Positions 1 through 64,000 of a stretch of 64,000 bases of DNA are shown here, one piece after another; the first letter of the stretch is position 1; each line of letters begins with the position of its first letter. The notes under the pieces were generated by a model that was not told where the DNA came from, ran no database searches, and saw only the letters and a program-made list of their open reading frames with translations. Location of the stretch: assembly GCF_004010195.1 (NCBI RefSeq), contig NC_057718.1, positions 54,655,864 to 54,719,863 on the forward strand, written 5' to 3'. Position numbers and translations under genes: made by a program. Source of the DNA: Chiloscyllium plagiosum (taxonomy: Eukaryota).

Positions 1-1088
1 GTGACCTTGCCTTTCTGACATGCCTTCTCTATTTCCCGGTACATGTTGCGCCCCTGGTCCTGACCACTGTTAGGAGGTCTGTACATAACTCCCATTATGG
101 TTTTTTTGCCTTTGTGGTTCCTCAATTCCACCCACACAGACTCCACTCATCTGACGCTATGTCATTCAGCACCATAGATTTAATTTTGTTCTTAACTAAC
201 AATGCAACCCCGCCCCCTCTGCCCACCTCCCTGTCTTTTCGATAAGTTGAAAACCCTTGGATGTTTAACTGCCAGTCCTGACCCCCCTGTAATCACGTCT
301 CTGTGATGCCTACCAGATCATAATCATTCACGATAATCTGTGCCATTAGTTTGTCTGCTTTGTTATGAATGCTACGAGCATTCAGGTAAAGTGCCTGATT
401 GTTAACTTTCTTATCATTAGAGATATTGGAAACCATAAGATGTCCTAAGTTATCCTTCCTTTCTGCTGCATTCCCAGTCTGTCTCAAGTTTAAATCTGCC
501 TGCACATATGCTATCCTGCCGCTTATCTTTCCATTTAACTCCATACCCCCTGTCGCTTTCACTTTCCCTTCCCCCCAACTCAGAAGTTTAAAGCCCTACT
601 GACCACTCTATTTATCCTCTTCGCTTGTGGGCGGCACGGTGCTGCCTCACAGTGCCAGAGACCCGGGTTCAATTCCCGCCTCAGGCGACTGACTGTGTGG
701 AGTTTGCACGTTCTCCCCGTGTCTGCGTGGGTTTCCTCCGGGTGCTCCGGTTTCCTCCCACAGTCCAAAGATGTGCAGGGTCAGGTGAATTGGCCACACG
801 AAATTGCCTGTAGTGTTAGGTAAGGGGTAAATGTAGGGGTATGGGAGGGTTTCGCTTCGGCGGGTCGGTGTGGACTTGTTGGGCCGAAGGGCCTGTTCCC
901 ACACTGTAATCTAATCTAATCTAAACATTGGTACCTGATCGGTTCAGGTGGAGACCATTCCAACGGTACAGATCCCCCCGGTTCCAAAACTGATGCCAAT
1001 GCCCCATGAAGTGGAATCACTCTTTCCCACACCAATCCCTTAGCCACGTGTTTACTTCCCTAATTTTCTTATCCCTATGCCAATTGGC
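1..1088 (-). mobile_element. CR1-like LINE fragment (ORF1 esterase end plus start of APE endonuclease), interrupted by a SINE
   Basis: Minus-strand peptides ..HFMGHWHQFWNRGDLYRWNGLHLNRSGT (SGNH-esterase-type ORF1 end) and YLNARSIHNKAD..DLVGITET (APE N-terminus). Confidence 0.8.
627..924 (+). mobile_element. HE1-type V-SINE (A-box partly deleted)
   Basis: B-box GGTTCAATTCC, V-domain GTGTGGAGTTTGCACGTTCTCCCCGTGTCTGCGTGGGTTTCCTCCGGG, CR1-like tail and (TCTAA)n. Confidence 0.88.
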
Positions 1089-3475
1089 CAATTACTGGTC
1101 AAAGAAGATATCACAGCTGTGCTGAAGGTGGGCACTATGAAAGACTTGAGCAGTGAGGCAATATGGGCAGAGCTCAGAAATAGGAAGGGTGCGGTAACAA
1201 TGTTGGGATTGTACTACAGGCCTCCCAACAGTGAACGTGAGATTGAGGTACAAATATGTAGAGAGATGATAGAAATATGCAGGAGCATTTGGGTGGTGGT
1301 GACATGATATTTTAATTTTCCCAACACTGACTGGGATTCACTTAGTGTTAGAGGTCTGGATGGAGCAGAAATTGTAAAGAGTATCCAGGAGGGTCTTTTA
1401 GACCAGTATGCAAGTGGTCCAACTTGGGAAGGGGACATACTGGATCTGGTGTTAGCAAGTGAGCCCGGCCAGGTGGTTGAAGTTTCAGTGGGGAACTACT
1501 TTGGGAATAGTGATCACAATTCCGTACGTTGTGGATACGCATGGACAAAGACGACAGTGGTCCTAAAGAAAGAGTGCTAAATTGGGAGGAAGGGAGCAAC
1601 TGGTTGAAAAGAAATCCACATTTGATATGTGGGAGGCTTTTAAAGAGAGGTTGATTAGATTTCAGGAGAGATATGTTCTAGTGAAAATGAGGGATAGAAA
1701 TGGCAAGATTAGGGAACCATGGATGACAGGTGAAATTGTGAGACTAGCTAAGAGAAAAAAGGATGCGTACAGAAGGTCTAAGTGACTGAAGACAGACGAA
1801 GCTTTGGAAGAATTTTGGGAATGTAGGACCAATCTGAAACAGGAATTAGGAGGGCTAAAAGAGGTCGTGAGATATTCTTAGCGAGCAGAGTTGAGGAAGT
1901 GTTGTATATTCTAAAAGGCATTAAGGTGGACAAGTCCCCAGGACCAGATGGGATCCCAGGTTTCTATCCCAGGTTTCTAAGGGAAGCCAGAGGGGAAATA
2001 GCTGGAGCTTTAACAGATATCTTTGCAGCATCCTTGAAAATGGGGGAGGTCCCAGAGGTCTGGAGAATTGCTAATGTTGTTCCCTTGTTTAAGAAGGATA
2101 GCAGGGATAATCCAGGTAATTACAGCCCTCTGAGCCTGACATCAGTGGTAGGGAAGCTCCTGGAAAAGATATTAAGGGATAGGACATATATCCATTTGTA
2201 AGAAAATGGGCTTATCGCTGATCGGCAGCATGGTTTTGTGCAGGTAAGGTCATGTCTTACAAACCTAATAGAATTTTTTGAAGAGGTGACAAAGTTGATT
2301 GATGAGGGAAGGGATGTAGATATAACATATATTGACTTTTGTAAGACATTTGATAAGGTTTGCCATGATAGGCTGATGAAGAAGGTGAAGTCGCATGAGG
2401 TCCAGGGTGTTCTAGCTAGATAGATAGAGAACTGGTTGGGTAACAGGAGACAGAAAGTAGTAGTGGAAGGAAGCTTCTCAGAATGGAGACCTGTGACCAG
2501 TGGTGTCGCACAGGGATCCGTGCTAGGACCACTTTTGTTTGTGATATACATAAATGATTTGGAGAAAGGTGTAGGTTGCCTCATGAGCAAGTTTGCAGAT
2601 GACACTAAGATTGGTGGAGTAGCAGATAGTGAATGGGGACTATCAGAGAATACAATATAGATAGAGTGGAGAGTTGGGCAAAGAAATGGCAGATGGAGTT
2701 CAATCTGGACAAATGAGAGGTGATGCATTTTGGAAGATGCAATTCCAGAGTGACCTATACAATAAATGGAAATGTCCTGGGGAAAATTGATGTACAGAGA
2801 GATCCGGCTGTTCAGGTCCATCATTTCCTGAAGGCGGCAATGCAGGTCAGTAGAGTGGTCAAGGCGGCATACGGCATGCTTTCCTTCATTGGACGTATTG
2901 GGTACAAGAGTTGGCAGGTCATACTACACTTGCATAAGACTTTGGTTCGGCCATATTTGGAATACTGCTTACAGTTCTGGTCGTCACATTACCAAAAGGA
3001 TATGGATGATTTTTGGAAGAGGGCGCAGAGGAGGTTCACCAGGATGTTGCCTGGTATGGAGGGTGCTAGCTATGAGGAGAGGTTGAGTAAATTAGGATTA
3101 TTTTCATTGGAAAGGTGGTGGTTGAGGGGGGGGGACCTGATGGAGGCCTACAAAATCATAAGGGGTGTAGACAGGGCGGATAGCAAGAAACGTTTTCCCA
3201 GAGTGGCGGACTCAATTACTAGAGGTCACGAGTTCAAAGTGAGAGAGGAAAAGTTTAGTGGAGATATAGGTGGAAAGTACTTCACACAGAGGGTGATGGA
3301 TGCCTGGAATGTGTTGCCAGCGGTGGTGGTAGGGGCAGGAATGATAACGTCATTTAAGATGTATCTAGACAGATATATGAATGGACTGGGAGCAAAGGAT
3401 ATAGATCCTTAGAAAATAGGCAGCAGATTTAGATAGAGGAAATAGATCGACACAGGCTGTAATATTCTTTGTTCT
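1089..3475 (+). mobile_element. CR1-like LINE, decayed ORF2 (EN-RT) with 3' end
   Basis: Motifs [55 protein letters not shown]; several stops/frameshifts. Confidence 0.92.
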
Positions 3476-3549
3476 ATACATGAAACCTCAACCTACACAA
3501 GGCACTTGTCAGCACAGATGGAATAACTTCAGTCACCTTATTAATAGGA

Positions 3550-4045
3550 AGATTCACTGTCATTGGAGGCAGTGCAGAAAATGTTTACAAGATTTACCCC
3601 AGATATGGAGGGAATTTCTTCTGAGGATAAGTTGAGTATATTTGGCCTGTACTCATGGGCTAACCAGAATAAAGACAGACAAATTACTAAAATACAACAT
3701 TTTCAGGGTGTTTGATGGGGTAGATGTTGAGAGGATTTTCCCCTTGTGGGACAGTGTAGGACCAGAGAGCATAACCTCAAGGTAAGTGTTCACCCATTGA
3801 AGAGAGGAGGAGGAATTTCTTCTCTCAGAAGTAAGTGAATCTGCAGAATTCTTTACCAGAGAAGGCTGTAGAAGCTGAGTAATTAAAAGCATATTCAAGG
3901 CTGACATTGACAAATTTTTAACCATGAACAGTGTCAAGGGTTATGGGTTAAGGGAGGAAAAGTGGAGTTAAGGATCATTAGATGTGCCACGATTCTTGTT
4001 GAACCCCAAAGCAGACGATACTTCTACTCCCATGTCTTATGGGGG
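3550..4045 (+). mobile_element. Old CR1-like LINE 3' fragment
   Basis: Similar to 3' ends of other CR1 copies in the window (ttggaggcagtgcag..., tctctcagaagtaagtgaatctg..., ctactcccatgtcttatg). Confidence 0.7.
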
Positions 4046-4124
4046 CCAATATTCAAACCTCAAACATCAAAGGATGGCCAATTATTCATCATATATTGTT
4101 TGTTGAAGTTTATGCAATTTCCTG

Positions 4125-4338
4125 AGTAGACAAAGAGGCTGGAAGAACACAGCAAGTCAGGCAGCATCAGGAGATGGAGAAGTCGACGTTTCGGGTTGAG
4201 ACCCTTAATCAGGAAGAAGGATCTCGACCCAAAACGTTGATTTCTCCACCTCCTGATGCTGCCTGGCTTGCTGTGTTCTTCCAGCCACCTGTGTGTCTAC
4301 TTTGGATTCTAGCATCTGCAGTATTTTTGTTGCTATAC
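4125..4338. mobile_element. Fold-back (palindromic) PLE pseudo-LTR element, family B, degenerate hammerhead motifs
   Basis: 4125-~4210 is the reverse complement of ~4213-4301, then a short tail; flanked by caatttcctg (4115-4124) / caattccctg (4339-4348). Confidence 0.75.
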
Positions 4339-4935
4339 CAATTCCCTGCCCACCTTTCTTACAAACTATCAAAATATTCCAAATGTTATTCAGTGGCTAC
4401 GAATTACTTGAGCATTCAGAGGGTGTAAAAAAAAGATGAATTTCAAAGTTTTCCTTCACATATAATTAATATCAATTTCTTTGTAAATTGCTGAATACAT
4501 TGATTCAATATATTTTGTTTATAAAAATCCTCCAGAAACTGAAAATGCACACAGAAGCATACAATGTTTATAAAGAAGTTGTAACTGTATTTAAAATTGT
4601 CTCAAATATTTGCAAAAAACACGATATGAACAATGTCATTTCACAATTAAGATTATATACAGGCTTTCTCGTGCATAGAATTAACATGCAGAATACTACT
4701 CAGTTTCTTACGCTATAATGTTTCACACTTTGCATCAGAATTTAATACATATAACAAAGCACCAAATACTCCAGGCAGTTATATTTTAGAATTACTTAAT
4801 TGGTAGTTAATTTATTTAACACACCAATTTAGAACACAATTTTGATTTCACATCAAAATCAAAGCAAGGGCAGATGTTAAATTCAAGTGTATGCATGTGT
4901 CACACAGTTTAGATAAATAATTTGCTTTTACGTAC

Positions 4936-5040
4936 ACAAGCCGTGGCAATGCATGTTCCCCAGTCACTGTAGGTCTCTACTGTGATGTTGGACAAGGCAG
5001 TTCTCAAAAACGGACAGAGAATTTTCCATAGCTGTTCCAC
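4936..5040 (-). CDS. PSME4: PSME4 coding exon 24/24 (105 nt)
   Basis: ttttag|[35 protein letters not shown]|gtacgt. Confidence 0.96.
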
Positions 5041-5255
5041 CTAAAATCACCAAAAAAAACCTATCAACCTCTTTCCAGGGGTTGAACATAATATAAAATT
5101 CAAAAGTCCATTTGTCAACAAAAGGAATACTGCAAATTAAGACTGGATGGCATAAAATTAAATTTCAATTTTCCATCATAGCTTAATTTGCACAAACAAA
5201 TTGCTGAAGTATTATTTGCTAATTACAAAGTCTATTTTTGTTGAATACAATAACT

Positions 5256-5511
5256 CCATCAACAAACACATCAACCTGAACCCAATATACCAACCACTAC
5301 AGCGGACAGCTGAAACTGACAACCGGAAGCGGCAGGGACAGACCACTATAAACACCGGAGGAAACATTAAAGAAGCGCTTCGCAGGAGGCTCCCAAGCAC
5401 TGATGATGTCGCCTAGCCAGGGGACGAAACGTTTGCAACAAAAACTTCCAGCTCGGCGAACAGAACCACAACAACGAGCACCCGAGCTACAAATCTTTGC
5501 ACAAACTTTGA
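5256..5511 (+). mobile_element. PLE 3' fragment (family C) with hammerhead motif
   Basis: Encodes ..SINKHINLNPIYQPLQRT (resembles PLE GIY-YIG C-terminus); hammerhead at 5397-5436; direct repeat acaataact at 5247-5255 and 5512-5520. Confidence 0.75.
5397..5436 (+). ncRNA. Minimal type-I hammerhead ribozyme motif
   Basis: GCA-CTGATGA-T-GTCgCCTagccAGGgGAC-GAA-ACGT-T-TGC: stem I GCA/TGC, intact core, palindromic stem III, GUU site. Confidence 0.7.
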
Positions 5512-5759
5512 ACAATAACTTGTTTTGGAATTTGCATCCAAAAATAGAGATAGAGATAGAGATAGATAGATTTTTGGTTTTCAATTTCGTGCATGTGATT
5601 TTTTTTTTAAAACGGACAGAAACTATTTCATTTTAAATGACCAAATAAACTGTCTCTTGAGACAATTGCATATCTTAACTGAGATAACTGAAGTATTCAT
5701 TAAGTTGAGCTTTTATAATACAAGGAAAGAGAGACTAGAAGCAGATTCACTTCAGAAGA

Positions 5760-6135
5760 AAAGATGAGGGGATATCTAATTGAAACTTACACAGTACTGA
5801 ATGGCTTGGACAGAGTAGATGTTGGGAAGATGTTGCCATTGGTAGGACAGAATATAGGACCAGAGGGCATAGCCTGAGAGTAAAGGGAAAACCTTTTAGA
5901 ATGAAGATAAGGAGAAATGTCTTCAGCCAGAGAGTGGTGAATCTATGGAATTCATTGCCAGAAAAAGCTGTGGAGGCCAGGTCATTGAGTATATTTAAGA
6001 CGGAGATAGATAGGTTCTTGACTGTCAAGGGGATCGAGGCGAAAATGGTGATGAAGTACTTATCAGCCATGATTGAATGGCAGAGCAGACTCTATGGGCT
6101 GAATGGCCTAATTTCTGCTCCTATGTCTTATTGCT
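5760..6135 (+). mobile_element. CR1-like LINE 3' fragment
   Basis: Peptide RRNVFSQRVVNLWNSLPEKAVEARSLSIFKTEIDRFL plus CR1 tail. Confidence 0.85.
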
Positions 6136-7088
6136 TTACTAATACCAGATGCGATGTTTAACAACCTAAAATGTTTGAAAAAAAAATGGAGAAAACCTTG
6201 CAGCTTTTTCCTTTCAGAATTCAGTGAGAACCCTCTGAGATAGTCTTCAGAGGCACAGACACAGGCTAACAGAGAATCTCATCTGGTGAATATGCACAAA
6301 CTCTCAAAGTAAACACTTGTGGTCTTGTCAGTCAATAAGAAATTAAATAGCAAAGATAGGGTTTATACTTCAAAGAGAAAGGATTGCTGACTATGATGAG
6401 ATCCTTACAAATTATCCCATATGTAGTCATTTTTGTAACATACTAATGCTGTTTGCGTGAATATATTCAGTCACTGACCACCATGGTAACCAAAGTGCAA
6501 AATAAAATTGGTGGTCCATCGAGTAAAGTTGCACTCTGGAATCTGACTTGTCCGGTATTAATTCAGCTGGGATCATAAGACTGCGTGTTAAATGCACAAA
6601 TTATTTTCGACAGAAATGGAATTCAGTTAGCTCAATACCTTGTATAATTAATGGGGGAACATATTTATTGGAATAGTCAAGCTTGTTGAGAAACAAAATA
6701 AATTTGCAAGTACAATAGAATCTTATTATATCAATGCTTTTGGTTGTCTCAAATAATTGAAGGCAACTAAATTACTATAAATCATTTAATCCAAAATTCA
6801 GGCAAATCACATTAGCATGGAACATTTTCTATAAGCAATAAACACTATACTTGTTTTTCTTTTCAAGCAGCCAGAGCTAATTTGTACAATTAAAAATGAA
6901 GCTATCATAACACTGACAGTCAAAATTAATCAAATATCCATTTAAAATGGATATGAATACAACTAACAATAAAAATGTAAGTCAGGGAATTAAGTTGGAT
7001 CGTTATTAAAAGTGTAAATTCTGCACAAATATAAATATTTATCTGACCTCAAATTTAACTGTCTAGAGTATAAAACCAATGGTATTAC

Positions 7089-7241
7089 CTCTTCATACCT
7101 CCAGTGTTTACAACCTCGGATTAGTCCAGCAATGATTTCAGCGACACATCGCTGTGCACTTTCATGAGAATCTGAGACAAGATGTTCCATATGTGGCTTT
7201 AACACTGATAAAAAGGCCATATCAAAGTTTCTGAACAAACC
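7089..7241 (-). CDS. PSME4: PSME4 coding exon 23/24 (153 nt)
   Basis: tgacag|[51 protein letters not shown]|gtaata. Confidence 0.97.
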
Positions 7242-7769
7242 CTGTCATGGAAGAAATTAACAAATTTATTCAAAACATGATGTTGAACTTCAAATTTATT
7301 TCAAGTTTAGTTTGCTTTATTTTACATGAAAATCACGATCTAAAGATTAGAAAATGTAATCACAGTCCTTATAATCAAACTTGAAAACACCAAAACACTG
7401 AAGAAATGATTTTGCTTCATGCAGTTTTCATTTCTCTTCCTGCCCCCTGACTCGGCCACAAGCTGTAAACATACAGTTTGACCCCAAGCATAAATCCACA
7501 GTGCGAGTGTCCATTAAAACTGAGAATTCAGCTCAGAAGCTGCTGGTTGAAAATCTAAAAATTTCCTGTTACTGCACTGAATAAAATAATACTTGCAATT
7601 AGTTCAGCTGATTTCCTTTTCAATTACCTTTCTGCTTGGATCCAGAAAAACTCCATGTAGACAAACTCATATAATTATGTCTTAAGACTTAGATAATGGA
7701 CTTTCAGCAATCATAAGTATTTTCCTTTGCATTGCATATGACCTCAATCAGTGATAAGCCAAACGTTTA

Positions 7770-8450
7770 ATGAGTTCAGGCATGAGTGGCCCTTGCGGAA
7801 CCAAGACAGAGTATCAGGTCATCACTGAGCTGATGCTGCTTGATGGTACTATCAACAATCCCGAACACTTTGCTGATGATCAAGATAATAGATAAATGTA
7901 TAATGGCACATAATTGACCAAGTTCGATTTGTCTTACTTTTTGTGGAAAGGGCATGTTTGGCCAGTTTCCCACATTGCCAGTAGATGCCAGTGCTGTATT
8001 TGTACTGGAATAGCTTGCTAGGGGTGTGGATGATGTTGGAATCTTCAGTACAATTGCCAGAGTTCTGTCAAGGTCCATAGCATTTGCAGTATTTAACGCC
8101 TTCAGTTGTTCTTTGATATCATGTAGAAGTAATCACATTGGCTGAATACTGGTATTTGTGATGCTGGGGTCATGCACTTCTGGCTGAAGGAGGCTGCAAA
8201 TACTTCAGCCTCATCTTTTGCAATATGTGCTCATCTGTCCATCTTTGAAGATGGTGGCATTTGTGAAGCTGCCTGCTCCTCTAGATTTCTAACATTACAA
8301 TTCATGGCTGGATGTAGCAGGACTAAGTTCAGATCTGATCCAACAGTTGTGGAATCAATTGATCACATTTATTGCATGTGGTTTCTGCTGTTCAGCAATC
8401 TAGTCACCCTGTTTTGTAGCTTCACCATATTGATCCCTCATTTTTAGTTA
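7770..8450 (-). mobile_element. Old CR1/L2-like LINE RT fragment
   Basis: Degenerate minus-strand RT-like peptides (KLNSIISKVFG.., IKQHQLSDDLI); boundaries approximate. Confidence 0.55.
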
Positions 8451-8474
8451 AATGGGCAATTTAAAGTACAAATA

Positions 8475-9735
8475 GAGTCATAGAGATGTACAGCACGGAA
8501 ATAGACCCTTCAGTCCAACTCTTCCATGCTGACCAGATATCCCAACCCAATCTAGTCCCACCTACCAGCAACTGGCCCATATACCTCTAAACACTTCCTA
8601 TTCATACACCAATCCAGATGCCTTTTGAATATTACAATTGTACTAGCCTCCACTACTTCCTCTGGCAGCTCATTCCATACACGTACCGCCCTCTGCGTAA
8701 AAAAGTTGCCCTTTAGGTCTCTTTTATATCTTTCCCCTCTCACCCTAAACCTATGCCCTCTAGTTTTGGACTTATCCCACCCCGGGGAAAAGACTTTGTC
8801 TAATTATCCTATCCATGCCCCTCATGATTTTGTACACTTCTATAAGGTCACCCCATAACCTTCAATGCTCCATGAAAAACAGCGCTAGCCTATTCAACCT
8901 CTCCCTATAACTCAAATCCTCCAACCCTGGCAACATCCTTGCAAATCTTTTCTGAACTCTTTCAAGTTTCACAACATCTCTCCGGTAGGAAGACGACCAG
9001 AATTGCATGCAATATTCCAACACTGGCCTAACCAATGTCCTGAACAGCCACAGCATGACCTCCTAACTCCTGTAACTCAATACTCTGACCAATAAAGAAA
9101 AGCATACCAAATGCCTTCTTCACTATCCTGTCTACCTGCGACTCCACTTTCAAGGAGCTAGTGAACCTGCACGCCAAGGTCTCTTTGTTCAACAACATTT
9201 ACCATTAAGTATATAAGTCCTGCTAAGATTTGTTTTCCCAAAATGCAGCACCTTCCATTTATCTAAATTAAACTCCATCTGCCACATCTCAGCCCACTGG
9301 CCCACCTGATCAAGATCCTGTTGTAATCTGAGGTAACCTTCTTCGCTGTCCACTACATCTCCAATTCTGGTGTCATCTGCAAACTTACTAACTATACCTC
9401 TTATGCTCACATCCAAATCATTTATATAAATGATGAAAAGTATTGGACCCAGCATCGATCCTTGTGATACTCCACTGGTCACAGGTCTCCAGTCTGAAAA
9501 ACAACCCTCTACCACCACCCTGTCTTCTACCTTTGAGCCAGTTCTGTATCAAAATGGCTAGTTCTCCCTGTGTTCCATTAGATTTAACCTTATAACCAAT
9601 CTCCCATGGGGAACCTTGTCGAATGCCTTACTGAAGTCCATATGGATCACGTCCACCCATTCTGCCCTCATCAATCCTCTGAGTTTTTTGAACAAATAAC
9701 ACAATCAAGTTTGTGAGACATGATTTCCCACGCAT
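8475..9735 (-). mobile_element. CR1-like LINE, RT plus 3' end
   Basis: ORFs with [53 protein letters not shown]; tail gctgtacatctctatgactc. Confidence 0.92.
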
Positions 9736-11481
9736 AAAATGTTTACAACCCAACATTATCATTGTTCCTCTAGGACATTGCAGTCTCAATCAATCCAGTA
9801 TTAGAATGTAGCCTATTGCTATTGTCTCCGGATAAAAATATTTTGCACCTTCTTCTCAGTAAAATAACCTTCAGGCAAACTGCAAATCAAGTCACAGGAT
9901 GCTTCATTTTACCTTAAATTTAAACACACAGTACAACCTTGCACCTGAAACAATCTTGAAGCTGAAGAACAATGGAATTGGCCCAAGAATAGGAACAAAA
10001 TGGCCAGAGTCTCTTCATGAGACAGGAGAGCAAGGAAAAGAATATGTTTCCAAATTACGTAACAATTGGAACTAGAATTTCTACTGAAGCAGAAGAGAGG
10101 CCGTGGTGAGACAGATGTTACAAAGATTTGATCTCATATCAAAGTTGTTAGTTTATAGAATGTACTGCAGCCCAGTGCTGAGAACTGAGGCTTGCAAAAT
10201 ATTAAATGGACATCTTCAGCATTTATGAAGGAGAATGATGGAGGATGTGTGTTGAACATTAGGTGATGTGAACAGGATTTGCCACTAAATAAAAAAGCAA
10301 AAGAAGAGAAAAGAAACATCCCATAAATTGATATTGTATGGAAGCATCCATCACACACTGACTGAGGTTATGCTAGAGAGCTGCATGTCAATGGTATTTA
10401 TAAAGCTGCCACATTGCAGTGACCTTCAAATATTTATTGAGCATGAATGTTTAGATTTGTCACTTGTGGATGATAATTGTTTAGGCATAATGTTCCTGCA
10501 GAGGTCTTCTGACCATGCTCAAAAGACTTCTTTGCTCATTTAGTCTCCAGTGGTTACAAGATTCTTAAGGCAGAGTGTTAGTGACTCAGGGTCTGGTTTC
10601 AAGTCTCACCTACCTCAGTTTTTTCATAACATGTCTGACAGGTTGTTTTTTTTAAAGCTTCCAGTGGTTTATAGAGGAAATTAAGAGAGGAAAAAATGTT
10701 CTCTGCTTTAAGTTGAAAGTTATTTCTCTATCATAAAAATGCAAAACTGCCAATGATCAGGTTAATTCTGAGTTATAGACAGTGAATGCCAATAACCCCA
10801 ACATGCTTATGAGTAATTTAAGAAGTGGTTCAAACAAGTTCTAAAGCAAATGCTTTTTCATGCAAATTATCAAATTTATTATAATCAGTGACAAGAAGAA
10901 AAACTGAATTAGCAAGAATTCGCCAGGGAAATGAGAATCAAAAGGTCAAGGACAACCCTTGCTTCAAAAACTTGAACGTATAATTTAAATAAGCACTTAT
11001 TACAATATTGAAAAAATGTGCATTGACTTTTTGGATGAGATAGTAATTTAAAACTCCATCAACTCCTCCAGTTTCTTGAAGATTTTATGGCACTACTTGT
11101 AGTAGTAATATCCTGGCCAACAGTTACCATGAACCTATACCTAAAAGAGATGATTTAGTCACTGTCATTTTTGAAACTATGCTGGATGTAAGTAGGCTAT
11201 CATATTCCACATATTACAAGAGTGACAAGACATCAAGAGTACTTCACCAAGGTCAAAGTTGTAATACAAATAAGGGACAGTTGATTTTGTAACCAAATCA
11301 GAAGGTCTAAGGCGACCATTGGTAACAAATTTGTAATAACAGGTAAAACAATTGGAGGTAATTACCACAGGAACAGTTGTTTCAAAAAAGTAACTTTGGC
11401 CAACAGTTGGAGGTCACTCATTCCAAAAATCAAATGCATTAAGCTGATGTTTCATTTTAGTTTACTAATACTATTGCATAC

Positions 11482-11607
11482 CTTGAACAGACAAAATCTG
11501 CGTGGATTAAATTTGTCCTTTCCTTTTCGGTCTTCCAAGGATAAGAATTTAATCAATTGCTCCATAAATTGTGGGTCAGAGAAATGGTCATAAATTACTT
11601 GTTCTGC
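11482..11607 (-). CDS. PSME4: PSME4 coding exon 22/24 (126 nt)
   Basis: ttgtag|[42 protein letters not shown]|gtatgc. Confidence 0.97.
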
Positions 11608-12114
11608 CTACAAAGGTAGTTATTTGGAAGTCATTAGTAATGCCTGTGCAGAGTTTTAGACTAATCATACATGTGACAAAACCATAGTAAATTAAACATA
11701 AATAATGCCTTTCTTTGCAAAGGAAAAAAATCTTCAAATGGGCACTAGTTAAAATTAAACTGATTTTCACTCTACCATAACGACAGCATCAGTACTAATA
11801 AATAGTTAACAAATACAGCATACAGATATACCAATCATGGAAAATTTCAATTACATTGATTTCAAAAATAGCTGAGTAAGCCTGTATACATGATTGAAGG
11901 CCGACAAGATATGTTACCATATTCCAGACAAAGGAAAATATTTAAGGAGGTACGGGGGGGGGAAGAAGGCGGAGATATTTAATATAAACAAAGTATCAGT
12001 GCGGGGATCAATATTCTTCTCAGTATTGTTATGAAGTTGAAGGTGTGTACTGTTACCTTTGAGAGAGTGAATACTGTTTTTCACAGACCTTACAAGCATC
12101 TGTCATATGACTAC

Positions 12115-12741
12115 TGTCACAAAGATAGTCCCTTTTTTTCCTAAATGGTTCCTTGGATCAAGACGACTCTGTCCTTGATTTTTTTCAGAGGGGCAATAAA
12201 CTGAGCTGGACTCCGATCAGTCTAGTTTGGTACAGAGATGAAAAGGATTTTAAGAGGCCTTTTGTTTCTATGATGTCAGATGAGACTGCAGGCCAAAGTC
12301 GTCATGCTTTAGAAGTGACCTGTATAAAGGTAGGGATGTGGTCAGCTCTCGGTTTGAGCCAACATGAGCTGAGCAGTTTTAGTTCAGTCTTAAACTAGGA
12401 AGTTCAACAGGGAGCGGTGTGGAAACTCTCTCTTTTCTGCCCTTCAACAAAAACTTTTAAGCATGTGTTCCATTTATACTGGGTTTTAAACGAAGTTTGC
12501 TTATTGGAACCTATTCGGAACAGCATAAATAAGTCTAACTGGATAGTTTGAGTTCTTTATTCTGTTATGTGTGTTTCATTGTGTAATTTTGTGAATACAT
12601 TTTTGTCTGTTTTAAAATCTAGTAGTCAACCTAGCTACCTCCAGGTAATTTTCAATGTACACTTACCGAAACAAATTGCCAAGTTAGGTCTAGGGCTGCC
12701 TGCTTAAGAAAGTTTTGAGTGGTCTAGCCTAGTCCATAACA
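12115..12741. mobile_element. Solo LTR
   Basis: TG...CA termini (tgtcacaaag...tccataaca), perfect 4-bp TSD ctac/ctac; homologous inverted copy at 18928-19858. Confidence 0.75.
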
Positions 12742-13509
12742 CTACCTAGCAGTCCCAGTGTACTGGAAAATTGAAAATATGTAACATTTTGTTGTGAAAT
12801 TATTACGTGAGTTGGTTGCTGTTTTGACAACAATTCAAATTTAACCAGTTTAAATTATGTCCCAGGATACTAAAACCTACTCTAGTTTGAATTTATTGTT
12901 TTTGTCAACATTGAACCAATAAGACAATCTGATGGCGGGGTAATTCGAAAAACTGCTAAGAAAACTTGACTGGGATCCTCAAACCAGAAAAAATTAAGTG
13001 CTGCACTACTGCTTTAGAGTTGCTTGCTGATAATATCATACTTGACACTAGTCAACTTTCTTTTGTATGGATTTCAGAACTGATTTCTGGAAAAAGAACA
13101 GATTTACCCAGGAGACCCTTGAGCTCTATAGACTCGTTATACATAGCAAGATACTGAAGAGGAAGAAGCTGTATTGAACTGAAGGTGCTCTTTCATTACA
13201 ATAAAACAAAGTTCATAAAATAATGTAAAGCTATTGCACAACTATGCTGCTCTCAGGGCACATTAACAGCAATGCGGGTACTGATCAGAGATACATGACC
13301 AATGTTGGCAGCAACTCAGGCAAAATTATTCATAAGACTTAAGCTAAGATACAAGTTATGCAGTGCAGTTACACAGTAGCCTTGCATAAACTGTGTTATA
13401 CTTTGCTATTAATGTTCACTTCATTGGGTTTTCCTACTTTGTCTTCTGAATTTGACAACAAAGATGAAACACTGATTTTATATTGGGAACCAATGTTAGC
13501 CCAAGGTCT

Positions 13510-13645
13510 ATACAGAGCTGGAAATGTGTTGCTGGAAAAGCGCAGCAGGTCAGGCAGCATCCAGGGAACAGGNNNNNNNNNNNNNNNNNNNNNNNNNNNN
13601 NNNNNNNNNNNNNNNNNNNNNNNNNNNNNNNNNNNNNNNNTGGTG
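13510..13645 (-). mobile_element. PLE pseudo-LTR fragment (family B) running into an assembly gap (N 13573-13640)
   Basis: gctggaaaagcgcagcaggtcaggcagcatccagggaacagg is the reverse complement of the 57618-57744 element body. Confidence 0.7.
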
Positions 13646-13840
13646 ACACAACAGCAGGCGAAATAGTAAATACAGTTGTAAAACTTCATTATTTTTCAAA
13701 TGGGATCATACACTCATGCTTTGATGAAGATCACTCACTTACTTCAAATCAAGTACTCTCATTATTTCAAGCTCATCAAATAACCCTGAATTGATGACTA
13801 GAAAATGCTAAAAAAAACTTTTGACACAAATAATTTTTAC

Positions 13841-13910
13841 CTCTGACATTTCGCTTCGACTTCTTCCTAGTTTAGGTTGTTGATCCACTGGGGCATAAAC
13901 AAGCAGCTTC
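13841..13910 (-). CDS. PSME4: PSME4 coding exon 21/24 (70 nt)
   Basis: aattag|(Q)KLLVYAPVDQQPKLGRSRSEMSE|gtaaaa. Confidence 0.95.
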
Positions 13911-14079
13911 CTAATTAGGAAAAAAAAGTCATTAGATTTTCTCTTGCATCTATGCTTCAACTGTTCTTTTAAAAACACTTCCCAAATCTTCACTTTCTTT
14001 ACAACCTATTATAATACTGTCTATTAACATACTAGACATAAATTAATTACATGACTAAAATAAAGTCAGGACTACAGCT

Positions 14080-14170
14080 GCTGATAAAGGGCTTAAGCCT
14101 GAAATATCAAATCTCCTGTTCCTGGATGCTGCCTGACCAACTGTGCTTTTCCAGCGCTAAACTTTTTAGA
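14080..14170 (+). mobile_element. Degenerate PLE pseudo-LTR (family B)
   Basis: ctgataaagggcttaagcctgaaatatc..ctcctgttcctggatgctgcctgacc; decayed copy of the 57618 element. Confidence 0.65.
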
Positions 14171-14309
14171 CAGTTTAATGATGTACATTATATGCATGAG
14201 CAATGCTTCTAATAACAGAATATTTTGACCCAATTCGCTGGTCTTGAAAATATTTCTAATTGCTTAAATATTGGAATTACAAATCACTCGTCATTTGTTC
14301 TGTTAATCA

Positions 14310-15375
14310 ATAGACAATAGGTGCAGGAGTAGGCCATTCTGCCCTTCGAGCCAGCACCACCATTCATTATGATCATGGGTGATCATCCTCAATCATTATA
14401 CTGTTCCTGCCTTATCCCCATAACCCTTGATTCCACTATCCTTAAGAGCTGTATACAAGTCTTTCTTGAGAGTATCCAGAAACTTGGCTTCCACAGCCTT
14501 CTGAGGCAGAGCATTCCATACACCCACCACTCTCTGGGTGAAGACGTTTCTCCTCAACTCTGTTCTAAGTGACCTACCCCTTACGCTTAAACTGTGTCCT
14601 CTGATTCGGGACTCACCCATCAGCGGAAACATACTTCCTGCCTCCAGAGTGTCCAATCCTTTAATAATCTTATACGTCTCAATCAGATCCACTCAGCCTT
14701 CTAAACTCAAGCGTATACAAACCAAGTCGCTCCAATCTTTCAGCGTAAGATAGTCCCGCCATTCCGGGTATTGACCTCATGAACCTATGCTGCACTCCCT
14801 CAATAGCCAGAATGTCTTTCCTCAAATTTGGAGGCCAAAACTGCGCACAATATTCTAGGTACAGTCTCACCAAGGCCCAGTACAGCTGCAGAAGGACCTC
14901 TTTGCTTCTATACTCAATTCCTTTTGTTATGAAGGCCAGCATGCTGCCTCCCAGCTTTGTGTCATCAGCAAGTTTGCTAATATTATTTTTAATACCTTCA
15001 TCTATATCATTAATGTACACTGTAAAAAGCTGCGGTCCCAGCACTGATCCCTGGTCACCGTCTGCCATTCCGAAAAGGAGTCGTTTATCACTACTCTTTG
15101 TTTCCTGTCAGCCAACCAATTTTTAATCGATGTCAGTATTTTGCCCCTAATTTTGCTCACTAACCTCCTAAGTGGGACTTCATCAAAGGCTTTCTGAAAG
15201 TCCAGGTATACTATATCCACTGGATCTCCCTTGTCCATCTTCAGAGTTACATCCTCAAAAAATTCCAGAAGATTAGTCAAGTATGATTTCCCCTTCATAA
15301 ATCCATGCTGTGACTCTGACCTATCCTGTTACTGCTATCCAGATGTGTCGTAATTTCATCCTTTATAATTGACTC
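14310..15375 (-). mobile_element. CR1-like LINE, RT plus 3' end, with internal deletions
   Basis: ORFs with YLTNLLEFFE, YLDFQKAFD, QGSVLGPQLF, LADDTKLGG, FTQRVVGVWNALP. Confidence 0.92.
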
Positions 15376-15451
15376 CATTCATACTGAGCAATCTCCAAGG
15401 ATTTGAATGGAATTACTCTGATGGCTTACATTTCACCAATCCCATACTTAC

Positions 15452-15602
15452 TGAGGCCATGTATAGTACCCCCAGTGTGTCTTTTCCACAAATAAGCAGG
15501 CTTCCCATTCATCCTTAGTCCTTGGCAAATTGGAGCTATCGTAATGAAGCCACTTGTTATCAGGCCTGTCTCCTGGCTGGGTTATTGCTGGATGAGAGCC
15601 AC
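15452..15602 (-). CDS. PSME4: PSME4 coding exon 20/24 (151 nt)
   Basis: aactag|(C)[49 protein letters not shown]+CA|gtaagt. Confidence 0.95.
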
Positions 15603-15750
15603 CTAGTTAGGAAGTTCCCACAATTAAAAATGTGGAATATTTTTAAGGGCTTCAAAAAATAATAAAGCAGAAGGTTCAAAAGACTTGTTTAAAATTTTCA
15701 CTAATAAATAAAACTGTAGAAAATGAACTTGAAAAAAACATTAGAAGTAA

Positions 15751-16069
15751 AGATTAGATTACTTACAGTGTGGAAACAGGCCCTTCTGCCCAACAAGTCC
15801 ACACTGACCCTCCGAAGCGCAACCCACCCAGACCGATTCCCCTACATTTACCTCTTCGCCTAACACTACGGGCAATTTAGCATGGCCAATTCACCGAACC
15901 TGCACATTTTTGGACTGTGGGAGGAAACCGGAGCACCCGGAGGAAACCCACGCAGACACGGGGAGAATGTGCAAACTCCACACAGTCAGTCACCTGAAGC
16001 GGGAATTGAACCCAGGTCTCTGGCACTATGAGGCAGCAGTGCTAACCACTGAGCCACCGTGCCGCCCAC
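15751..16069 (-). mobile_element. HE1-type V-SINE, full length
   Basis: Reverse complement of the SINE seen at 42344 and 62424. Confidence 0.9.
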
Positions 16070-17057
16070 ATTTACACAATAGTGTAACATACTTGCGAGA
16101 AGCAAGTAACTTTAGACCTATCGTTTCCAAAGGTTTCCAGCAATGGATTTTGTCTTAACTCATGTCTGGATTTGACAGACTTCTTGACAGATTTCTTGAC
16201 AGATACCGATTGCTAATAAATAGTCAATTATGTCATTATTATTCCATCATGTCTACCAGGATGGCAGACAGTTGTGTTAGAGCTTTATCTTTCTCGTCCA
16301 ACATTTCCTATTTTCCACCAGAATAATGGCACATTCAGCATATCAAATCACCATGTGATTTTTACTTGTAGTGATTGAAACATCTTTGTTCACATTTTTA
16401 ACGTCTTGAGCGAATATAATAATGCAAAATAAAAACTTCTGAGAGGTAAAGTAAAATGTTTTAAATAGTGAAAATGTTTGCAAAGAAGTAGTTCAAATGT
16501 CTTTTTGGATCATGGATACAGTTATGAACAGCAACGCCAAAATATCTGACTAGCGCCAAGTACGGTGATCACAGGAATACAGCAAGGAATGTTAAACCTT
16601 TCAAAGGAACGCTCAAAAACAGGTATTTCGACTAAGGTGTCATTTCAAAAATGTCTTAACTCTGTAATATCTTCCTATGAGGGCTGAGTATTAAAATCAA
16701 GTGCCAGTCAAGTCATATGATGGAAGCATTTCCAGAGATTTGAATGTGCCCAAAGACATACCATATGATTTAACTGTACTCATTATGACCATGGTCTTTT
16801 CAGTGAATGCCCTTCACAAGTGAAAGCAAATTCTCCTCCTTGCAAGTTTTCTCTTAAAAATCAATGAAAAATAAAACATTGACAAATTTGAGGGGTTTCC
16901 AAAATTGTTTGAACTTAACTCACTTTAATGAGCAACCCAGGTTCTAAATTAGCAATTTGCTCAAACAGTTTGCATATTTAAAATTACTTTAAGTCCATTA
17001 ACATTTAACTGAGAATATGATCAAGGAAATAATCACTGAAAGGTCAATTCTACTTAC

Positions 17058-17139
17058 AAACAGTGTATGGATCAATCTCTATTTTTTTGTGAGGTCTCTT
17101 CAGCTGCTTCATGATGCCAGCCACAGCAGATATTGCCAT
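17058..17139 (-). CDS. PSME4: PSME4 coding exon 19/24 (82 nt)
   Basis: cttcag|[27 protein letters not shown]+T|gtaagt. Confidence 0.96.
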
Positions 17140-17463
17140 CTGAAGATGAAATTAATTTAGCAATGGTCACATGTGCAATTTTGGGGACATCATATTCTGC
17201 CTGAAAGTTCGAGGTCCCAACAAGATTTCACCACCTGCTGCATGTTTTAGGTTGCGGTAAATTTATTTTGGATCTTATTTGCACAAACAGGCAGACTGCA
17301 GAGGTTGTGGATGCAGTCCAGGCAAGCGTCCTTGCTCAAGTGACAGAAATAAGTCTGCCAAAAGGCAAGGTGACTTTTGAAATATGCTGCAAAGCTGCTC
17401 AGCTAAAGCCTTTTCTCTGCCTGCACTTGATCAACAGTAAAGGAGGGTAAGATCAGGCCTATC

Positions 17464-17528
17464 GTGGGGTGCGGGGGGAGGGTGCGGGGGGAGGGTGCGG
17501 GGGGGCAGTGGGGGTGCAGTTGGTGGGC
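17464..17528 (+). repeat. G-rich short tandem repeat (GGGTGCGGGGG[G]A)n
   Basis: gtggggtgcgggggagggtgcggggggagggtgcggggggcagtgggggtgcag. Confidence 0.8.
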
Positions 17529-18329
17529 ATGGCAGGGATGCCTAGTGAGGCCAAAAAAGCCCTACACCCCCAACACTAGACAGGTTCTTCGGTGTGTGAC
17601 AGCACCAAGTTCACCATATTCCCCCATCCCTGCAAAACCAGGTGACTTGAGGTGTGCCTGGGAGATGAGAAGAGGCTCCAAGTTTCACTGTAGAGACACA
17701 CAATAGGTTCAGATGTTGGGCAGAAGCCATGCCGTGGTACCCAGCTGCAGGGGCTTAACATGGTAAATTTCATTGTTACACTAAACCTTTCTATCCAGAG
17801 CTTATCTCATTGCACTTAATGTTTGCAGAATGAACAATTCAGTTGAATGATATTTTTACAGCCAGACTGGAAATTATTTATTATCTGTAGTACATGAAGC
17901 CACTGACCCCATACAGCTCAGGCATGAAAATTAACAATGAACATTCATTCTTTCAGCCTTTTAGATAATATTTTTGTAAATATCAGCTCAACACAGCCAT
18001 GCTATGTCTCATGTCAGGAGAAGATAGCTTTTTAAAAAGTACAATATCATGTGACATTATTATATAAAACATGCTGGCAAGTTTGCCAGGTTCCAAAGTC
18101 AGGTGAGAATTGATCGAGTGAATTCACTGAAACTGAGCCCTATCAGCTAACAATTGTTTTTCAGGAGGGAGGACACTTCTCATATCATCCATAAGCATAG
18201 TAAAGTGCTGGTGATTCCATTTTTCTTGCAACTGGCAAAGTACACCACACAATGACAAATTAAGCAGTAAACTTGCAATTCTTCTCTTTGATTGCTAGGC
18301 ATGTGAAATTTAACAGAAAGAAAACTTAC

Positions 18330-18459
18330 CTTCCGGACTACTAAAGCATCATGATTAAGACTCTGAATAAAGAACTTGATTCCTCTTGTAGGTAGTGGGA
18401 CATCATCTCTCAGTAACAGGGAGAGGAAACCAATGGCTATTTGTTCAAATTTCCATGGT
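18330..18459 (-). CDS. PSME4: PSME4 coding exon 18/24 (130 nt)
   Basis: tttaag|(L)[43 protein letters not shown]|gtaagt. Confidence 0.96.
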
Positions 18460-18927
18460 CTTAAAAAAAAATCAAACCCCTGATCAAAATTTAAAGCCTT
18501 TTACAAGGTTTGTTAAAGGATTTGTTGGAAAACATCATAATTAATGATAATAATACAATGCTAAAATTTCCATATTGGTGTTCCAGCCAAGGTTGCAGGG
18601 CATTAACAGTCACTCTTTATATATGAACCGAGCCAATGAATAAGTGCAGGATGAATGACTATTCATCCAGGCAAGACAGATACAATCCTTAACCATTGAT
18701 CACATTCATGCACATTATCAATGATCATTAGACATCATCAGAAGTATAAGTAGCAGCTGTAGCTGCCAATCAACTTGGTTATGATCTACTTGGGAAGGTG
18801 TGCTTCAGCCCAGTTATTTTACTAAAACTCCCCAGTTTTCCCATCTGATTTAATCATATCAACATGTTCCTGTATTTAATGAGAACTACCGTTTATTACA
18901 AATAAATACATTTCATCATAGGTAAAC

Positions 18928-19858
18928 TGTTATGGACTCGGCCAAACCACTGAAAACATTCTTAAGCAGGCAGCCCAGGCCATAACTTTGCAATTTGTTT
19001 CGATAAGATTAGATTCCCTACAGTGTGGAAACAGGCCCTTCGGCCCAACCAGTCCACAACGACCCTCCAAAGAGTAACCCACCTCGACCCATTTCCCTCT
19101 GACTAACGCACCTAGCACTATGGGCAATTAACCATGGCCAATTCACCTTCACCTTTGGACCCTGGGAGAAAACCAGAGCACTGGAGGAAACCCACGCAGA
19201 CACTGGGAGAATATGCAAATTCCACACAGACAGTTGCCAGAGGCTGGAATCGAACCTGGGACCCTGGTGCTGTGTGGCAGCAGTGCTAACCATTGAGCCA
19301 CCATGGTAAGTGTACAGTGAAAACTACCCGGAGTAAGTTAGCGAGGTTGACTACCAGGTTTTAATACACAAAAATTTATTAACAAAATTACATAATGAAA
19401 CACAAACAGAAGAAAGAACCCCTGCAGAACTCAATCTATCCAAACTAGACTTAATTATGCTGTTCCGAATGTACACAACAGTCTCACTAAGCAAGCCACC
19501 TGGAAACACAGTTATCAAAAAATGGAACAGATGCTTACAGGTTGACGTTAGAAGGGCAGAAAGAGAGAGCGCGCCTGTTTCCACAGCGAACTCCTAACTA
19601 GTTCTGGACTGAACTGCACAGCCAGAGAGTTGACACTCTTTCATTATACAGGTCACTTCTGAAACATGACTGCTTTGGCCTGAAGTCTCATCTGTTTACA
19701 TATAAACAAAAAGGCCTCTCAATACCCTTTAATCTATGTACCAAATCAGTCTAATCAGAACCGAGAGCTGGTTTATGACCCCTCCAGAAAAAAACCAAGG
19801 ACACAGTATCCTTGAGAAAAGAAACAGCTTTTAGAAAAAAGGGACCAGCTTTGTGACA
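18928..19858. mobile_element. Solo LTR, same family as 12115-12741, opposite orientation, with nested SINE
   Basis: tgttatggac...ctttgtgaca is the reverse complement of the 12115-12741 termini; body homologous. Confidence 0.72.
19006..19305 (-). mobile_element. HE1-type V-SINE (older copy) nested in the solo LTR
   Basis: Head, V-domain and tail recognisable on the minus strand. Confidence 0.85.
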
Positions 19859-19893
19859 AACAAAATTATGAATTACAATCTATAAATATAACT

Positions 19894-22268
19894 TAGTCAT
19901 AGAGATGTACAGTATGGAAGCAGACCCGTCGGTCCAACCCATCAATGCTGACCAGATATCCCTACATTCTATATCTTCCATAGACTTTTCCACAGTAAAT
20001 ACTGATGCAAAATACTTGTTTAATATCTCTCCCATTTTCTGTGGCTCCACACAAAGGCCGCCTTGCTGATTTTTGAGGGGTCCTTTTTTCTCTCTCTAGT
20101 TACTCTTTTGTTCTTAATGTATTTGTAAAAACTCTTTGGATTCTCCTTAATTCTATTTGCCAAAGCTATCTCATGTCCCCTTTTTGCCCTCCTGATTTCC
20201 CTCTTAAGTATACTTCTACTGCCTTTATACTCTTCTAGGGATTCACTCTATCTATCCTTATCCTATCTATACCTGACATATGCTTCCTTCTTTTTCTTAA
20301 CCAAACCCTCAATTTCTTTAGTCATCCAGCATTCCCTCTACCTACCAGCCTTTCCTTTCACCCTAACAGGAATATATTTTCTCTGGATTCTCGTTATCAC
20401 AGTTATTGCCTTTGTTGTTTGAATTCATGTATCACTGGACAGTGCAGTGTTTTGTAGAGGAATAAGATGGTGTTATTTTCTGGGTCTGTAGATCATGAAG
20501 GAGCAAAAATGGCCTTTACTAGAGTGATATGTGCTTCTTGTCAGATGTGGGAGTTCAAAGAGAATTTAAGGGTTACTGCGGATTATATCTGCAATAGATG
20601 CTGTTGATTGAGAATCCTATCAGATCGGATGGATCGGTTGGAGAGACGGTTAGAGGCAATGAGGAATTTGCAACAGCAACAGTATGTGATGGATGGCAGT
20701 TTTTGGAGGAGGGAAAGTCACAGATACAGTCACATAGATGGGTTAACTCCAGGAAAGGTAAGAGAGGTAGGCAGCTAGTACGGGAGTCTTCTGCGGCTAT
20801 CCCCATTTCAAACAAGTATGCTGTTTTGGAAAATGTAAGCAGTGATCGACTCACAAGGGAATGTCACACAAACAGCCAAGTTTCTGGTATTGAGACTAGC
20901 TGTAATGCAATGAGGGGTTTGTTAGGTTCGAAGAGATCAATTGTGTTAGGGGACTCTTTAGTCTGAGGTACAGACAGACATTTCTGTGACCAACAGCAAG
21001 AAAACAGAATGGTGTGTTGTGTCCCTGGTGCCAGGATCAAGTATGTCACAGAGAGGGTGCAGAATGTTCTCATGGGGGAAAGGGGCCAGCAAGAGATCAT
21101 TGTCCACAATGGAACCAACAACATAGGAAGGGAAAAGGTGGAGATTCTGAGGGGAGATTACAGAGAGTTAGGCAGGAATTTAAAAAGGAGGTCCTCAAGA
21201 GTAGTCATATCTGGATTATTCCCGGTGCTATGAGCTGGTGAGGGCAGGAATAGGAGGATAGAGCAGATGAATGCATGGCTGAGGAGCGGGTGTATGGGAG
21301 AAGGATTCACATTTTTGGATCATTGGAATCTCTTTTGGAGTAGAAGTGACCTGTACAAGGAAAACAAATTGCACCTAAATTGGAAGGGGACTAATATACT
21401 GGCAGGGAGATTTGCTAGAGCTGCTCGGGAGGATTTAAACTTCTAAGGTGGGTTGGGGGCATCGACCCAGGGAGATAGTGAGGAAAGAGATCAGTCCGAG
21501 ACTGGTACAGTTGAGAACAGAAGTCAAACAGTCAGGGCAGGCAGAGACAAAGTAGGACTAATAAATTAAACTGCATTTATTTCAATGCAAGGGGTCTAAC
21601 AGGGAAAGCAGATGAACTCAGGGCATGGTTAGGAACAAGGTACTGGGATATCATAGCAATTACAGAAACATGGCTCAGGGATGGGCAGGACTGGCAGCTG
21701 TAATGACAGCATCACAGCTGTACTGAGGGAGGATATTCCAAGAAATACATCCAGGGAAGTTACTTGGGTGGAACTGAGAAATAAGAAAGGGATGATCACC
21801 TTATCGGGATTGTATTATAGACCCCCTAATAATCAGAGGGAAATTGAAAAACAAACTTCTAAGGAGACCTCAGCTATCTGTAATAACAACAGGGTGGTTA
21901 CGGTAGGGGATTTTAACTTTCCAAACATTGACTGAGACTGCCATAATGTTAAGGGTTTAGATGGAGAGGAATTTAAGTGTGTACAAGAAAAATATCCTGA
22001 TTCAATATACTAGAGAACGTGCATAACTTGACCCACCCTTGGGAAATCAGGCATGGCAGGTGACCGAGGTGTCAATGGGGAAAACCTTGGGGCCAGTGAC
22101 CATAATTCTATTAGATTTAAAATAGTGATGGAAAAGGATAGACCAGATCTAAAAGTTGAAGTTGTAAATTGGAGAAAGGCCAATTTTGACGGTATTAGGC
22201 AAGAACGTTCAAAAGCTGATTGGGGGCAGATATTCGCAGGTAAAGGGACGGCTAGAAAATGGGAAGCC
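19894..22268. mobile_element. Rearranged CR1-like LINE: 3' part on minus (19894-20398), inverted 5' part on plus (20399-22268)
   Basis: Plus part has ORF1 (ATG 20509, MAFTRVICASCQMWEF; IVLGDSLV; IIVHNGTNNIG esterase motifs) and EN. Minus part has the ORF2 segment following that breakpoint, plus the 3' tail. Confidence 0.85.
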
Positions 22269-22627
22269 AATTCTAAAATGTAGAATCCCGACACAGATGG
22301 GTGGTTGAGTGGACAAAACATATATCAGGAAACACATTCCAATAGCATCAGTTCACAGGCTTCAATGAGGTGTTCCTTTCTCTTCCCAAGCAAAACCATC
22401 TGCTCTCATACCCTCCTTTCAGATTTTCAGTTCTTGTTAAGGAGGCAGAGAACTTACACATTAATTGTTCAGTTTCAGGCTTTGGTTAGATGCATCAGCT
22501 GATAGCAAATGGTGGGAGAGAACAACTGACCATCTCTACGTGTGAAAGTCTTTGCTGCAGAGATATATAGAGTCAAGTCCTATTTCTTCCAGTCTGAAGA
22601 CTCACTGTATTATTCATACACACACTG

Positions 22628-22697
22628 AGGATATCACCGAGACGGGACGAAACGTCTGCAACACAAATTCCCAGCTCTGCGAACAGAACCACAACAA
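22628..22697 (+). mobile_element. ~70-bp PLE remnant (family C) consisting almost only of the hammerhead motif
   Basis: Homologous to 5400-5475; flanked by direct repeat catacacacactg (22615-22627, 22698-22710). Confidence 0.72.
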
Positions 22698-23369
22698 CAT
22701 ACACACACTGTTCAGCTTCCCAAGATCCAATTAGAGGACTGTTGTCAGGTTGATGACCTCTGGTATCCACAACTGGTCACAATTGCACAAACCAGTCAAT
22801 CAGCAATTTGTTGCCAGTCAAGTCTTACTCTCTGCACTCACAATGTCTTCTCTCTCCTCCCCAACTGCTTGAACAAAGCAATGTAAACACAATTCACAGT
22901 GAATTCCAGAAACGTTGTTTTAGTTTTTATGAAGTTCCTTAAACAGGGCTTAATTTTTAAAACAATCCTTTTCAATGCTCAATCAAATATAAAGAAAAAT
23001 AAAAAGATAAAGTTATTACAGGATTGTAAACCCGATTGCTTGCCTGTGCAGGTAAACAGTCTGTGCAAACGGGGGCTGGCATTTAACCTTTGCCACCAGC
23101 ACATCTTTTGTCCCAACACAGGGAACAAATATCTTTTCTAAAGTTCATCATATGTACTGCATCACTGCTGTGTACTTCCCATGAAAATCTGTTGAGCAAC
23201 TCCTTGTAAGCATTTCTCCCATAGTCTAACTTTTTTCTGCACGAAAGTGTCAACTCCATCTCAAATCAAGCTAGGGATGCAAACTTGAAATGTCGCGTAC
23301 TGGGAAGCTACTAGATGACGGACTGAGCTATCAAGCTTAAACAAAAATACATAATTTTTAAAAACTTAC

Positions 23370-23423
23370 AAGTTCCGCTGGTCAAGTAAGTCCAGTAAGG
23401 TATCTATTAGCTTCTTATAATTC
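23370..23423 (-). CDS. PSME4: PSME4 coding exon 17/24 (54 nt)
   Basis: gtttag|(R)NYKKLIDTLLDLLDQRN+TT|gtaagt. Confidence 0.93.
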
Positions 23424-24047
23424 CTAAACAATAAAGAGAATTCTTAATTATGGACAATATTGAACACAGCCCTCATTTTTCATTTACAGGCAATCCCCAC
23501 TAAAGCGCTGGCGTCATTTCTGAAAATCACTACTTTAAATAAAATGATTAAGTGAAACATGGTTTGCCATAAGAATTAATTAATACCAGGGTTAGGTTCC
23601 TGCAGATTCTGTGAAGTATAAAACAATGCCCAGGTTGAAATACCATATCACACCATGTATTCCTTGCTGAATTAACTTACCAACTAAAATAAACCATAAA
23701 TCTAAAAGGAAATACCATATACAGTTAACGACATAGTATTGTACAAAATAATTACACATTATTCTATTGTACATTAAGATTCACCAGGTTCCAATAAGTG
23801 GCAGACATTGATCAATACAAGCATCAGCTCACCAAGAATATCTGCACTGTCCAGTCTCAAATCTAGCATTTCAATGCACAACAGAAGGCTACAGCTGTGA
23901 GTTGAGAAAAACCTTGGTCCAGATAAAAACAGATTTGGGATAGAAACTGAGGGAGTCAGGGTGGGAGCTTGTGGGAAACTGGGCAGAGTACCACAGCAGA
24001 TAAAGAATCTGGTTTGGCAGGCAGAGAACCAGAGCTGAAGACACCTC

Positions 24048-24376
24048 AGAATCCCGACAGTGTAGAAGCAGGCCATTTGGTCAATCAAGTCCACACTGAC
24101 CCTCCGAAGAGCATCCCACCCAGACCCAACTCTACCCTATCCCTGTAACTCATAGCTAATCCACCTAGCCTGCACATCTCTGGACACTATGTGCAATTTA
24201 GCATGGCCAAGCCACCTAACCTGTACATCTTTGGACTGTGGGAGGAAACTGGAGCACCTGGAGGAAACCCACGCAAACACAGGAATAATGTGCAAATTCC
24301 ACATAGTCACCCAAGTCTGAAATCAAATCTGGGACCCTGGCACTGAGGCTGCAGTGTTAACCACTGAGCCACCATG
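24048..24376 (-). mobile_element. HE1-type V-SINE (older subfamily)
   Basis: V-domain and tRNA-like head on the minus strand. Confidence 0.82.
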
Positions 24377-24479
24377 GCACCTCTGGTCACGATTCGGAGA
24401 TGCTGGTGTTGGACTGGGGTGTACAAAGTTAAAAATCACACAACACCAGGTTATAGTCCAACAGGTTTAATTGGAAGCA

Positions 24480-24514
24480 CACTAGCTTTCGGAGCGACGC
24501 TCCTTCATCAGGTG
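24480..24514 (-). ncRNA. Minimal type-I hammerhead ribozyme motif in PLE pseudo-LTR
   Basis: CAC-CTGATGA-A-GGAGC gtc GCTCC-GAA-AGCT-A-GTG on the minus strand. Confidence 0.68.
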
Positions 24515-24789
24515 ATTGTGGAGGGCTCGATCGTAACAGAATTTATAGCAAAAATTTGCAGTGTGATGTAACTGAAATTATACATAGAAGAATTGATTGT
24601 CTGTTAAGCCTTTCATCTGTTAGAATACAGTGATAGTTTCACTTCTTTCATGTGTAAATCACAAAACCCTTTTTTTAAAAAAGTTGCATTCTCGGGTTAG
24701 CTGTTAACAATGGTGATAGCTAGACAATATGTTGAAGATGTTAGCCCCCTGTGTTCTCTGTCTATGACCTGATGTTTAGATTGATTCTA

Positions 24790-26279
24790 TGTGAGAATCT
24801 CTCTGGCTATGTGGAAGGCATCTTGAAACCTATTGTACAGGGGATCCCCAGCTTCTGTCGCGACACTACGGATTTCTTACAGAAACTCAGCACCCATGGA
24901 CCAGTCGAACCAGGAACGTTCCTCGTCACAATGGATGTTTCCGCACTCTACACCAACATCCCCCACAATGATGGCATTGCGGCAACAGCCTCAGCACTCA
25001 ACACCAACAACTGCCAGTCTCCAAACACCATCCTACAACTCATCCGCTTTATCCTCGATCATAACGTCTTCACCTTTGACAAACAATTCTTCATCCAGAC
25101 ACACGGAACAGCCATGGGGACCAAATTTGCACCCCAATATGCCAACATTTTTATGCACAGGTTCGAACAAGATTTCTGATCTATGCAGGATCTCCAACCG
25201 ACATTGTACACCAGGTACATTGATGACATTTTCTTCCTCTGGACCCATGGCGAGGAGTCACTGATAAAACTACACAGTGACATCAACAATTTTCATCCCA
25301 CCATCAAACTCACCATGGACTACTCTCGACTGTCTGTCTCATTCTTGGACACTTGCGTCTCCATCAAGGACGGATACCTCAGCACCACAGACTACCGCAA
25401 ACCCACAGACAACCTCACAATGCTACACTTCTCCAGCTTCCACCCAAAACATATTAAAACAGCCATTCCCTATGGACAAGCCCTACGCATACACCGGATC
25501 TGCTCAGATAAGGAGGAACGTGACGGACACCTGGAAGTACTCAAGGATGCCCTCACAAGAACGGGGTACAATGTTCAACTCATCAACCACCAGTTCCGAC
25601 GTGCCACAGCAAGGAACCGTAATGACCTCCTCAGGAGGCAGACACGGGCTGCAATTGACAGGGTACCCTTCGTTGTTCAGTACTTCCCAGGGGCTGAAAA
25701 ATTACGCCATGTTCTTCGTGACCTGCAACACATTATCAATGAAGATGAGCACCTCACCAAGACCTTCCCCACACCTCCACCACTTGCCTTTAAACAACCG
25801 CCAAACCTCAAACAGATCATTGTACGTAGCAAACTGCCAGGCTCTCAGGACAACTCCATACAACCCTGTCACGGTGGACGCTGCAAAACGTGTCAGATTG
25901 TGGACATAGATACCACTATTACGCGTGGGAACACCTCCCACCGTGTACATGGCAGGTACTCATGTGACTCAGCCAACATTGTCTATCTTATACGTTGCAG
26001 GCAGGGATGCCCAGAGGCATGGTACATTGGGGAAACTGAGCAAAGGCTACGACAACGGATGAATGGGCACTGCACAACAATCAGGAGGGTTCCCTCCCAG
26101 TTGGGGAACACTTCAGTGGTCCAGGACATTCAGCCTCGGACCTTCGGGTGACCATCTTCCAAGGTGGACTTCGGGACAGGCAGCAGAGGAAAGTGGCTGA
26201 GCAGAAGCTGATAGCTAAGTTCGGTACCTATAGGGAGGGCCTCAACCGGGACCTTGGGTTCATGTCACATTACAGGTGA
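24790..26279 (+). pseudogene. PLE reverse transcriptase / GIY-YIG endonuclease ORF, disrupted
   Basis: LVTMDVSALYTNIP, QTHGTAMGTKFAPQYANIFM, RYIDDIF, PCHGGRCKTC linker, VYLIRC..WYIGETEQRLRQRMNGH; in-frame TGA 25177-25179, frameshift near 26085, end ..GLNRDLGFMSHYR*. Confidence 0.92.
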
Positions 26280-27188
26280 TCACCATTGCACTACACACAC
26301 ATACACGGACACAGATACACACAGACGCGCACACAGACCCCCACACACACCCTTATAGACACACAGACTCCCACACATGCACCCCCTCACAGACTTAAGA
26401 CACTCTGCACTCACTACACACACACACACACACATTCTCACACTCACAACCCCCACCCCAGACAGACACACACACACAGACATACAAAGGCCCACATGCA
26501 CACATATATATTGTGTGTGGTGAATTGTTTTGGTNNNNNNNNNNNGAATTTTTTTTGGTACTTTCAGAGTTACATTGCACTTTGCTCAAAAACCACATAG
26601 ATTCATGTCGGACTCTAAGCAAAAAAACTGCATGAATTTATGTAAAACTCTGTTATTTCACTTTTTAGATTGGAATCAATCTAAATATCAGGTCATAGAC
26701 AGAGAATACAGGGGGCTAACACCTTCAACATATTGTCTAGTTATCACCATTGTTAACAGCTAACCCGAGAAAGCAATTTTAAAAAAAAAAGGGTTTTGTG
26801 ATTTACACATGAAAGTAGTGAAACTATCACTGTATTCTAACAGATGAAAGGCTTAACAGACAATCAATTCTTCTATGTATAATTTCAGTTACATCACACT
26901 GCAAATTTTTGCTATAAATTCTGTGTTACGATCGAGCCCTCCACAATCACCTGATGGAGTGTCGCTCCGAAAGCTAGTGTGCTTCCAATTAAACCTGTTG
27001 GACTATAACCTGGTGTTGTGTGATTTTTAACCTCTGGTCACAATGGTCAACAGGGGCCTTATAAGCAACAATGGAGTAGGAGCATTAGGGAAATGGTCAT
27101 TAGCACATTGCAGGCCACATAGGTGGAAATTGTTTCATATTAACATTGTTTACCAATGTTAAGTGAATACATCAACACAAATTTATTA

Positions 27189-27525
27189 CAGGTATGTAAT
27201 TCTTTATCCAAAACACGGGACTAGCTGATTTTCAGAATTCAGAATTTTTCAAATTTCTGAATAAGTGCCAGTTTAACGGTGAAATTTAAAAAAATATTAC
27301 TGAACAGCAGACTCACTGAGTAATGGGCCCCGAGAGAGAATTGAGGCCCAATGCTGGGCCACGCCCCACCCCCCCAGTTCACATCTGAGTGACACGCATT
27401 GAGTGGCTGTGGAGTTGCGTTAACTGTTTACATGCCAAACAACCTTGTTAATGAGATAAAAATTTCACAAAAAAACCTTTGGATATTGGAGCTTTTCAGA
27501 TTTTGGATGAAGGGTTGTCGACCTG
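27189..27525. mobile_element. Tc1/mariner (Tigger/pogo-like) MITE
   Basis: TA|caggt..tttatccaaaa ... ttttggatgaagggttgtcgacctg|TA; imperfect TIRs and TA target duplication. Confidence 0.6.
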
Positions 27526-27572
27526 TACTAATGTTAAAACAGCTTTGAGTGGGTCGACTGTTCTCTACTTGC

Positions 27573-27709
27573 CTGAAGGACTCATTATTTCTTGCTACTT
27601 GGTTCTGAATTCCATTTTCAATCTCTTCAGCAGTGAGAAGAGGCATTATAGAACTTGGGTTATTTGCCTGGGACAAGGATGCAGCTATTTCCACGCAACG
27701 ATCTGAAAT
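27573..27709 (-). CDS. PSME4: PSME4 coding exon 16/24 (137 nt), ends at a GC donor
   Basis: gttcag|ISDRCVEIAASLSQANNPSSIMPLLTAEEIENGIQNQVARNNESF+AG|gcaagt; phase 2 matches the next exon. Confidence 0.9.
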
Positions 27710-28498
27710 CTGAACAGATGAGCTACAGATTAATTACTGAATAACCTTTTTAAATCACAAGGAAATTAACAATAATATTCTGTTTAAGTTCAAAATAAGG
27801 AGCAGTTTTTATGTAATGGGCAATGTCCCTGACATAGTTTTCCCATTTTCTTTGCACATTCATAAATTAAAATTTGGCATGTGAAATCAACAGAAATTGT
27901 AAATCAAGTTGCATCTTAACATCTGAAAGAAATTCCTCTTTCCTAAACCCCAAATGACTTGACATGAAATCACATGATTATAGATTCTAATTAAAAAGGC
28001 CAGATTTTATTCTTGCACAACCCTTCCCTTAGTAAGCTCTTACAACCAGAAAGTTTGATGGAAATCCAATTTTTTGTTTGACAGAAATCTAGAGCAGTAA
28101 AGTTGTCATCTAAAAATAGCAGCAAGAAAGACTTGAACCCCAAAGATTGTGTCTGCATGTGCTTTCACTTTCCTGGTTCCATCTTGTTGTTACTGACTCT
28201 CCCTTCGATCTGAAAGCAGCTGAGCATTGACCCAACTCCTACTTCTCCCGTCTTTCCAAAATAAGTAGCCTCCAAGCATACAGGAGAGAAATTACAGTCT
28301 GTGTCATTAACTTTAAACAGTGTAGACCATGCTAAAGTCCTCCAACTGGCCTCCACTATCAACTCCTAGAAGTCGACGCAGCATGAAGAGGAGAGAAGCT
28401 TGACTTCATGCTCAAATGTTGAGCATTTTCTTACATTCAAATGAGAGGAAAAAATATTCCCAGAAATTTGCCTGATGAGAGCATCAATAATTACTTAC

Positions 28499-28708
28499 TC
28501 CAAAATCTAGGCCGATGGTTTCATACTGTCGATGTATCTTCTCTGCAAGGTCATCAAATAAACGAACTATGGAAGGTTTCTCCAAAAACATTGCTTTGCT
28601 GAGTCCTGAGGAGACTATTGCTGGCCATGTAGCAACAATGCAGTCCCAGTCATGAAGATTGGCCAGGCAGACTCCATTGTGATTACCAAGAAGACAATAC
28701 AAAGCACC
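28499..28708 (-). CDS. PSME4: PSME4 coding exon 15/24 (210 nt)
   Basis: aaccag|[70 protein letters not shown]|gtaagt. Confidence 0.97.
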
Positions 28709-28917
28709 CTGGTTTGAAATATATACAGAAGAAATATTTTAGTCTCAAATGTACTGGTCTGTCATTGCCATTGGGTACAAAAGTACACCACTGACATATA
28801 CAAAGATAACATCAAGTCAGATGGGACATTTGCTAACAGAAGAACCATACACAAATTGATACAATAGGACTGATACTGGTACTATGATAATACTTCAAGA
28901 CACATCAAAATACTTAC

Positions 28918-29049
28918 TTTCAATTGTTGTTGACTTATATTCTGTCTGTCAGGATGCAAGTATTCCAGCACCAGTGGAATAAGATCTCGACAGCAAAAAT
29001 TGTAAGTCCCCAAGGCTGTGAAGAAAACTTGCTGGGCTTTACTACGCAC
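28918..29049 (-). CDS. PSME4: PSME4 coding exon 14/24 (132 nt)
   Basis: ttgcag|[44 protein letters not shown]|gtaagt. Confidence 0.96.
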
Positions 29050-29204
29050 CTGCAAATGCATATAACCATTGAGAAAAGGCAGGACAATTTTTCCACGGTT
29101 TAAATTACAATTTCTTATTCAGGAAGTTATTTAAAGAATCATTTAATGAGTGATGAATTGTTATTCTGACATTTTAATAAGTAAGTGTATTCAATGCCAA
29201 AATT

Positions 29205-32200
29205 CCTAATCGCTTTAGCTGCTTGGGAGGATTTAAACTAGTAAGGTGGGAGTGGGGGTGGGCGGGACCCAGGGAAATAGTGAGGAAAGAGGGAAAGAGA
29301 TCAATCTGTGACTGGTTACAGTTGAGAATAGAAGCAAGTCAAACAAACCGTCAGAGCAGGCAGGAAAAGGTCGGACTAATAAATTAAACTGCATTTATTT
29401 CAAGGCAAGGGGCCTAACAGGGAAGGCAGATGAACTCAGGGCATGGTTAGGAACATGGGACTGGGATATCATAGCAATTACAGAAACATGGCTCAGGATT
29501 GGACAGGACTGGCAGCTTAATGTTCCAGGATACAAATGCTACAGGAATGATAGAAAAGGAGGCAAGAGAGGAAGAGGGGTGGCATTTTTGATAACGGATA
29601 GCATTACAGCTGTACTGAGGGAGGATAGTCCCAGAAATATATCCAGGGAAGTTATTTGGGTGGAACTGAGAAATAAGAAAGGGATGATCACCTTATTGGG
29701 ATTGTATTATAGACCCCCTAATAGTCAGAGGGAAATTGAGAAACAAACTTGTAAGGTGATCTCAGCTAACTGTAAGAATAATAGGGTGGTTATGGTAGGG
29801 GATTTTAACTTTCCAAACATAGTGTTAAGGATTTAGATTAGATTAGATTACATTACAGTGTGGAAACAGGCCCTTCGGCCCAACAAGTCCACACCGACCC
29901 GCCGAAGCGAAACCCACCCATACCCCTACATTTACCCCTTACCTAACACTACGGGCAATTTAGCATGGCCAATTCACCTGACCCTGCACATCTTTTGGAC
30001 TGTGGGAGGAAACCGGAGCACCCGGAGGAAACCCACGCAGACACGGGGAGAACGTGCAAACTCCACACAGTCAGTCGCCTGAGGCGGGAATTGAACCCGG
30101 GTCTCAGGCGCTGTGAGGCAGCAGTGAGAGGAATTTGTTAAGTGTGCACAAGACAATTTTCTGATTCAGTACGTGGATGTACCTACTAGAAATGGTGCAA
30201 AACTTGACTTACTCTTGGGAAATAAGGCAAGGCAGGTGACTGAGGTGTCAGTGGGGGAGCACTTGGGGCCAGCGACCATAATTCTATTAGATTTAAAATA
30301 GTGATGGGAAAGGATAGACCAGATCTAAAAGTTGAAGTTCTAAATTGGAGAAAGGCCAATTTTGATGGTATTAGGCAAGAACGTTCGAAAGCTGATTGGG
30401 GGCAGATGTTCGCAGGTAAAGGGAAGGCTGGAAAATGGGTAGCCTCCAGAAATGAGATAACGAGAACCCAGAGAAAGTATATTCCTGTTAGGGTGAAAGG
30501 AAAGGCTGATAGGTGTAGGGAATGCTGGATGACTAAAGAAATTGAGGGTTTGGTTAAGAAAAAGAAGGAAGCATATGTAAGGTATAGACAGGATAGATCA
30601 AGTGAATCCTTAGAAGAGTATAAAGGAAGTAGAAGTATACTTAAGAGGGAAATCAGGAGGGCAAAAAGGGGACATGAGATAGCTTTGGTAAATACAATTA
30701 AGGAGAATCCAAAGAGTTTTTACAAATACATTAAGGACAAAAGGGTAACTAGGGACAGAATAGGGCCCCTCAAAGATCAGCAAAGCGGCCTTTGTGTGGA
30801 GCTGCAGAAAATGGGGGAGATACTAAATGAGTACTTTGCATCAGTATTTACTGTGGAAAAGGATAAGGAAAATATAGACTGTAGGGAAATAGATGGTGAC
30901 ATGTTGCAAAATGCTCAGATTACAGAGGAGGAAGTGCTAAATGTCTTGAAATGCATAAAAATGGATAAATCCTCAGGACGTGATCAGGTGTACCCTAGAA
31001 CTCTATAGGAAGCTAGAGAAGTGATTGCTGGGCCTCTTGCTGAGATATTTGTATCATCGATAGTCACAGGTGAGGTGCTGGAAGACTGGAGGTTGGCAAA
31101 CGTGGTGCCACTGTTTATAAAGGGTGGTAAGGACAAGCCAGGGAACTATAGACTGGTGAGCCTGATGTCAGTGGTGGGCAAGTTGGTGGAGGGAATCCTG
31201 AGGGACAGGATGTATTTGGAAAGGCAAGGACTGATTAGGGATAGTCAACATGGCATTATGCATGGGAAATCATTTCTCACAAACTTGACTGAGGTTTTTG
31301 AGGAAGTAACAAATGGGATTGATGAGGGCAGAGTGGTATACGTGATCTACATGGACATCAGTAAGGCGTTCAACAAGGTTCCCCATGGGAGACTGATTAG
31401 CAAAGTTAGATCTCACGGAATACAGGGAGAACTAGCCATTTGGATACAGAACTGGCTCACAGGAAGAAGACAAAGGGTGGTGGTGGTGGAGGGTTGTTTT
31501 TCAGACTGGAGGCCTGTGACCAGTGGAGTGCCACAAGGATCGGTGCTGGGTTCTCTACTTTTGTCATTTACATAAATGATTTGAATGCGTGCATGAGAGG
31601 TACAGTTAGTAAGTTTGCAGATGACACCAAAATTGGAGGTGTAGTGGACAGCGAAGAGGGTTACCTCAGATTACAATAGGGCCTTGACCAGATGGGCCAA
31701 TGGGCTGAGAAGTGGCAGATGGAGTTTAATTCAGATAAAAGCGAGATGCTGCATTTTGGGAAAGCAAATCTTATCAGGACTTATACACTTAATGGTAAGG
31801 TTCTAGGGAGTGTTGCTGAACAAAGAGACCTTGGAGTGCAGATTCATAGCTCCTTGAAAGTGGAGTCGCAGGTAGATAGNNNNNNNNNNNNNGCTATAGG
31901 GAGAGGCTGAACAGGCTGGGACTGTTTTCCCTGGAGCGTCAGAGGCTGAGGGGTGACCTTATAGAGGTTTACAAAATTATGAGGGGCATGGATAGGGTAA
32001 ATAGGCAAAGTTTTTTCCCTGGGGTCGGGGAGTCCAGAACTAGAGGGCTTAGGGTGAGAGGAGAAAAATATAAGAGACCTATGGGGCAACGTTTTCACGC
32101 AGAGGGTGGTATGAGTATGGAATGAGTTGCCGGAGGATGTGGTGGAGGCTGGTACAATTGCAACATTTAAGAGGCATTTGGATGGGTATATGAATAGAAA

Positions 32201-32320
32201 GGGTTTGGAGGGATATGGGCCGGGTGCTGACAGGTGAGACTAGGTTGGGTTGGGATATCTGGTCGGCATGGACGGGTTGGACCGAAGGGTCTGTTTCCAT
32301 GCTGTACATCTCTATGACTA
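29205..32320 (+). mobile_element. CR1-like LINE, most of ORF2 plus 3' end, decayed; nested SINE; N-gap 31880-31892
   Basis: EN (AITETWL, GLYYRPP, VGDFNFP) and RT (NVVPLF, SQHG, QGSVLG, KFADDTK) motifs; tail ctgtacatctctatgact. Confidence 0.93.
29833..30126 (-). mobile_element. HE1-type V-SINE, young, 5'-truncated, nested in CR1
   Basis: Near-identical reverse complement of the 42344 copy; (TCTAA)n tail merges with the target tttagat. Confidence 0.9.
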
Positions 32321-34324
32321 TTCATTTGCTTTTTATACATTGAGTAAATAATGTGAATAAACATGTTACAAGTTAATTATACATAGTTACACATAAAATG
32401 AAGAGCGTTAAGTTATATTTCACCAAACTGCCTTTTTGAAAATTTTGTAGAAAAGGTTCGTCATACAAAAGCAAGAACAGAATACGTCAAATGCTGTCCA
32501 CATAATTCATCAGCCGTACTGTCTCATTAAAGCATTTACTTTTGTCTTCATTTGTAACATTTTTTATATTATTTGTTTACTTAAGGTAATATGGATATTT
32601 TTAGAGCTTCATAGATTTTCTTTATCAATTCTCCTCTCACCTTATGGTAGGAAAAAAGCCTTAATAAATAGAAACGCTGCCAAAACTTACAAATATATGA
32701 ATTAAGAGCAGAAGCAGACCATTCAGCTCGTGCCTGCATGGCCATTCAACAAAACCACAGCTAATCTGTTTCTGTTTAATTCCACCTTTCCATTTATCCC
32801 TCAGATTCTTATTATATGAGGGAACTGAACACCATCTACACTGCCTTAAAAATTTTAATTGACTAAGCCTCCAGCATATTCTGTGACAGTATCAGCCCTT
32901 CATCTCGGCCTAAAACAATGACTCCTAATTAAGGACTTTGAGGTCCTTAGTTCTGGACTCATCCACAATAGGTAACATCAGAACTCTTCTAAACTAACAG
33001 TTGAAGTAAACCCAGTTACTACTTGTGGTGTAGCATAATGTACCATCATTTATTACACCATGGATTTCCAATGCATCACAGCTCACAGCCACAAAAAAAA
33101 TTGTTAAACTCTTAAAAGACTACTTACTTTCATAAATATAAAGGAAGGAAAATGAACATAATAAAAGGAGGTAAAAAAGGAATATAAAGAAAACATGGTA
33201 TAATAGTATATGCGATTCTAAATTCAAATGTTATGATGTATGGTTATTTTTTACTTGCCAAACTGTAGTACGATTTTGAGTTTGCTAGTTTGAGGGGCAT
33301 ATGGACACAGTTGGTGAGAGTTGGGAATATCTGTTAAATACTATGGCTTGCTAAGCAGAATAACAAATTTTGAAACAGTGAAAATAGTATGAGTTTTCAT
33401 GGACAAGTTGCACAAAAAAGTATTTTTTAAATCAAATTGAAATTTAATCTAGCTTTCTTAATTCAATAAAACTGCAAGCAGGTTAACAGTTAAATCAATC
33501 ATAAGTGGGGTCCTTGGCTAACAACTGTAATTGGCAATTGGCTAACTGGTTGTAACTCGTGGTTCTGAACGATACATATCAGCAAAAAGAAGAAAAGGGA
33601 AAATTTGTGCATAGGAAGAAGTAGATGCTAAGTATTTGAAACCACGTAGTAACAATTTAAATAACTGAAGTCATAAGTTCATTGCAGGGGTATGATAGCC
33701 AATTTGGTATGGGAGGGTGATGAGGTGATGGTCTCTGTAAGAGCTAGATTTCTCAAGAATTTTAGATCACATTAAAAAGAACAGTTGGCTACCAGTCTGG
33801 GAGATAAATGATAGTACAGCAAGAGGAATCAATAGGCTTCTCAGGGTGCGTCTCTATTTAAACAGCTTAGTTTTAGGTTCAAGAACATTTTGACTGCAGA
33901 ACAGAAAACATTTCCCTCAAACAGCTCATTTGAAATTGTGCATTTTGATTAAAGGGGTTTAAAACTTGTGAAATCAGGGATTCTTAACAGCAAGTTTTCA
34001 TACCAGTGAATAACATTCGAACCAAGAGACCTCTAACCTGAGATGGCTATGTATAAGATACTAGAGTCCTGTGTTCAACATTAGGATAGTTAGAGGAAAT
34101 TTAAAGGGGTAATTTGCCTGAAAAAGTGGAAGCCCCAAGAAATCTCAATTTTATGTAAACTATAAAGCAGTACTCAGATCAATCTTCTAATTTTTGCTAA
34201 GAAAATGATGTGGGATTTTGCACAAATGGATGCAAAAGGAAAAAGAAAAGTTGGTTGAGATTAATTGCGTTAATTGCATCTTTCAAAATCATTCAAATGA
34301 TCTTGAATGCAATGAGAAAGAATG

Positions 34325-34890
34325 AGAGAGTCAGGAAATAGACACTTCTATCCAACCAGTCCATGCTGACCATAATCCTGAACTAAACTCGTCCCACCTT
34401 CCTGCACTTGGTCCATATTCCTCAAAACATTTCTCATTCATTTTACACACCCAAATATATTGTAAACATGCTAACTTTACCTGCACCCATCATTTCCTCT
34501 GCAAGTTCATTTCACACACAAACCACTACAAAATTTCCCCCTCAGGTCTTTAAATCCCTCATCTTACCTTAATACCCCCAGCCTTGAAACCCCCATCCTA
34601 GGAAAAAGACACCTGTCATTCATATTATCAATACCCATCATGATTTTATGAACCACGACAAGGTCACCTCTCAACCTCCTATGCTCCAGTTAAAAAAGAC
34701 CCAGTACATCCTTAAAACTCAAATTCCACTCCCAGCAACCTCCTGGTAAATCTCTTCTGAACCCTCTGCAGCTTAATAATATCCTTCCTATAACAGGGCA
34801 ATCAGAACGGGACACAGTAGTCCAGAAGTGGCCTCACCAATGTCCTGTACAACCTCAAAATAATGTCCCAACTCCTATACTCAAAGATCT
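34325..34890 (-). mobile_element. CR1-like LINE 3' fragment
   Basis: Homologous to 8475-9080 (ccatgctgacc.., ccaatgtcctgtacaacctc, tcccaactcctatactcaa). Confidence 0.8.
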
Positions 34891-36429
34891 GAGTGGTTGT
34901 TTAAAAACAGTTGTTTTTTGATTCAGCTTTGGTAAAATTCTTCTGACATAAACCACAAATATTATGGCTCCATCCATTTCATTAATTTTTCTGATTCTAA
35001 AAACTAACATTACTGGTCTCTACCAATATCATAACAGGGGTTAAATAACCTCTTAAGAGTTAAATAAAAACCTGAAATATATAAATAATAAAGTGAATAA
35101 TAATAAACTAGATCCACTCATTCCATATACTAGCATTGGTCATATGGGGACTCCAGGATGCCATGTATCTCCTAGATATAAAACACAGAAAGCTATCTGG
35201 AGTGAATGCAGAATGTATGCAAAAAGACAGAATTTCCTTAAGTGGACATTCCAACAGGTGGTCACCCTATAACCAAATGGGGTCCAACAAAACATTAAGT
35301 GCATGAGTCTGGAATTGTAGTTTTCAGTAATGTTACTGGAGGGTGGTGTAGTTGAGAGAAAATCCATGACAATGTGGGAAAATGGATGCACAGGAAGCAA
35401 AATAGCATACAAAGCACAGTAGACTAGATGAACAATCAATTTCTGCAATGACCAATTTGTGTCTTGCATGGTGTGCTGCTTTACCATGTTGCTGGGTAAA
35501 GAGATGTCACAACAGACTACACCATGGAAGAAAAGGAAGACCTAGACATCGTGGTCCAGACTTTAACTAATGGCATATGTAGGAAGAGGTTAAAATCCTA
35601 TATATAAATTTCAGGACCTACAGAAAAAGTTTAAAAGCAAAACTTTAAGTAATAGTGATCTCTGGATTATTTGACTGGATTACTTACAGTCAAGTGCCAG
35701 TAAGAGCAGTAGATTAAAACAAGTGTGGCTATAGTATGTGGCTAGATAAAAGAATTGGGAGATTCCACAGATTTCTGGGCTTTGGAGATCAGATTTTGCA
35801 ATAATGCAAAATCAATGGTTACAAGGCTGTGACCAATGCCATTAGAGGGAAGTTAATTGATGCTATGAAAGAAGTTCAAATCAATTTCACAGGGAACGGA
35901 CACCTAGGAAAAACATGTGAGGGGCAAATTAGGTGGGACAAGTGAAATATACATCATGGCAAGCATTTGAAAACAGTGAAAACTAAGTTATGAATAATTA
36001 TGAAAACAGACAAAGGCAAGTCAAATGTGAAAATACTTCCAATTGGAAAAGGTTTAATTTCAATGCGTTAAAATAGGATCAGGGATGAGTTGAAACCAAA
36101 GACTAGCAGATAAAGCTATAAAAGAGGAATTGGAAGCCTTAAAAGGGAAAAGGTAGGAAACATACTGGGAAGGCGGAGTGTGCTTACAGAACAGTGAAAA
36201 GCATCCAAAGTTGCCTGGCTGATTAAAGAAAAAGGAAGCTTATGATAAATGCCTAGTTCATTATACAGTAGCTGAATATGAAAACTCCAGGAGAATTTTA
36301 AAAGAAAACCGGTCAGAGGAAGATCAATAATCAAATAACGTAGATTCAAAGTAGTGCAGAAATGAACCAGAAATGACACAATGACAAACAAATAACAAAC
36401 GTTGTCCTCATGATCTGGAATGTGCTGCC

Positions 36430-36648
36430 TGAACTTTTTATTTCTTTATTCTTCTAACTTACCTCCAAGATTCTGTACTTAAAATGATGTGAAGGTCTGT
36501 AATGGGGACTTGTTGTTATTTCTTTATATTTCTAATTTATTCCAAAAGAATCGGTACCTAGATACCTTTGTACCTAAGATGCGCCATAAGCGGCAACTTT
36601 GCAAACCTTTCACTGTCCTCATGTAAGTACGTGACAATAAACTTAAGT
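36430..36648 (+). mobile_element. Non-LTR retroelement 3' end (Rex1/L2-like tail)
   Basis: Ends ..ccttttcactgtcctcatgtaagtacgtgacaataaac, resembling Rex1-type tails (recognition only). Confidence 0.4.
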
Positions 36649-37284
36649 TTACTTCCACTGTTAGAATTAATAACAAGTTTCAAAACGGCACTGGACAAAT
36701 AGTTGAAGTATAACAAATTCAAGGGCTCGAGCAAAAGAAAAGAACAGGCAGACTCATTGGATAGCTCTTTCAAAGAGCTAGCACAAGCATAAAGAACTGA
36801 ATAGTCCCTTTATATATCATCCCATGACTATAGTTTTGAAGTAAACTTGGCACATGGAAATGTCCTGAATTCCGGTCAACAATATGTTAGTAGGCATGGC
36901 TCTAGAATATGAAAACATACCAAGGAATGAACAGGAAACGACTTCCAACCATTTGAATAAATTATATTAATAGGATTTGTTGCACACTAAGCCTTAGAAA
37001 AAAAAGGGAGGCACCACATGAAGATATACAGCAAATAGAATGGCACGAGGTATTATATACATATGGCTTTACAGATAGAGATCTATAAATGACAAACAGC
37101 AAAAGCTACAAAAAATGAAGCTTCTTGGACAGGATACTTTGTTGCAGTGACAGCACTAATTACAATACATACATATTTGAGCTTACGAATATTAAAAAGT
37201 TATGATAAAATTAAGGGAAAGGGCAAACTACAAGAAGTACTGGGGAGAAATAACATTGCTTGTAAATTACATTGCAGAAAAACT

Positions 37285-37660
37285 GCACTGGAGGCAGTCC
37301 ACAGAAGGTTCATCCCAGGTAGGGAGATGTTGAGTAGATGGTGTTCTGACTCTTAGAATACTAGAAAGGGTAGATTAGATTAGATTACTTAGATGCAGAC
37401 AGATTGCTTCCCCCTGTGGGGAGTTAAGGACCAAAGGGCATAAGTTTGGAGTAAGGGGATGCCCATTTAAGAAACAGCTGAGGAGAATATTTTTCTTTGC
37501 TCAGAGGTTCATGAATCAGTGGAATTCTTTACCACAGAGGGCTATCAAGGCTGGGTTATTAAGCATATTGCAGATTTTTAATCACTAAGGAAATCAAGGG
37601 TTTCAGGGATAAGGCAGGAAAAATGAAATTGAAGATGATCAGATTAACTATGATCTCACA
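37285..37660 (+). mobile_element. Old CR1-like 3' fragment
   Basis: ctggaggcagtccacagaaggttc.., tcagaggttcatgaatcagtggaattctttaccacagagggct. Confidence 0.7.
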
Positions 37661-37804
37661 GATTACATGCAAGTACAAATGGAAAAAGGTTGATTTAAAT
37701 GGAAGTAGAGGAATTTCATGCAGCTGCATTAAACATTGAAAGTGTGAGCACCAGTACATAATACCATACAAGTGGCAAACAAAATTCTGTATTTGGAATC
37801 AAAA

Positions 37805-38136
37805 GCATGATGGCTCAGCGGCTACTACTGCTGCCTCACAGCACCAGGGACTGGGGTTCGATTCCAGTCTCAGGTGACTGTCTGCATGGAATTGACACAT
37901 TCTCCCAGAGTCTGCGTGGGTTTTCTACAAGTGCTCCAGTTTCCTCCCACAGTCCAAAGATGTGCAGGTTAGGTGGATTGCCTATGTTAAATTGTCTATA
38001 GTGTCTGAGGATATGCAGGCTAGGTGGCTAAGCCATGGAAAATGCACAGTTTCAGTGATAGGGTCTGGGTGAGTTGCCCTTTAGAGGATTGGTGTTGACT
38101 TGATGGGCTCCTTCCACACTGTAGGAATTCTATGAT
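37805..38136 (+). mobile_element. HE1-type V-SINE (degenerate)
   Basis: Head tggctcagcgg..ggttcgattcc, V-domain, tail ccacactgtaggaattctatg. Confidence 0.78.
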
Positions 38137-38552
38137 TGTAAAAGCATTGAAGATAAATAAAAGGTGGTAACGTTTCCCATGTACAAGACCACAGTTAGGC
38201 TGCAATTAGCCCAATATATAGTTATGCTCACATCAATATGGGAAAGCAACAGAAATCTGCATCAATGTTATCAGAGAATAAAATGTTGAGAAATGTTGTT
38301 AATTCTATCCCAGTGTAGCCGAGAGGTGGTCAGATAGAGATCTGTAAGATTATCAAGGGATAGTAGACCATCCAACATAGCCTTATATAAAACGGAGCCA
38401 CACTAAAGTTTTCAGGTGAGGGCTGCTTAGAAAGTGTACATGCGTGCATTGGGGCGAAAGGGCGGGGAAGAAAGAGAACAAAAAAAAGAGTTAAAAGGGA
38501 AAGCAACGCCATAACTAAATAGAATGTAGAATTTCTTACAATAAACAAAAAC

Positions 38553-38760
38553 GACCATAAGACATAGGAGCAGAAATTGGGCCATTTGGCCCATCGGCCA
38601 TGATTGAATAGCTGTAAATTCCTCAACCTCATTTTCTTGCCTTCTCCCCATAATCTTTGATCCCCTTACCAAGAACCTATCTATCCCCGTTTTAAACATA
38701 CTCAATGACCTGGCTTCCACAGCCTTTTGTGGCGAAGAATTCCATAGATTCACTAAACAT
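38553..38760 (-). mobile_element. CR1-like LINE 3' tail
   Basis: Peptide LVNLWNSSPQKAVEARSLSMFKTGIDRFL plus tail. Confidence 0.8.
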
Positions 38761-38916
38761 GAATTCCCCTTCCATACAGGCAAAGGGGAAACTAGATACG
38801 TGTTTGAAAAAAGATTATTAATAAATGGGCAGGGAGGCCCTGCCCATTCAGTCGAGTAGAGGGAAAAAGACTCCAAATATTAGATATTTTAATTCTTGGA
38901 ATTTATTGTGAGTCAC

Positions 38917-39012
38917 CTGACTGTATGTGCTGGTTGACAATAGCAGGAGATCTCGCATCAGGTCACTGTGTATTGTTTTGTATTCACAGCCTTCAACAGT
39001 CAAAGTTCGCAG
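38917..39012 (-). CDS. PSME4: PSME4 coding exon 13/24 (96 nt)
   Basis: gtacag|LRTLTVEGCEYKTIHSDLMRDLLLLSTSTYSQ|gtgact. Confidence 0.96.
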
Positions 39013-39211
39013 CTGTACATGAGAAACAAAATAATGATCACTTTATGCAAACTGCAATGGGTTAACATTTTGAAATTATAAGGAGGTTTGAAGTTTTGTG
39101 AAAAAATGCTGAATTAAAATTTATTCAAAAGTTTAAATCCATATAGCTTAAAAATGTATTCACATTAATTCCAGAATAAATAAGAGACCAAGTTATGTAG
39201 TCTACACAAAC

Positions 39212-39274
39212 CTCGTGCTGCAGCATAACTCGATCAATCAGCAGTGCTCGGATATGCTGTTTCTTTCCATGCAG
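39212..39274 (-). CDS. PSME4: PSME4 coding exon 12/24 (63 nt)
   Basis: atacag|[21 protein letters not shown]|gtttgt. Confidence 0.96.
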
Positions 39275-40449
39275 CTGTATATTAAAAAGAATTGGAAAAT
39301 TAATTTAGACAATATTGCAAAATAGATTTAGTGACTTAGCATAATATCTACATCACTAAGGAATTATCTGAAATAGATGAAAAAATGTGTTACAGGAATG
39401 GTAAATCTGCAAGTTGTACTGAGTAGCACGTAACAAGAACCAATGTTGTGCTCTAACTGTTCTGATGTACATGAATGATCACAATGCAAAAAGAAAAGTG
39501 GTCATAAACACAAATAATACAATGTGAATTTGATAAACTGAAAGGGAGAAGCAACCCAATCTATAGGTCATACAAGTGCAAGATCTTAAATACTGGGAGA
39601 AACCAAAGAGAGCCATGCTTCTATAATGTTAGTTAGAATTATCGAAGAGACCAACACCAAACTCAATACCGATCATTTCCAATCAATAGCAAATAAAAGT
39701 AAAGCAAACTGAGAGCCGCATTGCTAACTCAATAAATGGTACAGCTGAGGTTGAGGCAAAGCTGTACAGATAGCACCCTGATCAGGTTCATCATCATATA
39801 ATGGTTAACTCTTATTGAGGTATAATGGAAATATCCAAATTCCAACAGGACCACAAGTCCTAATGTCAGTTGTGAGGACAGCTCCATAACCTTGAACCTT
39901 AAAGGCGAGCAAATGAGAAGCTACACGTTAAAAGATAAAAACATACATTTACACAGAATCTTTCATCTAGAAAAATATCCAAAGGTGCTTTTATAGATTT
40001 TTAAAAAAAGGAACAAAAGCCAAGGTGGAATTGTTAAAATAACAAACCAAAAGTTTGATATGAACAAAAAGCGGAGAAACAACAGGAATACTACTATTTA
40101 AGTAATGCCATTACATAGAGTCAAACAAGTGTTCCACCACAAGAATTCCCATACCGTAGGCTGTATCTGCCATCAGAACTATCCATCCTATTAGTTATTT
40201 GCAAAATCCTAAAATCTATGAAAATCAACTGTGGTAAAAGATTTGCCACCCTGCCAACCAATGATAGGCCCACAAAAGCAAAATCGGCCAACGGTACCAA
40301 AAAACACCCAGAATGCCCCAGCAGGCTGACAAGCCAAACTAGACAGCACTCGCAGACAAGTGAATACACTTCAAGCTCCCACTAACAACGTCAGAGCAAC
40401 ACAACTAGCCCAAAGCTCAGAGGGCTGTTTCACAACTCAACAATACCAA

Positions 40450-40757
40450 GTTAAAAATCACACAACACCAGGTTATAGTGCAACAGGTTTTATTGGAAGC
40501 ACACTAGCTTTCAGAGCGTCGCTCCTTCATCAGGTGATAGCGGAGAGCTCAATCCTAACAGAATTTATAGCAAAAATTTACAGTGTGATGTAACTGAAAT
40601 TATAGGTGTTAGGATTGAGCCCTCCACTATCACCTGTTGAAGGAGCGACGCTCCGAAAGCGAGTGCGCTTCCAATTAAACCTGTTGGACTATAACCTGGT
40701 GTTGTGTGATTTTTAAACTTTGTACACTCTAGTCCAACACAGACATCTCCAAATCAG
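40450..40757. mobile_element. Fold-back element made of two inverted family-A PLE pseudo-LTR ends, no ORF
   Basis: Both arms match the termini of 24391-27031; tail on the right; TSD caataccaa (40441-40449, 40758-40766). Confidence 0.88.
40502..40536 (-). ncRNA. Minimal type-I hammerhead ribozyme motif
   Basis: CAC-CTGATGA-A-GGAGC gac GCTCT-GAA-AGCT-A-GTG on the minus strand (one G-U pair in stem II). Confidence 0.65.
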
Positions 40758-41831
40758 CAATACCAAAGCCACACTAACAGCAGATGAGACAGAAAGGCAC
40801 CAGCAACAGCAGTGTTCCCAGGACAAAACAATGGAAGCACTCACCACTTCAGAGGACACATTAACGCCTACCTGTGAAACCATCGATACTGTCAGGATGT
40901 TGCATTGTGTGAAGGAACAGGACATTGCTCTGATAACTATTTTCCAATTGGCATCATTTTAACTAGATTACTCCATTTCCAGATACATTGTATTTTTCCC
41001 ATTTCTAATGAGCCTTATTGTACAGCCTTAATATAAAAACTGGTCTCATCCTCCGCTTTGGGAAGAGAAATTCTGATCTACCTGTACAGACGGTCAGTTT
41101 TGTGTCAGCCTAGTCAGTTTCTCTTCCAGCAATATCGCTTGTAATAAACAGCATGTCAATTTCACCCGATCTGGTTTGTGTGCTCTCTACTTTATTGGGC
41201 AAATTTCTGACATCAACCCATAATCAATATTCCAGGAAATATGCTTAGGTTAATTTTTCCTCAATAATTCAACGTCTTAAGACTTGTAGCATTCTGATGA
41301 ATCTATCTTGCACTCCCTTCAAATTAAGAGTTTTGGAAAAACGTTCATAGATAAGATACTAAGTAAAGCAGAACAGGCTGACTTAGAGCACTATCTCAAA
41401 CTGATCCATGACTACATTCCAATGGAATATAGGTGCAAAGTGAGTTAAAAGCAAGCTCAAATATAGAAGTGGAAGCAGAAAGTTTGCAGGGAGCTGCTAT
41501 GAAAAGAACCACAGTTTGTTGCCTTAGCTTTTCATCTTGCACTGATCACAAACACAAAAATATCACATTTTAAACAACTACAACAACTTACAGCACAGCA
41601 TAAAAAGATGCCTATTGACCAAGCCTATTACTGCGAGAAAATAAAAGTAAACTATTGGCTCCCTAAATTCCGAGATAATTCAAAAAGGGTGCAAATTGAA
41701 CATATTAATTATCTTTGCAGAGAAGCAGTCTACATATGAACAAATGTTCCTGGCAGCAAGCTTAACTAAGCTATGTTATGAGCTCAAAATTAACAATTCA
41801 TCAATATAATTATTGCTGCACCTCACTATTG

Positions 41832-42098
41832 TCGGGGACGTAATGGCCTAGTGGCATTATCACTGTACTGTTAACCCAGAGACCCAGGTAATGTCCTGGG
41901 GACATGGGTATGATTCCTGTCATGGAGGAATGTGAATTCAATGAACACCTGGAATTAAGAGTCAAATGATGACCTTGAATCCACTGCCAATTGTCGGAAA
42001 AACTCATCCAGTTCATGTGATTCCAGACCCACTAAGATGTGGTTGACTCTTAACTGGGGATGGGCAATAAATGTCCTTATCCCAAGATTGAAAAAAAG
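41832..42098 (+). mobile_element. Old tRNA-derived SINE (Deu/SacSINE-like)
   Basis: tggcctagtgg head, ..ccagacccactaagatgtggttgactcttaactg.., tail gggatgggcaataaatg; second remnant near 42825-42976. Confidence 0.5.
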
Positions 42099-42206
42099 CA
42101 GCCTCGGGATTACTTAGCATATGCTGCTCATTCGCAAAATCACCAACAGTAAACATCTTATTTCGGGTTGCATAAAGCACAGGCTGTATGTAGGGAAGTC
42201 CATGAT

Positions 42207-43241
42207 TAACAGAAGAATACAAGTTGCTGCAACACAAATCTATGCTGAACCTATAAACTTAGTACCAAAGTAGACTTATGATACAACATAGTACATTCAA
42301 TCACGACATATTAAAGTTCACAATGGCGAAAAGAAAGCATTTAGTGGGCGGCACTGTGGCACAGTGGTTAGCACTGCTGCCTCACAGCGCCTGAGACCCG
42401 GGTTCAATTCCCGCCTCAGGCGACTGACTGTGTGGAGTTTGCACGTTCTCCCCGTGTCTGCGTGGGTTTCTTCCGGGTGCTCCGGTTTCCCCCACAGTCC
42501 AAAGATGTGCAGGTCAGGTGAGTTGGCCATGCTAAATTGCCCGTAGTGTTAGGTAAGGGGTAAATGTAGGGGTATGGGTGGGTTGCGCTTCGGCGGGTCG
42601 GTGTGGACTTGTTGGGCCGATGTGGACTTGTTGGGCCGAAGGGCCTGTTTCCACACTGTAATGTAATCTAATTTCTAATCTAATCTAACATGTTAATTTA
42701 GTTATTTTGGCTCATCCAAGCGAAAGCACAATGTTAACATAACATTGTTTATGTATGGTCGAAGACAGACACTTACTGTTGCATGTTAGAATACCAATAA
42801 AAATATCCGGAATTAAGAAACTAGGAAACCACTGTTGATTGTTAGAAAGACCCATCTGGTCCATTGATGTTCTTTAACTCCACAGCAATGTGATTACTCA
42901 GAGGGCAGTTAAGAGTCAATTTGGGATTTATTGCTGGCTAAGACAGTGATGCCAACATCTCATGACTTAATAAAAAGTCCATATGGATCATCTCAAAAGC
43001 AAAGGTCATATTCTAATGGTTTACTCTCATTTACATGGCTTGACTGCAGGAAAATGTTTAAAGAAGCTTTGAAGTAAAACAGCATTAACAGGTATCTGTT
43101 CTGCATTTAGCTTTCTTTTCGCCATTGTGAACTTTAATATGTAGTGATTGAATGTACTATGTTGTATCATAAGTCTATTTTGGTACTAAGTTTATAGGTT
43201 CAGCATAGATTTGTGTTGCAGCAACTTGTATTCTTCTGTTA
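42207..43241. repeat. Inverted repeat, 132-bp arms (42207-42338 / 43110-43241)
   Basis: Direct comparison: 2 mismatches in 132 bp. Confidence 0.95.
42344..42688 (+). mobile_element. HE1-type V-SINE, young, full length, internal 19-bp tandem duplication
   Basis: A-box TGGCACAGTGG, B-box GGTTCAATTCC, V-domain; tgtggacttgttgggccga twice (42602-42639). Confidence 0.92.
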
Positions 43242-43934
43242 TTTCTGTTCATTGCAGCTAACAGAATCATGCAAATGTTTGTCACACATTGACAAATGGG
43301 TTTTTTAAAAGTAAAATATATTGGTGGGTTCTAGAACGTTCCAGATTTGGAATGATATTAATCGCTGGGTGCAACACCACATGTCCTCTTATCTCAAAAA
43401 GAGAGGCACAAGTTACTTTAGGGGAGCCCATTATCTTAACAGATGAAGTCAGTAAGCTAACAGAGAAATACTGCAATGAAGGGATGATTCCATAAACAGT
43501 TAACATCTTGGTGAATCAGCCAGAGGACTGTAGAAAGTAAAATCAGTAAGGTGGTCACCTTAAAGAAACTATTAAAAATAGAGTACACACTTAAGAAACA
43601 GAGACTGATCACATTTAGTACCTGTCTTGGCAGGTCAATTAGGAGTTTCAACATACCACTGATCAGGTACAACGGATTGTAGTTAACAAAAAATAAGCAG
43701 CAGACTTTAGCAGTCCAGTGCATAACAGGAAGAGGAGAAAGAAGATGCTCTTCAATCAACACAGCATTGCAAGAGACAACTGCCAGCAAGATGAGGATCA
43801 GTATTTCATTGTGAATTGACAGAACTGTTTTATTAAGTATTTTTTCTTCCATACTTATTTTCATAAACAATAAATTCTGTGCACTTTTTTTGAAGAATTT
43901 TCTTCCCTGGATTGATCTTGTACTTAGTTGCATT

Positions 43935-44772
43935 AATACAAGACATAGGTATAGGAGTAGACCACATGGACCATCAAGCCTATTGTCATTCAACATGATA
44001 ATGTCTGATCCTGGGCTTCATTTCCACTTTATTGCCTGTTTCCCATATCTTTTGATTCTATGAAACATCAAAAATGTGTCCATTCCAGTATTAAAACGTA
44101 CACAACAATGTAGATTACCGAATCCTCTGGGGCACAGAATTCCAAAACCTCAACCTTTAGAGTGAACAAATCATTCATCTTAATCCTAAATAATCGTCTG
44201 TAATCTGAAGGCTGTGCCTCCCTGTTGGATTTCCCAGCAGAAGTTCTTTGAGCATGCACCATGTAAAGCCCCTCCAGATTCTTGCAGAGGTTGTTCTGCT
44301 ATATTGCAACAGTTGCGCTCCTCTGCAACCTTGAGCTATTAGAAAATAGCGCTATGGAAAAATGCTATAGAAAAATCATACTGTAGGAGATCGGTAATAT
44401 AAAATCACTATAGCCGTTCACTAGAAAGTTCATGTTATCCAAACAGCATCCACATTTCGATAATGCTGTGATGAAGAGTCATCTAGACTCGAAACTCACT
44501 CTCCATGGATGCTGCCTGACCCGCTATGATCTCTAGTATTTGTTGTTCATTCCAGAATCTTGTACATTTCAACACAAGATCACAACTCATTCTTTTGAAT
44601 ATCAGAAAATATAGACATAATTCTCTCAGCCTCTGATCACAGAGAAACACCGTCAACCCAGGGCTTCATTTAGTGAACCTTCACTGTATGCCTCCAATGC
44701 AAGTATATTTTTCTTAAATGTGGAAACCAAAAGTGCTCACAATATTCCTGATGTGATCTCACCAAAAATCTT
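43935..44772 (-). mobile_element. Old CR1-like 3' fragments with nested small elements
   Basis: Tail ataggagtagaccacatggaccatcaagcc..; peptide LVRSHQEYCEHFWFPHLRK. Confidence 0.65.
44466..44548 (+). mobile_element. Degenerate PLE pseudo-LTR (family B-like)
   Basis: gtgatgaagagtcatctagactcgaaac..ggatgctgcctgacccgct. Confidence 0.6.
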
Positions 44773-46265
44773 TGGACAAGGACATGGAAGATATAGAATG
44801 TAGGGAAATAGATGGTGACATGTTGCAAAATGCCCAGATTACAGAGGAGGAAGTGCTGGACGTCTTGAAACACAAAAGTAGATAAATCCCCATGATGTGA
44901 TCAGGTGGACCCGAGAACTCTGTGGGAAGCTAGGAAAGTGATTGCTGGGCCTCTTACTGTGATATTTGTATCATCGATAGTCACAGGTGAGGTGCCAGAA
45001 GACTGGAGGTTGGCTAACTTGGTGCCACTGTTTAAGAAAGGTGGTAAGGACAAGTCAAGGAACTACAGATCAGTGAGCCTGATGTCGGTGGTGGGCAAGT
45101 TGGTGGAGGGAATCCTGAGGGACAGGATGAACATGTATTTGGAAAGGCAAAGACTGATTAGGGATAGTCAACATGGCTGTGTGTGTGGGAAATCATGTCT
45201 CACAAACTTGATTGAGTTTTTTGAAGAAACAAAGAGGATTGATGAGGCCAGAGCAGTAGATGTGATCTATATGGACTTCAGTAAGGTGTTTGACAAAGTT
45301 CCCCATGGGAGACTGGTTAGCAAGGTTAGATCTCATAGAATACAGGGACAACTAGCCATTTGGATACAGAACTGGCTCAAAGGTAGAAAACAGTGGGTGG
45401 TGGTGGAGGGTTGTTTTTCAGACTGGAGGCCTGTGACCAGTGGAGTGTCACAATGATCTGTCCTGGGTCCACTACCTCTTGTCATTTATATATATGATTT
45501 GGATGTGAGCATAAGAGGTATAGTTAGTAAGTTTGCACATGACACCAAAATTGGAGGCGTAGTGGACAGCAAAGAAGGTTACCTCAGATTACAATGGGAT
45601 CTTGATCAGATGGGCCAATGGGCTGAGAAGTAGCAGATGGAGTTTAATTTAGATAAATGCAAGGCGCTGCATTTTGAGAAAGCAAACCTTAGCAGGACTA
45701 ATACACTTAATGATCAGGTCCTAGGGAGTGTTGCTGAACAAAGAGACCTTGGAGTGCAGGTTCACAGATCTTCGAAAGTAGAGTATCAGGTAGATAGGAT
45801 AGTGAAGGAGGCATTTGGTATGTTTTCCTTTATTGGTCAGAGCATTGAGTACAAGAGTTGGGAGGTCATGTTGCGGTTGTACAGGACATTGGTTAGGCCA
45901 CTGTTGGAATATTGCATGCAATTCTGGTCTCCTTCCTATCGGAAAGATGTTGTGAAACTTGAAAGGGTTCAGAAAGGATTTACAAGGATGTTGCCAGGGT
46001 TGGATGATGAGAGCTATGGGGAGAGTTTGAATACGCTGGGGCTGTTTTCCCTGAAGCGTCAAAAGCTCAGGCGTGACCTTATGGAGGTTTACAAAATCAA
46101 AATCATGAGGGGCATGAATAGGATAAAAAAACCAAAGTCTTTTCCCTGGGGTGGGGGAGTCCAGAACTAGAGGGCATAGGTTTAAGGGTGAGAGGGGAAG
46201 TTATAAAAGAGACCTAAGGGGCAATCTTTTCACTCAGAGGGTGGTACGTGTATGGAATGAGCTTC
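44773..46265 (+). mobile_element. CR1-like LINE RT region, truncated at both ends
   Basis: ORFs 44905-45456 and 45637-46170 carry RT motifs; closely similar to 30860-32130. Confidence 0.93.
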
Positions 46266-46949
46266 CTGCACATGTACATCCAAATCTCTAACACTTCTAA
46301 GTAACTTCACATTTCCCTACCTTATAACATATCTGCTGTCTTGTTGTCCAGTCACTTAATCTGACTGCGTCTCATTGCAGCCTCTGTGTGCCGTGCCAAA
46401 ATCCCACTTTTTCACCTAACTTTGTATCATCAGCATGTGGATACATTTCTTTACACTTAAACAGTAATGCAGATTGTAAGTAGCTGAGGCCTAACCAATG
46501 ACCTGATATGCCATTAATCACTGCCTGCCAACTTTAAAATATCCAGTTTAGTTCACTCTCTACTTACTCTCTGATAATATGTTACCTACAACTCCATGAA
46601 CTCTTCTTGCTGACTGTTTGTGCTGCACCATATCAAATGCCTTTTGTGTAGATACAAACACTGCATCAGCTGACTCCCTTTATTGAGCAGCCCTGTTCTC
46701 AAAAGACTCCCACAAATTTGTCAATCACATTTTTCTTCAATAAAACCAAGTTGACTTATTCTAATCATGCTGTTTTTCTCAGAACATAGTTAAAACTTCC
46801 TTAATAGATTCAGCTGAGTCCAGTTAAAAAATTTAATATTTACTAATACAAATTAAAATAGAAAGAGCAGGCAATGTGATGTAGCTGCAGCAGGTAGCAA
46901 CTGGTGGATGCCAATAAAATTCAGAGTGATGACATTTGCTCCTGGGATG

Positions 46950-47330
46950 GTGGGACCGTTCTATCAAGGGATTGAGAAATCAGATGTGATCTCATTGAAA
47001 GCAACAAAATATGTACAGGGTCAGAGGGGGCAGATGCAAACAAAATTTTTCTTCTGCCTGTGGAGCCAAGAATGAGGGCACAGAATTTAAAATAAGGGGA
47101 TGCCATCTAGGTCAGAGATGAAGAGAAATATTCTTACTCAGAAGATTTGAATTTTTATAATTCTCTACTCGAGTGCACTGTGGAAGTTCACTTTTTTGAG
47201 TATTTTAAAATAGAGTTGATATATTTCTGATTACTAATAATGTCAAAAGGTTATGGGGATTATCACTACAATTGTATTAAGTGGCAGAGTAGGCTCAATG
47301 GGCTGAATGGCTTACTCTCATTCTAGAGTT
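46950..47330 (+). mobile_element. Old CR1-like 3' fragment
   Basis: gatctcattgaaagcaacaaaat.., ttcttactcagaag.., ggctcaatgggctgaatggcttactc. Confidence 0.65.
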
Positions 47331-47383
47331 TCTAAATACTCATATTAGAAGAAAGAGGGGGTTTGCAACAATGTCATTCTTAC

Positions 47384-47482
47384 CCTGTTCTCCATGGATT
47401 TTTTCACAAGGTTAAAGCTTTTCCACCTCGAGTCAAACTCATGCTTATAAGAACCACGAAACTGCAGCAAATCTCCCATGAT
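47384..47482 (-). CDS. PSME4: PSME4 coding exon 11/24 (99 nt)
   Basis: tttcag|[33 protein letters not shown]|gtaaga. Confidence 0.96.
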
Positions 47483-47878
47483 CTGAAATTAATAGCATAA
47501 TTATTTTTTAAAAATAGTAACAAGATGCAGCAATCCCCTTTCTTTTGAAAGTAGTGATTCATAAGACCACAGCTGCGATCCACCATCACATGGCCATTTT
47601 TCATTCAGTGAGCTTCACTGGTGAAAAACACAAGACTATATAGGTGTGCAGCATACTTTCTGTGGCAACCATGACTGGACACAAAATACAAGGAAACTAA
47701 TCTCCCCTTCCCCAATTTAAAGGTATTGAGACTAATTATAGCAATTTTGAGATCAATTAAGTCATCAGGTGTAAACACACCACCTCCGAGGATGGCTCAA
47801 TTCCAAAGTGGTTCATGCTTTCAACTGAACCATCATGACATCAAATGTATAATTTTAAAATGCTGCTTCCATTCTCAC

Positions 47879-47934
47879 CTTAATTGTTACAAATAAAGAC
47901 TTAGTGTCATCTTCAGAGTTATCTAACATGTAGT
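47879..47934 (-). CDS. PSME4: PSME4 coding exon 10/24 (56 nt)
   Basis: ttttag|(H)YMLDNSEDDTKSLFVTIK|gtgaga. Confidence 0.95.
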
Positions 47935-48591
47935 CTAAAAAGATAGAAAAAAGTTATATTTTTCAGTGTTTCATTCATGAATTACATTTGCATGCGCTAA
48001 CTTGTATTTGCAATAACTACATCTTCAGCAAAATTGTTTCACTACATCTACAGCATTAACATATATTCCACATTAGGAAATGTTTCCCACATGTGTCTTG
48101 TCCTCAAGGGTCAGCAAATCTAAACCATCCAGTTGATATACATACAAAAATTAAACAATGAAAGAAACAGCATAAAATACAGTATTTACATTTCTTGGTA
48201 AAATAAGTCAGCAGCTTTAAACTGACCCCATCTAGTGACAGATGTCGATCAGTGCATGGAGTAGCTGACATCAAGATAACCTAGACCAACTAACTTTTGC
48301 CACGAGATGGAGCCCAGGACTTCAGTGTAAGTGATTCCATTAAACCATTACCTTGGGGGATGATTTGGGGGTGGTGGTGGTGGGGGGGGGAGAACGGACA
48401 GACACACAGTGGCAGTACTTCAATCGGGACTTTGCCAACAGGGAAGAATTAGGACGCATTGTGTATAGCCTGCTGAGGACAGGATTCAGGGTTTGATTCT
48501 TTTTCTATTTTCCAATTTCCTTCCATTCTGCTAAATACCAGATAATAATCATTAAAACAAAACAAAAGTCTTCCTTCTTCATGATACTTAC

Positions 48592-48648
48592 GTAATAGTT
48601 TTCTTATTACTTGAGCAATTATCTCCCTGTAGTTTTCTCTCGAAGTAT
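48592..48648 (-). CDS. PSME4: PSME4 coding exon 9/24 (57 nt)
   Basis: tgttag|(D)TSRENYREIIAQVIRKLL+C|gtaagt. Confidence 0.94.
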
Positions 48649-49464
48649 CTAACAACCAGAAATTACAGGGCAAGTCAAAGATGACTCCAGAGTTTATACC
48701 AACATCTCAGCAGCCTTTATTTAATTTCAGAAGCAGTACTACGGTAGGCCTCAGTAAACAATCAGGAATTTTTGATGTTTAATAATCAAAGATTTTTTTT
48801 TGGCTGGGATACAATTCAAATCAAAATGAGCAAAATACATTCATTTTGTTTAGTACAGCAAGTGTAAATTTGGAGCCAAATTACACCAGACTCCTTGCAC
48901 ATAGATAATCGCAAATGGGAAGAATCCCATCCTCTTAGCTGCCAAAGGTTTACAGCACAGGAAAACTACACAACACATTGGTGTGTCTGTGCATCTTTCT
49001 ATAAATACTTTTTTGCCAGTGGGTATATATGAACTGATGCCTCTTCTTCCTACAATGTGCAAGTCTCAGAGGAACAATTCCAAAACACCCTAAATTTACT
49101 TACTAATTAATATTGCATGAATACATTTTTAAAAAATAAAGCCAATTCTTATGACTTTTCACTTATTACGCAAAATCATTAAATGAACTAATAAAAAGAA
49201 CTTAAGCTATTTTTAATCTCTCCATGAAACAATTATTTTCTAATAGATGTCACTGTTAACTGAATTTCGACATATTCACATTTGCAATGGGCAAAATGAA
49301 GATCATCAATGGAACTCTGACATTAAAAAGGTGTAATTTTACTCCAGTATTATTTTCTTAGAAGAAGTTTTAAATGAAGCATTTCTAAATATGGAATTTA
49401 AGGAATAATTCATATTTGGAGTCAGGAAAATAAAAACTAATGTACATCTATTTCTGCAACATAC

Positions 49465-49520
49465 CATAGTTAATACCAGTGCAGAGTTTGGTCTCTTCCA
49501 AAGACATCAAAGTTGGAGCC
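49465..49520 (-). CDS. PSME4: PSME4 coding exon 8/24 (56 nt)
   Basis: ttgcag|(L)APTLMSLEETKLCTGINY+G|gtatgt. Confidence 0.93.
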
Positions 49521-50334
49521 CTGCAAAAAAAATTGCAACTCTTAAAAATAGGTAAGGTGCAGTGTCAGATTCAAATTAAACATCCAATATAAAGTACATT
49601 TCATATACACTGACACTGAAAATATATATATCATATTTGGGAAACCAAGGATAGAATCAAACATTATTCATTCACTACACACAAAGTATAATGAACATTA
49701 TTTAAAAACTGCATTGTAATTTGCTGATTATCCATACATTCCATCACATCAATTGTTCACTGTAAACAGCTGTTTTCCAACCTGAAGTGCAATATCTTTC
49801 AGGAATAAACACTAAAGTTGGCACTTTAACAAAAATATTTTTGATCATCAAATGACCTCTGATGAATCAAAAAGTGAGGCAATAATGTAATTTTAAAATA
49901 AAATACACAACAATCCCAGTGAGTAAGATGCTGAAGCCAGTTTCCATCCAGAGGGAAAAGAAAGTGGAGGGTGCATCTCAAGGAATGTGAGGAATAACTC
50001 TATGTTAATGTTGAAATCTGTTTCAATGCACAGTATCAAATCATACTTTCATCCATTTAGTCATATCTCCATGTGAGAAATATTGGAAACATGGTACTGA
50101 TAGTTAGAGACAGTGTGAAAAATTTAGCTTTGGGAAGAGCATTCTCTTGTTTTTTTTAAAAACGACTGTTTAAAATTTGCCAAAAATGCCACTATATTCA
50201 GTGATGAGTTAAAGTTAGGGTACCTTTCGTCACTATTATTGAATGCTTAGTGTTGTTTCCTGGTCCTTTCAGGAAAGATGAATGGCATATTGTTCAATTT
50301 TTGTCATTTTATCTGGGTTATATATGAATCAATC

Positions 50335-50975
50335 TGCTATGGATCAGACCAGACACCTCAAAATTATACTAAGGAGGAAGCCTAGATGCTAACTTTTTCT
50401 TATTTCAAAAGGCAAATGTAAGGTGTTGTGGTCCAGATGCAATTCAATTGGTCAAACTACTTGACATGATGCAAAACACAATTTATTCAATCACTATAAT
50501 TAAAATACAACAAACGAAGTGGGGAGGGGGGGGGGGAAGAGAATCTTAGAATAATTAAGTTCTTGGAAAACTGGATACAGTAACTATTACTAATTAACTG
50601 TTCCAATATAGTAACATCCCATAAACACACACGTGGCAAAAAGGCAAATTCAGAAAATCAGATTGTCTCACGTACAATCCTATCAGGAAGAAAAGGGACA
50701 CAAGCAGTAGCACTCCAGAGAAAGAATGTAGCAGCCGGGAAAGATTCACTACCTTTCAACCCTGCTGAGGTGCCAACAACAACTGCTGAAAGATTACTGA
50801 ACATTCTGAACTATTGAGAGCTTGACCTCATCCACTCAGTGGTTTTATTGTTCCAACTTTAAAAGACCCCAAGGCCTCTCAAATTGTTTTATCTTCTCAG
50901 CCTGCTCGTTACCTGTCCTCAACCTCTCTCTCAAAAAAGGACAAAACAGTCCTCAAAGCCACAGCATAGTCACAC
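50335..50975. mobile_element. Probable divergent solo LTR related to the 12115/18928 family
   Basis: Starts tgctatggatcagaccagacacctcaaaa, similar to tgttatggactcggccaaaccactgaaaa; TSD not clear. Confidence 0.45.
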
Positions 50976-51694
50976 ACTCAGTACCTTTTATGTACTTGCT
51001 ATGGCAGTTAACCTTAGAAACAGGAATATACCATTTAATTTAAATTACCCAATTTTAGTCAATATCCTTCCCTAAAAAAAGGTGTGACCTCTATCTTTAA
51101 AAATTCAACTCAATCCATCACTTTTTGAATGCAGAGTTTCAGATTTCCATAAGTAAAGGCTCTTCTGAATTATATTCCAAAATCACTTTAAGATTAGACC
51201 ATCTTAGAAAGAGCTTTGAGGAATTATGAATTATAATTAAACGAGAAGGACAGCAGGATATTCAATCTCTTGAGCATGTTCCACCATCTAAATAGATGAC
51301 TGTTGTTTGTACATTAACTCCATCCATCCACATCAATTCAGTAATCCTCAACACCATTGCACAAGATCTATCAATCCCAGTTTTGAAATGTAGTTAATAT
51401 CAGCTGGTCGCCTTTTGTGTGAGAAAAGGGCTGCGGGAACGAGTACTCCAGACTTACATTACATTGAGTGAAGAATTGTAACCTGACCTCATTCTTAAAT
51501 AGCCTAACAAACATTAACTTCTTCTGCGTCTCTTCTGCGTGACTGTCCCATTAGAAGTGTTAAAACAGGACCTGCTCAGGGGTACCTTTAAATTACCTGT
51601 ACTGATACCTCCAATATTTCACCTATGCTGATAGGATTTTCAGAATAAATACTTTTAAATGAAATTATTTATGTCATGCACTAATTTTGCTTAC

Positions 51695-51790
51695 AAGCCA
51701 CGAATGGGGTCTCCTCCCAAGAAAGGCATCAGGCTCCCTGAGCCCATCAGGCAGTTCTGCACGATACACAAACTCTGATGTACATCATCT
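51695..51790 (-). CDS. PSME4: PSME4 coding exon 7/24 (96 nt)
   Basis: caacag|(R)DDVHQSLCIVQNCLMGSGSLMPFLGGDPIRG+TT|gtaagc. Confidence 0.94.
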
Positions 51791-52461
51791 CTGTTGGAAA
51801 TAAAAGACAACAAATTTTTTTTCCAGAATTTCTAAATTATTTGCCTTTAAAATTATACTAGCTTGAAGCATGATTTGGCACACATATGTTTAAGCATAAA
51901 ATATGGTATTCTTTTGATTCTACATGTTCTTAAGAGCATTTTTAAACTCAGTTTACATGCCGAGTTTGTCATGAGGACAACTGTTGATTCAAATACTAAT
52001 GAGAGAGATTGCAGCAACTTAGGCCAAACTAATCCTTTTCAGAACCTTTTTTAAACAAGGCAACAATCAAAATATCAATAAATAAATGGTTTTAAATTAT
52101 TTTTCCAGTAAAAGAGTAAATTACAATAACTGAATGCAGTTGTAATCCAGCTATTGCTGTGCAAAGAATTTTCTGAACCTGTGATGTAGGTTCATAACAC
52201 ATTATCAGTTCTAAAGTGGAGAAATTATGTTTGACTAAGCTGGTTTTCTATTTCTAAAACTGTCTTTCCATTCTTAATGCAGACAGTATAGTTTCACTTC
52301 AGATTTGTTCTAATAGTGGGGTGTCTGAAGTTTGTTGATACATACATTTTTTTTTAAATGAGATGCTACAGCCTTACAAAAAAAAAAGTTTGCGATGAAC
52401 TGCTCGGTGGCATTAGGAACAAGAACAGAAGAGTGAACAATAAGTGCTATAACCTAACAAT

Positions 52462-53667
52462 AAGGTGCCCCGTGACAGGAAGACAGAGGAAAAAACAAAT
52501 TCATTTGGAATGACAGTGCATACAGGTTAGTCAGAGCCAAAAGGTGTTGTTCATTTACCAGGGCTAAAGAAAAAGTGGCATAGGAGAAAACTGCTTGAAG
52601 ATGATGATATGGAAAATCCATGTGTTTGGTCTGAAAGTATATAAAAGTCATTAAGAAGAAAGCTTCAGAAACCAGAATTGCACCAACTGATAAAGGACTT
52701 TAAAGTAGAAGCAGGGTGAGGTTGGAGTATGTGTAAGGCTGGTGTTGAAGATGAATCTTTTATTTCTGATATTTGCAGTAAGATTGTTTCAAAAGAGTCT
52801 TGCACAGGGTAGAACAGTTTTGTGTTGCTTCCATTTTGTGTGCAATGAACTTTGATGTTATCTGTTAAAGGCACAGTGGCAGTCTCTTATCAATATATTT
52901 AGTAACTGACCATGGCAAACAAATCGCAGGAATTAAATTTATAGTCAATCAAGCCAGGTTTCAGTTTGAGATCAAACTTGTCCAGTATAGCCATTGTTAT
53001 CCTCAGAAAATAATGTGAAAGTACTACAAACAATAAAAACATCATATGAGTGATCCTAGAAAGTAAAGTGTTGAAGGTATAAAATTCATTTACATGTAAG
53101 TTTTATTGGAATCGGTTAATTCTACAGGGACAATAGTGTGATTATTTTTTTCTGAATTTCATTGGCTAGATTTTGTGTCTACCATCAAAACAATGGTGTT
53201 TGCCACTTTCCTTGAAGAAAGCTAAAGTCAGTCTGCAAGTTGCAAGTCTATTTGTGTGGAAGTCTGAATACAATGCAGAACAAACAAAGCAGCTACAAGT
53301 GCAGGGAATATTTATAAGTCTGGACTTGGCAAGGAATTTCTCTAATTCTCAGATGATTGAGGGGAGCACAGCAAAGGTAATTAGCAAAGGTGTTTTCCTT
53401 AAGGTGGGGGATTTCAAAGCTAGGTGGCTTTTTTTAACATGAGAGAAGACCTTTCTTCTTATTGACCATTATGTACTTTCAGACCAAACACATGGATTTT
53501 CCATATCGTCATGTTTAAGCAGTTTGCTGCTATGCCACTTTTTCATTAGCCCTGATGTTTATGGAGCCTGCTAAATCAACAGCACCTTTTGGCTCTGACT
53601 AGCCTGTATGCACTGCCACTCTAAATGAATTAGTTTATTCCTCTATCTTCCTGTCATGGGGCACCTT
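52462..53667. repeat. Inverted repeat, ~200-bp arms (52462-52662 / 53451-53667)
   Basis: By-eye alignment roughly 85-90% identical with one ~16-bp indel. Confidence 0.9.
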
Positions 53668-54070
53668 TTGAAAAAGAAAAGAGGTGACATTCTTACACAG
53701 TGTGGCTAATGTATGGAATAACTGCCAGAGGAAATGATGGATACAAGTACAGTTACAACATTTAAAAGATATTTGGATAAGTACTTGAACAGGAAAGGTT
53801 TGGAAGGATATGGGCCAAACACAGGCAAGTGGAACGAGTTTAGTTTGGGACATCTGGTCAGCATGGACTACAGGGTAACCTCAATAATCTGAAATGACAC
53901 AGGCGAGGAGTATTTTGTTTGGATAATCGACATTCGGATAACACAGTTTAACCAAGCATTAAAACCTTGAGATCTTGTTCGGATAATCTTAATTCGGATA
54001 ATCAATGTTTGGATAACCGAGGTTGTTCTGTAGCTAGACCGAAGGGCCTGTTCCCATGCCCTATGACTCA
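53370..54070 (+). mobile_element. CR1-like 3' end interrupted by an inverted local copy (53451-53667) and a MITE
   Basis: CR1 tail sequence continues across both insertions. Confidence 0.72.
53871..54030. mobile_element. Tc1/mariner (Tigger-like) MITE
   Basis: TA|cagggtaacctcaataatc ... ggataaccgaggttgttctg|TA; internal ttcggataatc repeats. Confidence 0.7.
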
Positions 54071-54077
54071 TAACTAG

Positions 54078-54817
54078 AAGCTGAGAAGTGGCAGATGGAG
54101 TTTACTTCAGGTAAATGCGAGGTGCTGCATTTTGGGAAAGCAAATCTTTGCAGGACTTATGGATGCTGCCTGACCTGCTGTGCTGTTCCAGCAATAAAGT
54201 TTCAACTTTAATCTCCAGCATCTGCAGACTCACTTTCTCCTACAGGAGTTGAAGAGTCATGTTGCGGCTGTACAGGAAATTGGTTAGGCCTCTGTTAGAA
54301 TATTGCGTGCAATTCTGGTCTCCTTCCTACCGGAAAGATGTTGTGAAACTTGAAAGGGTTCAGAAAAGACTGACAAGGATGTTGCCAGGGTTGGAGGATT
54401 TGAGCTATAGGGAGAGGCTGAACAGGCTGAGGCTGTTTCCTCTGGAGCATTGGAGGCTGAGGGGTGACCTTATAATTTACAAAATTATGAGGGGCATGGA
54501 TAGGGTAAATAGGCAAAGTCTTTTTCTTGGGTTGGGGAGTCCAGAACTAGAGGGCATTGGTTTAGGGTGAAGGGGGAAAAAATATAAAAGAGACCTAAGG
54601 GGCAATGCAGAAGGTGGTACGTGTATGGAATGAGCTGCTAGAGGAAGTTGTGGAGGCTGCAACATTTAAGAGGCATTTGGATGGGTATATGAATAGGAAG
54701 GGTTCGGAGGGACATGGGCCGGGTCCTGGCAGGTGGGACTAGATTGGGTTGGGATATCTGGTCAGCATGGATGGGTTGGACCGAAGGGTCTGTTCCCATC
54801 CTGTACATCTCTATGAG
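54078..54817 (+). mobile_element. CR1-like LINE 3' part with a family-B PLE tail fragment at ~54159-54240
   Basis: ORF LVRPLLEYCVQFWSPSYRKDVVKLERVQKR; inserted ggatgctgcctgacctgctgtgctgttccagcaataaagtttcaac. Confidence 0.88.
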
Positions 54818-54849
54818 GGGCATCTGTAGGGTAAATAGACAGGGTCAAG

Positions 54850-55750
54850 ATTAGAGTAGTGCTGGAAAAGCACACCAGGTCAGGAAGCATCTGAGCAGGA
54901 AAATCAACGTTTCAGGTAAAAGCCTGGGAGCCTCAGGGGTGATGAGATAAATGGGAGGGGGGTTGGACTGGGGAGAAGGTGCAATAGGTGAGGTGGATGG
55001 AGGTGGGGGTGAAGGTGATAGGTCGGTCAGATAGGTGGAGCAGATAGGTGGGAAGGAAGGTTGACAGGTGGGACAGGTCATGCGGACTGTGCTCAGCTGG
55101 AAGTTGGAACTGGGGTAAGGTGGGTGGAGTGGAAATGAGCAAACTGGTGAAGTCTACATTGATGCCATGGGATTGAAGGGTCCTGAGACGGAAAATGAGA
55201 CATTGTTCCTCCAGGCGTCAGGTGGTAAGGAAGTGACGGTGGAGGCTGCCCTGGACCTGCATGTCCTCGGCAGAGTGGGAAGGGGGAGTTGTAGTGTTTG
55301 GCCATGGGGCAGTGGGGTTCATTGGTATGGGTGTCCTGGAGATGTTCTCTGAAGCGCTCTGCCAGAAGTCACACTGTCTCCCCAATGTAGAGGAGACGAC
55401 ATTGGGAGCAACGGATACAATAAATGACGTGTGGAAGTGCAGGTGAAACTTCGGTGGATGTGAGCGGGGAGGGGTGGGTGCAGGTTTTGCAATTCCTGTG
55501 GTGGCAGGGGAAGGTACCAGGAGGGGAAGGTGGGTTGTTTGGGGTAGGCGGGGATGGACCTGACCAGGTAGTCGCAGAGGGAACAGTCTTTGCAGAAAGC
55601 GAACAGGGGTGGGGAGGAAAATATATCCCTGGTGGTGGGATCCGTTTGGAGGTGGCCGAAATGTCGGTGGATGATGCGATTTATGCAGAGGTTGGTGGGG
55701 TGGAAGGTGAGGACCAGGGGTGGTTGGTGGGGGTGGAAGGTGAGGACCAG
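54850..55750 (-). mobile_element. PLE 3' fragment (family B, Neptune-like): Cys linker, GIY-YIG, pseudo-LTR
   Basis: Minus-strand peptides PGTFPCHHRNCKTCTH, VIYCIRCSQCRLLYIGET, RLEEQCLIFRLRTLQSHGINVDFTS; terminus matches family-B small elements. Confidence 0.85.
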
Positions 55751-56085
55751 GTCTTTCCCTTGGGGTGGTGGGAATCCAGAACTAGAGTGACACTTGGTCT
55801 CATCTTTACGGAGAGAAGGGAAAGATTTAAAAGGGACCTAAGGGATACTTTTAATGCACAGGATGGTGCATGACTGGATTGAGCTGCCAAAGGAAGTGGA
55901 GGCGGCTGGTACAATTACAACATTTAAAAAAGGCATCTGGATGGGTGTATGAATAGGAAGGGTTTAGAGGAATATGGGCCAAGTGCAGGCAAATGGGACT
56001 AGATTAATTTAGGATATCTGGTCAGTATGGATGAGTTGGACTGAAGGGTCTGTTTGTGTTATACATCTCTATGACTCTGACTCTA
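55750..56085 (+). mobile_element. CR1-like 3' tail, continuation of 54818-54848 across the PLE insertion
   Basis: aatccagaactagag.., aggcggctggtacaattacaacatttaaaa.., tail atctctatgactctgactct. Confidence 0.82.
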
Positions 56086-56284
56086 GTCCAAGTAACTTCC
56101 ATGCTAACTACAAAATCCTATATTACTTTGCCTAGTTTGGAATAACTTTAGCAAAGGAATGTGAAAAGTCCATTTTTTTAAGTATTATTTTACTGTAGCC
56201 ATCCATCTCTTTCTCTCCCACCTAACCCTTCCATTCCCAAGCTGCTCTCAAAAGAATGTCATTGTCACGTTTGTGACAACAAAC

Positions 56285-56442
56285 CTTGACATTTCTATAT
56301 CTCCACCGGCATATTGCTGCAGCTTGCGCAGTTCTGGCTGTAGAAAGTTGTCCAACAGATAGTATGCAAAGTTGATCTCCTCGGGAGAAGCCACATGCCA
56401 CTGAATTCCTAACTTCCACAGGTTTCCAGGTCTTCCCCAATC
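56285..56442 (-). CDS. PSME4: PSME4 coding exon 6/24 (158 nt)
   Basis: ttgtag|[52 protein letters not shown]+AG|gtttgt. Confidence 0.96.
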
Positions 56443-56634
56443 CTACAAACATGTTTTGGTGAAAGGGAGAGATGGAGTGATAAAATGTACATTGTGTAAA
56501 TTCAATGACTCAGTAAAGACATTCAAATTGATCAATACAATACATATATGCAATGTTGTATTTTGCTGTGGTATAATCAAAAATAAAACTAGATGGATAC
56601 ATCTTTATCATATTTTTAAATTATGAATGTATAC

Positions 56635-56850
56635 CTTAATTGGCAAGTACTCTGTGAAAGCTTTATCAAAACCACCTGGCACACTGCAGTACTCTGTCGG
56701 ATAGATTAGTGTAGTTGAACGAAGTAGATGATGCAACAGGTTTCCAGCGAGAATATATCCCTGCTTACATTTCAGGTGCAATGTTCTTTGTAGAATCTTT
56801 ATAAGTTGGTCCTTGTAAGGTAGCAACTTATCACCATCTACACGTGTTAT
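56635..56850 (-). CDS. PSME4: PSME4 coding exon 5/24 (216 nt)
   Basis: tttcag|[72 protein letters not shown]|gtatac. Confidence 0.97.
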
Positions 56851-57288
56851 CTGAAAAAAGTAACCGTCTATCTTGAAGCCATGTAAATTCAAAATGACTT
56901 TTAATTTTCCAAATTAAAGTTAAGAACATTTAACTAATATTTATGCTTTTGACTATGTTCTCTTCCATTTTGGTTCCAAGTTACCCAGATAGCTAGTCTT
57001 GATATACTCATCACATGATAGAACATCTGGTAATACTAAATTATAACACATAATGGGAGCCCAAGTTCAGTTCCTACATTTTCGGAACTCGACTTTATGA
57101 AAGGGAGTTAACAAAAAAGTCCAAACAAAGTGTCAGATGAGGGGCTCTAAAACAGAACCAACCGAAAGAGAGAAGCAAAAAAAAAATTTTTTAATACTGT
57201 CATGAATGTAACACAGGACAATTACCATTATCTTCTTTGAGATACGTTTCTTCACCTCTACAGGTTATGATTCATTTTTAATATTTAC

Positions 57289-57356
57289 CTCGGATAACAA
57301 TTGGAGATTCCAAAGTAGTTCCTTATCTAACTCCTGTTCCTGGAACACATCATCAT
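57289..57356 (-). CDS. PSME4: PSME4 coding exon 4/24 (68 nt)
   Basis: ttgtag|(N)DDVFQEQELDKELLWNLQLLSE|gtaaat. Confidence 0.95.
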
Positions 57357-57616
57357 CTACAAAGAACAAAAATGTGTTACATGTTTCATATTTTATAAAG
57401 CCCCCTCCCAAACAACAGATTTACATTCAATCAAACTCTCAAGGCAGATGAGAAAAGCAATGTGGTAAGATTTAGACCATCTTTCCAGGAAAAAAAGCCC
57501 TTTAATTTCTCCAACAGATGGTCCAAGTTCTTAAGATTTTGTTCTGCTTCCATTATCATTGCAAGGAGGTGCAGTTCATTTTTCTCATTTCTAGAATGCA
57601 TGTATGTCTTCACACC

Positions 57617-57652
57617 ATTCCTGAAGAAGGGCCTGTGCCCGAAACGTCGAAT
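57617..57652 (+). ncRNA. Minimal type-I hammerhead ribozyme motif, canonical GUC site
   Basis: ATTC-CTGAAGA-A-GGGC ctgt GCCC-GAA-ACGT-C-GAAT; perfect 4-bp stem I and stem II; predicted cleavage after C57648. Confidence 0.8.
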
Positions 57653-57744
57653 CTCCTGTTCCCTGGATGCTGCCTGACCTGCTGTGCTGTTCCAGCAATA
57701 AAGTTTCAACTTTGATCTCCAGCATCTGCAGACCTCACTTTCTC
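57618..57744 (+). mobile_element. 127-bp solo PLE pseudo-LTR (family B) beginning with a hammerhead
   Basis: TSD cttcacacca (57608-57617, 57745-57754). Confidence 0.85.
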
Positions 57745-58069
57745 CTTCACACCACATATCTCAATAGCGATTTGTGTCTGACTACTTCTAGCAGTCCTGT
57801 TAGCCTGTCAATGCCCTCTTAGCCTTCTAGGATATTGTAAGCTGTTATGAGACCTCAACTTATGCCAGATAATTTTTCGGTTATCTTTTTACTCCCACGT
57901 TCAGATTTCAGGTGAAAAGCAACAGTCTCACCAGACACTACCAAAAGAGTACACATATCTTTACACTCTAGAAAACAGCCATGCACCCTTATCTTTTGTT
58001 TTCTAGCCTCAAACCAATTTTGTGTCATATTTTCCCTAATTCAACAGTCCAAACTAGATCTTTGCTAGA

Positions 58070-58406
58070 GACGGCACGATGGCACAGTGGTTAGCACTGC
58101 TGCCTCACAGCGCCAGAGACCCGGGTTCAATTCCCGCCTCAGGCAACTGTCTGTGTGGAGTTTGCACGTTCTCCCCGTGTCTGAGTGGGTTTCCTCCGGG
58201 TGCTTCGGTTTCCTCCCACGGTCCAAAAGTGTGCAGGTTAGATGCATTGGCCATGCTAAAATTGCCCGCAGTGTTAGGTGAAGGGGTAAGTGTAGGGGAA
58301 TGGGTCTGGGTGGGTTGCTCTTCGGAGGATCAGTGTGGACTTGTTGGGCCGAAGGGCCTGCATCCACACTGTAAGTGATCTAATCTAATCTAACTAATCT
58401 AATCTA
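58070..58406 (+). mobile_element. HE1-type V-SINE, full length
   Basis: A/B boxes, V-domain, (TCTAA)n tail. Confidence 0.9.
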
Positions 58407-58929
58407 AAGCTCTCTCTGATTGCTTGGAAAAGCATTTAAAAGCTAAAGAACCAAACCCACACCACTTTTTCACATGTCCTTTCTGTACATTTTTCTCAGA
58501 AATTTGATTCGTTTAGGCACAGCCTTCCATTTATGAAACAATTTTGAAAAACTTGGATCAATTCAGATACCTGATATCAACAGACAAGGTATAATCATAT
58601 TTACACGTATGTAAACATATTTGGTATCACATCCTTCCATTCTGAAATTTGTTGCCGTAATATATTAGCCACTCCAGTTTCTAATCATGTGTTGCTGCCC
58701 AGGGTATATGGTCGCACAAACTTTACAGACCAGACAGTTAGAAGAAACAAAATTTGTGCGCACAATTTAATGGACATTACCTAACATTGTGGCATACTTA
58801 TTTTAGAAAGAGAGACACAGCTGACGATTTATTCTGATATCACATGCTTATTAGAGGACACCTCACCTGGTGTTTAAGCACCTGTCAACTTTTTTTAAAA
58901 AAAAAAGAAAAACGTCTTTAAATCATGTG

Positions 58930-59135
58930 GATGCTAGAAAACAGAAAATGCTGGGAAAACTCAGCAGGTCTGGCAGCATCTGTGATGAAAAAGCAGAGTT
59001 AATATTTCGGGTGCAGTGATGCTTCTTCAGAAAACTTTAAGGAGAACCATTGGAACAGAAATGTTAACTATGCTTTCTCTCTAAAGATGCTGCTAGACCT
59101 GCTGAATTTTCCCAGCAATTTCTGATTTTGTTGCT
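58930..59135. mobile_element. Old fold-back PLE pseudo-LTR element
   Basis: cagaaaatgctgggaaaactcagcaggtctggcagcatc versus gatgctgctagacctgctgaattttcccagcaatttctg; decayed CTGAAGA..GAAA at the centre. Confidence 0.7.
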
Positions 59136-59965
59136 TTAAAGATTTATCTGGTTTCCTGGACAATACGTTGATCAGACCAATCTTTGACTTACTCAAAGAG
59201 AGGTACTTTTTCCATTTAAAAAAGGTCCGGTTTTGGACAAAGGAAGTCCATTCTTAGAGCAATAAGAAATTGCTGAAAATAATTAGAAATTCTGATGTAA
59301 ATAGGATACTGAGCTTTGTGTAGCCAAATGGATTGGTGTCCTTCCACAACACCCATTATCATTGCAATACTTAGAAATTTCAGCTCTTTAAACTTAGAGG
59401 GTTCGGTATTTACTTATACAGTGGAGCATACTAAAGTTTTAAATCAATGTGAAAAAAAAAAACTATAAAATTAAAACAAATAAGTAAAAAGGATGGTAAG
59501 ACAGCAAACATAATTTTAAACTATAATGTTAAGACTAGAAATGACACCCAGTCTGATGTTGAACAACTTTAATAATTCAATTTAAGGACTTAGTACTGTC
59601 ATCACAATATGAACTGAAGTCTTGAGAACATTGAAAAACAAGAAGTGGAATTGTTTGGTCCTACTAGGTTTGGAATAGTTAATATATTCACTTAACATTG
59701 GAATAATGATGCCTCGTACATTGAAAATAAGGGAATGAATTATACCAAAGATACTGCAAACACCTATGCACATCTGAATTGACATCTCGCCCTCATGCAA
59801 GTTGAAACAACTTGCACTGAAAACTCAGCATAATCTTTATCCAGCATCCTCCTTCCAAATATAAATTCGTTCTGAACAACTTCTCAGCACTTTAAGATAC
59901 ACGTTCAAATTCATAATTACCACATAATTAGTGTCATCGACTTGCAGTAAAACGTTAATACTTAC

Positions 59966-60035
59966 TGATAGTTAGTTGGGCTATTACATTGCAGCAATGT
60001 GGTACAAATCGCTTTAGAGCGGCTGCAGGACGACA
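59966..60035 (-). CDS. PSME4: PSME4 coding exon 3/24 (70 nt)
   Basis: ttccag|CRPAAALKRFVPHCCNVIAQLTI+A|gtaagt. Confidence 0.94.
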
Positions 60036-60693
60036 CTGGAAAGTAAATAAGAAAATTAACTGCATTTCAGAGATGTCAAAGCAAGCGTTTTTTATTGCAG
60101 TTTTCAAGTGCAGTTAATAGCAAACATTCAGTATTTCTCCAATCTCTCATTCATGCAATTCAATCTTATTCCAGTAAAAGCAGACCATTTTGCAAACTTT
60201 CATAAATATTACAGATAGCTGCTACAATGATGCATCATTTGTCTAAATGGAGCAATTACAAAGGCCATCCAGATCTTCCATGGCACTACCATTTCAACAA
60301 CACAATGTCTTTCTAGAGAAAGTGAATGTTACTTAGATGCAGCATTCATTATTGCAGCCGAAATCATACAATATATTTTCAGACAAATGGTACAGAGGCA
60401 CTCTTACAAAGCTGGGTCAGGATTATAACAACAGCTTTCGTTAAAGCCAACAGAGAGCAAGAAATCGAGTAACTATTAGCTTGTACAATTGAATGATTGA
60501 TACCCCATCCCCTCCTGGAGTAGATGCACGACCATGTCAAAAAGCAGGGCTTGTCAATCAGAAACTGATGCAAAGCGCTGCATTTTCAAAAAAACATGTT
60601 GCACTGTATGAAGGTGACCATAATTTAAATGATTTCTAGATGAAATCAATTTGCAATCCCTTATCTATTACAACAATTCTAATAATTACAAAC

Positions 60694-60792
60694 CTTAGAA
60701 GCTGCCCGACACATGTCTGCCACCATTCTGCCAGCAACACGGGTTTCAAAAATATTGGTTGTAGCAAAGTTAAACACCTTATCCAAAGCAAC
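60694..60792 (-). CDS. PSME4: PSME4 coding exon 2/24 (99 nt)
   Basis: ttgtag|[33 protein letters not shown]|gtttgt. Confidence 0.96.
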
Positions 60793-61628
60793 CTACAATT
60801 AAATAGGATAAACCGATTACAACATTAGATACGCTTGTTCTGCTAAAACAAGTTATCTTTTCCTTTGTTACCTTCTACTCTTCCAGAAAGTATGATAAGA
60901 ACCAGCATGGTTTTAAGAAAACTAGCATAGTTACACTGAGTGTTCTTGCTGATTTGCGCATAAAATGCTCAGATTATCTCACACTGGCATATACTAGCTT
61001 TATATTTATAGTTAATCAAAACTAATGGTCATAAATACTGTAATAAACTGGAGTGCATCTGGGACATTAAAAACATCTCTATGTTGGTGCCACTTGGGCA
61101 AAAACAGGCAGGTGATTCATGAAACCAACGTCACCTCAATCTTTTCTGTTGAGCATGACCTTTTATTTCAATGAGGCACTGTAACTTATTTGGCAATTGT
61201 TGACAAGAACTAGTGCACAAACCATGCTCCCAACTTCAAATACTCAATTTAGTGCCTTTGCTTTTTTTGCCAATTGCAAAACACATTCAGATCATAATTA
61301 GAATTTTTTCAAACTAGAAAGTAATTATTTTAATGAAGGCCTTGAGGGCGCAAGCATCATATAAAATTGAGATTTTCCAACCACATAGAACTAAGTTTAT
61401 TTCTGCAACAAAACTAAATTTACATTATAACTAAACTAATAAGTTTTGTTGCTAAATAGCATTGTAACTATATATCTAGTTGTTGCTTCATAGATAATCT
61501 TCTACATTAAGGACAGCAAGAGAAACAAAGCTCTGGGTGAAAGCAAAAAATTTTTAGAAACCACAATACAACACTTCCTTCTAATAGATTTACAGATAAC
61601 TAACTAGGTATGATTGGAATCAATATAC

Positions 61629-61779
61629 CAGAAAAATCTCTTTGGAGCACTGTGTGAGAACTGTACTAAACGTTGAAGAGAGTCCCAATTCCACCAAGCT
61701 TTCCAAATGAGTCATCTTCTCAGTTTCTGTCTCTTCTCTTGTTTGTTCCAGTGTACTAATTTCAATCAAAGCAAAACAT
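61629..61779 (-). CDS. PSME4: PSME4 coding exon 1 of 24 in window (151 nt)
   Basis: tttag|A TGT TTT..; (R)[50 protein letters not shown]|gtatat. Confidence 0.96.
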
Positions 61780-62037
61780 CTAAACCCAAACAAAACAGAT
61801 GTAAGTACACTAAAGTATTCAGCCATTCAATTCTCTATACACTGAAGAAAATGAATCTTTTGGTTAATCACTCCAGTAGAAAAACAGCTCAAATGGAGTT
61901 TAATCAAATCAAAATTGTATGACTGAGACTTGGAAACTATGGAAACATGATGCAGTAAAAACAAAAACTGCAAGAGACAGATGATACTTATCCTTAATTG
62001 TTTAGAAACATGGAAAGTGACTTCATACAGTGAATCT

Positions 62038-62351
62038 CAGAATTCCTACAGTGCAGAAAAAGGCCATTTGGTCCTCCTAAGAGCATCCCACCCATACCCA
62101 GCATGCTACCCTATTCCCATAACCTCACATCACCGTGGCTAACCACCTATCCTGCACATCACTGGACACAGATAATTTAGCATGGCCAATCCACCTAAAC
62201 TGCATGTTTGGACAGTAGTACGAAACCACAGAACCATTAGAAACCCACACAGATACAGGGAAATTGTGCAAACCCCACACACAGACAGTTGCACACACTG
62301 GTCCCTGGCGCTGTGATAAGCAGTGCTATCCAGTGAGCCATCGTGCCACCC
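62038..62351 (-). mobile_element. HE1-type V-SINE (old, degenerate)
   Basis: Homologous to 24048-24376. Confidence 0.75.
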
Positions 62352-62423
62352 TATTTTGGGAGGCAGTGATTCTCATGCAGAGGGTCACTGAATACTGGAG
62401 TATGTTGACTTTAGGGATAAATT

Positions 62424-62735
62424 GTGGGCGGCACGGTGGCACAGTGGTTAGCACTGTTGCCTCGCAGCGCCAGAGACCCGGGTTCAATTCCCGCCTCAGG
62501 CGACTGACTGTGTGGAGTTTGCACGTTCTCCCCGTGTCTGCGTGGGTTTCCTCCGGGTGCTCCGGTTTCCTCCCACAGTCACAAAGATGTGCAGGGCCAG
62601 CTAAATTGGCCAAACTAAATTGCCCATAGTGTTAGGTAAGGGGTAAATGTAGGGGTATGGGTGGGTTCGCTTCGGCGGGTCGGTGTGGACTTGTTGGGCC
62701 GAAGGGCCTGTTTCCACACTGCAATGTAATCTAAA
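62424..62735 (+). mobile_element. HE1-type V-SINE, young, full length
   Basis: A/B boxes, V-domain, CR1-like tail. Confidence 0.92.
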
Positions 62736-62964
62736 TTCATAAAGGATCACCAAACATGAAATGCTAACTTCTCGTTTCTTGCTTGACAGTTGCTGTCAGA
62801 TTTAAAAGTACTATGCTATTTTTATTACATATCCATTGGTCTTTGCTCCAGCTGCTTAAAATATTTGAATAAATCAGGACAAGCCTGATTATCTGGAAAG
62901 TCAACATATTCCTATCCAAGAAATTGTTTTGACTTTAAGTGACAACCCACTTGGACTTTGTTTT

Positions 62965-64000
62965 TATTAATTTGTGAGCCAAGGAATTTCTGGCTAGCCA
63001 GTATTTATTGTCCATCCCTAGTTGCCTTGTGAAGTTGATAGTGAGCTGCCTTGTTGAACCGCTTCAGTCCATGTTTTCTAAGTAGACCCACCATGCCATG
63101 AGAGAGGGAATTCCAGGAGTTTGATCCAACAAGTGAAGACACAGCAATATACTTTCAAATCAGGATGGTGAGTGACTTGGAAGGAACTTGCAGGTGGTGT
63201 TCCCATGTGTGTGCAGCCCATGTCCTTTGAGATGACTGTGGGTTCGGAAATTGTTTTCCAAGGATCTTTGAATTTCTTCTAGACATGCTGCCAATACGGA
63301 GCAAGGGAGTGGATGCTTATGCATGTGTTGCCAATTAAATGACCCGTTTGGCCCTAGATGATGTCAAATTTCTTGAGTGTATTGGCAGCTCCAATCATCC
63401 TGGCAAGAGGGGAGTATTCCATTACATTTCTCACTGATGCCTTAAAGATGGTGGACAAGCTTTGGGAACTCAGGTGGTGAGTTACTCACTACAGTATTCC
63501 TAGCCTCTAACCTGCTTCTGTAGCCATTATGTTTATGTGATGAATCCAGTTGAGTTTCTGAACAATGGTAACCCCCAGGATGTTGAATTCAGTGACGAAT
63601 ACACCATTGAATGTCAAGGAGTGCTAGTTAGATTGTCTCTTATTGGAGATGGTCATTTCCTATCATTTGTGTGGCACAAATGTTACTTGTCATTGGTCAA
63701 CCCAAGTCTGGATATTGTCCAAACCTTGATGCATTTGAACATTGACTGTTTCAATATCTGGGTCATCATGAATGGTGGTGAGCATTGTGTAATTATCGGT
63801 GACTATTTCCACATCTGACCTTATGAAGAAGAAAGGTCGTTGATGAAGCAGCTGAACATGATTGGACCAAGCACACTACTCCTGTAGAGATGTCCTGGAA
63901 CTGAAATGACTGACCTCCAACAACCACCTTCCTAAGTTCTAGGTATGACTCCAACCAGTGGAGAGTTTGCCCCCGATATCCAGTGATTCTAGTTTTGTTA
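62965..64000 (-). mobile_element. Old CR1/L2-like LINE 3' part
   Basis: Degenerate RT-like sequence (LGPIMFSCFINDL.. on minus) ending in tail tagggatggacaataaatactggctagc. Confidence 0.65.

What the first reader, a model, noticed from the sequence alone, without database searches (positions are those of the whole stretch)
4125..59135. A population of hammerhead-ribozyme-bearing mini-retroelements from three PLE families inside one gene
Seen: about a dozen short elements share termini with PLE remnants in this window, and most contain a CTGANGA-N-stemII-GAA-palindrome-H motif in varying states of decay. Three families differ in hammerhead architecture. A has GAA-AGCT-A (24391, 40450). B has a short stem II and GAA-ACGT-C/T (57618, 4125, 14080, 44466, 54850, 58930; 13510 and 54159 lack the visible motif). 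C has a long stem II (5256, 22628). Several have 9-13 bp TSDs and no coding sequence. Established: PLE pseudo-LTRs carry minimal type-I hammerheads with palindromic stem III, thought to act as dimers. Inference: these are either extreme 5' truncations or non-autonomous, retrozyme-like units mobilised in their own right; standard annotation would miss them.
Basis: partly seen in the sequence, partly recalled or inferred. Interest (0 to 1): 0.72.

Follow-up and report, generated by a model that had tools for sequence, protein, structure and literature searches.

The report
Penelope stubs starting at hammerhead edge
These short repeats are end-pieces of three families of Penelope-type jumping genes that carry an already described tiny hammerhead-ribozyme motif; in two families over half of sampled copies start right at the motif's front edge, likely because they are copies of only the uncut front of the element's RNA rather than a separate mobile element.

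Summary
The repeats are real and lie among exons of PSME4. They are Penelope-like (PLE) pseudo-LTR pieces with minimal type I hammerhead motifs whose stems covary between families. Only 3 of the 12 listed sites have an intact motif; 24391, 54850 and 5256 contain coding sequence.

In genome samples, 5' ends pile up at the hammerhead's 5' edge in families B (60 of 100 arms) and A (42 of 78), but not C (1 of 80) and not at the cut site. 3' ends fall at the two known 'tail' sites, and 31 of 31 head-to-head pairs join one long and one short arm. Short copies share subfamily variants with longer copies, so they form no lineage of their own.

Best reading (0.6): reverse transcription starts inside uncut PLE RNA and runs off a 5' end just before the hammerhead. 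Elsewhere in the genome, a re-amplified 224-nt tandem unit is retrozyme-like, and five U6 copies joined at the predicted cut suggest occasional cleavage in vivo. This scan reported the hot spot and U6 joins before, on other DNA. A refinement of a known system.

The parts
57617..57744 (+). Family B (Neptune-like) solo pLTR stub, young. Starts at position -4 before hammerhead C3 (57621), intact minimal hammerhead with predicted cut after 57648, ends at the long tail site, 10-bp TSD
   Evidence: fold gives stems I and II (z -0.45, not better than shuffles)
4125..4330 (.). Older family B head-to-head palindrome; both hammerhead cores damaged; decayed TSD
58930..59133 (.). Older family B head-to-head palindrome; decayed motif on the minus arm (core at 59030); 7-bp TSD
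14080..14172 (+). Family B stub starting at the hammerhead edge, core damaged, no TSD found
44466..44552 (+). Old B-like stub with a covaried stem II (GAGTC/GACTC), core damaged
13510..13573 (-). Family B arm cut by an assembly gap; hammerhead region not sequenced
54159..54240 (+). Young family B piece starting downstream of the hammerhead, ending at the long tail site, inside another repeat
54850..55840 (-). Older family B 5'-truncated copy with GIY-YIG coding fragments; hammerhead partly deleted; not a mini element
24391..27031 (.). Family A (Neptune-like) 2.64-kb insertion: inverted long arm with intact hammerhead (C3 at 24511, minus), broken RT-EN frame 24787-26280, forward short arm to 27031, TSD
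40450..40755 (.). Family A head-to-head palindrome; both arms read past the hammerhead edge; TSD
5256..5511 (+). Family C (Poseidon-like) 5'-truncated copy starting in the ORF end; intact hammerhead (C3 at 5400); long 3' site; 9-bp TSD
22622..22697 (+). Family C stub starting at the hammerhead edge (rare for C), stem II mutated, short 3' site, 13-bp TSD
56611..56913 (-). Reading frame holding a PSME4 (PA200) exon, human residues 681-755
28487..28738 (-). Reading frame holding a PSME4 exon, residues 1025-1096
6993..7244 (-). Reading frame holding a PSME4 exon, residues 1346-1400

Best explanation
The short elements are pseudo-LTR pieces of three Penelope-like families, and in families A and B most are likely dead-end run-off copies made when reverse transcription starts at one of two internal sites on uncut element RNA and stops at an RNA 5' end predicted to lie 4-8 nt before the hammerhead core. 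Shown: family identity, two 3' sites about 35 nt apart, the 5' pile-up, TSDs, and long-plus-short pairing. Inferred: the endonuclease nicks both target strands; one or two RT molecules prime at the short and long sites; a single product gives a solo stub with TSD; two products joined at their ends give the head-to-head palindrome; an RT that jumps from the RNA end to another template gives tandem units. The source RNA would be any locus that still has the sequence downstream of the tail (full elements or internally deleted tandems). The hammerhead is copied uncut; it likely cuts only occasionally, as the U6 joins suggest. Family C copies are ordinary variable 5' truncations.
For: 5' ends at -10 to +4 of C3: B 60 of 100 arms, A 42 of 78. 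Against a uniform spread over the stub, binomial p 2e-17 and 2e-9 (arms are not independent). Genome-wide, adding 13 nt upstream of the B hammerhead keeps 4,109 of 11,385 exact matches (36%), and the next 13 nt keep 3,688 of 4,109 (90%). At the predicted cut (+28 in B): 0 of 100 exactly, 3 within 2 nt. 3' ends: B 36 at +87 to +93 and 43 at +125 to +128 of 100; A 30 at +82 to +88 and 35 at +120 to +128 of 78; C also two sites. This matches internal initiation at two sites on unprocessed RNA shown in vitro for the anole PLE (PMC11167929, main text read). Close inverted pairs are long plus short in 20 of 20 (B) and 11 of 11 (A). B subfamily variants are shared by edge and read-through copies. Only 372 exact matches to the region just past the tail against 20,827 to the pLTR. 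Several tandems join tail-extended sequence straight onto the same edge (L148, L155, L163, L165, L079). The outer limit of the pile-up is an A in an initiator-like context in both A (-8) and B (-4) (motif recalled, noticed afterwards). D. virilis Penelope has an internal TATA-less promoter in the pLTR (PMC2377424, passages).
Against: No transcript start was observed. The one raw RNA run with reads (718 laid, single-cell polyA, about 2% of the run) showed both strands, 95% of reads running on into other sequence, and no pile-up of molecule ends. Family C has the same two 3' sites and a hammerhead but no pile-up (1 of 80), which the model explains only by assuming a different start or cis preference. 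The cap signature is inconclusive: G precedes the start A in 9 of 16 versus 31 of 112 elsewhere (p 0.04), but in only 8 of 38 in a wider B set (my count), and inverted junctions confound it. In D. virilis the start lies about 120 nt upstream of the hammerhead (46 nt plus a 75-nt intron that ends at helix I; PMC2377424, PMC4209133), so a start at the edge is not general. The in vitro study found no strand difference in start site, unlike the strict long-plus-short pairing here. In A, one loop II variant was seen only in edge copies (6 of 42 versus 0 of 22).
Confidence: 0.6

Rival explanations
1. The edge is set by something other than a transcript start. The RT may release where the folded or protein-bound hammerhead ends, or the element's endonuclease may re-cut the new DNA at an ATT/AAT word just 5' of the core.
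For: B has ATT and A has AAT at the edge, and C has neither. The anole PLE endonuclease prefers ATT near its ORF-pLTR junction (PMC11167929). Many 5' junctions overlap the TSD by 2-5 nt, as end-joining would give. No start site was seen.
Against: A structure should stop RT on its 3' side, where RT meets it first (inference). C has a longer hammerhead stem and no pile-up. Tandems that join downstream element sequence directly to the edge fit an RNA end followed by a template jump. The ATT preference was measured for a different clade.
Confidence: 0.2
2. The stubs are non-autonomous, retrozyme-like units that are themselves transcribed, self-cleaved and re-inserted.
For: Fixed length, TSDs, near-identical copies on many contigs. 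A 224-nt internally deleted tandem unit with one junction stands at 40 places on 25 contigs, so non-autonomous re-amplification occurs in family B. Animal retrozymes are proposed to derive from pLTRs (bioRxiv 10.64898/2026.07.22.740005).
Against: Stubs start about 30 nt upstream of the cut, not at it. B stubs have no private variants, and mean divergence is like that of read-through copies (1.1% versus 1.6%). Flanks differ at every site and 3' ends alternate between two sites. Stubs lack the post-tail region. No window element is tandem.
Confidence: 0.08
3. All are ordinary random 5' truncations of autonomous PLEs, and the hammerhead is a passenger.
For: True for family C: 69 of 80 arms read past the hammerhead with scattered ends. 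Also true for window copies 5256, 24391, 40450 and 54850. Single motifs were already called probable truncated PLEs (PMC4209133).
Against: Sharp step in A and B.
Confidence: 0.05

Closest known systems
Minimal hammerheads (min-HHR) in pLTRs of metazoan PLEs (Cervera and De la Pena 2014, PMC4209133; parts 1-2 of 4 read)
   Same: Type I core, extra base between positions 9 and 10.1, G10.1-C11.1 pair, palindromic stem III, many dispersed single motifs thought to come from truncated PLEs, some opposite-strand pairs.
   Different: The parts read do not map 5' ends or describe a pile-up at the motif's edge, and give no in vivo evidence of cleavage.
Poseidon PLE of Anolis carolinensis, internal initiation (Frangieh et al. 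2024, PMC11167929; parts 1-2 of 4 read)
   Same: Two internal start sites that make the 30-40 nt tail; both strands cut and extended; unprocessed RNA is the main template; hammerhead not needed for insertion.
   Different: Here the ORF start lies past the tail in B (L264); the pile-up is in the two Neptune-like families; inverted pairs are always long plus short. That paper found no RNA-seq reads beginning or ending at the cut, whereas U6 joins mark it here.
Animal non-LTR retrozymes (Cervera and De la Pena 2020, PMC7229834, passages; Li et al. 2026, bioRxiv 10.64898/2026.07.22.740005, parts 1-3 of 5 read)
   Same: pLTR-derived, hammerhead-bearing, non-coding; the 194-320 nt tandem units found elsewhere in this genome fit.
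   Different: Window elements are solo or head-to-head, not tandem; their motifs are minimal, not canonical; unit ends are not the cut site.
Head-to-head pLTRs and solo pLTRs of Adineta vaga Penelope (Arkhipova et al. 2013, PMC3846280; passages and Discussion read)
   Same: Inverted pLTRs, tail at one end, TSDs, microhomology at 5' junctions.
   Different: Explained there by self-priming on an antisense template, and solo pLTRs by recombination or deletion. Here solo stubs have TSDs and either tail site.
U6/LINE-1 chimeras made by RtcB ligation (Moldovan et al. 2019, PMC6789731; abstract and outline only)
   Same: U6 3' end joined to a retroelement RNA with a 5'-OH, then retrotransposed.
   Different: The partner here is a PLE and the join sits at a predicted ribozyme cut; ligation is inferred, not tested.

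Membership tests
EN+ Penelope-like element insertions | RT plus C-terminal GIY-YIG ORF linked to the terminal repeat | tested here: met
   Frames with RT and GIY-YIG-type motifs adjoin A (window 24787-26280), B (L264, L125) and C (L266, L267); motif names recalled, no Pfam scan or tree run
EN+ Penelope-like element insertions | 30-40 nt optional tail and inverted 5' copy | tested here: met
   Two 3' sites in all three families; 31 of 31 close pairs long plus short
Neptune versus Penelope/Poseidon clade | CX2-5CxxC linker before the endonuclease (absent in Penelope/Poseidon, PMC8557442 passage) | tested here: inconclusive
   CX4CxxC present in A and B, not seen in C; no phylogeny against named references, so labels are '-like'
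Minimal type I hammerhead (min-HHR) | Conserved core, extra base after A9, G10.1-C11.1, palindromic stem III | tested here: met
   3 strict matches in the window versus 0 in 200 shuffles; 322 core matches in 1.17 Mb of fetched loci, partly chosen for them
Minimal type I hammerhead (min-HHR) | Covarying stems I and II | tested here: met
   Stem I TTC/GAA, CAC/GTG, GCA/TGC; stem II GGG/CCC, GGA/TCC, GTC/GAC. Paired in 39 and 66 of 97 distinct types versus shuffle maxima 22 and 43. Covariation is between families, about three independent events; within B, changes sit in loop II
Minimal type I hammerhead (min-HHR) | Self-cleavage (as dimer or protein-assisted) | not testable with these tools
   Indirect only: 5 U6 loci joined at the predicted cut
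Non-LTR retrozyme | Tandem units, each with a hammerhead | tested here: not met
   No tandem in the window; met by arrays elsewhere (L265, L361-L390)
Non-LTR retrozyme | Own lineage, independent of the autonomous element | tested here: not met
   Shared variants between stub and read-through copies; met for the 224-nt junction family
Non-LTR retrozyme | Accumulates as unit-length linear or circular RNA | not testable with these tools
   Only single-cell polyA reads and contigs were on hand

The most novel reading that the evidence does not exclude
Neptune-like PLEs start their RNA at the first strand of the hammerhead, so the most common insertion is an abortive 'strong-stop' copy of the RNA front, made by an RT dimer that primes both target strands at two different sites. 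The same ribozyme cuts in the germ line often enough to be trapped by U6 ligation. The genome, with roughly a million such arms (46 arms in 164 kb, extrapolated), is then a fossil record of PLE transcript starts, priming sites and ribozyme cuts.
Probability: 0.4. Interest if true: 0.62.

Novelty: new variant of a known kind. Interest (0 to 1): 0.42.

Why it matters
How PLEs replicate, and what their hammerheads do, is still open. The end statistics give direct predictions: capped starts at -4 (B) and -8 (A), uncut templates, and two-site priming on opposite strands. The U6 joins point to real cleavage in vivo, for which the papers read give no evidence. Seven literature searches (open-licence library only) listed no paper whose title or abstract start reports the edge pile-up or U6-PLE joins; Lunse et al. 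2017 and all supplements were not seen. It does not reveal a new class of element, and nothing suggests an effect on PSME4.

Tried and rejected
Rfam scan: no hammerhead family at E<=10; only weak hairpin-type matches such as microRNA precursors on palindromes. A DNA search with the 3' part of the B stub returned nothing because common words are skipped. The 30 best DNA hits nearly all had ACCA before the motif; this was ranking bias from the query's flank, absent from unbiased samples, and those loci were left out of all end counts. The first family C sample used an anchor past the short 3' site and so missed short arms; it was redone. Folding z-scores of the motifs were not significant (-0.3 to -1.3). 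No RNA holder was listed; raw reads were uninformative on starts and one run laid no reads. No empty allele of the 57618 insertion appeared in four contig sets; three of them held a filled junction. Cap-G test inconclusive. A spliced leader exon was rejected: no shared sequence lies upstream of the edge. One search gave empty tables (script error) and was redone. Lunse et al. 2017 was not held. Sampling limits: exact-match anchors favour young copies; samples are the first matches on contig C1 (all of the first 100 for B, 78 arms for A, 80 arms for C of which 30 strictly consecutive); arms of one pair count twice; A read-through is under-called where subfamilies differ upstream; assembly gaps hide many palindromes.
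Full report
Setting. The window is G000:C9:54655864-54719863 of a 3.56-Gb genome. Three reading frames match PSME4/PA200 on the minus strand in gene order, so the repeats are intronic (inferred for the two outermost sites). About 42% of the window matches repeats found in other fetched loci.

Observation. Profile scans find 16 pLTR arms in the window, at all 12 listed sites, and 46 in 164 kb. A strict hammerhead descriptor matches at 5400, 24511 and 57621 and never in 200 shuffles; Rfam misses all. The list mixes kinds: solo stubs (57618, 14080, 44466, 22628, 54159), head-to-head palindromes (4125, 40450, 58930), a gap-cut arm (13510), and copies with coding sequence (24391-27031, 54850, 5256).

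Families. A and B carry a CX4CxxC linker before the endonuclease and C does not. By the criterion in PMC8557442 (passages), A and B are Neptune-like and C is Poseidon-like; no tree was built. Exact genome-wide matches to one anchor each: B 20,827, A 18,378, C 11,767; the reversed-pattern controls gave 0. With a descriptor that demands no pairing, stems I and II pair in 39 and 66 of 97 distinct types, against shuffle maxima of 22 and 43. The covariation is between families; within B, recurring changes sit in loop II. This shows selection on source elements, not on inserted copies.

5' ends. I anchored on sequence downstream of the hammerhead, took the first matches along contig C1, and extended each against a natural read-through copy. 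Relative to C3, ends at -10 to +4 make up 60 of 100 B arms and 42 of 78 A arms; 24 and 14 end further in; 16 and 22 read through. In C, 1 of 80 ends there and 69 read through. No B arm starts exactly at the predicted cut and 3 lie within 2 nt; 4 A arms could not be resolved because they end at the anchor start. Nested exact counts confirm the step genome-wide: 11,385, then 4,109 with 13 more upstream bases, then 3,688 with 13 more.

3' ends and pairs. All three families end at two sites about 35 nt apart, the PLE tail. Every close inverted pair has one long and one short arm: 20 of 20 in B and 11 of 11 in A. Many solo B stubs have TSDs of 9-16 bp, often overlapping the element by a few bases. 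The anole PLE initiates at two internal sites, needs ORF-start sequence downstream, extends both strands and uses uncut RNA (PMC11167929).

Independence. The B subfamily variants at positions 12, 34, 44, 88 and 103 occur in both edge and read-through copies; the few edge-or-inside-only variants have 3 copies each; A has three edge-only variants, of 3, 4 and 6 copies. Sequence just past the tail is rare, 372 exact matches, and most readable ones among 30 such loci are internally deleted tandems. One junction, giving a 224-nt unit, stands at 40 places on 25 contigs; in 14 of 30 loci read it is followed by a 320-nt unit. These are true non-autonomous, retrozyme-like derivatives and plausible source loci for stubs. 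None is in the window.

Does the ribozyme cut? Following a lead from earlier scan notes, I examined all 48 U6 matches scored (a lower bound; one gave no readable 3' end). Five loci have a pLTR directly after the U6 3' end: L397, L414, L424 (two arms), L430 and L212. The four B-type joins start at the base after C17. Intact copies of the same subfamilies confirm this for L397 and L414; L430 maps by alignment; L424 is inferred. The C-type join is at the cut within 2 nt, blurred by a T run. Only A, B and C references were tested. RtcB joins U6 cyclic-phosphate ends to 5'-OH RNAs (PMC6789731, abstract), so ligation to a cleavage product is a reasonable inference.

Mechanism. Shown: end positions, pairing, TSDs, shared variants. 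Inferred: an RNA 5' end at the edge, run-off, two-strand priming, template jumps. Against: no start site seen in RNA, no pile-up in C, an inconclusive cap-G test, and a more upstream start in D. virilis (PMC2377424). I give run-off 0.6, stall or re-cut 0.2, independent stubs 0.08, random truncation 0.05.

Novelty. Hammerheads in pLTRs, dispersed single motifs, tails and inverted copies are published. The edge pile-up, the strict long-plus-short rule and the U6 joins were not found in seven searches of the held library; supplements and Lunse et al. 2017 were not seen and may bear on this. Earlier notes of this scan report the pile-up and the U6 joins on other DNA. I had reached the pile-up reading before seeing them; the U6 and cap-G tests came from them. 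Verdict: new variant of a known kind, interest 0.42.

Noticed in passing
L124:4485-5906 and L127:4306-5727; also L037, L048, L099, L117: The same non-element sequence plus an inner inverted pLTR pair recurs at several loci (99.8% over 1.4 kb), flanked by a short inverted arm: probably a non-autonomous PLE composite carrying cargo DNA.
   Followed up: partly
L265:3263-4434: Array of five hammerhead-bearing units (spacings 194, 194, 224, 559 nt) with different junctions: a retrozyme-like tandem probably built by template jumps.
   Followed up: partly
L264 (minus strand, about 6550 to 2580): Near full-length family B element with an assembly gap; its ORF appears to start about 35 nt past the tail and contains a repeated peptide stretch.
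   Followed up: partly
L428: A U6 copy has an inverted family B arm on its 5' side, suggesting a template switch rather than ligation.
   Followed up: no
L391-L435: Many U6 copies are followed directly by one recurring tRNA-like or SINE-like repeat head.
   Followed up: no
window 5345-5353 and family C copies: A TATA-like word lies about 50 nt upstream of the family C hammerhead, inside the ORF end; four sampled C arms fold back at a palindrome at -28.
   Followed up: partly
window 42207-42338 and 43110-43241: 132-nt inverted repeat, 98% complementary, 771 nt apart, which did not match the repeats in other fetched loci; possibly a DNA transposon or MITE.
   Followed up: no
window, many sites (e.g. 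30244-31850, 44871-46270): Numerous LINE-like RT fragments (CR1-type by recall) and SINE-like repeats fill the introns.
   Followed up: no
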